A stretch of DNA of 64,000 bases from Amoebophrya sp. A120. Lineage: Eukaryota; Protista; Dinoflagellata. Every line of letters starts with the position of its first letter. The stretch's first letter is position 1. The DNA lies in assembly GCA_905178155.1 (NCBI GenBank), contig CAJINV010000001.1, positions 14,818,142 to 14,882,141 on the forward strand, written 5' to 3'. Below the pieces are notes generated by a model, which was given only the letters and a program-made list of their open reading frames with translations, was not told the origin of the DNA and ran no database searches. Below, in pieces: positions 1-64,000 of this stretch. A program made the translations under genes and the position numbers.

Positions 1-610
1 TCGTGTTTCCCGTACCGAGCCCGTGGTCCAGATCGCCGGCCGCCACCTTGCTCCCCGGTGTCCGCGAAAACCAGCGCACGTGCCACTTGTGCAATTCGCT
101 GCAGTAGCCCGTGCAACAGCTGTAGACGACGCAGACACAGCAAATCAAAGCGAGAAAGCCTAGTAAGCCGAAGAACAGGTAAAAGTACAAACCGAACTCG
201 TCTTTATCCGAACCCCCGGCGGTGGAGGTCCCTGCAGGCACTGGCGTCGTAGAAGTTGTTGTGGTTGTACTTGTAGTCGCTACTACTACCGCCGAGGTGC
301 AGTTTGTAGAAGAGGAATTTGTTGCGTTCGTGCTGTTTGAAGTACTGTTATCGCAAGACGATGATGAAAACGACGATGTGGAGAGCAGCCTCAGCCATTC
401 GTAATTTACCAGGTCATCTACTTCGGCGTCGACACTGTCAAAGGGCAGCCGCGCATGTGGCGATCTTATTTCTTCAACGGAAGAAAGCTGGGGCGGAGAT
501 AGGTGAGCAGTCGGAGCACCATTCGTTCCCGTTGCAGTTGACGAGCTCAGGCGGGAACTCACGTCAACAAGGGAAGAACTGCTGCTCGTGGCTGGAAACG
601 GCATGGGCAT
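1..610 (-). CDS. Hypothetical Ser/Thr-rich protein, 5' part (runs off the window edge)
   Basis: Manual translation from the ATG at 610 gives MPMPFPATSSSS...DKDEF, then a probable GT-AG intron (~120-192) and an open frame to the window end. No recognisable domain. Confidence 0.45.
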   Translation of the reverse strand, partial: MPMPFPATSSSSSLVDVSSRLSSSTATGTNGAPTAHLSPPQLSSVEEIRSPHARLPFDSVDAEVDDLVNYEWLRLLSTSSFSSSSCDNSTSNSTNATNSSSTNCTSAVVVATTSTTTTTSTTPVPAGTSTAGGSDKDEFGLYFYLFFGLLGFLALICCVCVVYSCCTGYCSELHKWHVRWFSRTPGSKVAAGDLDHGLGTGNT

Positions 611-941
611 GGCTCTTGCTCTTGGGTCTGTGAGTTTGATGAAGTCAGACTATTGTGGTTGGACTAGATTGCGCACGAATTTGACCACGACCACCTGTCA
701 GACAACGCAACTGCGAATAAATGGAGCCCACTATGGTGCTGCAGCACAGATGTCACAGATAAAGACCTCGGCCTGTTGGAACCGCAGTACAGTAACAAAA
801 GGAAAAGACTCTAGCTAGTCTTGCTTCAACTCCCGACCTTCACTCGCATACGGAATCTCTTCTCTCACATTCATCAACACTCTAGACTTTGTCGTGACTT
901 TATGATCTACAACACAATCACAGAAGCGTGCTCTCACAGTA

Positions 942-977
942 AACAAGCCTCGACTTCTCAACAAGCCTCGACTTCTC
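942..977. repeat. 18-bp tandem duplication (aacaagcctcgacttctc x2)
   Basis: Two exact adjacent copies followed by a degenerate partial copy. Intergenic. Confidence 0.85.
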
Positions 978-1360
978 AACGACTCCCTCTTTTGCCAATT
1001 CACCATTCATGAAAATACTGGTCTTGCCAGCCTCTGGAGAGCAGGAAGGCCACAACAAACCGCGAGCATACTCACAAGACTTGCTCTTGCTTCGACGTAA
1101 TTATGCGCAACGGCTTCAATTTCGTGTCGCTCTAATCTCATCATTTGATTTCATTGATGGGACAAGGGCTCTGTTCTAGTTTTCCTACCGCAGACTTCTA
1201 CATCCAGCAGATCCAACCGGACAAAAATGCATCAAATACAGCTTTATCATCTGACTCCCCGCCCCCCTCCTCAGGCCGAGGAAAGAAGATAAAGTTGCAA
1301 CATCCGTTAACTGTTAGTTTGACCATCTCCGTCATTTGAATAAAGTAGTGTGACAAATTA

Positions 1361-2770
1361 CTACACCATCAATTCCGGCGGTGCGTACTTGGTCAAGGTT
1401 GAGAAAAACGGGTCGCCTCCCACCCAGTCCTTGTTTTCTTCGTAGTTTGCGGGCTTGTCCAGGCCGGGGACGAACCGGAAACTGAACCACAGCGGGAAAT
1501 GGTCGGACACATGGCGGACCGAGCCCTCGTACAGCTTCTCGAGTTTGGTCGCCATCACGGGCGCCAGGTTCCGCTGGTCGTAAAAGATCCAATCCAGCGT
1601 CTGGTCCGGCAGCTGCTCCTCACAGGGGTCCGAGGGCCGCGCGGGGTGGGTGCTTGGAATGCGCAGCTGCAGACCACTGAAACAGTCCTGCATGAAGGGA
1701 AGCGCCTGTCGCAGCACCTGTTTGGGTCCGAACGCGCAGTTCAGATCGCCACAGAAAATCAGCGCCGGGGGGGCGAGCGGGGTGGTGGAAAACGGTCCAG
1801 CGGACGAGGACGAGGAGCCAGCATTTCCCGCTGTCTGGTGCGCGACAGTTTGTTGCAGCAGTACTGGCGACACGGAGGGCGTGCGACTCGAAGATTGCTT
1901 GCTTGTGGGTCCCACCAACTCCGCGCTGCTGGACAAGTCGCCCGCAAGACGGGGACTCGTCAAGTGGCTCTCGATATCATTGTCCACAAGCTGTCTGTTG
2001 GTACTAATGGCCCCGTCCGCCTGCTGCTCCGATGTTCCACCTCGTCGCCCGGTTGGGTCCCCGTGGTGCCCAAGCAGCAGTGCATCCATCATTGCTTGCA
2101 CCTCAAGCCACTCGCAGATTCGCCGCATCTGCTTTTTTCGCGGATCAGTGTTGGAGGTGAGATAGGGGTAGGAGCCCTGCCACGTCAGATGCGCCGTACA
2201 CACAAGCAACGTGTTGCAACCGTGCTCGAGCGAGAAATTATTGTTCCCCGATGTAGTCCCGTGTGTCCCAGCTCCAGCTCCACCAGGTACGATATTCATG
2301 CCAGCACTTCCAGTGATTCCAGAACTTGTCTTCCGAGAAGGCGTAGTACTGCTGCGACTTACTCCGGCGGTATTGAGCATAGAACTTCCACCTTGAGGAT
2401 CACTCGCTTCGGTGGGGGACTTTTCCCGTTCCCGCAGTAAAACCCAGAACAACCGGCGCTCGGTTTCCTCAATCCCCACGTCCTCTGCGCCGATTGCAAG
2501 TTTGTCAAACTTGCTGGCGTTCCACAAAATGTTGCCTTCCACCAAATACCCCGGGACGCTGGCGTCTTGCAGATACTCGAAGCCGACCAGCGCTTCGCGC
2601 ACGGCGTCCAAAACTTCCGGGCGCACCTCCTGCAGACAAAGGATGTCGGGGCGAAAGGTCTTGAAGAAATCCACGACAATTGCGCGCCGAGTGGCCCACT
2701 GCTCCGTATTCCACGCGTTCAGCGTGATGATGGAGTAGGGGGCGGAATGCGAAGAGCCACTGCTTGCCAT
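1361..2770 (-). CDS. Endonuclease/exonuclease/phosphatase (EEP) family protein
   Basis: 469-aa intronless ORF with the ordered EEP motifs TLNAWN, PDILCLQEV, TAHL, GDLN, LDWIF and SDHFP, separated by low-complexity insertions. Confidence 0.85.
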   Translation of the reverse strand: MASSGSSHSAPYSIITLNAWNTEQWATRRAIVVDFFKTFRPDILCLQEVRPEVLDAVREALVGFEYLQDASVPGYLVEGNILWNASKFDKLAIGAEDVGIEETERRLFWVLLREREKSPTEASDPQGGSSMLNTAGVSRSSTTPSRKTSSGITGSAGMNIVPGGAGAGTHGTTSGNNNFSLEHGCNTLLVCTAHLTWQGSYPYLTSNTDPRKKQMRRICEWLEVQAMMDALLLGHHGDPTGRRGGTSEQQADGAISTNRQLVDNDIESHLTSPRLAGDLSSSAELVGPTSKQSSSRTPSVSPVLLQQTVAHQTAGNAGSSSSSAGPFSTTPLAPPALIFCGDLNCAFGPKQVLRQALPFMQDCFSGLQLRIPSTHPARPSDPCEEQLPDQTLDWIFYDQRNLAPVMATKLEKLYEGSVRHVSDHFPLWFSFRFVPGLDKPANYEENKDWVGGDPFFSTLTKYAPPELMV

Positions 2771-3810
2771 GGTTTTGTTTTCTTACTTTGCGTAGAGTGA
2801 AAGATGAGCAGCACGGGAATTTAGTAGTACTTTAAAGGATCTATAGGCTGCATCTGCTTGCCCACCTTGGTGTCATAAATATCGAAGATGTCGCGGGATC
2901 GACGTGTGCGAGAAAATACGTGGTCGGAGGAAACTTTCTTGATCGTCTTTGCTGCAGTTCTTGAGCAGGAACCACGAGCCTTAATATACCTTTAGTTTTA
3001 TCAACTCGGGAGCACTCTCATTTTGCTGGTTTCACAAAATCGGAACAAGCTGCAATGCGTCTTTCTGCAGGTAAGAGGATCGAATAAGCCGCTGCATGTT
3101 GCTGGTGAACACCAGCAACATGGGAGACACGGACACGAACAACCAACCACAACATCACAACACTTGCAATAAACTACAGCGACCGGGCTCATGCTCAACA
3201 TCATCATCATGCATCAACTTCTTCGTGCGTGATTCCAATTCCGTTCAAAATCTAAATCATTCAATTGAATTTCAATGATGTTTCCATGCATGACATCATT
3301 AACCTGTCAAGGTACACAGTGTGTGAGACAATCTCAAATGCGGTCGCGGTGCCCGTGCATTCTGTCGTGAGGCAAAAGCGAATCAATGCGCACAGCCGCG
3401 TAAAATTTCAACTACAGAAACATGACATAATCGAATGAGGATTCTGTGCTATGGAAAGTGAGGCTTTCATTAAAAACGTAGATGCTGGATGATTGTTTGT
3501 TTGTTCATATTGGATACACGGAATCCGGGCGAAGTTTTTAGCTTCTCTCGTGTGGTCTTAGCGCTATTTGAAGAAAAATCCTTTTTGTGAGAGCCGCTTT
3601 AGGCCTGCACATGAGAAAAACTAAACAATGCTGGATGATAAATTTCCACATGTACATACAACACTTTTCATTTTTGAGCCAGATAAAAAACCTCGTACAC
3701 AAAATTCAACATTTCAAAGTACAAAGTAAGACAATTTTGACCATGCGCGCTCGCCACGTCACGGACTGCTGAAAAACTGGAAAGCGAGCTCTGCTGGTAT
3801 CTCGCGCGTC

Positions 3811-6800
3811 CTAACCGGAACCCGGAGACACGAAGGTCTGCGGCGCAGGTCGCGGCGCCGTCTGTCCACCTCCCGGCGCGGGCGTTTGTCCTGCCGTCGG
3901 GCTCGGAGTCGGACTGCTGTTTGCAGCTCGCTGACGGGCCCTTGCAATGGCCATATCTCGTTCCGCGTCTCGAATGTAATTTGCCGACATTTCGGAGATT
4001 GGCGCGTAGACGAGCCGCCCCTTGGTGTTTGCCCACTTTTTTGCAGGCGCCGTTGCGAAGTCGGTTACGTTGGCGTGACAGAGTCCCCAGTTGCCCTTCG
4101 CAATCTCTCCCAACAGTTGGGTGCGCGTCCACCGTTCCTCTCCCCAAACGCAAAGCACGGTCGGAAAAATGGGTAGAAACGGGCTGTCGTTACGGTTCGT
4201 CGCAGGTGCTCTTGGGAGCGGTGCGAACTTGGATTGCGCTTGCGGCAGTAGAGCCCCGATGGTACTGGCCCCGTCTACATGTTTCTGCACCTGAAGATCA
4301 AAAAAGTCAGACTCTTGTTGAAATTTTCAGTTTCAATCAAATCGGAAGTTCTTCTTCAACAATCGACTTGGAAGTGCAAGTGGTATGAACGAGTACATCG
4401 GCCTTACCTCCTCGGGGGTCGAGTGGTCGTTTCTTGTTATCGTCTTTGTTTTATCTTCGTCGGCATTAGATGAGGCAGGAGCCGCTTTCGGTTTCTTTTT
4501 CTTGCCCGAGACGAGTGCCGCTCCGAAGGAGGCAGCAAGATCTTTCCGTTTTTTTCGCTCGGCTGCTAGGTCGGCCCTCGTCTGGTTTGTGTACGCCGGA
4601 ACAATGTGAGATGACTCGGTTTGCGTTTGCACGGCTTCGGCGGGTGCTCCCTTACTAGAGACTTTTTGTGTAGAAGTCGTAGCAGCAGACACGACAGCTA
4701 CCTGTTTCATGTGCTCAGGGGCGTAATTCACAAAACCGCCGGCAGACAAATCAAAGGCCGACTCTTCCTGTATTGCTTTTGTCACCTTATCTGTTTCTTT
4801 CCTACAACTAGTACTTGGAGGAACTACAGTAGCTTGTTCTTCATTCTGCACAGCGATGTCCTCAGTCCCATTTTTCGTCAATGACGGTTGCTTCGGGTGC
4901 TGAAAAAGGTGCTCGAGGGGGGTCGAGGACCCAGATGCGGGCTGGAGATTATCCGGCTTCAGCTGCTTCCCATCACCGTTAGCGAGGCGGACCAGCCAGC
5001 GGCCAGTAGCGATATTGAAAAGTAATGCCACACCTAGCTCCCCGTTGAGATGCGGAGCGCCCTTCAGTCCGTGGATTGAAACAACCTGAAAAAGACGATC
5101 GTGTGACTCGGCACGTCTTGTGGATCTTCATGATGACTTTAACTTTGTATCTCAATCTGTATGTAGCTTTTGTTGTATCTTTATATATAATGAACAAAAT
5201 CACAAATACCTGGCCCGCAAAAACGTGCGTTCCCTCCAGGTCCGGTTCCCGCTTCAGCGCACGCGTGTAACTTAGTTCCACCGCTTTCGTGAGGCAGTCC
5301 TTACCTGTGGTGATCGTCCAGCCTTCGTGGACGCCGCCTAAAACCACGCACGCCGTGATGGCTTCCGACTTTTTCGGGCCGCCGATCAGGTGTTCAATGT
5401 GGACGAGATCGGTAGCCCTTTGGTACTTCACGTCTCTCAATTGCTGCTTGACCTCCATCAACAGTGGCTCGCACTTTTCCTGGGTTTCCGGCCCCATGTG
5501 CATCGCTGCATCGGCTTCAGCAGATTCACCCAGGGCGCACTCGCGCAGCAGTGTCAAGAGGCGATTTGCAGCGGGATTTGTCCCTGGGGTCGTCAGTGAG
5601 GCTGGCGTGCCGCGGACTTCTGTTGTACCAGCTGATGCTGGTGGGGGCGTCGTTGTACAATAATTCCTGGCTGTACTATCCTTTCTATGTGCATCAGTGC
5701 CTCGTGTGGTCGTCGCCTGCATCAGTGGTTCGTGTCTCCTCGCCAGGTTGATTGCCGTGACCCGGTCTTCGCCGCACGTGACAGAGTCGTCGGCCAGAGA
5801 GAACTTGGCAGTGACCGGAAATGTGTAGGATGGCCAAATGGTCTTTTCCACTTGTGTCATCTGCAGGTCAAACCATTCCTCTTTCGGACGCTTCTTCACA
5901 TTTTTACATTTACTTTTTCCCGACTTGCTCTCGTCGGGATTAAAGGCGTGCAGGGGAACCAGTGGGTGGATCATGGCCGCTCTGCTTCTACTCGCGCAGC
6001 TCTGGCCGCTTGTAGCTGCATTCAGGACGTCCCCCGTGAGAATACCACGCCTGTCCCCAGGCGACCACATCAGAGTGCTCTCCACGAACAGTGCATTTTT
6101 GTCGTGCTGAGTATTGTCTTGCGCCACGTCCGCGGTCGTCGGGGTCTCGATCCCGTCAACTTCCTCCACCTCCTGCTGTATTTTCTGGTCCTCATCCTTC
6201 TCGACTGCGGGTGCTGCGGCGATGCCCGAAGCGCGTAGATTCGCCATGAGCTCGTTGTTGACCTGCTCCAGCATCAAAACGAACCAGGCTGCCCAGTCAA
6301 TCCACGCGGCTTCCATTCCGCCAATTTTCACGAGCTTCTTGCGCAACTTGTTCTGATGCCGTTTCACGAAAATCTCACGTGGTTGTTCCTTCCGGAATTC
6401 CCCTTCTTCGTTGGTCTTTTTATCACCACCGCTGCTCGTTTTCGCGTTCTTCTTTTCCCTTTCCGTCCTCTTTGCTTTTGTCTCTCTCAAGTTCGCCTCC
6501 TCCAGCTCCTCTTTGGTCAGACACGGGATTTTGTGGAAGGGGTGCTTCGGGTCGGCGGACCGTTGCAGGCCGCCCATAATATTCGCCACAGCGTTTCGAA
6601 TGTATGACGCCTTTCCGTCATACCGCAAGACCGCCGTATCCGCTCCAATCGACGCCTGTTCGACGATATGGGCAATAGTGGGCGGAAGAGCGGCGGTCGA
6701 TGTTGTTGTGGTTGTTGAGCGGCTTACTTGTTCAGAGGGAGCACTTCCAGCAACACCACGATTCTCGCCTAGTACTTCACCTCCTCTAGTAGCTGTTCTC

Positions 6801-8387
6801 CCGCGGCCAACGGAGGCTGGTGCTCGCCCAGTGGTCGCGGCAGAGACCACTTCGCGAACCGTCAACAGGTGGTGCTGTTCCGAAGAGGATGCGGGGCTAG
6901 AATTATCCGGCTGCTCAGAAGAAGCCGCAGGTGAGCTGGGCGAGTCCAGCGGGGTGCTGTCTCCTGGTGCCGTAGTGGCTGTTCGCGCATCGGGGGACAT
7001 CGCCATTGGTGGAACCGCAACGTGGTTCGCCGTCATGTCAACATCGCCGTCGGTTGGCGTGGAACGGCCTGAAATTTTTGTGTGCATCGAACAGTTCGTG
7101 GGGCATCGCATCTGCAATGTAAGTTTGAGTTTCTCTTCCTGAGTCATCTTCTTTCCTTTACCTTTGTATATGCAAATCCGTCGCAAGTGCCCCCGAAAAG
7201 AAAACACAAAAGACTTGTAACGATCCTGAAACTGAATGTATGATGCATCGATATCATGATCTCTTAGTACTCGCGGTAGGCGGGGGCGACCACGATGCCG
7301 GTGCTTCATCCGAGGCAGCGTCTGGACCTGCAAGAAACGTGGCTGGATCGTCCTGTATTCGCTGCATGTACCGCAGGTTGTCGAGCGCCAAAGCGCCATA
7401 CTTGTCGCCGAAAGCAACTGCGGGCTCGCCGTGCTCGTCTTCCAGCAGCAACATAAAATGCAAGAGCTCGCCTGCGTTGCGAAATACGCGCTCAGAACTC
7501 TTCTCCGGCTCTTCGACCTTGGAAATCAGGTAAACAGCGTTGATGCGATCCCGATTTGGGTGTGGCGGCGGACCGGTCTGCCGGAGACTTTGCACGAACG
7601 CATCCTCGATAACGCGCGGCAGACTATTTCCAGATTGCAATTCTCGTGCGACTTCAGCGACGTCGACCGGATCGCGTATACGTGAAGAGGTGGCGGTATC
7701 TTCGGATAAATCGCCTTGTACTTCCAGCGCGGGCCGCCCTGCGTCATGGGATCGTCCTCGTCTGGAAGAGGAGGCAGCTGCGGTTTCAACTTCATCTTCA
7801 GCTGCTTCTGCGGACGCTGCTGCAGCTGCGTCGCCCGTTCGCACAGCTCCGGGCCCGGTCCTCGCAGGTGGACTATAATCAGCTGGCTCGTTTGCCGCGA
7901 GCAGAAAGCTGTTTGAGAGCGTCTGCCGTAGATCGCGCTCCATCTGCTGCCGCAGCCGTAGATTGTAGCTTTCGTGACTGGCGATTATGGAGTTTTCTTG
8001 AATGAGCGCCGCGATCTCCCCGCCAGTGAAACTTTGCATCAGTTCGTGCCGGGTGGGCGGGGGGCAGGTAAACCGGGCCTTGCACACGTTGCAGGTATGG
8101 TGGCGAACATCGCGATCGTAGAGCGATGGGTGTGTAGGCTGGGTCACCAGCACGGCCCGCTGCCACCGCCGCAAGCAGTCTAGGTGGACATACTTCTGCC
8201 CACCTGCACAATCGCAGGGAGAAATGAGAGGCCGTTCTCCGTTCTGGTCATCTTCGAAGCAGTAGCGACACAATCGCTCCTGCTCAGCTGCAAGTTCGTC
8301 CGTAATGACGTCAGTGTCTGGTGTTGTCTTGACAAGCTGTGCTGCAGCTACGTCAGCCTTCTCCATCTCCACCGGCGCGGAAATCAT
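3811..8387 (-). CDS. RING-CH (RINGv, MARCH-like) zinc finger + DUF179/AlgH-like + small SH3-like module protein, 4 exons
   Basis: C4HC3 motif CRYC..SPCDC..YVHLDCL..W..CNVC. In-frame GT-AG introns at 7162-7270, 5086-5209 and 4291-4407 join ORFs 7254-8387, 4979-7417, 4333-5031 and 3811-4290. DUF179-like motifs AVYLI, AINLAR, LIGGP and WGEERWTRTQLLGEIAKGNW. Confidence 0.65.
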
Positions 8388-10294
8388 TTTGATTTACATC
8401 TACTGCTACATCTACTCCTCTGGCGGAGACAAGAATGAGTCTTCTCCGGATTCGCTCAAGAACGCTGAGTCTGTGCAAAAAAACTAATTTGCTGCTGACT
8501 CGTGAATTTAGGCTTCTACTCGTCCTATTGTGAAAATTATTGTTGACAAATCAGCTTAAAACGGAAACGCGTCGCCATTTTATTGCACCAAGTTCGACAA
8601 GCCGAATTTGTTGAAGCCTTCCTTTGCTGATAGATACTGATGACGGAACCAGAACACTTGTAACTCAAAAAAACATGCCGCGGAGTAATGCAAAAACACA
8701 TCCGGAGGACGCCCAAACTTCTTTGGATGCGAAAACGTAAGCCGTGCCGTCTCCGAGCAAGATTTGGCCCTTTTCGCAACCAAGCAATCGCGGCGAGCCC
8801 CGGCTCGGGCTTCCCGTGTGCCGCGCGAAAATACAGCTTCCCCGACGGCAACACGGCGCGGATGGATGGAAACTGCACGCAGTGGCACTCATAACCGGCG
8901 ACATCGATCACCCGAGGCGTCCGCGGTTCCATCAATAACGACGCGCGCGGGCCACTGCAGGGCCCTTCGTGCGCGCGCCCCCTGTTTCGTAAGCGAGCAC
9001 CCCCAAGCCCCTGCTCCCTGGGCGGGCTACTTACTTCCCTGGGGGCAGGGGCCTCGCCAAAATCGCAGCCGCGTGGCGCGCGGAGCGCGTACAACCCGCC
9101 GGCCTAATTCGGGGGGGGGGCCAATCACGGGCGCCCCTCCGCAAGACACCGGCGCCCCGCCCGGGGGCGCGGGAATCGTAAGCGCGCGCGCCGGCTCGTC
9201 GCCAAGCGAGGCGGGCCGGTAAAGCGAGGCAGGGATCGACGGCCTGGGCCCAATACACGAGAACCGCGCCAGCGTTCGCCTTGTCGAAATCTATCTCCGG
9301 CGCGCTGGTCGATCCACGCTTCAGGTCCTTCTCGAGGCCCCCGCCGGCCGTTGGTTTTGGCCACGCCCGCGCCCCTCTCTCTTTCTTTGGGCCGGCTGCT
9401 GTCCCTGCCAGGGAAGCCCTGGCCGCCCGGCGACGATCGAAAGAACGAAAGCAAAGCCACCGAGGCGAGCCGGCGCACCTCTCCCTCGCCCCTGGGTGAC
9501 GGCGTGGGGGAGAGGGGGCGCGGTAAAGCAGAGAGTGCCCCCGCTGCGGGCTGCGTCTTGGATACCCCCGAGCCGCAGAGTGTCTCGGGAGTAGTTGCGC
9601 TGCGGATATTGGGGGTCGACTGGGGCCGGAAGGGCGCGCCCAATGGGAAGCCGCTTGCTGGGCATTCGGGGCAGATCGCTGGCGCAGCGGGAAGAAGCGG
9701 GCGCGAGCACGCCCAGGCCATAAAAAAAGAAGACAGAGGCGCGGCCCCTGTTGCACCGCTGCGCCATTCGCAGCGCGGCGCCGTCCCCGGCGGACCGCGA
9801 AACAGGCCTGGAGGCGCTGCGCGATCTTTGACAGGGTCATCCACAGAAATTCTACCGCCTGCGCTGGAACTCGTCGCGGCAGCAGGCGTCACCTTGGGGC
9901 TGTTCTTGTTTGCAGTCAGGGAAGCGCTCTGATGCCCGGCTCCCCCATCAGGCCACGCGTCGAGATTGCTGCCCCGCTTCTGCCTCCCCTGCTTCCCACG
10001 CAAGCAGGGTCGCTGCCTGTAAACGCTCGCGCACTCCCCGAAGCTTCCGCAGTTCGCTCCTCCTCGAGCGCGCGCGTCTTTCTCTGCTCGCTTCGGCTTC
10101 GCGATTGCTCGGCATAAGATTAAGAAGTTGAGGCAGATCTACTAGCACTATAAAAAAAAAAGAACTTGAACTGGGAACACCAACACCAACACATGTGGTC
10201 TGGAAAATAAACGAAGTGTCCTCTTCACTTTGATCAAACAGTGCGGATGTAAGATCGACACTCGTTTCAATGATTGTGTCTTGCGTTTTTTCGT

Positions 10295-11248
10295 TTAGAA
10301 AGGATCATCCTTTCCCTCGATATCACTTGCTGACTTCTGAAACCTCCCAAATATTCTGCGAATTTCTGCCAAAATAGCGTCGGCCTCTCTCTCAGGGCTG
10401 TATTGACACGACAGTGACACGTTGAGCAAAACATCATGATGTTCTGCATTCGAGACCACCCTATCTGTCGTGTCTCGGACCATGATCTGCGCGCCATCGC
10501 GGCAGACCAGCGACGCAGTTGAGTTCTCCGTGGACCTTGAGCTTGAACCTCTTCTCTTCCCTACTAGCGATGACACCACTGTTTCGATGTTCTTCAAGCA
10601 GGCTTTGTACTTCTCAACACCCATCGTCTGCTGCCGCCCCGTTTGCCTGCCGCGCTGAACGATGCGTTCTCTAACACAGGAAAAATCAGCCAGAAAAACG
10701 ATCACGCGAGCGACGCTGTAGCCCGCGTCCGCGATGCACTGCAACCGTTCGAAACTGTCGGCCGTGGAAAAAGTGAACGGCAACATGACCGACCGTCCCT
10801 CCGCCACCGCTTGTGCGAGCATCTGTTCCTTGAACTTGGCCGCGACCGGTTTCATAGCTTCGAAAAGACGCGTTGGATCTTCGCCATGATCACCCCGCTT
10901 TGCTGCTATTTCCTCCTGCCACTGGCCGTGGACGTCGCGCATCAAATCGCCGTCGAAGTCCACGAACTGCGAACCCTGGTCACTCTCCAGAAACTCCTTC
11001 CGATACGCAGATTTCCCGCCGCCGGCAGGACCGAGGAGCAAAATCGCCTCCCGACTACAGCGCGCGGTGTTGTACGCAACCGCCCGTTTCCAGGCTCTTC
11101 CCTCGTCCTCCGTGAAGTCACGAATGCTCGTCATCTTTTTGTTCCCGAAGTCGCGTCCAGGTTGGGGAATAGGTCTCGACGCTGCCACAAGTAGATCAAC
11201 TGTTGTCGTAGTGTACGTGTTGGTGTTGTCGTCCCGGAGGCGGCCCAT
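10295..11248 (-). CDS. Zeta-toxin-like P-loop NTPase/kinase
   Basis: Walker A LLLGPAGGGKS, FVDFDGDLMRDVH (IDxDxxR-like) and lid motif RERIVQRGRQTGR. Intronless, 317 aa. Confidence 0.7.
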   Translation of the reverse strand: MGRLRDDNTNTYTTTTVDLLVAASRPIPQPGRDFGNKKMTSIRDFTEDEGRAWKRAVAYNTARCSREAILLLGPAGGGKSAYRKEFLESDQGSQFVDFDGDLMRDVHGQWQEEIAAKRGDHGEDPTRLFEAMKPVAAKFKEQMLAQAVAEGRSVMLPFTFSTADSFERLQCIADAGYSVARVIVFLADFSCVRERIVQRGRQTGRQQTMGVEKYKACLKNIETVVSSLVGKRRGSSSRSTENSTASLVCRDGAQIMVRDTTDRVVSNAEHHDVLLNVSLSCQYSPEREADAILAEIRRIFGRFQKSASDIEGKDDPF

Positions 11249-12222
11249 GCTTCTGGTAGATGTGTTTGAAGCGTTAATATTTCAGATCTGACAGGCACTA
11301 ACAGTTGGAGTAGGAGCGCGGGCTGCGGTACTAGAACGGAAAGTTTAGCTTTATTTTCACCTTTCTTTGAGCTCCTCCTAAGTTGTGCCAATAGCGTGTG
11401 CTTCAGCTTCTCATGGTGAAATACATCTATTGATAGTGAGCGACTACTAGCTCCCTCTTTCCTGCTAGGCGTCTGAAGGAAGTCCTCTGGTACAAAGAGG
11501 CGCGGAACAATATGTAAAGTGTGTATGGAGGCAGTTATTCAAGAAGTTTATGAACGAAGTAAGAGTCTTGCAGCTTTCAATTTTCTGCGCGATCATCAAC
11601 ATCATGGTTGTTTTTATATTTTGTTTGTTCTTTGCTACTCGCTAAGCTGCGCCGCCCGAAAATGTCAGTGACCACTGTTTCTTCCTTGGCGCTGCCGTAG
11701 CGGAGACGTCCGCTCTTTTTTGCTGGCGATTATCGTCACTGCAGCCATCGTGGCTGAGTGAAGTTTTATTGTGTTCTACTTCGCTTACAGTTGTGCCATT
11801 TGTTTTTTCTATATCATATGCAGTTCTTCTTGGAATCTATCGAAACGCACGAGCACAGTGATTACTGGCCCGTCATCATCATCCTAGTACTTTTGTCTCC
11901 CGTGTTGATAGTGATTTGCTTCCGATTAGAAAAAGCAAATGGAGACACATGTATGAAGAGAGGTACTTTGAAAGTGGAGGAAGGACTAGCGAACATCAAC
12001 TCTTATGTTCGTAAACCATGTCTCGTCATTATGTGTCAGTGTAGGCAAAACAGGACTTTGTGTGTATTAGCTAGGCACACTGTATTGTTAATTTCCCTTG
12101 GAGCAAACCTCGAGCCTAAGGAGCCGCGGGGAAATGCTAAGGATATTCATATCATTTTTGGGGCTGCATACATGAAAGTTTGATTTTGGAATCTTGATAG
12201 AGGACCACCCTTCCCTTATCTC

Positions 12223-14937
12223 CTACATTTGTGCGTCAACCGGCGCGGCGCCGGAAACTACTCGCATGTCGTCCATAGCCAACACGCAGGGATTGAAGTT
12301 CTTCAGTATTTGCCGCCAGGTTTCCGTCACGGATCGGGTCTGTTTCTTGCAGGTGGTGTTCAGCGACGTGCACGAGGAGCTACTCCGCGCACCAGTTGTG
12401 ATCGCACCGACCTGTGTCGCTCCGTTAATATCTTCCGCATCTTCTTCCACGAAGACGAAGAGGCTTGCGCCCTGTGGCACCTTACTTTTTGAGAGCAGAA
12501 TTCCCACGCAGGTCTGCAGATCCGTTTTGTTGCGCGCCTCCGGCTGCAGGGGCGTCCCGCCGCCGATCTGGTGGATTGGCAGAAAGAGCGGCCCGCTGTT
12601 GGCGTCTCCCCCGTCCAGGGCCGCCAGCTGATCCGTGAACTTCCGCCCGACCGAGAGAAAGGGCACGAACAGCCGCTCCGGACTGTTCACCGCCTGTTTC
12701 TGCGCCCAACTGGTGGCGTACATGCTCAGCCACGCGAACCGCAGCGGCTCCCAGGTGAAAAACTCCACGTCCAGTTGCGGCAGGCACTTCGCGAGCGCGG
12801 CGCTGACAATCTCCAGGCGCTCTTCGAGTCGCAGCGGCTTCTCCACGCGGATCAACACCACGCGGCGGTGCAGGTTCTCCAACGATTCGAACGCGAACTG
12901 GTCGAGGTGCAGCTGGGCGCCGAAGCGCGCGATGGCTTCGGGCCGGAGGTTGTCGGTCGGACGGCCCTCCATGCGGTGGTCTGCGACTGTCCACTTGTAC
13001 TCGGCGGTTGGTAGGAAAATGTCCAGGTCGAGATGCGCGTCCTGATGTTCTTGTTCATCGGAAACAACATCCACAGTGCGCAATTCCTCATCCAGCAACA
13101 AGGAACCGCCGCGGTCGCTACCCGGAGTGGAGGTCGAGGCCGAGGAAAGATGCTCGTGGGCGTTATCTTCTGTGACTGTGCCCGAGAACGTCTTTGCTAC
13201 TCCTGTGGTCGTTGAGGGTACTAACAGATGATTCGGCGCTTCTTTCTCTGTTGCGATGAAATCGCACAGCTCTGCACCGTTGTGCGCTCCTTCGGTGCAC
13301 TCTTCTTTCCGCCAAGTAGATTTCTCGCAGCTAGTACTGGTAGCCCGCTGTTCCAAGAGCGGAGTGGTGTTCTTCCGCAGTTGACCAGCGAGGACCATCG
13401 GGTAGGCAAGCGGCGCATTTTCATGTTTGTTTCCGCCAATGGCAGCAGAAGGGCCAGAAGTAGCGTTTTGATGTGCTACTAGCTCGTCGGGACTACAAAG
13501 AGCAGCTGTGTTTCTGCTTCCGCGCAACGTTGCCGGAAACGCAAGGCGATAATTTCGCCAACAGCGTACAAACGCGACGCCGCAGAAAGCGGCTAGGACG
13601 GTGAGGGCCAAAACACACTTCATCGAAAACAAGAAAGTGAGCAGCGTGTTCCCGCTTGTACTATCACCGCCAGCGTCATCACCCCCGTCATCGTCATCAT
13701 ATGTGATGGACGCGGATCTCCACTGGACAAACTGCACAATCATCGCAATGACGAGAGAACATAACAGGGAGACGAAGGAAAAGGAAATGAATGTGAAGTT
13801 GTCCAGTGCCGCCAGTTCCTCCGGATTGAGTAGCGCGGAAAGTTTCGCCTTTCCGGCACCACCATTTCCGCCCGTGGAGTACTTGCTGTGCTTCGTGCCG
13901 ACGGGAACGACGACGCCGGCGCGCGAAAACCGGTCTCCGATCACATCGATCACCGCCCGGAAGCTGCGGAAAATGAGCACATTTCCGCCCTTCCGGATTT
14001 CCACCGTGTGCCACTGGAAGCCCAGAAAATGCAGCACGCTGCACCAGCGCAGCGTGAAATACAGCATGCCGGTGGGATTCGGCGTTTGCTGCGTGTGGCG
14101 CGTCTCCTCCTCGCACGGGGCGCGCAACACGTTCTGCTTGCGTAGCAGTCGCACGAGCGCCATGTTCGCCGTGCGCTCGTCGCCGTGGTCCGCCATCCGG
14201 TATCAAATGTAAAAATGTCTGGGTCTGGAAACTTGTGATGCTGGGTGGCGTCTCATGAAGAGGCCAGAAGTGCTGGCTCAGCATGACAAATTTCTGAGCT
14301 TGTAGGTGTTGCCTATTCTGCATGACAAATTGCGTCTCCGCATGACAGAAAAATGCGTTTCTTGGGCAACGTACATGACAGATTTAATAGTCATGCCAGG
14401 CAAGCATGACAAACATGCATTCTTCCAGACCCAGACATTTTTACATTTGATATCCGGTTCTGCTGAACGATTCCCACGAGCGACTCTATCAAATGCAAAA
14501 ATGTCTGGGTCTGGAAGAGTTGGAACTTGTGATGCAAACTCTGGAATCCGCAGAAACTTGTCTTGCATGAGCGCCAAAAGCTGTCCATTTCTTGGTCCGC
14601 AAGTAGGAAGTTTCTCATGCGGGACAGGCATCATAAGGCGTGCTGAAAACCTGTGATGCTTTTGCCTGCATCAGACGCCATATGCGTGATCCGAAACATG
14701 CATGACAAATCTCGTAATCTTCCAGACCCAGACACTTTTACATTTGATAGACTCCAGGAAGTAGCGATTGTTCGACGCGCTCGCACTCACGTTAGAGGAA
14801 ACGTCTTGCAGGAGGCCGTAACAGAGACTCGACATCAGAAAAAAGTACATGTAGGAGTCGCCGTACCCATAGTGGTAACCCAGTGCGGCCCCCGCAAACA
14901 GTACGGCTGGAACACCCCCGCCGGCGACGAGCACCAT
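12223..14937 (-). CDS. Multi-pass membrane hypothetical protein interrupted by two introner elements (5' end uncertain)
   Basis: Removing 14487-14749 and 14201-14452 (each plus one TSD) gives continuous ...NNRYFLE-SLVGIVQQNR-MADHGDER.... Several hydrophobic segments. Confidence 0.6.
14201..14452. mobile_element. TIR introner/MITE family A, copy A1 (252 bp)
   Basis: ~30-bp TIR tatcaaatgtaaaaatgtctgggtctggaa / ttccagacccagacatttttacatttgata. TSD tccgg at 14196-14200 and 14453-14457. Confidence 0.95.
14487..14749. mobile_element. TIR introner/MITE family A, copy A2 (263 bp)
   Basis: Same TIR as A1. TSD gactc at 14482-14486 and 14750-14754. Confidence 0.95.
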
Positions 14938-15673
14938 TGTTGCAAATTGAGATCGGTCGATTGTCTGAAGGTCTTGTGATCGATGTGTTGAGTAGAGTCT
15001 AGCGGTTGTACATCTCTGGTGGCTTTTTAAAAAGGATTCTCGTCCTATCGCAATATGAGCTCCATCGACCTCTTCCGCCGGGAGACACACGTGCGAGGAC
15101 AGCGGCTCGTTAAAAAAATGTCCCCTGAAAATCACTGAGTCAGACTTCTTGCACGGGCATTTGATTACCCAGTAAATAATTCGACATAGAAGCAGAAGTG
15201 ATTAGTGTCACCAAACGGAAAACATGGACTTTTTTATCACCGTGGGCTCTCGTCAACCAAAACCACACCATTCTTTCCTAGACGAGTGAACAGAAAAAGT
15301 GACACTTTTCATCTATCTGTGCAGACCAAGAACACGCTTTTGCCTCCGCGAGACCAAATTTTATGCGACAACTGCTTGCACGTGAATGATGTTCGCCTTG
15401 TAGATAGCTGTCTTGTTTCATATTACGTGCGCTTCACAGAGCATCAAACATGTCGTAGTACTCGCGGTTCTGCGAGAACCGGGGCGGGCCTCGGCAACCT
15501 GCGGGATACGCAAGAAGATGTCGCACGCAGGCTTTGAAAAAGACCACATGTCCATGATTCTAAAAAGTCGTAAGGGGTGAATGATGACGCAAAGAAGTCA
15601 CTTCCTTGATAGATGTCGTCAACCGGATCAAGCAATTCAACAAAATCACTTTAATCCGCTGTTGTCCAGCACT

Positions 15674-18552
15674 TCAGTCGAAGATTTTCTTCGACAGCAG
15701 TGCCAAACTGTCGATGCAGTCGGACTCATGCTTGATGGTTTCCAGGATGTGCTTGCAGGTTGGTCGCAGTTTTCGTTCCGGGAAGAGTATCAAGTTGCCC
15801 TGGCCCTCGTCTAACGTGCCGGCGAGCTTCTGGTCCAAGATGAGCTGCGAGAGCTTCATCGTGGTTTTGTCGACTCCGAGCTCGATCAGCTCCGCCACGC
15901 GGGACAACTCCACCGCAGAAAAGGGCTCGAGGATCTTCAGCAAGTTCTTCTCGAGAAAAGTGTCGTACAAATCCCGCAAGTGGTACTGGATCACTGGGTC
16001 CTCTACCGGGTGATCCGCGAGGACCTACAATGTTCTTTAGTAATATTAGCTCTCGTCTTCATGATGCACAAGCCACGACATTTTGTAGGTAAATATCTAT
16101 TTTTGATGAAGGCGGTGTCAGCGTTCCTGAAAACGGAAAAACTCAAAATGCTGTGTGCTAGGAAATACAACCCGAGTAACAAGTGAGTCAATACCTTCTC
16201 AAGCTTCTTCAGTGATCTGTCCTCATACGCGGCAGCAATTTTCAAAATTGCTTGCACGGAGTCGTGTCCCTGATAGTTTAGCATGTTCTTTTGCTGCGCG
16301 ATGGTTTTCACGCCCGCAGGCTCGTCCTGCATGATGCGGCACAAAAGTTGGCACCGTAAGGCAGACAGCGCTCTCACGTAGCAGTAGTCCTTGCTGGTAT
16401 GCGTGCTCTCGTCTTTGTTAGCATGAAAGGCCTCGAAAGCCTCGTAAAGGTAGGAAAAGGCGGTCCGTGGGTCCTTTTCCCGCATGCTCACAATGCCTGT
16501 TTTGTGTGGAAAAAAGAGTGGTACACGTACAAGGGAAATCATAAATATCTTCTGTGTTTTTGTTATGAAGTGCCGTCGACCATATTATGCAAGCATGTTG
16601 TAGTAAATGCGTCGACCAAAGATCCTGATACACCTCATACACATATTTCTGTGATGTGTCTATACCGCTCCACAGATCGATTTCTGCTTGAAGCAGTGGT
16701 GGGCAGTGGATGGCATTCGCGTTGGTTTTTGCTGCCGTGAGGGATGCTCGGGCTTTTGGTAGGTTGTCGCAGTTGAAGTTCGCCCGCGTCTCGATGAGGT
16801 GGATTTCGACAAGAAGCATTTTGTCGTCCAGCTGTTTGACCTCCTTCAGTACGAGCTGCAGCAGCTGCAGTGCGCTCTCGTACTTTTTCATATCCACGTA
16901 AATGCTGCATAGCCTCGTTTCCACTCGGTGCTTCAAAAACGTTCGCTGTTCCGCTTTGGCCCAATTTATGCAATCCAGACACAGGTCGGCAATAAGCTGG
17001 TTCAGTTTTCGATTGAGAAAGTAAGTATTGCATTGCGGACGCGTTTCATGACTCTTAGGCTTAGATAGTGACGTTGCAGACCTAAATAGGAGAGGCACGA
17101 AAACATAAGACTTTGAGAACGCTACAAAAAGTATACCTGAGTTGGTTTGTCTCCTTGAATTCGTGAGACGAGATCGATGAGCGTCCTGACTATTTTCGCG
17201 GTTTTCACTTTCGGAAAGTGAATGAAAAGCGGCCGGATCTCCTTGCAAAGTGCCACGAGGTTTTTTACCTGCATGAAACAAATCAATGGAAGACGTGAAG
17301 AAGTCGAAGCGTACCAAAGGTGATGAAAAAATTATAGTCAGAATTCATCAAATCGCACGAAATAGAAACTCATGAGTCCTTTACCTGCTCCTTTTTTGCG
17401 TAGAAGTTCGCGAGCCTGTAGATCGAGAGTATAACCCGCTCAGGTATTAAATTCAGCACGAGTTTGAAAAAAAAGCAACTGCTTTCCTTTTTCGTCTTTG
17501 AAACCGAAAAAAACAACCATCGCCAATTTTGATCAAATTGGAAAGTTGATCCGCGTGCTATGCTGGTCCTCGGAGCTCTCGGACCTGTGAAAAAACCTAA
17601 AATATAACAAAAAAAGCGCACTTTTGGAGATTTTGAAAAGCTAACCACGACGGTGCGGGGTCTCTTTTTCCTTTCGGACCTGTGAAAAAACTACTTTTCC
17701 GGATCCGGCAGAAACGGGCCGGGTTTTTGGGTCCATTCTTGGACCCTTCCCACGGCGGTATGAGGTCGATTGATTTCAGATGTTAACGCCCCCCCTGGAG
17801 GGGGGGTGCTTCCTCATCCAGGTTTTCTTGCAGAAAAAGCTTGCTCTTCTCTTGTATAAAGTGTTGCCTTTCCAAAGATCGAAACCGCGCCGGCACCTTC
17901 GCCATACCACCGGCGGACTTACCGTTTAGGGACACATCAACAAGAGAACTGGAAGACCTTCGGACCAGCTAGCTTAAGAGCTGGGCTTTGAAGTAGCGAC
18001 TTTAAATGGCGACGATTTGAGAAATAGCGGCTCGCTTTTTTTCAAAATATCGCTGAATTTAATTCCTGAGCGGGTTATAGAGAGCTCCAGGTCTTTCACT
18101 TCCTGCTCTGATTCCGGGAGCGGACTGTCAAAAATCAGCTTTCGGTAGGTATCAGAAGGAAAAATCCCCCCTCCCCATATCGAAAACGAAATTTGTGTTG
18201 CTGTATTTGAGTACACAAATCAGGTTTGTATTGCAGAGAAGCACTGCGGCCAGATGCTCAGCTAGATAGGGGCCTATGGGTCTAGTTGTTTAGCATGGCA
18301 AACGGCTCCCCTTTAGGCCCAACAGCATGACAAATCGCTTCCATAGTGGGGCGCAAGCTTCTGCCCTTGTCTCCTTGCAAGACAAATGTGATTTGTGACC
18401 TCAAATCAGCAACACAAATTTTCGGAAACATGCCTTTTCGATATGGGGAGGGGGGATTTTTCCTTTTGATAGTAGGCTTTGATTGCCTTCTCGCCATCCC
18501 CCACGCTCTCCAAGGCGGTGGCCTCATCCAGCGCTGTTTGGTCTACCTCCAT
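15674..18552 (-). CDS. RPN6: 26S proteasome regulatory (lid) subunit RPN6/PSMD11, multi-exon
   Basis: Reconstructed exons include EKAIKAYRKL, LELSIYRLA, KVKTAKIVRTLID, EQRTFLKHRVETRL, KQLDDKMLLVEIHLIE, KARASLTAAKTNANAIHCPPLLQAEID, TAFSYLYEAFE and the PCI domain NLLKILEPFS..LSQLILDQKLAGTLDEG. Four GT-AG introns plus two TIR introners. Confidence 0.95.
17430..18079. mobile_element. TIR introner family C (650 bp) inside RPN6 CDS
   Basis: TIR tataacccgctcagg(t/a)attaaattcagc at both ends, extending imperfectly ~60 bp. TSD gagag at 17425-17429 and 18080-18084. Confidence 0.93.
18150..18471. mobile_element. TIR introner family D (322 bp) inside RPN6 CDS
   Basis: ~37-bp TIR tatca(g/a)aaggaaaaatcccccctccccatatcgaaaa. 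TSD gtagg at 18145-18149 and 18472-18476. Confidence 0.93.
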
Positions 18553-19430
18553 CTTGATGTCTTTTTTGAAGATGTCGCCTTCCTTTGCTAATGCGTAAGT
18601 AAATCAAGTTTCACTTCGTCAATGAACTACTTAGCTTACATCCCGTTAAAACGTTTTGAGTTTTGAAAAATACTGTCTAAGAACGTAGTACTAGTACGGT
18701 CGCTGGGTAATAACTGAAATGTTGAGCTTCGATATTCAGAGTCGTGGGATCTTTGGATCTTCTAGTTCATTCTTCATCGTACTCGTTGTAGCCGGTGCTG
18801 GAGCTACAACACAATACCAATAGTCTTGTAGCGGTAGCACGGAGTGTGAACAAAAAGCAGATTTTTCGCGCGCCTGCGAGGATTGGTTCAGCCACCAGAT
18901 GAGGACGTAGTTGTCCGGTGAAGATGACATGTGTGTATCGCACGTGTGCTGGCTGGTCTCGGTAATTGGGTGATAGTTGCTATTTTTTGGAGGGTTTAGA
19001 CAAAAACATCTTTGTTGGGCTACTACTGGCAGAAGCAACATCGGGAAAGATACTGCAACTGCAATGATAATTTACTTTGAATGCGAATCAACTTTGAAAT
19101 TCGTGCCGTAAGAATATGCAACGATCACTGATGAAGCTTCTTTGTATGTGCAAAACAAAAAGGGGAATGATAGTGTCCATGAAAAAGATAAAAACAAGCC
19201 GTACTAGGAAATGGAAATTACAACGATCTTAAATTCTTTAGAAGACGACGTGCGTGGTGTCATACACAAGACCTAATTTTTTTAAGAAATTGTAATTGAG
19301 CTAGAAAGCGTACTTCGGCCACAAATGCAGGTCGAGGCGAGACTACCTGCACCGAGGATCAACAGCTAGTTTCTTCAGGAGCGGTTCTTCGAGCGTGGCT
19401 TTTCTCAAGTTTGGAGGAGTATCAAAAAAA

Positions 19431-22400
19431 TCAAGCGGTAGCAAGGATGAATTCCTCCTCCGAAGTTCCGGAGCTTGTGAACAGCGTGGATTCCGCGGGA
19501 GAAGTGGCGCTCGAGGGATTCGCACTCCCCTCATCGTGCTGCCAGTACAGACCCTTTTTGTGGTTTTCCTGCGCGTAGGTCGCCGCGGCGGCGCAATACT
19601 TCAGCATCTTCATGTCCTTGCACTGCTTCAACTCGCCGCGCAACATCAAGTACTCACACTGCGCCTCGTTGAAGGGTGTTTCCTTCAGCGCAACGTACAA
19701 CAGCCGCGGTTCGAAGAGCACAGGGAGCGGCTTGTGCAGTGCGTCGTAGGGCTCCGACTCGTTTTCGCTCATCGCCTTCTGCAGCAGACACAGCAACCGC
19801 ACTCGGGGGTCCTTCTTATGGAGTTCTCAAATGTTACATTCTCAACTGTATACATAAATTTGTAATGCAAGACTGGTAAAAGTGAAAGGAGGAAGATTGC
19901 GCCTCTTGCATTACAAGTTTGGCGCAGATTTCGACGCTGTCTAGCCCTTCCGAAATTTGTCATGCGAAGCAGCTCGATCATCTGCCGGATTAAGGTGTTT
20001 TTGCATGACAAATTCATGTAACAGTTGAGAATGTAACGTTTGAGAACGCCATACTTCTCCTGGAGCAGTTCCGAGTCCGTGGACCGCGCGGCCGCGTGCT
20101 TGATGTAGGAACTGTTGTGTTCCTCCGCAAAAAACACCCGCTGCAGATCCAGCGAAAAGCAGGACGTGACGTAGGTGAGCGTCAACCCGAGCCCGACGAG
20201 GCAGAAGGCAAACGCCACACCGAAGATGCCGGAAAATCCCGCCGCAGCGCTCTGCCTTTCGTCTCGCTCTTTTTGGTTCTCCATGTCATAGGCCGCGTTG
20301 TGCAGATCAATGCCGGCCGCGCGGGTCCTCCGGGTTCTTTTTGTTTTCGTCTCGTGTTGGTGCTCCAGTTGGGTTTGCTGCAGTGTGGTTTTCATCTTCG
20401 TCGTAGTCACTTTCGACACTTTCTTCTTCACCCTCTTCTCGCGCACCGCGAGGAACTTGGTTTTCTTCACCGTGTCGTAGTCGTATTCCTCGTCGTCCAC
20501 CTCCTCAAATTCGCTGTTGCTGTCAACTTGGCCCTGGTCGCGAGGATTTTCCTTGCGGTGATAGTTCTCCACCTCGTCCACCTCCCCGTGATTTTCTTGT
20601 TCGGAAGAAGATGTTGCGAGGCCAGTTCGGACCTCCGTTCTCGGAACTGTAGCTCCCGCCACAGTGGAGGTTGTCTGCTCTTCGAGAAAGGAGGCATGCC
20701 CGTGGGCAAGAACATCTCCAACATGATTCGCAGCTTCTTCTTCTCGTCGTCGTCCCGTAGGGGAAGAAGATGAGATCAAGGTTCTGATTTCCGCTTTTTC
20801 GGGAGTAGTAGATTCGGATGACAGGCTGTTTCCGCCGGTACTTCCGTAGATCTTGTCAGCGAAATTTCCGAAGCGCTTCGCCAGTCCGGAGTTGGAGGTG
20901 GAAGAAGTTGTACTAGAGGGCAGCCGCAACATTTTGTGCACAGTTCCGGTTAAAAAGTACAGCCCGCGAGTTAAGGTGAGAAAAGAGGAACTGCTGTGGT
21001 TCGGGTCGTCCTCGTCGTCGTCGTGGTGGTGTCCCGCTTCGCCCGTCATGTGGTCCTCCAGCTCGGCGTCGCAGTCGGCGCATTGGAAACAGCAGGAAAT
21101 GAAGAGGCCGAAAACGCACACCCCGCACAACACCGCAAACACCCACGTGACGATCTCCGCGGTCTCCTTGCCGACGACCCGTTCCTCGGGCATCCGCGCG
21201 TGTAAGGTGAGAAATTGCGAGGTGTCGAACAGGAAGTCGCTGTCGTGGGACAGCGTCATCTTCGTGATCGGGGTCTGCTCGTTGCTGGACACGTCGCGCC
21301 AGTTGGTGTACAAAGTCAAGTTGCAGTGCTCCAACCCGTGGTCGCACCACAAATCGCACGTCAGTTCCGGCTATCAACTGTAAAAGTGTCTGGGTCTGGA
21401 AGAATCCAACTTGTCATGCTGATTTTGGATTCTAAAAAAATCTGGATTGCATGAGCAGCAAAGAGAGACCAAGTTTTGCTACACGGAAAGAGCATTTGTC
21501 ATGCGGTATAGGCATCAGGAAGCCCTCACAAAAACTGTGATGCTAGGGCATGCATCACAGACATCAGGAGTCATGCAAAATGTGCATGACAAACCTGGCA
21601 ATTTTCCAGACCCAGACATTTTTACATTTGATACCGGCTGCACGACGGCGTTGGAGCCGTTGTAGTCGTTCACCTCGTTGTACATCTCCGGGCACGGCAT
21701 CAGCTGCTCGGGCTGCTTTTTCAGCTGGAAAATCTTCGATTCCCCGATCAGAAGCACGGACTTCTCGTCCGGCAGCTTCGTCTCCGCCGGCCGCGGGTGG
21801 GCATCGATTTTGTGCAGGCTGGAGCCCATGTAGACCATGTCGTCGCTGCGGAGCTGCTTGATCTCCTCGATACTGGACAAAAGCATCATGTTGTTCTGTT
21901 CCGCGGTGGTCAACCGGACGAGGTTCTGGTACTTGAACTTCAGCACGCGCGGCACGAAAAACCACTTCTTCGACTCCACGTGGAAGAACATTTGCATGGC
22001 GTCGTTTTGCCGCAAAATCTTCTGGATCCCCTGCGCGGTCTGCTGCTCCCAGTCCTCCTCCTCGCCCCCGGTCGTGCTCTGCGTCATCAGCTCGTAATCG
22101 GACCGCTTTCCCTTCGATAGGCTCGTACCCTTCATTTTCCCGGTCCCTTTAGGCCCACCTCCGGGAGGTCCAGAACCACCGCCCGGGCTTCCGCCTCGGT
22201 TTGGTGCAGATTGCTGCATCCGAAAGGACCCACCTCCCCCGACCTCTGAGTCCACTCCTCCGCCGCGAGAGCGATCCCGCACGGGCCGTTGCCGCTGCCT
22301 GCGGGAGCCCGCCCCGTTAGGGGCCGACGAACCGCCCGTGTCCACCATGGACCCCAAACCCATCGGTCCCTGCGAGCGCATGCTGGTCGGGTTTTGACTG

Positions 22401-22729
22401 TGGATCTGACTCAGCGTGCGCGCGAGCGAACTGCTGGAGGTTTCCAGCGCGGACGGCTTCTTTAGCAGCAGATCCTGGGTACTGCCACCAACTCCGCCGC
22501 CGGTTTGTCTACCGCTAGCCTGTCTGGAGTTGCTACGGCCCATCATTTGGTGGTGGCGTTCCGCCCGGGCGGCGCGTCGCTCGTCGCGCTTATTCGCTGC
22601 GATTGCGCCCGACGGGAGACCCACCTCCTCCTCATCCCGGAACCCCGAGGGCAGGCCCACCTCGGAGGTAAAACCCGCCTCCCCGTCGCCGAAGTGCGAC
22701 GGCGGACCCTGCGAAGCCAATGTTGACAT
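19431..22729 (-). CDS. Hypothetical membrane protein interrupted by two introners
   Basis: Removing 21372-21633 and 19817-20053 fuses ORFs 21515-22729, 19769-21352 and 19431-19802 in frame (...AVVQP-ELTCDLWCDH...; ...LLQEK-DPRVRLLCLLQK...). Two TM-like segments. Confidence 0.7.
19817..20053. mobile_element. TIR introner family B (237 bp)
   Basis: ~50-bp imperfect TIR tatgg(a/c)gttctcaaa(t/c)gttacattctcaactgt. TSD cttct at 19812-19816 and 20054-20058. Confidence 0.93.
21372..21633. mobile_element. TIR introner/MITE family A, copy A3 (262 bp)
   Basis: Family A TIR. TSD ccggc at 21367-21371 and 21634-21638. Confidence 0.95.
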
Positions 22730-24016
22730 CCGCTTTTGTCGAGCTTCTTGCCAGGCTTCTTCACCTCAATACTCAGTTTAAGTTTTTTTGTTTTGATGCA
22801 TCAGTTGCAAAGGCCGTGATCGAGTGCTACTAGCGGTGGATTGAAATCTTTGTTTAGTTTTAGTAATGTCTTCTTGGATTTTTAAGTATCTTCGCACTTC
22901 TGGGTGGGGAAGAAAAGTACTGCACCTGTTGCCACATTCGGAGTTTCGTTTCATGACAGAAGTTCATTTTTGACTTGCATCAGGCGACTGCGCGACCAGC
23001 TGTGTGGTAGTTCGTTGTACGTGTACGGATTTTCAAGGATTCAGCGAGCCTCAAGCACGAAATTCACATCAGCACGAGTACTCTTCTTTCTTTGCGCTGG
23101 ACGTAATCAAAGAAGGAAGAGAAACCGAACGAAAAGTATACAAACGGGTCACCGAACTGGAATTAACACAAGCACGTCGACGAAACCGAGGCTACGACGC
23201 TAGCAGCACGGAATGCTCCTACACCGAAGAGTAATTTCGTTTTTTCTGGAAACGGTAACAAGCTGCACTTCTAGGTGCGATGTGTTTCTGCAAAGAACCA
23301 GACAAGATTTTTGAGAGCTACACCGATGGATTTCTTTATGAAAGAGTTTGCAGAATTTGTTCGACATTTGCGCGATGCGATTGGCATTGGCTGGAGCGCG
23401 AAATTGGCTACTTAGAATAAAATCGTCTCGGCGATGAAAATTCCAAGGCTAAGAAAAAGGATAAGGAAGTCACAGGCTGCAAAAGTCGTGTGCATATGCC
23501 TACTTGTGCAATTATTGCACCTTCCCACCGCTGACATTTTGTTGCGACTGTGTTCTGAATCGTCCAAAAAGTAAGAGACAGAAGCAGCTCCTGTCTGATG
23601 AAGCGGTTGCTCGCAAAATTTCTGTGTGTGTTCCTGGATTATTGATGCTTCGGGTTCAGGGTAGCGCCCCGATATGCAAATTGTTCAAAGGTATGATGAT
23701 GAAGTCACCGCCCACGAACGCAGAGCGTAATTGTTACGTCGCTGGTGCGGCCTTTACTTCTTCGTAGTTCTTGTTCCTTGTACAAGAGATACTGATTGAT
23801 ACAGGCGTAAGCCGAATACCTAATTTTCCTGAAGATCATGCCAATAGCAAATGACAAGTTTAGTAGAGTTTCTTTGATGTCAGAATCGCGCATGCTTTAC
23901 GGATGCGGTATCGAAGTAATTAGCCTTAAAAAGTAGAAAGAATTGCGAGGGAACAAGTAGAGCATGGATATGCCTTTTTTTTGTGGCGTGGCACACAACG
24001 CCCGGCGCAATGTTCC

Positions 24017-27000
24017 CTAGTACGTGTCCAGCTTGGCCTGCACTTTGCGATGCACCATGCAAAGGAAATCGACGTAGGACAGTTCCTGCCGCAGTGCGTC
24101 CTCCACCAGCAGCATGCGCGTATCCTCGTTCGTGTACTGCATTCGCATCCAGCGGTAGCTCAAGCCTTTATCCTTCCGTATCTGCTGCAAGACCGCAAAG
24201 ATCCGGGCGCCGAGTGGCTTTTCCAGGTTTAAACCTCGCACGTGCGCAATGTCATCCACACCAAACGAGTCCTGCAGCAGCTCCGGTGTGGCGTCCGGGC
24301 CAACGTAAATAACGATCTTGTCGCCGTTTTCGTACAGGTAGAGGCCTTGGAGGGACACGCGGTCCATGGAGCACTGAATGTTGCTCGGCATGTGCACGTT
24401 TTCCGCGTCCGCAGGGAGCCCGTGCTTCTCTTGCAGGCGGTGCAAGGGGATGCTGTTTTATTGTGTCGGAAGCAAAAGAAGTTTATGTTCATCATAATAT
24501 CATTCTGAACCAAACAAGGAAGGGAAAACATGCACAGAAACATGCATTGCAAATCATCCGCGCAAGCAGCAAACATACAGCCTCGGGTAGAGCAGCGCGT
24601 TCGAGCGCATGACACAGGAGTTGAGCAGCTGGACGATTTCGGCATACCGGTGGTCTACGCGGCAATTGAGGTTCCGCCGCCGGAAGCACATCTGCTTGAA
24701 CATAGAGCTCAGGTACATCGGCAGCAGTTTGAGGCTCTCTGGTAGGATCAACTGCCCGTAGCTGCTTGTGGAAGCGCAATTTACCCGGTACGCGTGTAGA
24801 ATGTTTACGAGTTGGTCCACCTGTTTTATATGTCATTCAATCATGGCAAGATGAACCAAGCTACGAGCATTCTAAAAATTGCAAATAAGTGTAAGGGCAC
24901 CGACCGGAGTGAACAAATAACATCAAATCAGCTTAAGTATTTACGATCTGCGCCTTTGGTTGCGGGCTGTTTGGTTGCTGGAGTTCCTTTTGCAGGGTCT
25001 CTTTCAGCAGCACATTGGTCAACGCGTCCACGTATCAAATGCAAAAGTGTCTGGGTCTGGAAGATTGCAACTTGTCATGCTGTTTTTCGACTCTAAAAAA
25101 ATTTGTATTGCATGACCAGCAAGAGGGGCGCAATTTGTGCTACACGGACAGGGCATTTCTCATGCGGAAGGTGCATCAGGAAGCGCTCTAAAAGTCTGCG
25201 ATGCTACACCATGCATTACAGGCATCATGATCATGGGTCATGAGAAATATGCATGATAAATCTTGCATTCTTCCGGACCCAGACACTTTTGCATTTGATA
25301 CCACGCAGGTGTAGCGGAATGTGGACGACAGTGCGTTGGTCGCCGCTAGGGCGAGCGTGTGTACGCGAATACACTTCACCCCACTCAAATTTGTGTACAG
25401 ACACGCCACTTGCACGTAGGCATGCTTGGCGGATTCAACCAGGTCCTCGTGCTTCAGCACGAAGCAAATCGTGGAATCGGAACTCAGGCGGGAGACCTAA
25501 AAAAGAGGCAGACAACACGATAGATTATGGACGTATTCGTGGTTCCAAATGAAGTGCTTTATCGTCCTTGCTCTTGGCGAATTGATTTCAACATTCAAAT
25601 CAGGACAGATGAGGGCACGCAGCGTCAATACATAATTTTGTCCTCACGGTCACGACACCAAATCTTCACAAGAACTCCAGTAAGTACCTCAAACTGACTG
25701 CACTCGTGCCTCGAGACCGGATCGAACGCAGCGTACATTTTATTTACAGTTAACCCTCTGCTCGTCCGGATCTTCAAGCTGCACCCGAAGGCCTGCCGTC
25801 TCAAAATGTGGCGCGACACATCGTAATGCAGCTGCTCGCCGTGCTCCGGAAGATTGAAATTGGGATAGAAGAACGTATCGCCACCCGATTTGGCAGGGAG
25901 CTGGTGGAGTTTTTTGCATCGATAATTTCAAATACTGACCGGAGAATGTCATTCATGTTCGCCTGCATGATACCAGGTCAAACTTCAAGGTCAAGTATCT
26001 ATTGTGTAGCGAAAGAACAGCAATACAAAGCTCTGCGTGGCAACGTCGATGTATTGGTTTTCGGCGGGAAGGAGAAAGCAATCCACGCACACATCCATAT
26101 CCAGACACTTCTCCAGCAGGTCTTTGTGAAAGGTAGGGTTTTGCGGAAGGAACCTGGTATGGGTAAAGGGTTCAACAAGTTTGAAGCACCGTTTTTTCGC
26201 GGAATCGGGGCTAGATTTTTCCTGCCGATCATGAAAAGCGAAATAAGGGAAAGCAAATTTATACAGCTCGCCAATTTTGTCTTTCCATTCGTCATCTTGG
26301 GAGTACACCCGCACATCATCCCGATTCACCTGCAACCCCACGCCTCTAGTCGGCAACGATCGCATGAACAGCATGATTTGCCCCGTCCCGCCGCGGGCTT
26401 TGAATAGAGACACGGCACTCGTAAGCGCCGCTCCGCTACAGGAGGTGAAGTCCGTCGATTCGCGGTACAAGCCTGGGATCAAGTCCAGAAGTAGCTCCAG
26501 AGAAGATCCGCCCTCCTGTAATGGGATCAATTTTTTCATATTTGTACCGCTCGAAGGAGGTCATAACACTCGTCAGCAATCAAAGGCCCCCTCGTAAAGC
26601 AGCCGCAGGCGCAGCAGCAGTAGCTTTTGTTTGCTTAAACAAAACGAAAACCAGCAAAACTTCCATACCCTCGGGTCCACGAAGAGCGTGTCCGGGCTGG
26701 CCGGTGCAAAGTCTGGCTCATCCACGTCCGTCTGCAAAATCACTGCTGGTTCACCGCTGGTGGTGCCGAAGTGGTAGCAGTGTATGCTGCTGTCGAACGT
26801 CATGATGGCGACGCGCGAGGAATCGCCGGGAAAATGCGGAATCATCGAGCGGATGGTTTGCAGCACCTGGTGCACGTACCCCGTGTCCATGGCGGCCCGG
26901 GTGACCTCCAGCACGAAAAGGTAGTAGGGAACTTGCGGGGTGACGTCCTTCATGCTGTAATACCTGTATGGGTTGAAGAGGAAGTAGAAAAAGTGATTCT

Positions 27001-30000
27001 TTCCCTTTGATGGGGATGGCCAGGACCAAATGAATCATCACGAGCCGCAACGAAGGGTCAATGAATGAAATTTCCACGACGCTTTGTACTCTATGGGCGC
27101 CACGTAATCCACCGTGCCTGTGCAGAGCTCTGCTCGCTCGTTCCGGTCCCTCCGGTTTCCGGCGAAATCTAAGCTGCAGACAAACGGCTTCGGCACCTCG
27201 AAGTAATGCCCGCAGAAGTTGCAGTTTGCCTCCTTTCCCTGTGCCGCCCAGTTGTAGAAGGCGTTCACGTAGGCTTTGCATCGCGGGCACCGCAGCGGTC
27301 CCTCGTCCCCATTGTCGAGAAGCGGGATAGGGGCCTCTTGCTCCGCCAACGCAGCAAACGGCTGGACCACGGCGGCAATCGGGACGTGCGTGCAGTCAGC
27401 GGTTTGGTGGTAGGTCGGGATCTGGTTGCAGGTCATGCGGATGAACCGCGCACTGCAACTGCCTTTGTCGACGAACACGCAGCGAGAGGAAATCGTTATG
27501 TTTGGCGGCGTTACGTATCTGGAAATAGTTTAAAGTTAAACTTTTTCCACGCCATGCATCAGCATCTTAATCTTTCTTCGATAATCTGCGAATGGCAAAG
27601 ATTCTAGGCGCAGGAGGGGGACTGCACGGTGAAGACTTCACTTGCAACATCGCCAACAAAATGAAATTATCAAGAAAAAGGTAAAACAGTAAGTGAGTAC
27701 TTGTCCGTCGCGAATGTTTTGGACTGCTTCCCGCTGCTGGTCAGCACCCCGACGTTTGTCGGCCGCGGTATCTGCAACGGGTCTATTTTCGACGTATTCA
27801 TCTGTTTCTGCCGGGTCTGTGCGCCGGCTTTGTACATGGGATTCGCGCCCATGCCCAAACCGGTGGCGCCCGGTGGCAATTTCGTTGGCGATTTCGACGG
27901 ACTGTTCGAGCTGCTTGCGCTTGCGCCGCCCTGCTGAAAGTTCGGATTGTTCGCATTGTTGTAGACCGAGTTTTGCGATACTGGCTGCTGACTATAGGGA
28001 TCTGCAGCTGGTGCCCCGCTATATGGCGGCGCGTTGGTCTGCGGGTATGTACTGTAGGGATCAGAATGGCTCGCAGGGGGCGGTGGAGGTGCGGTCGAGC
28101 CGGTCGCCCCGCCGTATGGTGGAACAGCTCCGTACTGCTGACCGCCGGGCGGGGGCGGGGGCGGCGGAAGCGAAGGGTCGCTATATCCAGTAGCACTACC
28201 GCCGGGTAGCGGCGGCGGCTCGCTGCTCCCCGCCCGCATCAGAGAGGGCTGACTCGAGGCGGAAGACGGAAAACTTTGCGCCGATGGACCGGCCCCTATA
28301 GGCAGCGGCGCGGGCTCGAAGTCCGTGATCGGCTCGAATACGGGGTAGGCACAGGCCGCGTTCGGAATCACCGTCGGCATCTGCACGGACCCAGACATGT
28401 CGCCCGTGTCCTCAGATTCGTCATAGGACTGCGATTCTTGCTGTGAACTAGAGCTCGTGGGCTCGCTGTGGCTGGTGTCCTTGCTCTGGCGCGTGCTGTT
28501 CCGCCGGCTACCAGAAGTTCCGGAATTCTGCTGCCGATCGTCGGTCGTCTGTGACTGTGATAATTTAGGTTTAGAAACTTGTTGTTCCGTGGAAAAGATT
28601 GATACCGATAGCATAAGCTTTGTGAACAACTACCTTGGCATTGACCAATAAAGCGACCAGACCTCCTGAAGTAAGAGAAAAAGCTAAAACACCTGCGGCT
28701 GCTGCTGCTGCGCTGCCTTGTTTGCGCGTTCGCGCATTTTACGCCGGTAAGCTTCCTCCGCCGTCTCTTCTCGCCCCTCCTCTTGTTTTTGCTGCGCTTG
28801 CTGATTTTGCGAACCAGCGTTGCCCATCATGTGTTCGCGATATGCATTTTCGTAGTCGCGTGTAGAGTATTCCTCTGGCGGCCCTCGCCCCGGGTTATTT
28901 GAGTTTGCGGTTGATGACGTGCCGCCACCTCCTCTTTGATTATCGTTGTTCCTGGCGGGCCGATTCAGTGGCGGTGAGGGCGTGGTTCCCTGCACAAAAG
29001 CTTCCACCGTCTGGAGCGGTGATGCAGATTTACTGGTGGAGTCAGCGGCCGTCGTCTGCGTGAAGGACTGCTGCGAAGGGTAGGCGTTGCTTCTGTAGGC
29101 TTGCTCTGGATAGGAGGAGCTCGAACCCGCCTGCCGACCAGCTGCCACAGGCGATTGCGGTTGCGTCGGGGCCTGCAGCTGTTGCGAACTGTAGGGCGGC
29201 GCAGCGGCAGGAGCTACGGACATCGTTGTCCCGTTTGATGTCCCGTAACCAGCATCACTGTTGTAGCCATTTGCAGCCACACCGTAGGGTCCAGATGGTG
29301 TTGGCACCGGATACGAAGAGGAGGTAGAAGACGAAGGGGGGTAAAGACTTTGTGAAGAAGAAGAAGCGGGAGGTGGTGCCCCGGCTTGCTGGTGTGGATA
29401 GTCCGGCTGTGGGTTGTCATATTGCTGCTGCTGATACTGCCCTCCACTGTAAGCTCCGTGGCTGCTAGGGTCCACCTGCGGCTGGTTTTGGCTAGAAGAC
29501 GGCAACGTGTACCCAGACGGCGTGGCGGGAACCGATGCTGGGTGCTGCTGTTGCAGTTGCTGAGAACTAAGCGTCTGCTGGGGCTGCACTGGCGCAGCAA
29601 AACCTGTTCTACTGCCGTTGGCTTGGCTGTGCACAGGTGTGCCGGAACCGCTCGATGGTTTGGACCTCGTCGGTGCAGTTGGTTTATCCCACAATCCACC
29701 CATTGCTGCACTGCCAGGAGGCTCGCTGGGCTGCTGTTGGGCGGGAGGTTGTAGTCCTGTGGAAGCTGTGTTCGCACCAGCAGATGCCGTGCCTCCCGAC
29801 CAAGCGCTGGCCGCTGTTGTGGCTTGCTGTGTAGCTGCACTGCCAGAGGTAGACATGACCGGCGTGCCCGGGTAGGAGGACTGGTGTGGAAAAGTGCCAA
29901 CCGAAGTCGCGGCGGTGGTGGTCGTGCTATCGGATTTCAAATAGGGGCTGCTGTTAGGCACCAGAGCTCCACCGCTGGCAGCAGTTGCTAATCCCGCTAC

Positions 30001-30666
30001 ACCAGGGGAAGGATTGTATGGGAGACCTCCGGTACTTTGTGGTGGTGCAAAAGCCTGGTATGCTGTATTTCCGGGCGGGGGTACGGGTTGCGATTGTGTT
30101 TGTGGCATGGTCCTGGCAGGCGGCATGTACTGCTGCGCCTGGTTGTAGCTCGTCGGCGTCGCGCGACTGGAAGTCGGACTGCTAGTGCCGGTAAGCACGC
30201 CGCTCGGGTGCTGCTGGCTGCCTGCGGGACTAGGTTGCGGGTACGCGCCGCCGGGGTAATGGGGCTGGTTGTACATGTTCATACCCGGTGCAGTTCTGTT
30301 CTGGGGCGAAGCCTGCTGCGTCGGGGCGAATGGCTGCTGCTGGTTGTAATTCTGTGCTGGGGCTGCACTTGGATTTGGGTAGGCATTGCTACTTGCATTT
30401 CCATTAGTGTAGTTGTACTGGTTGTAGTAATCGCCAGGGGGATTACTCGTAGACCACTGCTCTCCAGGCTGCATTCCCCCGTCGTAGTGCACCGCACTAG
30501 ACGACACACTGTTTCCGTTAATACCCGTCATGGGAGGTGGTGCAGGTTGTGCAATTGCATACGGAGCTGTTGCGGTTTTTTGCGTAGTAGTTGTACCTGG
30601 CTGGTGGTCGAACATAGAAGGCAATCCATCCCCTCGCTGGTGCAACGGAGACATACTGGTTTTCAT
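24017..30666 (-). CDS. SEC24: COPII coat cargo adaptor Sec24 (Sec24C/D-like), multi-exon; attachment of the Pro/Gln-rich ORF 28684-30666 is uncertain
   Basis: SKIDPLQIPRP, zinc finger PLRCPRCKAYVN..CNFC, RAELCTGTVDYVAP, trunk domain, SGGDTFFYPNF, QVACLYTNLSGVKCIRVHTL, QLILPESLKLLPMY, gelsolin YLYENG and C-terminal SYVDFLCMVHRKVQ. About 9 GT-AG introns plus one TIR introner. Confidence 0.93.
25033..25300. mobile_element. TIR introner/MITE family A, copy A4 (268 bp) inside Sec24 CDS
   Basis: Family A TIR. TSD ccacg at 25028-25032 and 25301-25305. Removal gives FRYTCV-DALTNVLLKE. Confidence 0.95.
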
Positions 30667-31561
30667 CAGCTGCGGCTCGAGCGCTCCTAAGTCACGCGCG
30701 AGTTAGTACCGCGGACATTATCTGGAGCTGCTGTGAGGACTACCGAGACACACATCGCTCGGAAACGTATCGCGTTTCAATATACTTAGCGATTTCGTTT
30801 TCAAAAAGTCGTTGGTGGCTACTGTGATTTTTCGGTGAGGTGCCGGTTCTTTTAGTCGAATAGCGATAGCTTCTACTGTACTCATTCGTCGTGGTTGTTC
30901 TACTACGCTGCGTGCTGACGAGAGTGGACAACCCAGTCACTCAGCTGCTTATTCGGTGAGACAAGATGATGCTTTCGCAACTACACCGTACGCAGGAACC
31001 AAAAACGCAAAGAGGAGTTGACGCGGAACTCAATATTTTTCAAAAATTCGTGCGTTGTGGTTGATTGCATGGCAAGCGTACTAAAGGGATCGACGCAAAT
31101 TGAACAACAAAACTAAAGCCCGCTTCTGTGACCGACGCAACGCCGTCGGTTCTCAATTGAGAATCGACTGCTAAAAAGGTAGGATGGTGATTTTTTTGAT
31201 TTTGTTATTCTCCTGCATAAATTCTTGTCCAATTGAAGATTCTCACTAACGTAAAAGATATCAACCCGGGAATTTGACAAGGTTCTAATGGCAGTCGTCT
31301 ACCGATTAATGGTGTCATTTTTTCTCTAAATTGGTTCGTACTACTTTTATCTATGTACAGCTACTAGTCACTCAAATGCACTCGAACGTTCACTATCTAT
31401 CATTATGTTTGATGTCTTTGTTATCTTGATCTTCTAGCATCTTGTTGTTATGGTTAACATCACATAAAGCATCAAAGTCGTATTCAAACACATCTTGCAT
31501 AATTGGGAAAAAAGATATATTGGCATAAGCGCTTCCAACAGAAAAGACGAGCTGACAGCGT

Positions 31562-33940
31562 TTAATCGTCTTCCTTTTTCGGATTCGCCCGCATGGCCTC
31601 GCGCAGCTCCTCGACAATGTGCGAGTTGAGCGTCGACTCTGCGTGATCTAACGGGTTCTGACCGTTTTCGTCCTGTTTGTAGAGATCGGCCTTTCTCGCG
31701 ACGAGAAGTCGCACGCACTCGTACTGCTGAAACATCGCCGCCCATGCCAATGGCGTTTGCCCGCGCTGCGTGATGGACCTGAGTTTTTTTTTTTTTAAGC
31801 CAAATTTTTATCCATTTTGTCCACCCAGTGTTGAAGAGATCATCTGTATCTGATCTCAGTACTTCATCTTGATCGAATTTCTATCGGGATCATGTGGGGA
31901 AAAACCTAAAGTAGAAGGTAGAACTATACTCCACTGGTGCCCCGTGATCCAACAGGGTTTCGACCAATTCTCGGTGGCCACACCTCACCGCTGCGAACAA
32001 CGCGTTTTGCCCCTCCTTGTTCTTTTCCAGGACGTTGGCGCCCTTTTTCAGCATCACCTTTGCCGCTTCCAACTTACCGAACATGCACGCGAAGAACAAG
32101 GCGTTTTCCCCGTTCTTCGTCGTGACATCGATCTTCGCGTCGTGGGAGAGTAACCCCTCGATGGTGTCGACGTGCCCCTGCGCGCACGCCCACATCAGGG
32201 CTGTTTGGTAGCTGTTTGAATGTAGTGATCTTGTAGAAGGAATTATTTTGGATTTTGTTGAGAATAGCGAAGCAACATCATGATCGCCATCCTTAGGCGA
32301 AATAAGCTCTGATCGCTTGCACGAGAAATCTGCTCTAAAAATGTCAAACAAACTAATACTGGATGTCGTGGTGATTCACTTTCGCACCCTCCTCTAGCAG
32401 AAATTTGCAGACTTCCCAATGCCCGTTGCAGGCAGCCTTCATCAATGGCGTCTCGGATTTGTCGGTTGCGTACCTATTTTTCATGCAAGTGACAATCTTG
32501 ATCTGTGAAGAAGCATCCAAATAACGCAAAGCGATGATACCAAATTTCAACTCCACCACAAAAACCTATTGAAATCGAAGCCACAGGCCATACACAAACT
32601 AAACACATCTATATCAAAAGTAAAAATGTCTGGGTCTGGAAACTTGTGATGCTGGGTTGCGTCTCATGATGAGGCTACAAATGCTGGCTCAGCGTGACAA
32701 GTTTCTGAGCTCCTAGGTGTTGCCTATTCTGCATGACAAACTGCGCTTCTGCAGCACAGAAAAACGGAGATCTTGGGTAACGTGCATGACAGATTTAAGA
32801 GTCATGCCAGACAAGCATGACAAACATGAATTCTTCCAGACCCAGACATTTTTGCACTTGATAATCTATACTCGGCTGCCATGTTCCACTCCTGGATCAG
32901 CAGCTCCACTACTTCGAGCTGCCCGGCGAGGCAGCCCCACATGAGGCACGTCCACCCCTCGTCATCCTGTACGTCCAAAGTGGCGCCCTGCTGCAGCAGA
33001 TAGTCTACGATTTCCATCTCCCCTTGCTCTGCAGCCTTCATCAGCCCAGTTATACCTGATGTCATGTATTAGTCGTGGCAAGTTGTATCGTGGGGCACTA
33101 GAAACAACCGAGATTTGGCCTTTCTTCTGCACTTCAAGCAGCGCAGGAACGACTTCCAAAAGACGACAGTGCTGGTAAAGACTACTTTACTTCCTTCTCG
33201 TACCTTCATCGTCCTTTGCGTCTAGTAATCTCCGCCTCTCTGCTTGGTCGAGCGTCCTAGCCATTTTTGAGCCCTGTCTTTCCGTAGAGCTTTGTCTTGC
33301 TTTGGAGCCCGCGTTACTGCTTGGAAGGAAATCTGGTTGGTGCAATGTGCCGTTTCCTTTGGGCCGTGCACAATTCTCTGTGTGGGAGTTCGCATTCGAT
33401 ATAAACGAACGCTAAACGAAACTCTTCCATGCAATTACAGCGGTACCTGCGACTTTTTTCTTCTGTGTGGCCATGATGTAGTCGACGAAATATTGGACGA
33501 TATGTATCTGCCCCTCCTTGCATGCTTTCATGAGTGCCGTCTCCCCTATGTCATCCTTTGCGTTCACTCTTGCACCCTTCGCAAGCAGGTACTTCACTAT
33601 GTCGAGGTAGCTGTTTTATGTAGGGAAGGAAAGCACTTTTTTTGCCGCAATATTAAGAGCAAGTGGTGCCTGTCGTCCTTCATTTCAGTAAGTATGCGAA
33701 TAAAGCCAAAAGACCAGAAGCAACGTAAGCAAAATGCACACACTACCCTTGCGACGATGAGTGCATCAACGCGGTTTGTCCGTCGGGGTCGCGCTGGTCT
33801 GGCTTGGCTTTGGGCTCCTCCAGCCATCTTTCCACGCCCTCGATCAATCCGTTCTTGGCTGCGTCAATGAGGGGAGAAACAGTACTCAAGCTGTTTTTTG
33901 CTTGGTTGGACCGCAACGCGGCCAACAAATTCGACGTCAT
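31562..33940 (-). CDS. Ankyrin-repeat protein, 7 exons
   Basis: Repeated motifs GQTALMH, GETALMKAC, GITGLMKAA, GWTCLMWGC, ETPLMKAACNGH, QTALMWAC, GENALFFAC, GQNALFAAV and GQTPLAWAA, joined by GT-AG introns. Confidence 0.9.
32612..32863. mobile_element. TIR MITE family A, copy A5 (252 bp), nested in a canonical intron (32474-32871)
   Basis: Family A TIR. TSD atcta at 32607-32611 and 32864-32868. Colinear with A1 along its whole length. Confidence 0.95.
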
Positions 33941-34683
33941 CGTGCGTGTTCTTACCGCTCCTGATATTACGACTTCAACATATTGAAGCTAAGGAAGACT
34001 ATCATCACGAAGCAGGAAACGCAAGTCTACTCCAACACGACGTGACTTCTGAGGCCGATGGACAACAAAGGTGACTCAATCCCGTACAAGAACCTGCTGC
34101 AGGTATTGCACCACCGCAGTTGCCACTCGCACAGGTTCTAGACGGTGCATTCCCTCGTTTGCGAACGGAAGACATTAATTGCTCACGGGGTCGCCTTCGC
34201 AGACAACCATAAGCATAACACTCCAGGAAAAAACCCAGAAGAAGAAAAAAATCTGAAACGCACTTAGCGATGTTCACTCTCAAAAAAAGGACAACTCCTC
34301 GCAATCTCGTTATACCAATCTCATAATGCGCCTGGTGTCACCCACGTTCCTCGATAGATTCGCAAAGAGCGTCAATAGTGAGTAGAACAATTCGCACCCG
34401 AAATAAGTACTCATAACCAGCGACACACGATCGCCACGCAGTTCCAGACACATACGTGGCAGCTCTCGTAACAGATTCCGATACAGATAAGGGTTACTGG
34501 TCTTTCAAATACAAATTACATTCCTCATAGCTCATCGGTCTTTCCAGACGCGCACAGATTCGCTGGTAGCGCGTTCCTGTGTAAGTAAGTGTCGCACTTT
34601 GCTTGTTTGTGCTGTGGTGCTTTTCCTCCTGCTTTTGCGCTGGCGCCGCCCCATCTCAAGAAAAACACCCGAAGCCGAAACCG

Positions 34684-37600
34684 CTACAGATCCGCATACT
34701 GCCCCCGGTCAACCGCCAGCCACCTCAGTTGCTCCATTTTCGTCTCGACCTCGCCCATGTTTTCGCCAAGATTCTTGAGGCGCCTCTTGTCGGCACTCAA
34801 GTTCTGCAGCAAGTCGTTTCCTTTTGCTGGAAAGGGGATCGTCTTTTTCTGGAATTTGAGAGTGTGTTCCTGACCGGAAGCCGTGATCTTGTGCGTATGC
34901 CGGACGAGTCTAAACGGCGCTCTCCCCGTCTTCGCAAGGCCACGGCGCAGCTGAGTGGTCATTTCATCAATCGGCTCCTTCACGGCGCCTCCTGATGCGT
35001 CGGCTGCATTTTGATTCACACGAATACCGTCCCCGGACACTGCTCGCGCGCGCCCAGCGTCCCGCTCCACCTTGACACTCTTCAGCTCCTTGAAAATCTG
35101 ACTGGCAAACGCCTTTTTCTTCGCGCTTTTCTGCAACAACTTCAACAGGCTCGGGTCCTCCTTGCTCAGTGTTATCTCGATAGCCCTCGTGTCCGGAACC
35201 ATGTGCGTTTCGAAGCGTGCGAGGTCTTCGGAGTCGAACAGTGTGTCCGCGGCCTGTAGAATCCGGCGCTTCTCCGCAAGAGACTTCTTCGCCAGCTGTG
35301 CCCGCGATGTAATGTTCTCCTCGTCCTGCAAAATCTTTTCCCATTCCTGCGCTATCTGCAGATACTTTCCCCGCGCCTCCTCGATCTTGCTGGTGGTGTG
35401 ACAATGGAACCCAGGCTCCTTGAGCGTCAAGACCGTCGAATACAGCACCCGTTTCCATTCGGAACTGTTCCCAAAGGGCAAAACTGCCGTATGGAGGAAA
35501 TAGTGGCAATACTGCTTCTCCGCTGGCAGGTGCGCGTGAGATTTGAAGCGGCAACTTCGTCCCACGAGTTGTTGGTATTCCAACCACGTCGGCGGAACGT
35601 CCAGCAAATGAAGGTGGTTAACCTCTAGCATCGTCACGGACTCCCCACAGTATTTGTTGTTCGCAACGAGCACGGGGTAGCTCAAGTCGTCGTCGCCGCC
35701 GGCGTCGTTGTGCACGTACTTGTTGAATTTACTCAGTGCCTCATCCTTGTCCTGCGCGTCCCGCATCACTAAGACCCGATGCTCGTAGGGAAGTTTCAGC
35801 CGCAGCAGCTGCACTAAGTTCTCCAGTCCGCCCCGTAGCGATACCAGAATGGCGGCCTTGCCCTTTTTCACCTGCCCCGTCACCATGTTGCAGACCGTTA
35901 GGAGCTTCGGAAAACGGTCTGCCAGCAAGTTGGCTTGATTGCACCTCTCGAGCTCGTCGCGCCGTGTCAACTTTGTAAGTTGTTTATCAGCAGCACACCA
36001 CCTTAACAGCCGTTCAGTGTCGAGTTGCTTTTTCCCATGCTCCCGCTGCAGCTTTCGGCACATCTGGCCGTATTTCGCAAGCGCCCGCCCTTGGAGAGTC
36101 GATTCAACTACATGTGACTGACAGCCCGGCTTTCCAAACAGCGTGTAGTCTTCTTCGAGATCGGTCTTGACCTGAAACAGAGTGAGAACGTGGTAAGTAG
36201 CCATGGGATTTGCAAGAGCATAAAACTGCACACGGAGTCAGTGCATCATCAAAACACGGGGTGAACCTGACGACGACGTCGCAATACAAAACAAAAACTC
36301 GCTAAAGACACTTACCTGCGGAAAGCCTTTCCTTCCGTTGTAAAAGCTCACAAACCCCTCGTTTCCCTCCGCCTTGAAGGCGTCCCCCTTCAGCACGTTC
36401 AGGAGAAATTTCGAATCGTACTGCCCCGCGAGATTTTTCACGACCGGCGTCGCCGTTAGAAATAGGATCGACGTCGCCGCGCTCGCCGTAGTCAAGGCCG
36501 CTACTACCTTCTTTACCGCGTTCGCACTCCGTGGGTTTTTCGCGAGCACCTCGCTATTGATACACAAATTGTGCGCCTCGTCTACTATAATCGTCTTCTG
36601 CGATAGTGGATTCGGCGAAGTCACAGGAAATTTTAGCGCAGCGTCAACACTAGCGTCGGCTTCGGTTTTGAGCGACCGGGCCAATTCCGAATACGTGAAG
36701 AGACGGATGGGGGCTCCGGGGAGGAACCGCTCGACGTCCCTGTTGTTCCGGTCGAGGTGCGAAAATAAGATTTTCCGCATGTTCTTCTCGAACACCTCTT
36801 TCTGCGCAGGCTTGATTTTTCCCTGGATGACGTGACCCCGCAGCTCGATAATTTTTTCAAACGTCGCGAGCGTCTCCTTGTCAACCGTCATAGCAGTGTC
36901 CCACGTTTCCCCGCGTTTTTCTTTCCAGTCCACGTTCTCGCCCACAATCTTTTTCAGGGTCTGCTTCTCCGTTCGCTGAATCTCGCACATCGCGAAGTCA
37001 CGCAGCTTGCTGGGCCATTTGAGAAATTCGCGGAGTAAGTTCACCTTCTGGGTCCGATTTTTCAAAATGAGGATTTTGGCGCACGTGCTTTTCTCCGCGT
37101 GAAAGTTCTCATTCACGAGCTGCAGCATCGATTTCGACTTTCCGGAACCAGTACGGTGGTAAAGCAACACCCGTTTGCCAACGGTTTTTTTCCCTTGCCT
37201 TCCACCTGGCACAACATTCGGCGCAGGAGGCACTCCTCCTTGTAGTGAATGCTGTGCGCCGCCGTTCGCAGCGAGTAGCTGATCCATATCGACTTTCTCG
37301 AAGATTTTTGCGGCGACGCGCTGGTGAGGTTCCAACGCGGCATTCGCACCGCCTCCGACCTCAAACGCACCCTGGTAGCGCAACAGGTCTTGAATGACTT
37401 CGTTTGCGTTTTCCTTGCCCTGCAGCACCGTCTTCACGGTGTCTTTGTTGCGCTTCTTCTCCCAGTAGTGCGTGTCGGCACTGCCGCGGAAAAAATTGAG
37501 TAGCTCTTGCTCACCAACACTGTCCACCACTTCGTTTGGGCTGTCAGGCAAGTTCTGGTCCCGGTCGGCGGCGCCCCCCTCGCCATCCCAACTATCCCGG

Positions 37601-38358
37601 TCGTCTCCGTCTTCCTCGGGCGCGTCAAAAATCTCCGGTGCTAACGCATTGATGCCACTCGGGCTAAAGGGTCTCAGGACACCGTCTATCGCCTCTAGGT
37701 CTTCTGGCTCTTCATTGTCCGAGCTGGCCCCGTCGTCGTCATCGTCTACTGCGTTTCTGTTCAGCAACCACCCCGGCTGCAAAAGAGACTGCTGGTGTGC
37801 GACGTTTGCAGACACCGCATCCCCTGCTAGTCCAGCGTCGAGTGAAATCTTGCTGTTTTTCCCGCTATCAACGCTTCCGCCAATCGGAAATTCTCGAGCT
37901 TGCGCGGAGGATGCCGACGCAGGGTAGCGATCTCCTGCATCTGCTTGCGGATGCGGTACGAAGAGCACTGGTGGTGCTGGTGCTGGCAATTTACTACTGC
38001 TGCTGCTACTGCTGGAAGAGGCCGACGAAATCACCACATGAGCAGATGCAGTGAAAACCTCCTGACGTTGGATAAATTGTTCAGATGCTTGTCCACTTCC
38101 GCCTCCGACATGCACTCGCTTGCTTTCCGGTTCTCCGGCAGATTTGCTTCCGTGCGTCGAATTGATATCGACGGACTTTGCAGCTCTTTTTCGTTTGACA
38201 TACTCGCTCGCTTCTTGTACTTTTTCACGGTTAAGTCCGAGAATATTCAGCAGCTCTCCGTCCTGCTCCCGTCCAGATGAAGCCGCCCCAGCGGCTCGGA
38301 TAAGCTCCTCTCCAAGCCGCTTCAGCGCGTCTGGAGAAAGTGCAGCGGGATCACCCAT
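34684..38358 (-). CDS. SF2 (SNF2/DExH) helicase resembling NCLDV D6/D11-type helicases, 2 exons
   Basis: Motif I LLYHRTGSGKS, motif II IIVDEAHNL, motif III LFLTATPV and helicase-C GESVTMLEVNHLHLLDVP..YQQLVGRSCRFKSHAHLP. Probable GT-AG intron at 36172-36315. Confidence 0.8.
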
Positions 38359-39716
38359 TTGAAATATTTTTTATTGTGATAGATTATGTCGTTGTCGGTC
38401 GCCGGTAGAGATAAAAAAGATAGTCAAATACGAATGACAAAATTATGTATCAAAAATGTGTTGTTAGATAGTGTCAGTTTCCTTGTCGTGTATCAGCTTC
38501 TCGGTGCAATTGAAAACTACAGCTTTTCCTGCAGGTGCACGTTCACTTGCATCAACTCAGAAACTTCTAGCAACATTTTGGGGCGAGGCCAATGTCAAGA
38601 TTCAGCATGGTTAACAGACTCAAAATGGCAATCCCTTGGAGCTTTGCGAGTCACGAAGTGATCTATTTGGCAGAAAAAAAAGTTGATCCTCATCGATCGA
38701 AGCGAGTTAGTAATACCGACTGCGCGCGACATTGAAACCACGAAACGATTGACGACACTGATCGAGGCACCACGATGATCGTCCGAAGATCTTCCGTGTG
38801 TTCGAGCACTCCTCTTCATTCACCGAAAGTGACGGCTGATAGGAATTTGTGTTCTTGCAACAGGAGCTTGCTGGCTCAAAACGTCAACCCATTGCCAACC
38901 GGATCAATCTAGTATGTGTTGAACGCGAATAATGATATGATGGATTTGCCACGTCCTGTTGTTTTGTTGGGCGACGAGGCTGCGCTGTCGCGCCTGATGT
39001 GATTGTTGTATCGCTTAATGCTACGTTGCGTTTTTACTTCTCATTTGCGTTGCGCTGAAGTTAGTAGGTGTAGGTCACGACCACATCATAAAATCTAGTC
39101 CTGCTCAGCGAAACACGCCAGCTAGTATCGGTTTCTACTTGCCACCACATAAATGGCAACAGCAGCTGCAGAAGCAGCTGTTTCATAGGGTAATAGAAAT
39201 CAGAAAGAGTAATTGGAGTTCATCACACTCCCAGAACCCAGAACCAGTTAGAATTAGAAAAAGTTCACATCATAAAAGCAAGTTCATTCAAGCAAAGGAG
39301 AGTTCGAAGAGCTTTCAATCCTGCTACCACCGCTACAGGCTCAATGGCGCCGCGTCTATCGACGCCCTTACGTGCATCTGGCTTTATTCTCTAAAATTGA
39401 CTTATGCGATCCGGTAAGCGTAAACAAAAAGTCCTCAATTATCAAGCCACTGTAGCATTTTTCCTTGCGTTAGGCGTTTACTTTCTGCCTCACTGAAATA
39501 AAGCCTTCAGTAAGTACAGTTGTAGCAACCTTGTCGTTCTTCTTGAATCGCATTCATTTAGAAGTGTTTTGTTCAAGCACACATCATGAAGATGTGCATT
39601 GTTTGTTCGTATTACATACACTGATGTTGTATTAAAAGCCTACAACTGTTTGCTCTCGTCGTCTAGAATATTACGGAAGAAAATTTGGAGCCTACGATGT
39701 TCTTGTACTCGGTCGC

Positions 39717-41411
39717 TCACTGAATTCCAATCGGACCCTGCATCAGGTCGTTGTAGTGGGGCCGCAGGGGCCGGGGCTCCAAGTTGGGCACTTTTCCCAG
39801 CGACTCACTGTGGTTCGGCGTCGCTCTCGGAAGAAATACGTGGAAATGCCGGTGCAGGTGCTTATGCTGCGGGTCAGTTGTGCTAGAGTTGGATGCGGTG
39901 GACTCTTTTGACCGCGATCTCATGCTCGTTGTTGACGTGTTGTGCTGGGGTGGTCCTCTTGCTTTCTTCTTCGTTCCCCGGTTCGTCGTACTCGACGCCC
40001 GCCCGCTGCGCGACGACGGTCCGCTGGAGGGCGGGCCGCCCGGAAGGCCCTTCAGCGGTCGAACGGACACAGAGGTCGTGCTCGTCGTCGACGCATTCAT
40101 ACTGTTTCGCATCATCTGCTGTTGGGGGTTGGAAACGATACTCCCATTCAAAGGGTCCAGACCCGCCTCTCCCCACTGCTCGCTGATGCTCTGCCGACTG
40201 TTTGGGTTCGATGCGGGGTAAAAAAGTTGCTGCCCGCCTGGTCCCGTCGTGACCGCCATTCTGTCGTCTCCCTCCAGGTAGTTCTGTTCGCTGCTGAGTT
40301 GGTGAAAGGAACCGGCCCACTGCTGCCATTCAGACGGGGGGTCCGCCGAGTCGGTGGAGATAGTCTGCATCGGGGCACCGCGCCGCGGGTGGTTTGCGCC
40401 CTCGGTCTGCGGTCGCGTGCGGTTTAAGCTGGTACTGGCAGAAAGCGGATTGTTGCTGGTCCTCGGGTTCAACCGCTTCTGGCCACCGGAACGATTCAGC
40501 AGCGGGTTGGTGCGCAGCCCGGTGTACACTTCGGCGACGAGCTCGCTCCGCTGCGCAGCTGTCAGGTCAGGATCTTTGTCATGCAGAACCACACGCAACT
40601 CACTCGTCTTTGCTGCGAGTTCGTCAGAAATAGGCATCTTTTCGGAACATGGGTAGGGCCACACCGGGATCTCTAGCTCAATTCTAGGTTTACCTGTTTG
40701 ACTCGTCCCCGCGGGCGGTGGCTGCGACGGTGGCCGCTTGATGCGGTCGGGGTTCTGCCGTCCCGCCTTGTTCTGCATGGTCTTGAAGAAGTGCACGGTG
40801 TTCTTCGCGTCAAAGGCCTGGTTCATGGGCGGCGTCCTCTCCACTTGCTCGCTGCTCACCGTGCGCATCTCGTTGCCCTTGTCCTCCAGGCTGTAGCTCT
40901 GCCCGATCGGTGGGTGGTTTTCCGTTGCGGCCGGTATCGAAGCCATGTGCTGGAGCTGCTGCTTCAGTGGGAGAGCTGGCACCGTAGCTGGACGACCACC
41001 TGTTTGGTTTGGTTTTAGTACATTCATAGTGCTTTCCTTTCGTGCTGGTCTGGTGATTGTTCTGCGATTTTGAAGAAGGTAGGAAGTCATCGATTCCTCA
41101 GCGTTAGAAACTAGCTAAAGCATTCGATTCCTCGGTAAACAAATCTGATCAAAAAAAAAACCTATCGACATAGGTGATCGGGAGCCACCGGGCGAGGAGC
41201 CGCTGGGGCTCCGCGTCAGCATGCTGGAAGAGCTACCGCCCTGGCTCATTCCCCGAGTCAACAGCAACCGTGGGGGCTGCGGAGCAATGCCCTCATCGTC
41301 TAGCATTTCTAGACTTATGTTGATGGGCTCCGTCTGGATCCGCTCCCGCTCCCGGCGCTGGTAAGCGCATTCATCAAAATAGTCGGGGAGAATACGCGTA
41401 AAGGTACTCAT
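39717..41411 (-). CDS. Hypothetical low-complexity protein (may be the 3' part of the upstream gene)
   Basis: 457-aa ORF plus a 98-aa upstream ORF separated by a short intron-like AT-rich gap. Confidence 0.5.
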
Positions 41412-41747
41412 TGTCGCGGTGGGAATTATAAGGGGTTAAGTGGTACACACCAGGGGCTTTCGACTTGGAGTTAACAAGTCCTAGTATGATACAAAAATGT
41501 GCGAACAAAAAGGGGAGGCTACGCACCTACTCATCCCTGCGAATGCGGAACATGGAAAGCGACGGTGACAAATGATGGAAGTACATGAAAGAGTCAAATG
41601 GTGGTGTTCAGCTCTGCAGCACCGTGTACCGAAGTTCGTGGCATTGGTGTTGATTCGTGCACTACCGATCAAAACAAAAGGTAAACGCTGCAGGTTCAGA
41701 CCGATTTATTGGACGTTAGCTAGTTCTTATGCATATGCTCCTGCGCT

Positions 41748-44700
41748 TCAGGAACAACTATCTGAAAGAACCGAATTTGCTTTTTTTGAGCTGTCTGATA
41801 ATGTTAATGCTGCAGCTAGTGTTACGTGCAATGACGTTTTGACAAACCAAGTTAATAGTAGCAAATTGAATATACGTTCCACGCCAGTTCTGCTCCTGTT
41901 GACGCTGTCCGTCAAGGCTGCGCTGGTTGTAACTTTCCGCGCCAAGTGAACCTTCATTTGCGACTGCAGTAGTTCCGTAGCAAAGTGGATGCCGACGTAC
42001 CCCTTCAGGTGCCGCACCACGGCGTGCAGGCAACGCTCCGGGTCCTGGGCCACTGCGGTCGTAAAGCTGGACGAATTGGCAAACTGCACCATTTTTTCGA
42101 GTTTGCTCACGATCACACCTACCGCGTCCTCTTTTTGTTTCCACTTCCTTCGCTCATCCACCGCTTTCCGCGACGCGCGGCCCCGCCCAGCGGCTTGGAG
42201 TCTGATGAGTCAAGAAGTTATTAAACTACGTTTAGATATTGTTTCAACTTGCACTTGCGACGCAACAAAATTATCTGATCTAACGGAAAAATCCACGTAT
42301 GAACCCTACAATCGCTATCGCATTCGCAATCTTACGAAAAACGAATTCAAAGTGTACTTGATTGCTGCGGCCTGTATATCTGCATAGTTGGAAATATTGC
42401 GAAACGCGTAGGCACAGACAACACTTTCCAGCGTGTGGGTCAAGATACTGAGCTGCTGGAACGTGAACTTGCTGGTGCCACTTCTGCGAGTCGCGCCGGA
42501 GGACGACGAGGCTGCCTGTTCCGGTGTGCTGTCGTGAGCTGCAGAGCTGCTACTCGAGGACGAGGAGCTCGACGAACCCATACTGCTTGACGGACCAGGA
42601 GCCGGATTCTTTGGAGTCAACTCCATGGGCTCCTCGCTTTCTTGCTCGGGATCCTCCCGCAACGAGGGCATGCTCAAGGGCCCAGATTTGCTCCCGCGCA
42701 TCGTGCCGCCCTCTTCTCCGCCACCAGATCTGCAGTTCAAATTCGATGTCCATTTCAAAAGTAGTGTTGAGTGCCACTAATTCACCATGGATATAGAAGC
42801 ACGGAAAAAAAAAGTGAAAACGAGGAAAATGAATCGAAAAAAGCAGAAAAGACCTTGCCGCCATCATGTTTCGCATCATCTCCATACGCTCGGAAAGGAA
42901 AATTTCGCCACAGGGATGGTTTGACAGTGCGGACTTCATGCGCGTCTTTTCCAGTTCGCCTTCCAGCTGACGAATCACGTCGGTCCGCTCCTCAATCATC
43001 CGAATGTAGGCGTGCGCGACCATGCGCGCCTCGGCGAGCTTGGAAATGGACTTGCGTAGCTCCGAGTCCTGCGTCTGCACGTACTGCTGGATCTGTTTTG
43101 ACAAAAAAGTAAAAGCGTCCTAAGAAATGCATGTGTATGATACTTCTCTCCTGTATCGGATCATGCGAAGTAAACATGATGATACACTGTCCCATCGGGA
43201 TCATCAATCGACTTTCGCGTTGTGCTCGCAGTGGTATTTTTTGCGAATAAAACACTAATAATTTCATCTCTGTACCGTCATCGAAGCCAGCTCCGAAGTG
43301 CTTTTGCTTTTTGTCATACCTCCGGACGGGCCAGAGTTGCTAGGCCCCGACTTGCCACTACTTCCTCGTGGACTCAGGGTTCGGCTCTCCCGGGCAGGGG
43401 GTTCTTCCTGCGGCTGCTCCGGTGGAGCGTCCATGTCCGGAATCTCGATGCTCAGGCCGACCTGCAAAAGTAAAGGCGATGAAAGGTGTGTCTCTAACTG
43501 GCTTGCTACTGCAACTGCTCTTCCCGTGAGGCTCAGACACTAGCAAATGCGGTGCCAGTGTGGAAATCGTGCATCATAATCAGCGCCATCGGGATGGATG
43601 AATGAATGCGGAATAAATTTTGCTTATCGCATCCTATCACAATCAGAGAAAAATCCATTGGTCCTCTTACGTCGGCACAGCTCTTCCCACAGTCTTGCAG
43701 TAAATGTTTGATCCCGAGTTTTGCCTTTGTCGCCTCCTGCTTGTATTCCCAAACGAGTTTCCGGGCTTCCATTAGCTCGTTCAGCAGATCTCGCTTCTGT
43801 GCGTTGCGCTCTTTCAGCCGTTCTTTCAGCGTCGCAACACTGGTCTCGAGCTCCCTTATCTCTTGTCTGCCCTCGTCGTCCGTCGAGCTCCTGGACTTTG
43901 CTCGAGAACGCTCCTCCGCGTCGCCGGAGCCGGATGCAGATTCAGTTTGGTTCCCCGGCCTGTCTTGTCGCGGCCCGAGGTCCACGAGAGCGCCCTGCTC
44001 GGCCTTACCCAGCGCTTCAGCGTCTGAGAGAAAGGTTTTAATTTCATTTGTCCGCAAGACTCATTATTTCAAACTTAAAGCGACAACGTACGAGCGAGTC
44101 CTTATTTTGACCTTGTGTAAGAGAAACAGAACGAAAGCAATCAAACGCAAAGAAACCATCAATACGTTTTTTCTCGGCCTCCTCCTCTAGCGCCATCAGT
44201 TCCCGCAACAGATCTTCTTTCGACTTCATCGAACAAAAAAAGAAGTAAGAACGTGTGACGACATTGATTGAGTTCGACGCAGTCAGAGTAGACCAACGCT
44301 AGCTATTTCAACATTGCCTTGTCAAACATGTATGTAAACTGACATTGCTCTAGCTCTCTCTGATAATGCAAGAAAGTCACACAATCCTGACCCTGAGAAC
44401 GTTTCGTGTGATAAATTTTCCGCCGTGCTGCGGCGGAGCTGTGGATGAGGAGGATGGCGTAGCTTCGTCGGCAGCACCAGCGCTGGCTTCCGCGTCGTCC
44501 GTGCTGTAGAGGAACCTGGTGAACGAAATATCTTATTTCAGGAGCCATACTAGAAGGAGGAGTAAGGATTCCGGCATTAGAATTAGATTGCGTTTATTTC
44601 GATGCATCAGAAACTGAACTTTCGTATTTTTTACTGTTCTACCTGCCCTGCAGTGCTTCTTCGGTAATCGTTGGCAGCTCCACTCCTGGCTGGCCCCCTT

Positions 44701-44857
44701 CCACCTCCTCCTCTGCCGTTTGCGGTCGACTGTCCTCTCCCGCATCTGTAGTCGCGGTGTCGGGGCGATTCTTATCGTCGTCCTCGTCAAACAGGCCCTC
44801 CTTGCTCCCCGCATCGGAGGGCGTTCGCTCGCCGTCCCGCCGCTCGGCCGCTATCAT
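41748..44857 (-). CDS. Hypothetical coiled-coil protein, multi-exon
   Basis: Series of minus-strand ORF segments with heptad-like E/K/L runs (IRELETSVATLKERLKER, IRQLEGELEK), linkable by GT-AG introns. Ends uncertain. Confidence 0.55.
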
Positions 44858-45527
44858 ACTAGCTTCAGTTCTTTGCTCGGAAAGTTGTTCTCGAACAAAT
44901 CACACTATGGCCAGTCCTGCGGCATCCAGCCCATGAATATGAAAATGAATTACTTATGATATTTTCGTGGATTCAGAATTTCAAGAACAGGTGCAGCTTC
45001 GCAGCTTGTTCTACGTGCATACACTTCGTAAGCTACTTTACCTCTTGCAGAAGTTCCAGAAGTTCTGGTGTCGACAACATGTTGTCGGCACATTAGCGAT
45101 GAGTCACGATATCTGCATCGCGTCAATCCGAGACAAGTGCATCGAAATGCCAATCCGCAGTTTTTTGTCATGCCCCCAGTGTCGGCTCTTGCTCTCATGG
45201 ACATATTTTCCGGTACTTTTTTTTCCTCCTGCGTTCGCTCACGATGAATTTCGACGAATCAGCGCGTCGCGGCCCAATTTGACTCTCACTCTCTACAGCT
45301 ATTCACTTCGACACTCCAACCAAACTCGTATGGCGTAAACGAATAGCTGACACCACAGGCACAGGCAACGATTTTGGGTTTGCAGAAAATTATACGGAAG
45401 CAAGTCTAGAATTGAACGACAGTGTTTGTTTCGTTTTCCGTCCGAACAAGCACTGCCGTCCCGTTTTGCAGCCTAGGAACCGCTCGCGCTTCCTTTTCTT
45501 GATTCGCGACGAGGAAGATGTTACAAA

Positions 45528-45977
45528 TCAATCGAGCTTAACGCCTTCGTTGACTTTCGCGACAAAGTCGGCCCTGCCAGATCTTAAATACGCACTGTAC
45601 ACGACGAAAACCACTACGCAGGTCGGCAGTGTCCACCAAGAAGCGAACCCAGCGTCTTCTGTTGAACCAGAGTTGCTATCCGCATCCCAAAGGTGGCGCT
45701 GGCGTAGAATGCCGGGAACCGATCCCAAGAAGTCCTCCACGTGGTCCGTGAAGAGAAACAGGACAATGGGGCCTATGCAAACGAGCGCAATCGCCAAGCT
45801 TTCCAGCAGCGTCTTTGCGAGTAAGCACGTGGTCTTCTTCTGACCGAAGATTTGCCTCAGCCGTGCCGCAAACCCGAAAGAAGTCGCATCGTCTGCGTTT
45901 GTCGGTGGCGCCGTACCGAAAGGGGCAGTAGTTGCTGGAACTTTGCTTTTTCCGTCCGGGGAAAGAACGGAAGCCAT
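45528..45977 (-). CDS. Small hypothetical membrane protein
   Basis: ORF from MASVLSP with two hydrophobic segments. Confidence 0.4.
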   Translation of the reverse strand: MASVLSPDGKSKVPATTAPFGTAPPTNADDATSFGFAARLRQIFGQKKTTCLLAKTLLESLAIALVCIGPIVLFLFTDHVEDFLGSVPGILRQRHLWDADSNSGSTEDAGFASWWTLPTCVVVFVVYSAYLRSGRADFVAKVNEGVKLD

Positions 45978-46791
45978 CTTGTGATGCTGAGGCGGAGTTG
46001 CAAATATTGACGGAGGAAGGCTCTTTCTGCGTCTGCGAAGTCTCAAGTTTGCTCTTGCGGTTCAGCATGACAGACCCTCTCTTTCTTCTTGCGTTTGAGT
46101 TTGATTTCGGGTACCTGCAACAAACAAACAGAATGTCGGCTCTATGGACACAGAGGCTTGCACATGTCAGCTCTTGCTTTTTTCTTTGCTTTATGGTTTT
46201 CCTCTTGTTGCGACTACAACAGAAAGTGGGATTCTCAAAGTTTTTTCGTTGCGACAAAAGATTTTCAATGTTTTTACGTATGGCTACTTATTGTTGGGTC
46301 ACGGTTGATAGTGATGATGGAAACAGCGCGGTCTGAGTTGGTTTAGGAAGGAAAAGAATCTTCTTCTTCCTTCTTTTGCGTTGATCCAGGCCCACGTCTA
46401 ATTTTATTGCGCTTCCAATTTCATGTAGTCCGTGTCTGTTTCAATTCATAAAAATATCACTTGAAATTACAGATGCAGGTGGGTCGAGTAATCGGCAGAT
46501 ACGTATCAAGATGGTGTAGCGGCTGAATCGGGTAGGCGTTAGCAAACTGAAAGATATTTCGTGCTTCTCATCAAAATCTCAGGTAATGGTAAATCGTGAT
46601 AAAAAACACCGTAAAACTCCATTGGATTTGGTAGATTGTATACATCTGCGCGAAATAGAACTACTACACATTCTCATTCCGAAACTCCTTTTACAACAAA
46701 TGAAACAGATACGGTGCTGACATACTTACATGATTTTTACAGCTGCTAGAATGCGGAGTAATTTTGCATGGAGTACATTTCGGCAAAGGCA

Positions 46792-49700
46792 CTACGCGTT
46801 TTCTTCTTCTTTGCGGATTCTGGATTCTGTTGCTTCGGGGCGAACCGGTTCGACACAACAACGGGAATCGCGGGTGGCTGGGGGAGTGTGCCTGAAGAAA
46901 GTTTTAGTTGATGTAGTTTGTGAGTATTGCAACAGAAACGGAGAGTCAGACAGTGCGACGTTTGAAGATCACTGGAAAGGACGGGGACACACCGGGAGTG
47001 CAAAAACAACAAAAACGCGCAGGCAAAATCAGACACCGGCATCAAGAATCAATAGTACGATGAATCTGCTCGTTAAATTTGACGGTTTCCTCACTTTTGG
47101 CGGAGGAGATGCTGGACCTCGGGGTCTTCTGTCCATCCTCATCGTCCGAGATTTCTTTCACCTAAAATGGGATTTTGATGTGCTTTGCAATTTTGATTTT
47201 CATCCTCGGCAAAGCGTCAAACGATCAAGGAAGAGAGAGACCACGCCGCTCCCAGAGGAGCCTCCACACCATCACTTTATCCTAGTACCTGGACTTCGTA
47301 ATCATCGGCCGCCTCTTTGTTGACGTGCAGATGCAACTTGACGCTGTCGACGGCTCCCTTGATTCGCAGATTTTCCAATTGCAGCTCGTACTCGCGCCGC
47401 ATGTGCTCGATTTGCTGCTCCTGCTTTTGCACCTGGAACCGTAGCTCGGTAAGCTCTTTGTTCTTCTCCGAGTTGTCGGACCGCAAAACTTCCAGCTCGG
47501 TCTGACGTTGTTTTTGTATTGAAAATCGTTCGCTGACCACTGCTCTTGCTTTGCTATAGGTAGTGCCTGCCCTACTTCCGGCTTGCGGAGTGCCAGTGCG
47601 TCATGTGTAATGTGAAGCATGGACTAGAGATGCTTCTTTCTAAATACGCAACAGGTTCGTATTTCCAAGAATATTACCTTGCCACTTTGTATTTCCTGCC
47701 CGAACTTGGCTTCGCACTCCTGGACAATTGACCGTGCCGCTTTCTCAACGTTTTCCCGCTCGTCTTGCAGCGTCTTTGCCTCCTTCAGCAACGATTTCTC
47801 CGCTTGCTTCACGTCCTTGAGCTGAGAACGAGCGCAGTTTGATTTTTTTTTTTTGGCAATATTTATTAGCCCTTCATGGGAGCCCTTTTGTTTTGAGCAT
47901 GAGCCTTGTACGACGATAACTTCCGCAAGCTACACCAACACAAACAAACAGTGGACAAAACCACCTCGTTGTAGTACCTCGTCTTCACTTGCCCGCAACC
48001 GCTCTTCCGTGCGCGCTACCTGTTCCGTGAGGTCACGCACCTGCTTTTTTAGGTGATCACACTTCGTTTCCATGCGCTTTTTTGCGGTGGAGTGGTCCGC
48101 CTTCATCTCCTTCTGGATGTATTGAAAAGCCTGCTCCGCCTGCTGCGCTTGCAAACGGAACCGCTCCACCTCGGATTTCAAGTTCTTCGTGATGGACTTC
48201 TGCTCGTCAAGCTTTTCCAAAGCCTCCTCGTAAGCCCCCTCCAACTTCACTTGCTGTTTTTGATTTTTATGTATGATAGATTCAACTTGATGAATGCGTT
48301 CATCCAGCACACTCGGGGCCTTTTCATAGAAGTAGATTCTGCACATTGACAAACAGCCGCACATGAAAGTTGTACTTACATACCTCGCCCTCCTTGAAAG
48401 TTAGGAGCTCGGCTCTGCGCTGACGGTACTCCTCTGTGCTTTCAATCAGCATTTCGAGCTCGCCGATTTGGTTCAGCAACGCGCCGTGCCTCACGTCCGC
48501 TGGATAGGGTTTTCGTTTGGTTTGTTCAACATGAGCATCAATTTACGTCCTGCAGCAAAAAGAACAAGCTAGTGGCTATTTGAATTCGTGCACGAGTGCT
48601 AAGGAACGCGACAAAAAAAACTGTATAAAAACATCAACATGATGCGAATATGAATAAGTACTTTCTTTATGAAGCTCCTTGAACTTCCTCGCCCACTGTC
48701 GGTGTATCTTGGCTACTATCCGCTTGTGTTCCTCCTGGTATTTCCGACTAGTATGGGCGCAAAATCCGAAGCCAAGTCAGGAAAGCTATTGAAAATCAAT
48801 GCCAAGCTCGAGCAAATGCAAACTTCAGCTCGATTGCTACTTTTGCTGTGTGCAAAATTCTGACTAGACCCCCGGCTTTACTCTTGATAACTATTTTCGA
48901 ATATGTTGTCCGTCAGCTCAACCTGATATTGTTTTGATATTCGCTGACGAGGAGAAAAATGAGGTCAACAGTACGTCGATGTTGATGAATCTTTCTTTTT
49001 ACAAAAAAATCTAATATGCCGCTCACACAGGTACAACTTGTTACCTCAAACTTGTCCGCCCCCTCCACACTCTTCGACGCGGAGGGGCTGTCGTCGAGGG
49101 AATCTGACTCAGAATCGTCGTCCCGTTGCAGGAGGTTGTTGGACTTGGTAAGCGAGTTGTGGCGTCTCTGGTAGAAATTCTTCTCTTCCCGGTCGAATGC
49201 TTCCACCTTCTTCTTCCAGTCTTTCGGTATTGCGCTACTGCTCGACGAGCTCGAGGGAAGATTTTGCCCCACGTTGACCAACGTTCCCGCTGAGGGATCA
49301 AAGGAGGAAACAACACCATTTTTCGGCTGGTAAGACGATGATGTTGTAGTTGCACCACCAGCACGGTTGACGTTTTTCCGTGCTGCCGGCTGCTTCTTGT
49401 CCATTTTGCTGAGCAAGCTTTTGATGTCCTCCACGCGGCATTCGTCTTCCTGTTTTTCCCGCTTTTTCGCGGAGGAGGAGGGTATTCTGGATTTAGGCTT
49501 TTGGATCTTCACTGGCGTGACCTTCAGTACCGGTTTCACGGACTTAGATTCTTCCTCCTCGCTGCTGTAGTCCTGGGCCGGCTCTTTCACCGGCGTCGCT
49601 CTGCTCTCGCGACTCGTCCGAGCGGAGGACTTGATGTGGCTCACGCTCCTGCTGCTCTCGGCCTCGTCCACGTGGTCGTGTATCATGCTGGGTTGTTCCT

Positions 49701-50157
49701 TATGATCCTTTTTCCGCGACGAAGGAGCGTAATTCGCGCCACTGCTCGTCGCCACCGGAGAGGCCTTGTTCGCGTTTTTTTCGTTCGAAAACGAGTGTGC
49801 CATGCGCCAAAACTGCTTCTTCCGCGAACTGGACGGGTAGTTGTAGTCATCATCGTTCTCTTCATCCCCCACCAGATCGATCTTTTTCGGGTACTTACTA
49901 CTTTTCGCAGCGGACGCCGGCTTGTGTTTTGGTACCGCGCTGGAGACCCGCGAGGCGGACATGGATCCGGTGTTGCGACTGGCCGAACTGCTGGCACTGC
50001 TGGATTGCGAACCGGACAATTTTGCGCTGCTCCCGACTTGCGACGCGCTCGCGGCACGCTGGTACTGCTCCAATTTTTGCCGAAAGTGGCCGCGCTGTGG
50101 CAGGTCATTCTCGTCGACTTCTGCCGAGCTGCGCCCGAGGCTCGGGGAAGAAGGCAT
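46792..50157 (-). CDS. Hypothetical Ser-rich N-terminal / coiled-coil C-terminal protein, multi-exon
   Basis: Long first exon, then short GT-AG-flanked exons encoding coiled-coil segments (LEKLDEQKSITKNLKSEVER, ELTELRFQVQKQEQQIE). 3' end approximate. Confidence 0.6.
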
Positions 50158-50617
50158 ATTGGAATGATTCCTTGGATCTACAGGCTGCTCAGAAGATGCA
50201 AACTGAGAACACCAATGGTGCGGGGAGGTGGTGACGCGGCTACCACGTGACTCAGTGCAATTGCGGTAGATAATGCAAATACGTTATTTCCGTGGTTGAA
50301 GAGAACAACTACAGATCAACAAGGCTTGTTCTCTGAAACTTGCAATAGGGATCTTCATCTTGGTCTACTTTCTCACCTCTCGACCGAAATCCTAGATTCA
50401 GACATGTCAGCAGGAAGAACAGGGAAGATGTGCGTTGTTTAGTGCATTAATTAGGCGAAGGAAAATGAAACACTAACATCGAGGACTTTTTTAGGTTTTC
50501 TCCCAGACGAAACACACACTCTCTCCGTCCGGCCATCTTGCTCAGACGATGGTGCAAATCGACGCAACACATAATCACAAACGAACGAGCGACGCCCCGT
50601 AATTACAGCGGCGAATG

Positions 50618-52690
50618 TCACGACGTACTAGAAGTTGCGAGAGTTGACTTTGCAGTTTCTCTTTCTGCTTCAATTATATCCATTTGTTCTATGTCGACAA
50701 GTAGTCGTGATGGATTGATCATATTATGGGACGACGGCACGAAACTTTGCTTTAAAAAGTACGATGCAGGAGACTCAGTCATGCAGATGTATGGAAACTC
50801 AAACTGATCAAAGAAGCAAGTGCACGACAGTGAGTGGGTACTTACAACTAGACCTTCCGGAATCGAGCAAGCACGCTGCGTGAACCGCTCTAGGAGATGA
50901 TGTTGCTGCAGCAGCCTTCTTCGATTAGCTGGAAATAGTACTCTCGGCGTCGGTGGTGCTTTTGCTGGAACCTGAAGGCACGACGGACTCTTTCGGCACT
51001 TCCTTGGACTCTTTCCGCGCTTTCGCAAAGGCCTCCCGCACAACCAAAATTTTCGCCGCAAGCTCTGTGCGGAACGCCGCGAAATTCGGCTTCTCTGCAG
51101 CCGGCGCAAACGTGGTTCGAATTTTCTCATCGATGGTGGCCTCGCTTGTGGAGCTGAACGTTCATTATTTGCACAGGACCAATACTCTGCAGTCAGAGGA
51201 CGTCTAGTAGACAAAGAGCTCCATGTCCATTTGCACCCAAACGAAAGTATCACTATCAGTATCACTGAAAACAAGAAACAAAAAACTAGCTTTGAATATG
51301 TGCTGTTACCTCGTACTGAATAATATCGCGTTGAGAAAACTGCTCTGCTATTGCACAAAAGCTGTATCACTGTATCGCTCTTTCCTCGTTTATCTCGCAT
51401 GCAGAGCCGCGTGGCATCGACACATCCTCAGCGTCGGTCAATACCGGATACCGAGGACGAGAGAAACTGCCATGCCTAGGAAGGAAGGAATTCTGAATCT
51501 GAAAGCAACTTCACAGTGATTCACCGTTTTCTATCTTGGATATCTGTCCATCCTCCTGCAATGCTGCGTCTAATGAGCCACTGTCGTCAACGCCAAAGAG
51601 TTTTGGAACCTGGTGTTGCGCAGGATATCAACATCATGTGTCGAAAAAGAACATTGACCCGTAGTCGCGATCAGGAGGGGCATGGGCAACATACAATATT
51701 TTGTTTTTAATAACTAAACGTACTTTAAATATTCTTCCGTACCTCCTCCATGAGCCACATTTCGACTTCGCTTCGTAACCTCAGGCTTGTGACGCTCAGC
51801 CGTCGTTCCCCCTGTGTGTTGATGATCTAATAGGTTGCTAGCTCTAGAGGCTTAGGCAAAGAGTGTCTTCTACGAAGGTGGTCCACCAAGCAAACTAGCC
51901 GGTTCGGGGCGCGCGTTTCTTGTCTTCTGCTCTTGTCATCAAACCGTCAAGTTGTAAAATCGCAGTGGCTGCGTTTGCAGCATGCCGAAAAAGCGCGGGC
52001 GCATGACCTGGCATGCAGTAAGACCGACTGGGCGGCGGACGGAGATTGGGCCGGTGGTGGGCAAAACGAGGTGGCCTCTCTCGTCCTCAGGCGCGATTAG
52101 GCACTTCATCTTCTAGTATCACACGCACTTCCATGTGCAAATAATGACGAAACAGTCAAAGCCAACCCGTAGTTTTCAACATTACCGCCAGATATTTCTT
52201 GTCGTTTATTGACGCCCCGTCCCCGGCCTGCAGTGCGTCCGCGTGCAGACTGGGCCGTCGATCCTTTGAGGAAAGCCTTCCACCGCTGGTCTGCGCCTCT
52301 TGGGGAGACGATATTGTCGTCATTCTGTTCCACCAGCGCAGCAGCTAACTCCGAACGACGCGAAGGATAGTACACGCGTGCGCGTGGTGGAGGTGGACGG
52401 TCGCGATTTATTGCAAGCAGGCACAGGTCCAACGCCAACCAACTCCCACCACCTTGTCCCGCATAAGCCCCCAGCGCTGTTGAGCACCTAATAGTACCAC
52501 CGCACCATTGCGCGCGCTGTGCTGCGAGTTGTTGCTTAGTGCTGATGTCGAGACTGAGCAGCGTATGTATACTTTTCAAAGAAATACGATCAGCAAGTAA
52601 GTACGTAAGTGCGCCAGCTTTTGCAGCTGCTTGTATTTCGGCGTCAAGAAACACACCCTCCAAAAAGATCCTCTGAGGAGATCTAAACAT
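50618..52690 (-). other. Possible degenerate or multi-exon coding region of unknown identity
   Basis: Protein-like minus-strand segments in different frames, with no consistent gene model or domain. Confidence 0.2.
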
Positions 52691-53784
52691 GTTAGTCTGC
52701 TTTCTTTTTCAGAACACGGACCGCAAACGAAAAGAAAAAAACCCGATCTCTCGTGCAGGCCAAGCCTCCCCACTCACTGTCTCTCTCGACCTCGAAACCT
52801 GCCGCAGTCCTGGGCAAAAAAAATATCGGCGCCTTCCTGTAATATTTGGATCAGATTCAGAATTGTAAGTACTGATGAAAATAAATCAAAAAGCATTGAA
52901 TTGCTGCGCGACCATGGCAAAACAGGCGGAAAAGGCCGAACAGAAAAAGCGCCACGAGCATATTCGCAATGGCCTCTTTCACCAGCGGGCGCTGCAACCC
53001 GGTAGCCGTCACCTTTCTTATTCTTTTTGCGTTTGTGGTCTCTGTAATAATACGGGCTCATAATTCTGTTCGAGTAACTGCAATCTTTTTTGGAACATGC
53101 TTGACCGCAAGACAGGATACCACATATGAGATAGAGACTGAAATAAATGCATCTTTTTCTTTGTTCTGTCAGAGGTCGAAATAGAAGGAGGACAATCGAA
53201 AAGTAAAACGCCACCCATCGCAACGCTGAGAGCGCCACAGATGATGCCGCAAAACAATAAGTAATTATGGGGTTTGTAATGCTGTTCGAGATAAATCTTT
53301 TTCTTTTGGATATCGGGGGACAACAAAGACAAATGGAAAAGACACCACCTCATCGAGGAATTATAAAGCTTAGTCTGTAAGATGAATGAAAAAAGGGGGC
53401 GAGCAAATAGACGAGATAGTTTGAAAATATGAGAGCGCCGGGAAGGCGAGAAAGAGAATAGAAATACGATTACGAATTCGCTATTCGTTAATTCAGTGTC
53501 AATGTTGCGCTTCGTGGTCTATATTCTCGTTAGTCTCGGGGGGAAAAGGATCTTCAGTCAACAACAACAGCTGAGCAAAAGTACAATAAAGTGACTCCTG
53601 CTTCTACTTGCTTGTTAAAATGCTTTTGCTACACTCACTGTGTACAACCACTTGTACTTGTAAACGATAAAATCGCTCCCATAAAATTGTGATTGCTACC
53701 GAATTACACACAACTTCGTAGCTTCTGCTAAATCTCCGATAGCATACTAGCTTTAGTAATGGGAGACTTTAGACCACCTTCTTC

Positions 53785-56308
53785 TCAAATACTGACGTTT
53801 TTAGCCTTTTTCGACGCCAAAAATCTTCCTGAGGGTGGCACCACCGCGCCTCCGGCACCAGGCGCCGTTTGCACCAGACCCAGGTGCTCGTCCTGGCCGG
53901 TCACCGTATCCGTCGCACTGGCGCAGAAGGAAACCGACCACCGAACCAGGTTGGCCAACGCGACGAGAGACAGCAGGACGATCAACAGCTGGCACCACTG
54001 CTCATAAGTTCGCGGTAGCGACACCTGCATGCGCTTGCCGCAAAGACTGGACAGCCCGCCGCCTTCCAGCTCCCCTTTGGAATTCTCGAGCCGAGGGGAG
54101 CGAGACCGGCTGCCCCGCCGATTGCTATCGCTCGAGACGGAAGCGCCGTTGTTTGCGACCTGGTGGATGTTAATTTATGTGTGACCACTTTCTCTCTAAA
54201 TGTGATCTAACGAGGATGATTGCAGTCGGATTAGAAGTGCTAAAACTGCGCGCGCAACGCGGTTTCCCTTGTTTTGCCATTGACTCCCGGTCCCGGATTC
54301 ATGTGGAAATTGGAATCACTGCTAAATAACATCAGAAGAAGTAACATCAAAAAAGAAATGACTATACCCGCGCCCCGGAACAGCGCGCCCCGTCAACACC
54401 CGTGTCGTACCGTCCCCCGGCGTGGTGCGAGTGCGTCGACCCCTGATCCTGGTGCCCCCGTATGAGATGGTCGCCGGACACTGAGCGGAAGCCAAAGACC
54501 ATCCACAAGAGCTGCCGCGACCAGCTGGCGGGGTCGGTGAGCGAAAAACCCGTCACGTACCGTGACTTGTTGTTCCCGTCACTGTAGTGGTAGTTGTAGC
54601 TGGGCGGGCGGGGAGAGGTGGTGGAGGAATTCAATTCTTCGCCCAGCTGCTCCTGGGATGAAGAAGAGGAACCACCACCGCCCGTAGCACCTCCTCCCGA
54701 GGTCGACGTTCCTCCTCCCGGCTGCCGAGTCCGGAGCAAATGCTGCTGGAAGTGGTCCTCGTCGGAGGTCAAAAACTCGTCCAGCTTCAACCCGCCGCGG
54801 CCCGCGGCGGTCTGCTTCGGAACCATCGCGTGGTTCTCGTCGTCGGCGTGGAACGGATCGTCTAGCGCGGACCGCCGCGTGGAGCAGCAGCTCTTGGTCC
54901 GGTAGATGTGGTCCGTGTCCGAACCGCTCGACCCGGAGGAGGGCCCGGGGCACTCGGTTTCCGCGTCGGTTGTCGCGTATTTGCCGTCCCGCGTGTTCAC
55001 AACCGGGAGCGACGCTTTGTACTTTTCCAGCTTCTCGATTACCGCCCGAACCGACGCAATGGTTTCCGCGTCGGCCTCCGGGGGGGCAAAATTTATTTGC
55101 GGATCTTTACTGTCTGCTCCATGATGCTGTTGTGCGGGCGACGACGTGTTGTAGTTGTCGGTCATGGCGATCTCCGCGTGATCACTCTCGAGGGGCGCAA
55201 CTACAACCTCGTCGTTCTGAAAATGATTTTTCGAGGGCAGCTTGTGTCTGCAAGAAGAGCCTTCTTTGTTCTTCTTATCCTTCTCGATTTTCTTGGTTTT
55301 GTTGTGCGCAGAGGACGTCGAACTGTCGAGGCCGACAGCGGCGCCTTTGAGATAGCTCAATGAGCGACAAGCTTTGTCCGCGAGCGCTTCCGCGACCAAT
55401 TGTGTGGTCGACTTCACGGCGGATTCCTGCTCCACAGGAAGTTGGACGGAAGTTGTTGGTTCGGAAAATTTTTCCGCATCGTGCGGACCTCCGGAAGCCA
55501 GGATTTGCAGGTAAACCTCGGCATCCTCAAACAGAACCGTCTGTGTCGGTCGTACTTTGATAGCATTGTTGCTTGACAAACTGATCGTTCGATCGACTTC
55601 ATCCTTCGTCGAAGTCTTTCGCTCGTCGCTCACCGGCGCTGGTGCCGGCGCCGTAGAGGAGGATAATACGTCGACGCAGCAAGAGGAACTCATAAAGCTT
55701 TCCTCTTCCCGAGTCCAACAGTCCTCCTCGAAAGCTGGGAGCAGAGTCGTGCATTCCAGCTCCTGCACCAACAAAGAGTGCAGTGGACTGTGCACAAAGT
55801 CCTCGCCCTCGGTAGGACCTTGTTCCCGCGGCATCTTCACGCTGTTTCACTCCGCTCCTTTGGTGCTGAAGATGGAGTGTCGCGTTGACCAGAGGTTCTC
55901 CAGTAAGTTCTTGAGGGTCGTTCGGACTCCGGCGCTGCTTTCTTGTCGCTTGTTCGCGAGGGATACTCTTGTTGGGGTTGTCGTTTGTTTTACTTTTGGA
56001 TTTGGTTAGATCGTTTTTTCTTTTGACCTCTTTTCGACGTTACTCCAACAATGATGTTTTTACGCGGGGAGGGTGTAGCGGGGCGGACGATACTTCCGGT
56101 TCGGGGCGCTGACATGGGTGGTGTGTTTCATCATGTCCGGGTTGTTCTGCATCACGATTCTGGCCTCTTCACGCATCATCAAACGAGACAAAATTCCCAG
56201 CAGAAAAATCGGAAAGTGGAGAAGAAAAATAACCACGCAAAAACTGAAAAACCCCAGCGTCTTCTGGCGCGCCTTGCTGCTGAATAATTGTTGATTGTTT
56301 TGGGCCAT
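53785..56308 (-). CDS. Hypothetical membrane protein, multi-exon
   Basis: 492-aa central ORF 54362-55840, flanked by hydrophobic ORF segments at 56060-56308 and 53785-54030. Confidence 0.5.
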
Positions 56309-57605
56309 GATTTTAATAATGGGAAGAAAGAATCTTTTAAATCGAGGAGAAAGGGTCAGAAGGGGTCAGTGTTCTCTTGGTTCTCGTCGTGTCGTTGTTT
56401 GCAAAAGCAATCTTTCGGATATTATTGCCAAATGTGTAACAAGTGTTCGCAATTTATTTTCACAGTTCCCATGTAGAAGCAGTCAGACTCGCTATCGTAC
56501 TCTACGTTTGGAAAAAATGAATAACAAGTAACATCAACCACGAGCGCAAGGGAAGGACACTGGAAGAAAGAAATTGAATTTTTTTGTTAAATAAGTCTCA
56601 ACTACAGTTGGCATAAAAATGCACCGATAAGGAATGCCTTTGTCCGATGCTCGTACGATACGGAGCTGCAAATAACGCTTTCGCGGTTCTCCTTTGCCAC
56701 GTGTACGACAAGCAAGAACAGTAACCGAATTTAGCATTAACAGTGCACGATTTTCACCGATGATCTACGAGGCCAAGACCGCACGAGAACGAATGGGGCT
56801 GGCATCGACTGACCGATCCAGTGACAAGAAGACAATCTTCCTGGGAAGACCGACCCTAACTTTCGTACATTTTAAGAAATCAATAAAACGGGCACGATGT
56901 TGACCGATGCGTAGAAATGCGTAGCACCGAGTCAAGAGGACGATCATCGCAAACGAATCCTACACGCATGCATATCATTATTACCCATTCGTGTGATATA
57001 TTGGCCTGATAGACACTAATACGAGCATCGATGCAGGTGACTTTGCAACTTGCTTTCCTCGGTGCCTGCTCCTGCATAGTACAAGGTGAGTTTTACGTCT
57101 GCTAAAAAACTCTGGTAAAGACGAGGAGATTTTTTGCGGTTTAAAGTTATGTCTGAATGGGGTCGTGCTCACTTTCATCTGTGATTGTAGCCGCGTGGCA
57201 AATGGGGAGAGAACCACACATATGGCTTGTGCTCGCTTCTGGGTGAGCGAGATCCTGTTGTCTGGAACTCACAAATGGAGCCAGCCAAAGCAACCGCCTT
57301 ATCAGCTATGGAGGGGCAGAAATGACTGGAAAACTAATTCTAATTGTAGAAAATAAATATTACGAATGCTCAAATTTCTAAAAGAAGATCGCTATCTTCT
57401 GTGGGTGAAGAGGCTACAAAGTAGCTCGTTCTTTGCTATTGGACATCGAAAAATGTTGAAGCCACTGCGTGTTCTTGATTCTTTAATTATTGGATGATGC
57501 TGATGTGCCGATTGTGAATCTGAAATTATTCTTGCATACTTTTGTTTTTGTACAATTACAAGAAGGAGATGATGATGAAGTGTTCTTTTTCATTGGAGGC
57601 TTTTT

Positions 57606-58988
57606 CTAAATCGCGAGCGAGGCCAGGTCGTCCAGCTCCAGATTTGTCGTGGCCGCAGTAGCTGCGTCTTCACCAAGAACGCCATTCTGGGTGTCAACAA
57701 AAATCTTCGACGGCTTTTCCCCGCCAACACTCCGTCGCGCTTTTCTTCCCAGTTCCTCGAGAAGAAGTAGCTTCATTCGCGCATCGACTCCTTTGACGGA
57801 GGCCGCCTGCGTGCTGAGCAAAAAAGACGACGCCGCCGCGCTGGCGGTTTTTGTTGTGTTCATCTTGGCGCTTGTTGCTCTTGTGTCCCATTTCCGCTCC
57901 GTGTCCTCCTTGAGGGCGGGCTTGAAACAACAGTGCCACACACCGTAACTGACACCGACAACGAGGAGCAGAAGAGTGAAAATCCGCCAACAAATCAGGC
58001 GGCCCTGCCTGTGCTCTCGATCAACGTCGTCTATCTTTTTTTCCTCCTCGCTTCTTAAAAATTCCGGATATCGGGGGGTCTGCCGCGCGGTCATGATACC
58101 TTCCTTTGAGCCCTGTTTAAGGGGTACTTTCTTCGGCGCCACAGAGGATGGACCGCTCAAAAGCGGTGTGGTAGTAGTCGTCGTCGCTGCTTCCATATTT
58201 TTGGCACTGGCGGTTTTGGAACCGGCACGAATTTCCGTCGATGCCGGAGGTTGTCCAGAAGTACTCCCCTGCTGCTCAACACCTAAGGCAGAAGCTGCTC
58301 CAGCCGTGAGTTGTTTTTTTGCAACCAGTTGTCCGGTTATGTGCGTCTCACTGACCGGCTCTGCCGACATTAGCCCGCCCCCAGAAGGCGGATTTTCCTC
58401 GATATGCAACCAAGAAATAAAATTGTCCGGGTCATCAAACTGGTAAGGTAAGAATGCATGTAGTTAGTTCCGTCTGTTAGTCCTTGGTTCTTTTTGGGCC
58501 AAGCACAAGAAACAAATATAGACGGATTGTTCATCTCTTGATGTTCAAGTTTCAGAAAAGCGCAAACATCTCCTTCCTAATGAATTAGCAAGGAGACGAA
58601 GCGATAAAATAGTTTCGAATTTACTAGCAGACAGTTCCAGAGGCAGACACGAGTGGCGCATAACAATTTCACGACAGCCACCCAGACCGAGACAAATTTC
58701 ATTTCCCAAGGGATACGGGAAGGGCACAGACGAGATTGCGGCATCCGCTGTGGCTAAGTTAGGATTGGGGTTCGAGATCATAGCAGCCGTCGGGCCGGCG
58801 TTGCGTTCCCTGTGCTGGTGCAACGCCGTCGCTTCCACCGCGATGTTGTGGTGAAGGACATGCTGCTCCCCCGCACTTCCCTCCCTGCGCGCGAGCAGCT
58901 TGACTTTCGAAAATCCCGCCCCGGCGGCCGCATCCTGGTACAGCTCGTCTTCAGTCACAACTTCCCCGCCAAGTTGCGCGTTCCCCAT
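57606..58988 (-). CDS. Hypothetical single-pass membrane protein, 2 exons
   Basis: MGNAQ-initiated exon plus a 267-aa ORF with a TM segment (IFTLLLLVVGVSYGVWHCC). Intron boundaries not resolved. Confidence 0.5.
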
Positions 58989-60207
58989 GGTCTTATTTCC
59001 CAGATCGTGGGAGAGTAGACTACAAAGAACAATTTACATCTTCTATCCTCCGGCTACTACTTGTACATGGTATGCATGAAAACGTCCAAGAGAAAGCTCG
59101 AGGTGCAGAAAGTTACCGTTAGGAATATGATTAGCGTCAACCACGCTTCGTCACGTAGAAGAGTCGACGTGATTGGCAGAAGTTCCTCTTCTTGCTTCTC
59201 CTTCTCGTAGACTCTTCTTAGGGGCATTCATTGGGGAGTGCATTTTGTAGATAGTGATAGGGTTAGGGGTTGATTTTTCGCATAAGCAAATTGTAAGAAA
59301 ACCTTGGGTCGTGGCCTGGTGTTCAGAAGAGTGAGAGTCGCCAGAGATCGTGATGATGTATTGCTGAATAACTGTATGCTTTGTCCAAAAAAGGAAGCCG
59401 AACGAGAACGACAAAATAAGGACTGTACGATTACGATTCATGAGAGCTGCCATGGAATGTCTCCATTGCCTTCGAACGAAACATCAACAGGACCGAAACA
59501 AGTACGAACATGGAACTGTTTTTGTTTGCAAATAACTGAAGACGGACGAAAAACCGATCCTTGCTGCAATTCCATCGATGAGTACGTTGAAGACGCGCTT
59601 TTGCAAACCCAGAACTACCGATCATGCATAGAAGAGGTCATGTACAGTAGATACTGAACTTTCCGGTACTTACGCACGAGGAGTTGTCACGACCACGAGG
59701 AGAGCAAAGCCTAGTAAAAAGACGAAGACCGGGGACGAAAACGAAGACATAAGCAGTGCGACAAGAACATTCGTCGTAAATAAAAACTATCTATCCATGT
59801 GTCACCGATTTCTTATTTTCGATACAAAGCCAAATTGCAAGAGGAAGAACAAGTGCGATAAGTGCGACATGCGGAACGTCAAGATAGCCGAAAACTTGGA
59901 TTGAATTCAGAAAAGTTTTCGTAGGGTCGGAATTTTCTAAAAATTCAGATGAAAAGTATGCTGCTAAAATTGCGAAACGGCAAAATACAGCTATGGCACG
60001 GGGGATACTCGTACTCTTGTCTTGCCTGGAAAGCAAAAATATGAAAACGGAGAGCAGATGCAACGCTAGACCTTGCCCGGGGGGGCGACAGAGTCACGCA
60101 CGACAAGCGACCGTGCTCATTTGGATGATGAAAGTTTTTTCTGGGGTTAATTTCTAGAAGAAGAGGAGGAGAACGAGAAGAAAAAAAGTTACAAAAAATA
60201 CTATTAT

Positions 60208-60798
60208 CACATTACATTAACTAGCAAAATTTCGACACTTTGAGCAATATGCAATATGGCAATATGACAAAATGACAATATGACTGCTAGAGTTTGAGCA
60301 ATATGACCTTGCGCAACGTCAGGACCTGGAAGCCGACCTGGCGGCGCCCGCCGCTACTTGCGTTGCGAGGCCAGCTGTCCGGCCCAGATGCTGCGAAAAG
60401 ACGCATGCAGCGGCGCACTACATGGCGCAGCTGCGACACAAATTGAAGAAATAGACTGCTGGGAGCCCCGGCGCACTAGCGCCGCCCTCGCTAACAGCGG
60501 GGGTGGCGAGACGCCTTGTCAACCCACAGGCGCGAAAGAGGTGCACAGCAGGCGCCTGCTCGATCGCCCCAAAGTCGGCGCAAGAGCATACGCGCCCTAA
60601 CCTCATGGCCGCAACACCCGAGAGACAGCGCTCGGGTGGGGCCAATTTTCAATCGTCAGCCGGTCACGAGCAATATGCAATATGGCAATATAACAAAATG
60701 ACAATATGAGAAGTGGGGTTTTTGCAGGATTTTCATGTCGTCGCGCCCATATGTCATATTGGAGCACTATGTGTCATATTGCTAGTTAATGTAATCTG
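60208..60798. mobile_element. Intergenic non-autonomous TIR element (MITE-like, 591 bp), family E
   Basis: TIR ca(c/g)attacattaactagcaa at both ends and 6-bp TSD tattat at 60202-60207 and 60799-60804. Internal ~42-bp direct repeat at 60242 and 60668. Confidence 0.85.
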
Positions 60799-61390
60799 TA
60801 TTATGTATCCCTGCCGTGCAGTTGACTAACCATACCGGCACTGCTCGTGCTGAAGTCATGCTGGTCAGCGTGGGGCATTTCTTCTCGATGCCGTAAATGC
60901 TAAAGCCACTTGCTTAAACCTGAACATTATTCAAATTCCGTTCGTGCATGGCGATAATGTCAACCACGCAGCATGAATACCGTCCAGCACGAGTACAGTA
61001 CTGTCTTTGTGAAGTGGCGGAAAAGTAACTTGTTATACAGGAAGGAGAAGGACAAACGAATGAATGGCGTTTGTGGATAGTGCTATTTCTCTTAATTTTG
61101 CATGAAAGAATGTGGTTACCGACAAAGATTATGTCGACTCAGCGAAAATAAGGTTAGCAGGAACGTAATTTACGCGCCTGCTTCTTCTAATTTGTTTTCT
61201 GAGGGCTGTGAAAACAAATACAAAACCAAAATAATGACAAGAAGAACTACACCTCGCACGATGCGGGGACGCATTCCACTAACTCGTCAGGGCTCATCTT
61301 CAGGGGGGATTGAGTTTCGCCGGAAAGAGAATGTGCTTCGTCTTGAGAAAAGGTTTAAATTTCGGACTCGACAGCACCTGATCGAAGATG

Positions 61391-63821
61391 TTACACCTCC
61401 AAAAAGACCTCCTCTTGGTGAAGAAGCTTCTTTTTGGTTTTCTTCTTGGCTTTCTTGCCATCCTCCCGCTTTTTTGCTGCGCCGGAGGCCACGATGGAGT
61501 CCAGGACCGGAAAAACTCGGCGGCTCAGCGCCAAAAACGACTGCAAATTCGACACGTCCGTGTTCACTTTGGCGCCCATAGATGAAGTACCAGCGGCAAA
61601 ACTGGAAGCAGTGTCCGATTCTTGGTGATGAGTGTAGGGGTTCCTCGGCATGTAAGAAATCTGCGGGGTCGGGGGAAGAGGCGCCGATTGCGTTGCCAGC
61701 GGTGGAGATCCTGCAGTGGCGCCAGTTGCGTTCTTGCCAGCACTGGGCTGAGGTGCCTCGGATTTACCGCTGGGGGGACCGTTCTGCGCGTGGACACCAG
61801 GGGTAGTACCGTTAGCAGTAGCATCATCACCTTTCCCTCCTTCATGACTTCCGCCACTGATTGCGTCGCCCGGCTTTGTTCCGGGTCCGGTAGCATTTGC
61901 CGGGCTGGGAGCCGCGCCGTGACCAGGTCCTCCAGCGTGATGCCCTCCCGATGTTGCCCCATTTTCCCCTTGGTCCACGCTCTTGTGTCCTCCCTCGCCA
62001 GACGACGACGCACCGTCCGCAGCACTGTCCGCATCCGCCACATTCTGCTCTCCTTGTGCTGCCCTAGCGTCGGGTCCGTGGTTGTTGCCCCCGGTCGTGG
62101 AGGTAGTTTGATTGACTAGGTTGACGGCATCGAGAAGTGAGCGTCCAAGCCCAGCCCGCTTGCGGTTCTGGAGAAGTTTCGTTTCGCTGCAGTCCGCTTC
62201 GTTGATCATGATGGCAGCCTCGCAACTGACTCGGACGCACTTCGTAAAAAGACGACAGTTTTTGGAGGCAGTCTTGGGGTAGAACACCGCAAATGGCACG
62301 TAAGGATACGTCACTTTTTGCTGATCCCCGTATACCCCCTCAGCCATGACCTGGGCCAATTCCGTGGTGTTCACGTCAGCCGCCGTTTTTAACCCAGTTT
62401 GAAACACCGCAGCATCCTCGCCATTCAACTGTAGGAAGTTTCAAATCCAGAACTTGTTCACTAAATGGCCGTGACAACAACAGAGAAACAGAAAGAAAAA
62501 AAGACCACGACAAAGAAATAAACGACATTAATTTCTTCCTCTGTAAAGCAACACATCAAGAACGCAAAGCAGAATCAGCAAAACTACATCAACATCTTGA
62601 GCTCAACACAAAGCTATAATGCGGTCGTGTTGTGCTGCTGGACTACACTTTCTCACTTTTTCATATCAGCGCTGTACCACTGCCTACCGCTACCGACTGA
62701 CAAGATAGTAGCTTTGTTTTTCATCACGACTGTACCTGAAATGCGTCCAACTTGGTCTGGCACTCCGCTGAAGTGGACACAGTGAAAACGGCCCGGTAGT
62801 CGTCCACAGCCTCCATATCCTTCCCGTGCGCGAAGTTAACGGGGTCCATTTCGTTGCACACCTCGTCACTGCTTGTTTTAGTGTTACCCCGTGCGTGCCC
62901 ATGCTTGCTGCGGTACTCACTTGGGCTCCGGCTCGACAAGCAGCACGCGTAGAATACAACGCAGACCATGATAACAGTGCCACAGCAGAATAGCATGAGC
63001 GGCAGGCTGCTCTGCGGAGTCGGCTGTCGTGCGGCCCGCGGAGAGACGCGGGCACGTCCGCCGGCCTGATTTCGGGCGGCGGCCTTTCCGCGCGGAGTTT
63101 GCGCGGGGGAGGCGCCCGGCTGCTGTGCGGGGAGGCCGCTACCCGGGAGCGCGAACGCGGTAAACTGCGGTTGAGGCTGTTTTCGGTTTTGTTGGCCTGC
63201 CCGCAATGCCGAGGCTCGCTGCAGCTGGGACGAAGCAGCGGCGTACTCCTGCGCCTGCCGTGCCTTCTCCTGAGCGGTCAGCTGGTCCGCAATGTTCTCG
63301 AAACGTTGGAATTGGTCGACATCTAGATCAACCTCTTGCGCCCCCTCGCCAGGACTCGATGCTGCCTGCTGCCCGTACTGCGACCCGCCCTCCGGCTTCC
63401 GCGCAGACGCGCGGGCCGCGCCGCTTTGCGAGGGGCCACGGGGGGCCACTTGCTCTTGTTGTACTTGTGTAGACGGTGGACGTTGGGACGGTCCACGACT
63501 CGCAGCAGCTTGGGATGGTGCGCGCGCGGCCGCCAGGTCCAGTTGCAGCTGCGAGGGCTTGCGCGATTGGTCGGCGGAACTTGGAATTAAGCTCGCGGCC
63601 TGCGAGGGCGGTCGTTGCACACCGCTTTGCGATGGCCCTCGGGCGGCGCTCTGCGACGGTCCGCGAGCAGCGCTTTGCGAAGGTCCCCGCGGGGCGACTG
63701 CATCCTGCTGACTCTGACTCGGCCCTCGAGGCGGGCTCGGAATCACAGCCGGCGCTTGCTGAGGCTCGTCGCTCAGGGGCTCCTCGGACGAGGTCAGAAT
63801 TTCTTGAGAAGACTCCGCCAT
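61391..63821 (-). CDS. Hypothetical single-pass membrane protein with RGPSQ repeats, 2 exons
   Basis: 365-aa and 345-aa ORFs separated by an AT-rich intron-like gap with probable GT/AG ends. Six RGPSQ repeats and a Cys-rich TM segment. Confidence 0.6.
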
Positions 63822-64000
63822 AATTGAATTTGGTTTGTCTGCTTACTTTCTTTGTGCTGCTGAGAAGCGAAGATTCAATTTCAGAGATATGAGGACGAAC
63901 GAAAAGTAACTTAAACTTGATTTAATTGCTGAACGTTGTGGGGATAGATGATTGTACTTAAAAGGAAATTTTCAAATGGTGTAGAAATGCTTCGACTTGT

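What the first reader, a model, noticed from the sequence alone, without database searches (positions are those of the whole stretch)
14196..32868. Multi-family system of TAT...ATA TIR elements with 5-bp TSDs acting as non-canonical introns in coding exons
Seen in sequence: 8 elements (14201, 14487, 17430, 18150, 19817, 21372, 25033, 32612; 237-650 bp) from 4 families with largely different TIRs. All share TAT/ATA termini and an exact 5-bp TSD (tccgg, gactc, gagag, gtagg, cttct, ccggc, ccacg, atcta). Seven sit in CDS, and in each case removing the element plus one TSD restores the frame and a sensible protein, including RPN6 and Sec24. None gives GT-AG ends in any of the six exact-excision registers. 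Established: inverted-repeat introners forming non-canonical introns are described in Amoebophrya. Inference: one transposase type mobilises all four families, and the RNA copies are removed by a mechanism that reads the TIR hairpin or termini. Removal at the DNA level is an alternative.
Basis: partly seen in the sequence, partly recalled or inferred. Interest (0 to 1): 0.92.

Follow-up and report, generated by a model that had tools for sequence, protein, structure and literature searches.

The report
Amoebophrya hairpin transposons acting as introns
Eight small hairpin-ended mobile elements sit in genes of the marine parasite Amoebophrya A120, and all five tested are cleanly absent from transcript-like sequence without using GT-AG splice sites; these are the parasite's already published 'introner' elements, whose removal, likely by a modified spliceosome guided by the hairpin ends, remains unproven.

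Summary
In detail: exactly eight TIR elements (237-650 bp), all TAT...ATA with an exact 5-bp duplication, and none with TAT ends in 10 shuffles. The window is Amoebophrya sp. A120: removing element plus one duplication gives RPN6 and a neighbouring protein identical to public A120 proteins, ungapped against orthologs. Transcript-like contigs skip exactly element+5 nt at 5 of 5 elements tested, alongside six GT-AG introns. This is the introner system of Farhat et al. 2021 (TAT-starting repeats, 3-5-nt direct repeats, RNA-supported), so it is already known. Refinements from 210 copies in a related assembly: TAT...ATA with a 5-bp duplication is a uniform rule across 19 families; copies sit in either orientation (12:9); GT-AG registers occur at chance rate (2 of 46, 1.6 expected); most families share a subterminal 9-nt motif that the 650-bp element lacks although it is removed. 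No transposase was found. The chemistry of removal is untested, and reverse-transcriptase skipping across the hairpin is not formally excluded. Copies with imperfect duplications offer a direct test of the cut position.

The parts
14196..14457 (-). E1: family A element 14201-14452 (252 bp, 30-nt TIR) with both copies of the 5-bp TSD; in coding exon of gene 1
   Evidence: removal of element+5 gives public protein P0009; not bridged by an RNA contig shown
14482..14754 (-). E2: family A element 14487-14749 (263 bp) with TSDs; a 29-nt micro-exon separates it from E1
   Evidence: ortholog P0010 aligns without gap across both junctions
17425..18084 (-). E3: 650-bp element 17430-18079, own family, 44-nt TIR, no subterminal motif; in RPN6 coding exon
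   Evidence: skip of 655 nt in X3 and X5 contigs; hairpin z -8.2; motif absent
18145..18476 (-). E4: 322-bp element 18150-18471, family C, long hairpin; in RPN6 coding exon
   Evidence: skip of 327 nt in X3, X5, X4; hairpin z -14.4
19812..20058 (-). E5: 237-bp element 19817-20053, family D; in coding exon of a 929-aa gene of unknown family
   Evidence: skip of 242 nt in X3, X4, X6
21367..21638 (-). E6: family A element 21372-21633 (262 bp); same 929-aa gene
   Evidence: skip of 267 nt in X4, X6
25028..25305 (-). E7: family A element 25033-25300 (268 bp); in Sec24 coding exon
   Evidence: skip of 273 nt in X3, X5; hairpin z -8.0
32607..32868 (-). E8: family A element 32612-32863 (252 bp, 89% identical to E1), 8 nt inside a predicted GT-AG intron (32871 to 32566) of an ankyrin-repeat gene
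   Evidence: splicing not tested by RNA
12223..14937 (-). Gene 1, 729 aa, no Pfam family; host of E1 and E2
15389..18714 (-). RPN6 (26S proteasome subunit, PCI domain), 433 aa, 7 exons: 4 GT-AG introns plus E3 and E4
   Evidence: one 1757-nt contig with T8 end; identical to P0001; Pfam PCI
18992..22927 (-). 929-aa gene whose only introns are E5 and E6
24017..30702 (-). Sec24 (zinc finger, beta-sandwich, gelsolin domains); host of E7
   Evidence: Pfam; 3' part spliced

Best explanation
These are the non-autonomous TIR transposons (introner elements) of Amoebophrya sp. A120 that interrupt coding exons and are absent, together with one copy of the 5-bp duplication, from transcript-like contigs; they were likely inserted by an integrase-related DDE transposase and are likely removed from pre-mRNA by a modified, U1-less spliceosome that places its cuts from the hairpin and TAT...ATA ends rather than from GT-AG. 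Shown: anatomy, exact removal at 5 of 5 tested sites, restored proteins, no dinucleotide or orientation requirement in the strand-called set. Inferred: (1) a 5-bp staggered cut by one class of transposase (Ginger-like or IS3EU-like), which would bind fixed TIR positions and the subterminal TTGT[ACG]ATGC motif; (2) the TIR stem would bring the two duplication copies together, so that any cut register inside the duplication restores the original exon; (3) catalysis by the U2/U5/U6 core (my odds about 0.55, against about 0.3 for a non-spliceosomal nuclease/ligase route).
For: Exact anatomy and shuffle control. 5 of 5 elements skipped as element+5 in contigs that also skip 6 GT-AG introns; the 1757-nt RPN6 contig equals the 1749-nt spliced model plus 8 T. 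Retaining E3 or E4, or keeping both TSD copies, truncates RPN6 at 83, 48, 64 or 31 aa. Spliced RPN6 and gene 1 are identical to A120 proteins P0001 and P0009 and ungapped against A25 and other orthologs at the junctions. In a related assembly (JACKZZ01 loci) only TAT of 64 terminal triplets shows a 5-bp repeat peak (211 of 663 TAT pairs; 9 at 3 bp, 7 at 4 bp, 1 at 6 bp). 46 of 51 elements with same-strand coding flanks are in frame after element+5 removal; a 972-bp copy splits RPB1 and only +5 restores the frame. GT-AG registers: 2 of 46 sense, 1 of 46 antisense, 1.6 expected; orientation 12 same, 9 opposite. Strong RNA hairpins (z -8 to -14). PMC7789003 (sections 12 and 16 read, passages of 10-11): A120 repeats start with TAT, U1 snRNA not detected, the other snRNAs and most spliceosomal proteins present. 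PMC12130899 supplement file 8, row 580: A120 fam38 classed as Ginger, '5-bp TSD, TA/TA termini'.
Against: No transposase found (0 of 131 long ORFs in the loci, 0 of 5 element ORFs), and PMC7789003 reports putative transposases only in A25 and argues against general transposase mobilisation. E3 lacks the shared motif and matched none of 145 loci, so more than one mobiliser is possible. TIR arms mismatch at positions 4, 5, 7, 10 and 15 in 55-94 of 167 family-A pairs and the motif's variable base pairs in only 24 of 80: perfect pairing at the ends is not kept. The RNA evidence is assembled cDNA from 2 samples of 1 study, RNA status guessed by the tool, and may be the data behind the public annotation; a hairpin between direct repeats is also the substrate for reverse-transcriptase skipping (recalled). 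Nothing here tests spliceosome involvement. 5 of 51 strand-called elements were out of frame, and the model was trained on excised sequence (partly circular).
Confidence: 0.72

Rival explanations
1. Same elements, but removed from RNA by a non-spliceosomal route: a structure-specific nuclease cuts at the base of the TIR stem within the duplication and a ligase joins the exons, releasing a circle or hairpin, as suspected for euglenid nonconventional introns.
For: No dinucleotide rule and no orientation rule; strong hairpins; U1 not detected (PMC7789003); euglenid TIR introns leave as circles without lariats (PMC11282704, passage).
Against: GT-AG introns in the same transcripts show a working spliceosome; terminal pairing is imperfect in many copies; Fritillaria is a precedent for MITE-derived non-canonical introns handled by an altered U2 spliceosome (PMC11282704 passage and reference title; the original paper not read).
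Confidence: 0.25
2. The skipped form is made in vitro: reverse transcriptase jumps between the two 5-bp repeats at the base of the hairpin, and the cell keeps the elements in RNA.
For: The geometry is that of template-switch artefacts (recalled); all RNA evidence is cDNA-based.
Against: Retention truncates RPN6 and breaks RPB1 in the related assembly; no contig covers the interior of E3 at 17708-18051 in any of 4 runs, while a contig joins across it; orthologs are ungapped and the frame is conserved.
Confidence: 0.05
3. The elements are excised from DNA in the transcribing nucleus or stage (like ciliate internal eliminated sequences), and RNA is copied from the excised template.
For: Exact excision leaving one repeat copy is what transposase-type DNA elimination gives (general knowledge).
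Against: In the DNA-like run X1, single-copy contigs (depth 22-27) run from the exons into the TIRs on both sides, and the two element-skipping joints listed have depth 0; the other joints were not among the 15 of 569 rows shown, and contigs drop rare forms.
Confidence: 0.04
4. The interrupted genes are dead copies and intact paralogs supply the transcripts.
For: None found.
Against: Contigs match the window exons with no other letters at the 98% threshold, untranslated ends included; P0001 and P0009 are single-member clusters identical to the spliced window genes.
Confidence: 0.02

Closest known systems
Amoebophrya sp. A120 introner elements (Farhat et al. 2021, PMC7789003)
   Same: Same organism; inverted repeats starting with TAT; direct repeats at the borders (their Fig. 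S19 legend shows 5-bp repeats); mean non-canonical intron about 240 nt; RNA-supported; no internal transposase; many families.
   Different: The paper gives 8-20-nt repeats and 3-5-nt direct repeats of varying position; here the TIRs are about 30-44 nt and the duplication is uniformly 5 bp, directly outside TAT...ATA. E3 and E5 lack the 'seven nt then three or more A' part of the published motif. The subterminal 9-nt motif was not seen in the passages read.
A120 introner family 38, classed as Ginger (Gozashti et al. 2025, PMC12130899)
   Same: 5-bp TSD and TA/TA termini (supplement file 8, row 580); TIR DNA element acting as intron.
   Different: About 808 bp with Copia/Gypsy-like ORFs; the window's elements have no such ORF. 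[quoted passage not shown] Most other A120 families there are 'TIR DNA, unknown' with automated TSD calls mostly of 2-6 bp (56 of 58 rows seen).
Ginger2/TDD DNA transposons (PMC2836005)
   Same: TIR elements; TDD-4 and TDD-5 make 5-bp TSDs.
   Different: Termini TGTNR, not TAT; most Ginger2 make 4-bp TSDs at AT-rich targets.
IS3EU/GingerRoot (PMC10045372)
   Same: TA..TA termini.
   Different: TSD usually 6 bp; here 5 bp.
Euglenid nonconventional introns (review PMC11282704)
   Same: TIR hairpin joins the ends; TSD-like repeats; non-GT-AG; likely MITE origin.
   Different: Own end consensus (CAG/CTG near the ends, pyrimidine|purine junctions); excised as circles; unrelated lineage.
Aureococcus/Micromonas-type introners (as summarised in PMC7789003)
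   Same: Non-autonomous transposons that become introns on insertion.
   Different: They keep canonical splice motifs; these do not.

Membership tests
Amoebophrya A120 introner elements | Lies in the A120 genome | tested here: met
   Spliced proteins identical to A120 P0001 (433 aa) and P0009 (729 aa)
Amoebophrya A120 introner elements | Inverted repeats at intron ends forming a hairpin | tested here: met
   3 of 8 folded, z -8.0 to -14.4
Amoebophrya A120 introner elements | 3-5-nt direct repeat at the exon/intron borders | tested here: met
   5 bp in 8 of 8
Amoebophrya A120 introner elements | Repeat starts with TAT | tested here: met
   8 of 8
Amoebophrya A120 introner elements | TAT followed by 7 variable nt and 3 or more A (pooled family logo) | tested here: inconclusive
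   6 of 8 match; E3 and E5 do not. The paper describes a pooled motif, not a rule for each family
Amoebophrya A120 introner elements | Removed from transcripts at non-GT-AG borders | tested here: met
   5 of 5 tested; no sense-strand GT-AG register in 8 of 8
Amoebophrya A120 introner elements | Repeated in the genome | tested here: met
   5 family-A copies in the window; summed DNA-contig depth over bins with families A, C, D about 25,000-200,000 against about 27 (not a copy number). E3 bins only 43-101
Amoebophrya A120 introner elements | No internal transposase | tested here: met
   0 Pfam hits in 5 element ORFs; elements 237-650 bp
Ginger2/TDD | TGTNR termini | tested here: not met
   TAT in 8 of 8; position 2 is A in 305 of 306 family-A ends
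Ginger2/TDD | 4- or 5-bp TSD | tested here: met
   5 bp
Ginger2/TDD | Gypsy-like integrase with H2C2 finger and DDE core | not testable with these tools
   No autonomous element found; no genome held
IS3EU/GingerRoot | TA..TA termini | tested here: met
IS3EU/GingerRoot | 6-bp TSD | tested here: not met
   1 of 663 TAT pairs at 6 bp, 211 at 5 bp
Canonical-site introners (Aureococcus/Micromonas type) | Element and TSD supply GT(GC)-AG sites on the sense strand | tested here: not met
   0 of 8 in the window; 2 of 46 strand-called against 1.6 expected
Euglenid nonconventional introns | Excised as full-length circles without lariat | not testable with these tools
   Only assembled contigs of the matching strain; no back-joints among the 11 joints, which cannot show absence

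The most novel reading that the evidence does not exclude
Amoebophrya A120 and its relatives run a second, sequence-blind RNA-removal system that recognises only the transposon's own symmetric ends (TAT...ATA closing a hairpin between two 5-nt repeats), cuts and joins without GT, AG, U1 or a lariat, and so makes every insertion of one integrase-like transposon class harmless in either orientation, even in RPB1 and RPN6.
Probability: 0.27. Interest if true: 0.9.

Novelty: already known. Interest (0 to 1): 0.36.

Why it matters
The system is published: tens of thousands of such introns are described in A120, so the window adds no new kind of element. The open question is how they are removed. 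This analysis narrows it. The ends and the 5-bp duplication are uniform, the signal works in both orientations and needs no particular dinucleotide, and the shared subterminal motif is dispensable for removal (E3). It also points to a cheap test that existing RNA-seq can answer: copies whose two duplication copies differ by one base reveal where the cut falls. A hairpin-directed, GT-AG-free removal route would be a rare departure from spliceosomal rules and would explain how a genome tolerates mass insertion into essential genes.

Tried and rejected
No whole genome was held and the JACKZZ01 records are not searchable by handle, so there was no genome-wide count, empty-site search or transposase hunt. 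E1, E2 and E8 were not bridged in any RNA row shown. Orientation bias: the window's 5 of 5 same-orientation family-A copies suggested a directional signal; rejected by 12:9 among 21 strand-called copies. A second element class with 4-bp repeats and AAA ends was an artefact of a palindromic TGCA inside the TIR (83 of 87); the smaller 4-bp classes (AAT 31, CAA 24, ACA 21 and others) were not inspected one by one. A 6197-bp candidate autonomous element in L052 was a chance pairing across many short elements. The 972-bp element in L057 has no ORF over about 83 aa wholly inside it. Pfam found no transposase or integrase in 131 of 140 ORFs of 230 aa or more (9 not sent: 2 edge ORFs, 7 from two unrelated viral loci). 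Viral contigs gave no RPN6 relative and two TIR-core matches without element context. Idea that N-TAT mimics the GTAT donor seen in 4 of 6 canonical introns: G is not enriched at TSD position 5 (13 of 46), and one imperfect TSD (L114) fits the A120 ortholog only with the 3' copy at position 4, a single weak point against it. Strand of the other 12 imperfect-TSD copies could not be used without RNA. Three look-ups of earlier scan findings returned nothing. Searches for a published mechanism or for the subterminal motif found none beyond the papers cited; subscription papers (Roy et al. 2023, Henriet et al. 2019) and the figures of PMC7789003 (logos, Figs S19-S25) could not be seen and may already show the motif or the 5-bp rule.
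Full report
Observation. Ten shuffles within 500-nt blocks gave 6 hits in all and none with TAT ends. Repeat finding and clustering confirm four families: A (E1 14201, E2 14487, E6 21372, E7 25033, E8 32612), B (E3 17430), C (E4 18150) and D (E5 19817). All host genes are on the minus strand. No excision register gives GT-AG on that strand in 8 of 8; E1 and E8 have 8 registers and E6 has 7; E4 has a GT-AG register on the non-coding strand, which a mapper could misread as canonical.

Removal from transcripts. The run search listed 8 holders from 2 studies and 3 further RNA runs. Four contig sets guessed to be RNA (X3 and X5 from one sample, X4 and X6 from another; one study) were laid on 15300-25600. 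They gave 11 joints: six GT-AG introns and skips of 655, 327, 242, 267 and 273 nt, which is element plus 5 nt at 5 of 5 elements in the stretch. The tool marks three of these 'between: not known', but the contig arithmetic closes them: the 1757-nt RPN6 contig equals my 1749-nt model plus a T8 end, and record positions 244-480 equal the three small exons (65+45+127 nt). No differing letters were listed. Run X1 behaves as DNA: single-copy contigs of depth 22-27 pass through GT-AG introns and run into the TIRs, and the two element-skipping joints shown have depth 0 there; only 15 of 569 joints were shown, so E3, E4 and E7 were not checked in X1, and X1 may be the window's own source. E1, E2 and E8 were not bridged in the rows shown.

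Proteins and organism. Spliced RPN6 is 433 aa and identical to P0001, named Amoebophrya sp. A120 by its sources; A25 and four other orthologs align without gaps at both element sites. Keeping E3, E4 or both duplication copies stops the protein at 83, 48, 64 or 31 aa. Gene 1 with E1 and E2 removed is identical to A120 protein P0009 (729 aa), and ortholog P0010 is ungapped across both junctions. Pfam supports RPN6 (PCI), Sec24 (three domains) and the ankyrin gene. So all seven exonic elements are supported as introns: five by contigs, two by the public protein and its ortholog. The public proteins may rest on the same RNA data, so they are not independent of it.

A larger sample. The family-A TIR pattern found 146 stretches in metagenome contigs, all from one assembly, JACKZZ01 (143 loci, 567 kb with overlaps). 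It is related to A120 but apparently not the same: one locus matches an A120 protein at 82% and 93% over two exons (one gene only). These loci were chosen by one TIR, so family proportions are biased. Testing all 64 terminal triplets, only TAT shows a 5-bp repeat peak (211 of 663 de-duplicated TAT pairs; 9, 7 and 1 at 3, 4 and 6 bp); the largest 4-bp class is an artefact of a palindrome inside the TIR. The 210 elements under 1100 bp plus the window's 8 fall into 8 TIR clusters and 19 whole-length families. Of these 218, 12 had short flanks, 146 weak coding signal, 9 opposite-strand flanks and 51 same-strand coding flanks; 46 of the 51 are in frame after element+5 removal. That model was trained on excised sequence; a model trained on window genes only gave 22 of 22 among 197 scored. 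A 972-bp family-A copy splits RPB1, and of removals with 0, 3, 4, 5 or 6 extra bases only 5 restores the frame into the following RPB1 sequence.

What the signal is not. Among the 46 strand-called elements a GT-AG register exists in 2 on the sense strand and 1 on the antisense strand, against 1.6 expected from flanking 5-mers; any-GT and any-AG counts (24, 25) are near expectation (21, 22). Family-A copies lie in both orientations, 12 against 9. The removal signal must therefore be symmetric, which leaves the ends, the hairpin and the repeat itself. The three elements folded form long stems closing exactly at TAT/ATA with the repeats unpaired or nearly so (z -14.4, -8.0, -8.2). Against a strict structural reading, family-A arms mismatch at positions 4, 5, 7, 10 and 15 in 55-94 of 167 pairs while positions 1-3 and 16-28 mismatch in 9 or fewer; 8 of 153 pairs with a near-perfect duplication have one non-TAT end (splicing untested).

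A shared subterminal motif. TTGT[ACG]ATGC (or its complement) occurs 18 times in the 2,506 element bases of the window and 4 times in the other 61,494; 205 of 218 elements hold it somewhere. Allowing one mismatch, it lies 28-56 nt from at least one end in 187 of 218 elements and 6 of 8 TIR clusters, against 0.7% per end in background. Its variable base is complementary between the two ends in only 24 of 80 elements. E3 lacks it, appears low-copy and is still removed exactly, so the motif is not needed for removal. I infer a transposase-binding site shared by most families. This supports one mobiliser class for A, C and D and leaves E3 open.

Mechanism. Shown: anatomy, exact removal, restored proteins, independence from orientation and dinucleotides. 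Inferred: insertion by an integrase-related DDE transposase with a 5-bp stagger. TA..TA ends match IS3EU/GingerRoot (6-bp TSD; PMC10045372, passages), a 5-bp TSD matches TDD-type Ginger2 (TGT ends; PMC2836005, passages), and A120 family 38, which has Copia/Gypsy-like ORFs, is listed with '5-bp TSD, TA/TA termini' (PMC12130899, passages and supplement file 8, 56 of 58 A120 rows seen). Neither family's definition is fully met and I found no transposase. For removal I favour a modified U2-type spliceosome without U1, positioned by the hairpin ends (about 0.55), over a nuclease/ligase route like that suspected in euglenids (about 0.3; PMC11282704, passages); RT skipping and DNA excision are minor rivals. 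The true cut position cannot be read where the repeats are perfect, as in all eight window elements.

Comparison with what is known. PMC7789003 (abstract, sections 12 and 16, passages of sections 10, 11, 17, 25 and 32, supplement legends; figures not visible) describes 29,850 repeated non-canonical introns in 1,954 families in A120, with inverted repeats starting TAT, 3-5-nt direct repeats (5 bp in the Fig. S19 example), RNA-seq support, undetected U1 and an unknown splicing route. The finding is a sample of that system. PMC12005148 (passages) confines such introns to part of the genus. What I did not find in print is the uniform 5-bp rule across families, the orientation and dinucleotide tests and the subterminal motif; unseen figures and subscription papers may hold them.

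Verdict. Real, correctly read, already known. Interest 0.36: the discovery is published, the mechanism is open, and this analysis gives a sharper rule and a direct test (imperfect duplications). The bold reading, a second sequence-blind RNA-removal system, has probability about 0.27 and would deserve 0.9.

Noticed in passing
JACKZZ01 loci L001-L143 against window elements: Best full-length identities to the window's family-A copies are 91-97%, while the one ortholog pair checked is 82-93% identical in protein. Recent transfer of elements between Amoebophrya lineages is possible; one gene only, and paralogy is not excluded.
   Followed up: partly
L057 4059-5030 (also L055): A 972-bp family-A element with a long non-coding interior interrupts RPB1; L055 holds 4 elements in 10 kb.
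   Followed up: partly
window 25033-25081 and 14421-14454, run X9: A 2026 RNA run with no exon cover holds over 100 reads of a family-A-like TIR joined to a single foreign flank: a transcribed, unremoved copy in a related organism.
   Followed up: no
window 16023-24944, canonical introns: The six RNA-supported GT-AG introns (116-170 nt) start GTAT (4) or GTAA (2) and end in CAG or TAG after A/C- or T-rich stretches.
   Followed up: partly
window 32566-32871: E8 is nested 8 nt inside a predicted canonical intron of only 49 nt without it; whether removal is stepwise is unknown.
   Followed up: no
window 14453-14481: A 29-nt micro-exon between two hairpin elements of one family, where E1's left arm could also pair with E2's right arm; the public protein keeps the exon.
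   Followed up: partly
window 17780-17810: E3 carries an internal C-run/G-run hairpin and a repeated short motif; it matched none of 145 loci.
   Followed up: no
window 1-14195 and 32869-64000: No element passes the scan in these 45 kb; all eight lie in 18.7 kb. L052 has more than a dozen in 6.5 kb.
   Followed up: no
46 strand-called elements: Insertion phase is uneven (23, 15, 8 for the three codon positions); small sample, cause unknown.
   Followed up: no
window 60242-60300 and 60668-60726; 63422-63710: A 59-nt direct repeat pair (85%) and three 40-nt repeats unrelated to the elements.
   Followed up: no
P0002 and P0010: The orthologs of RPN6 and gene 1 carry consecutive names (g30.t1, g29.t1) in one source, hinting at conserved gene order.
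   Followed up: no
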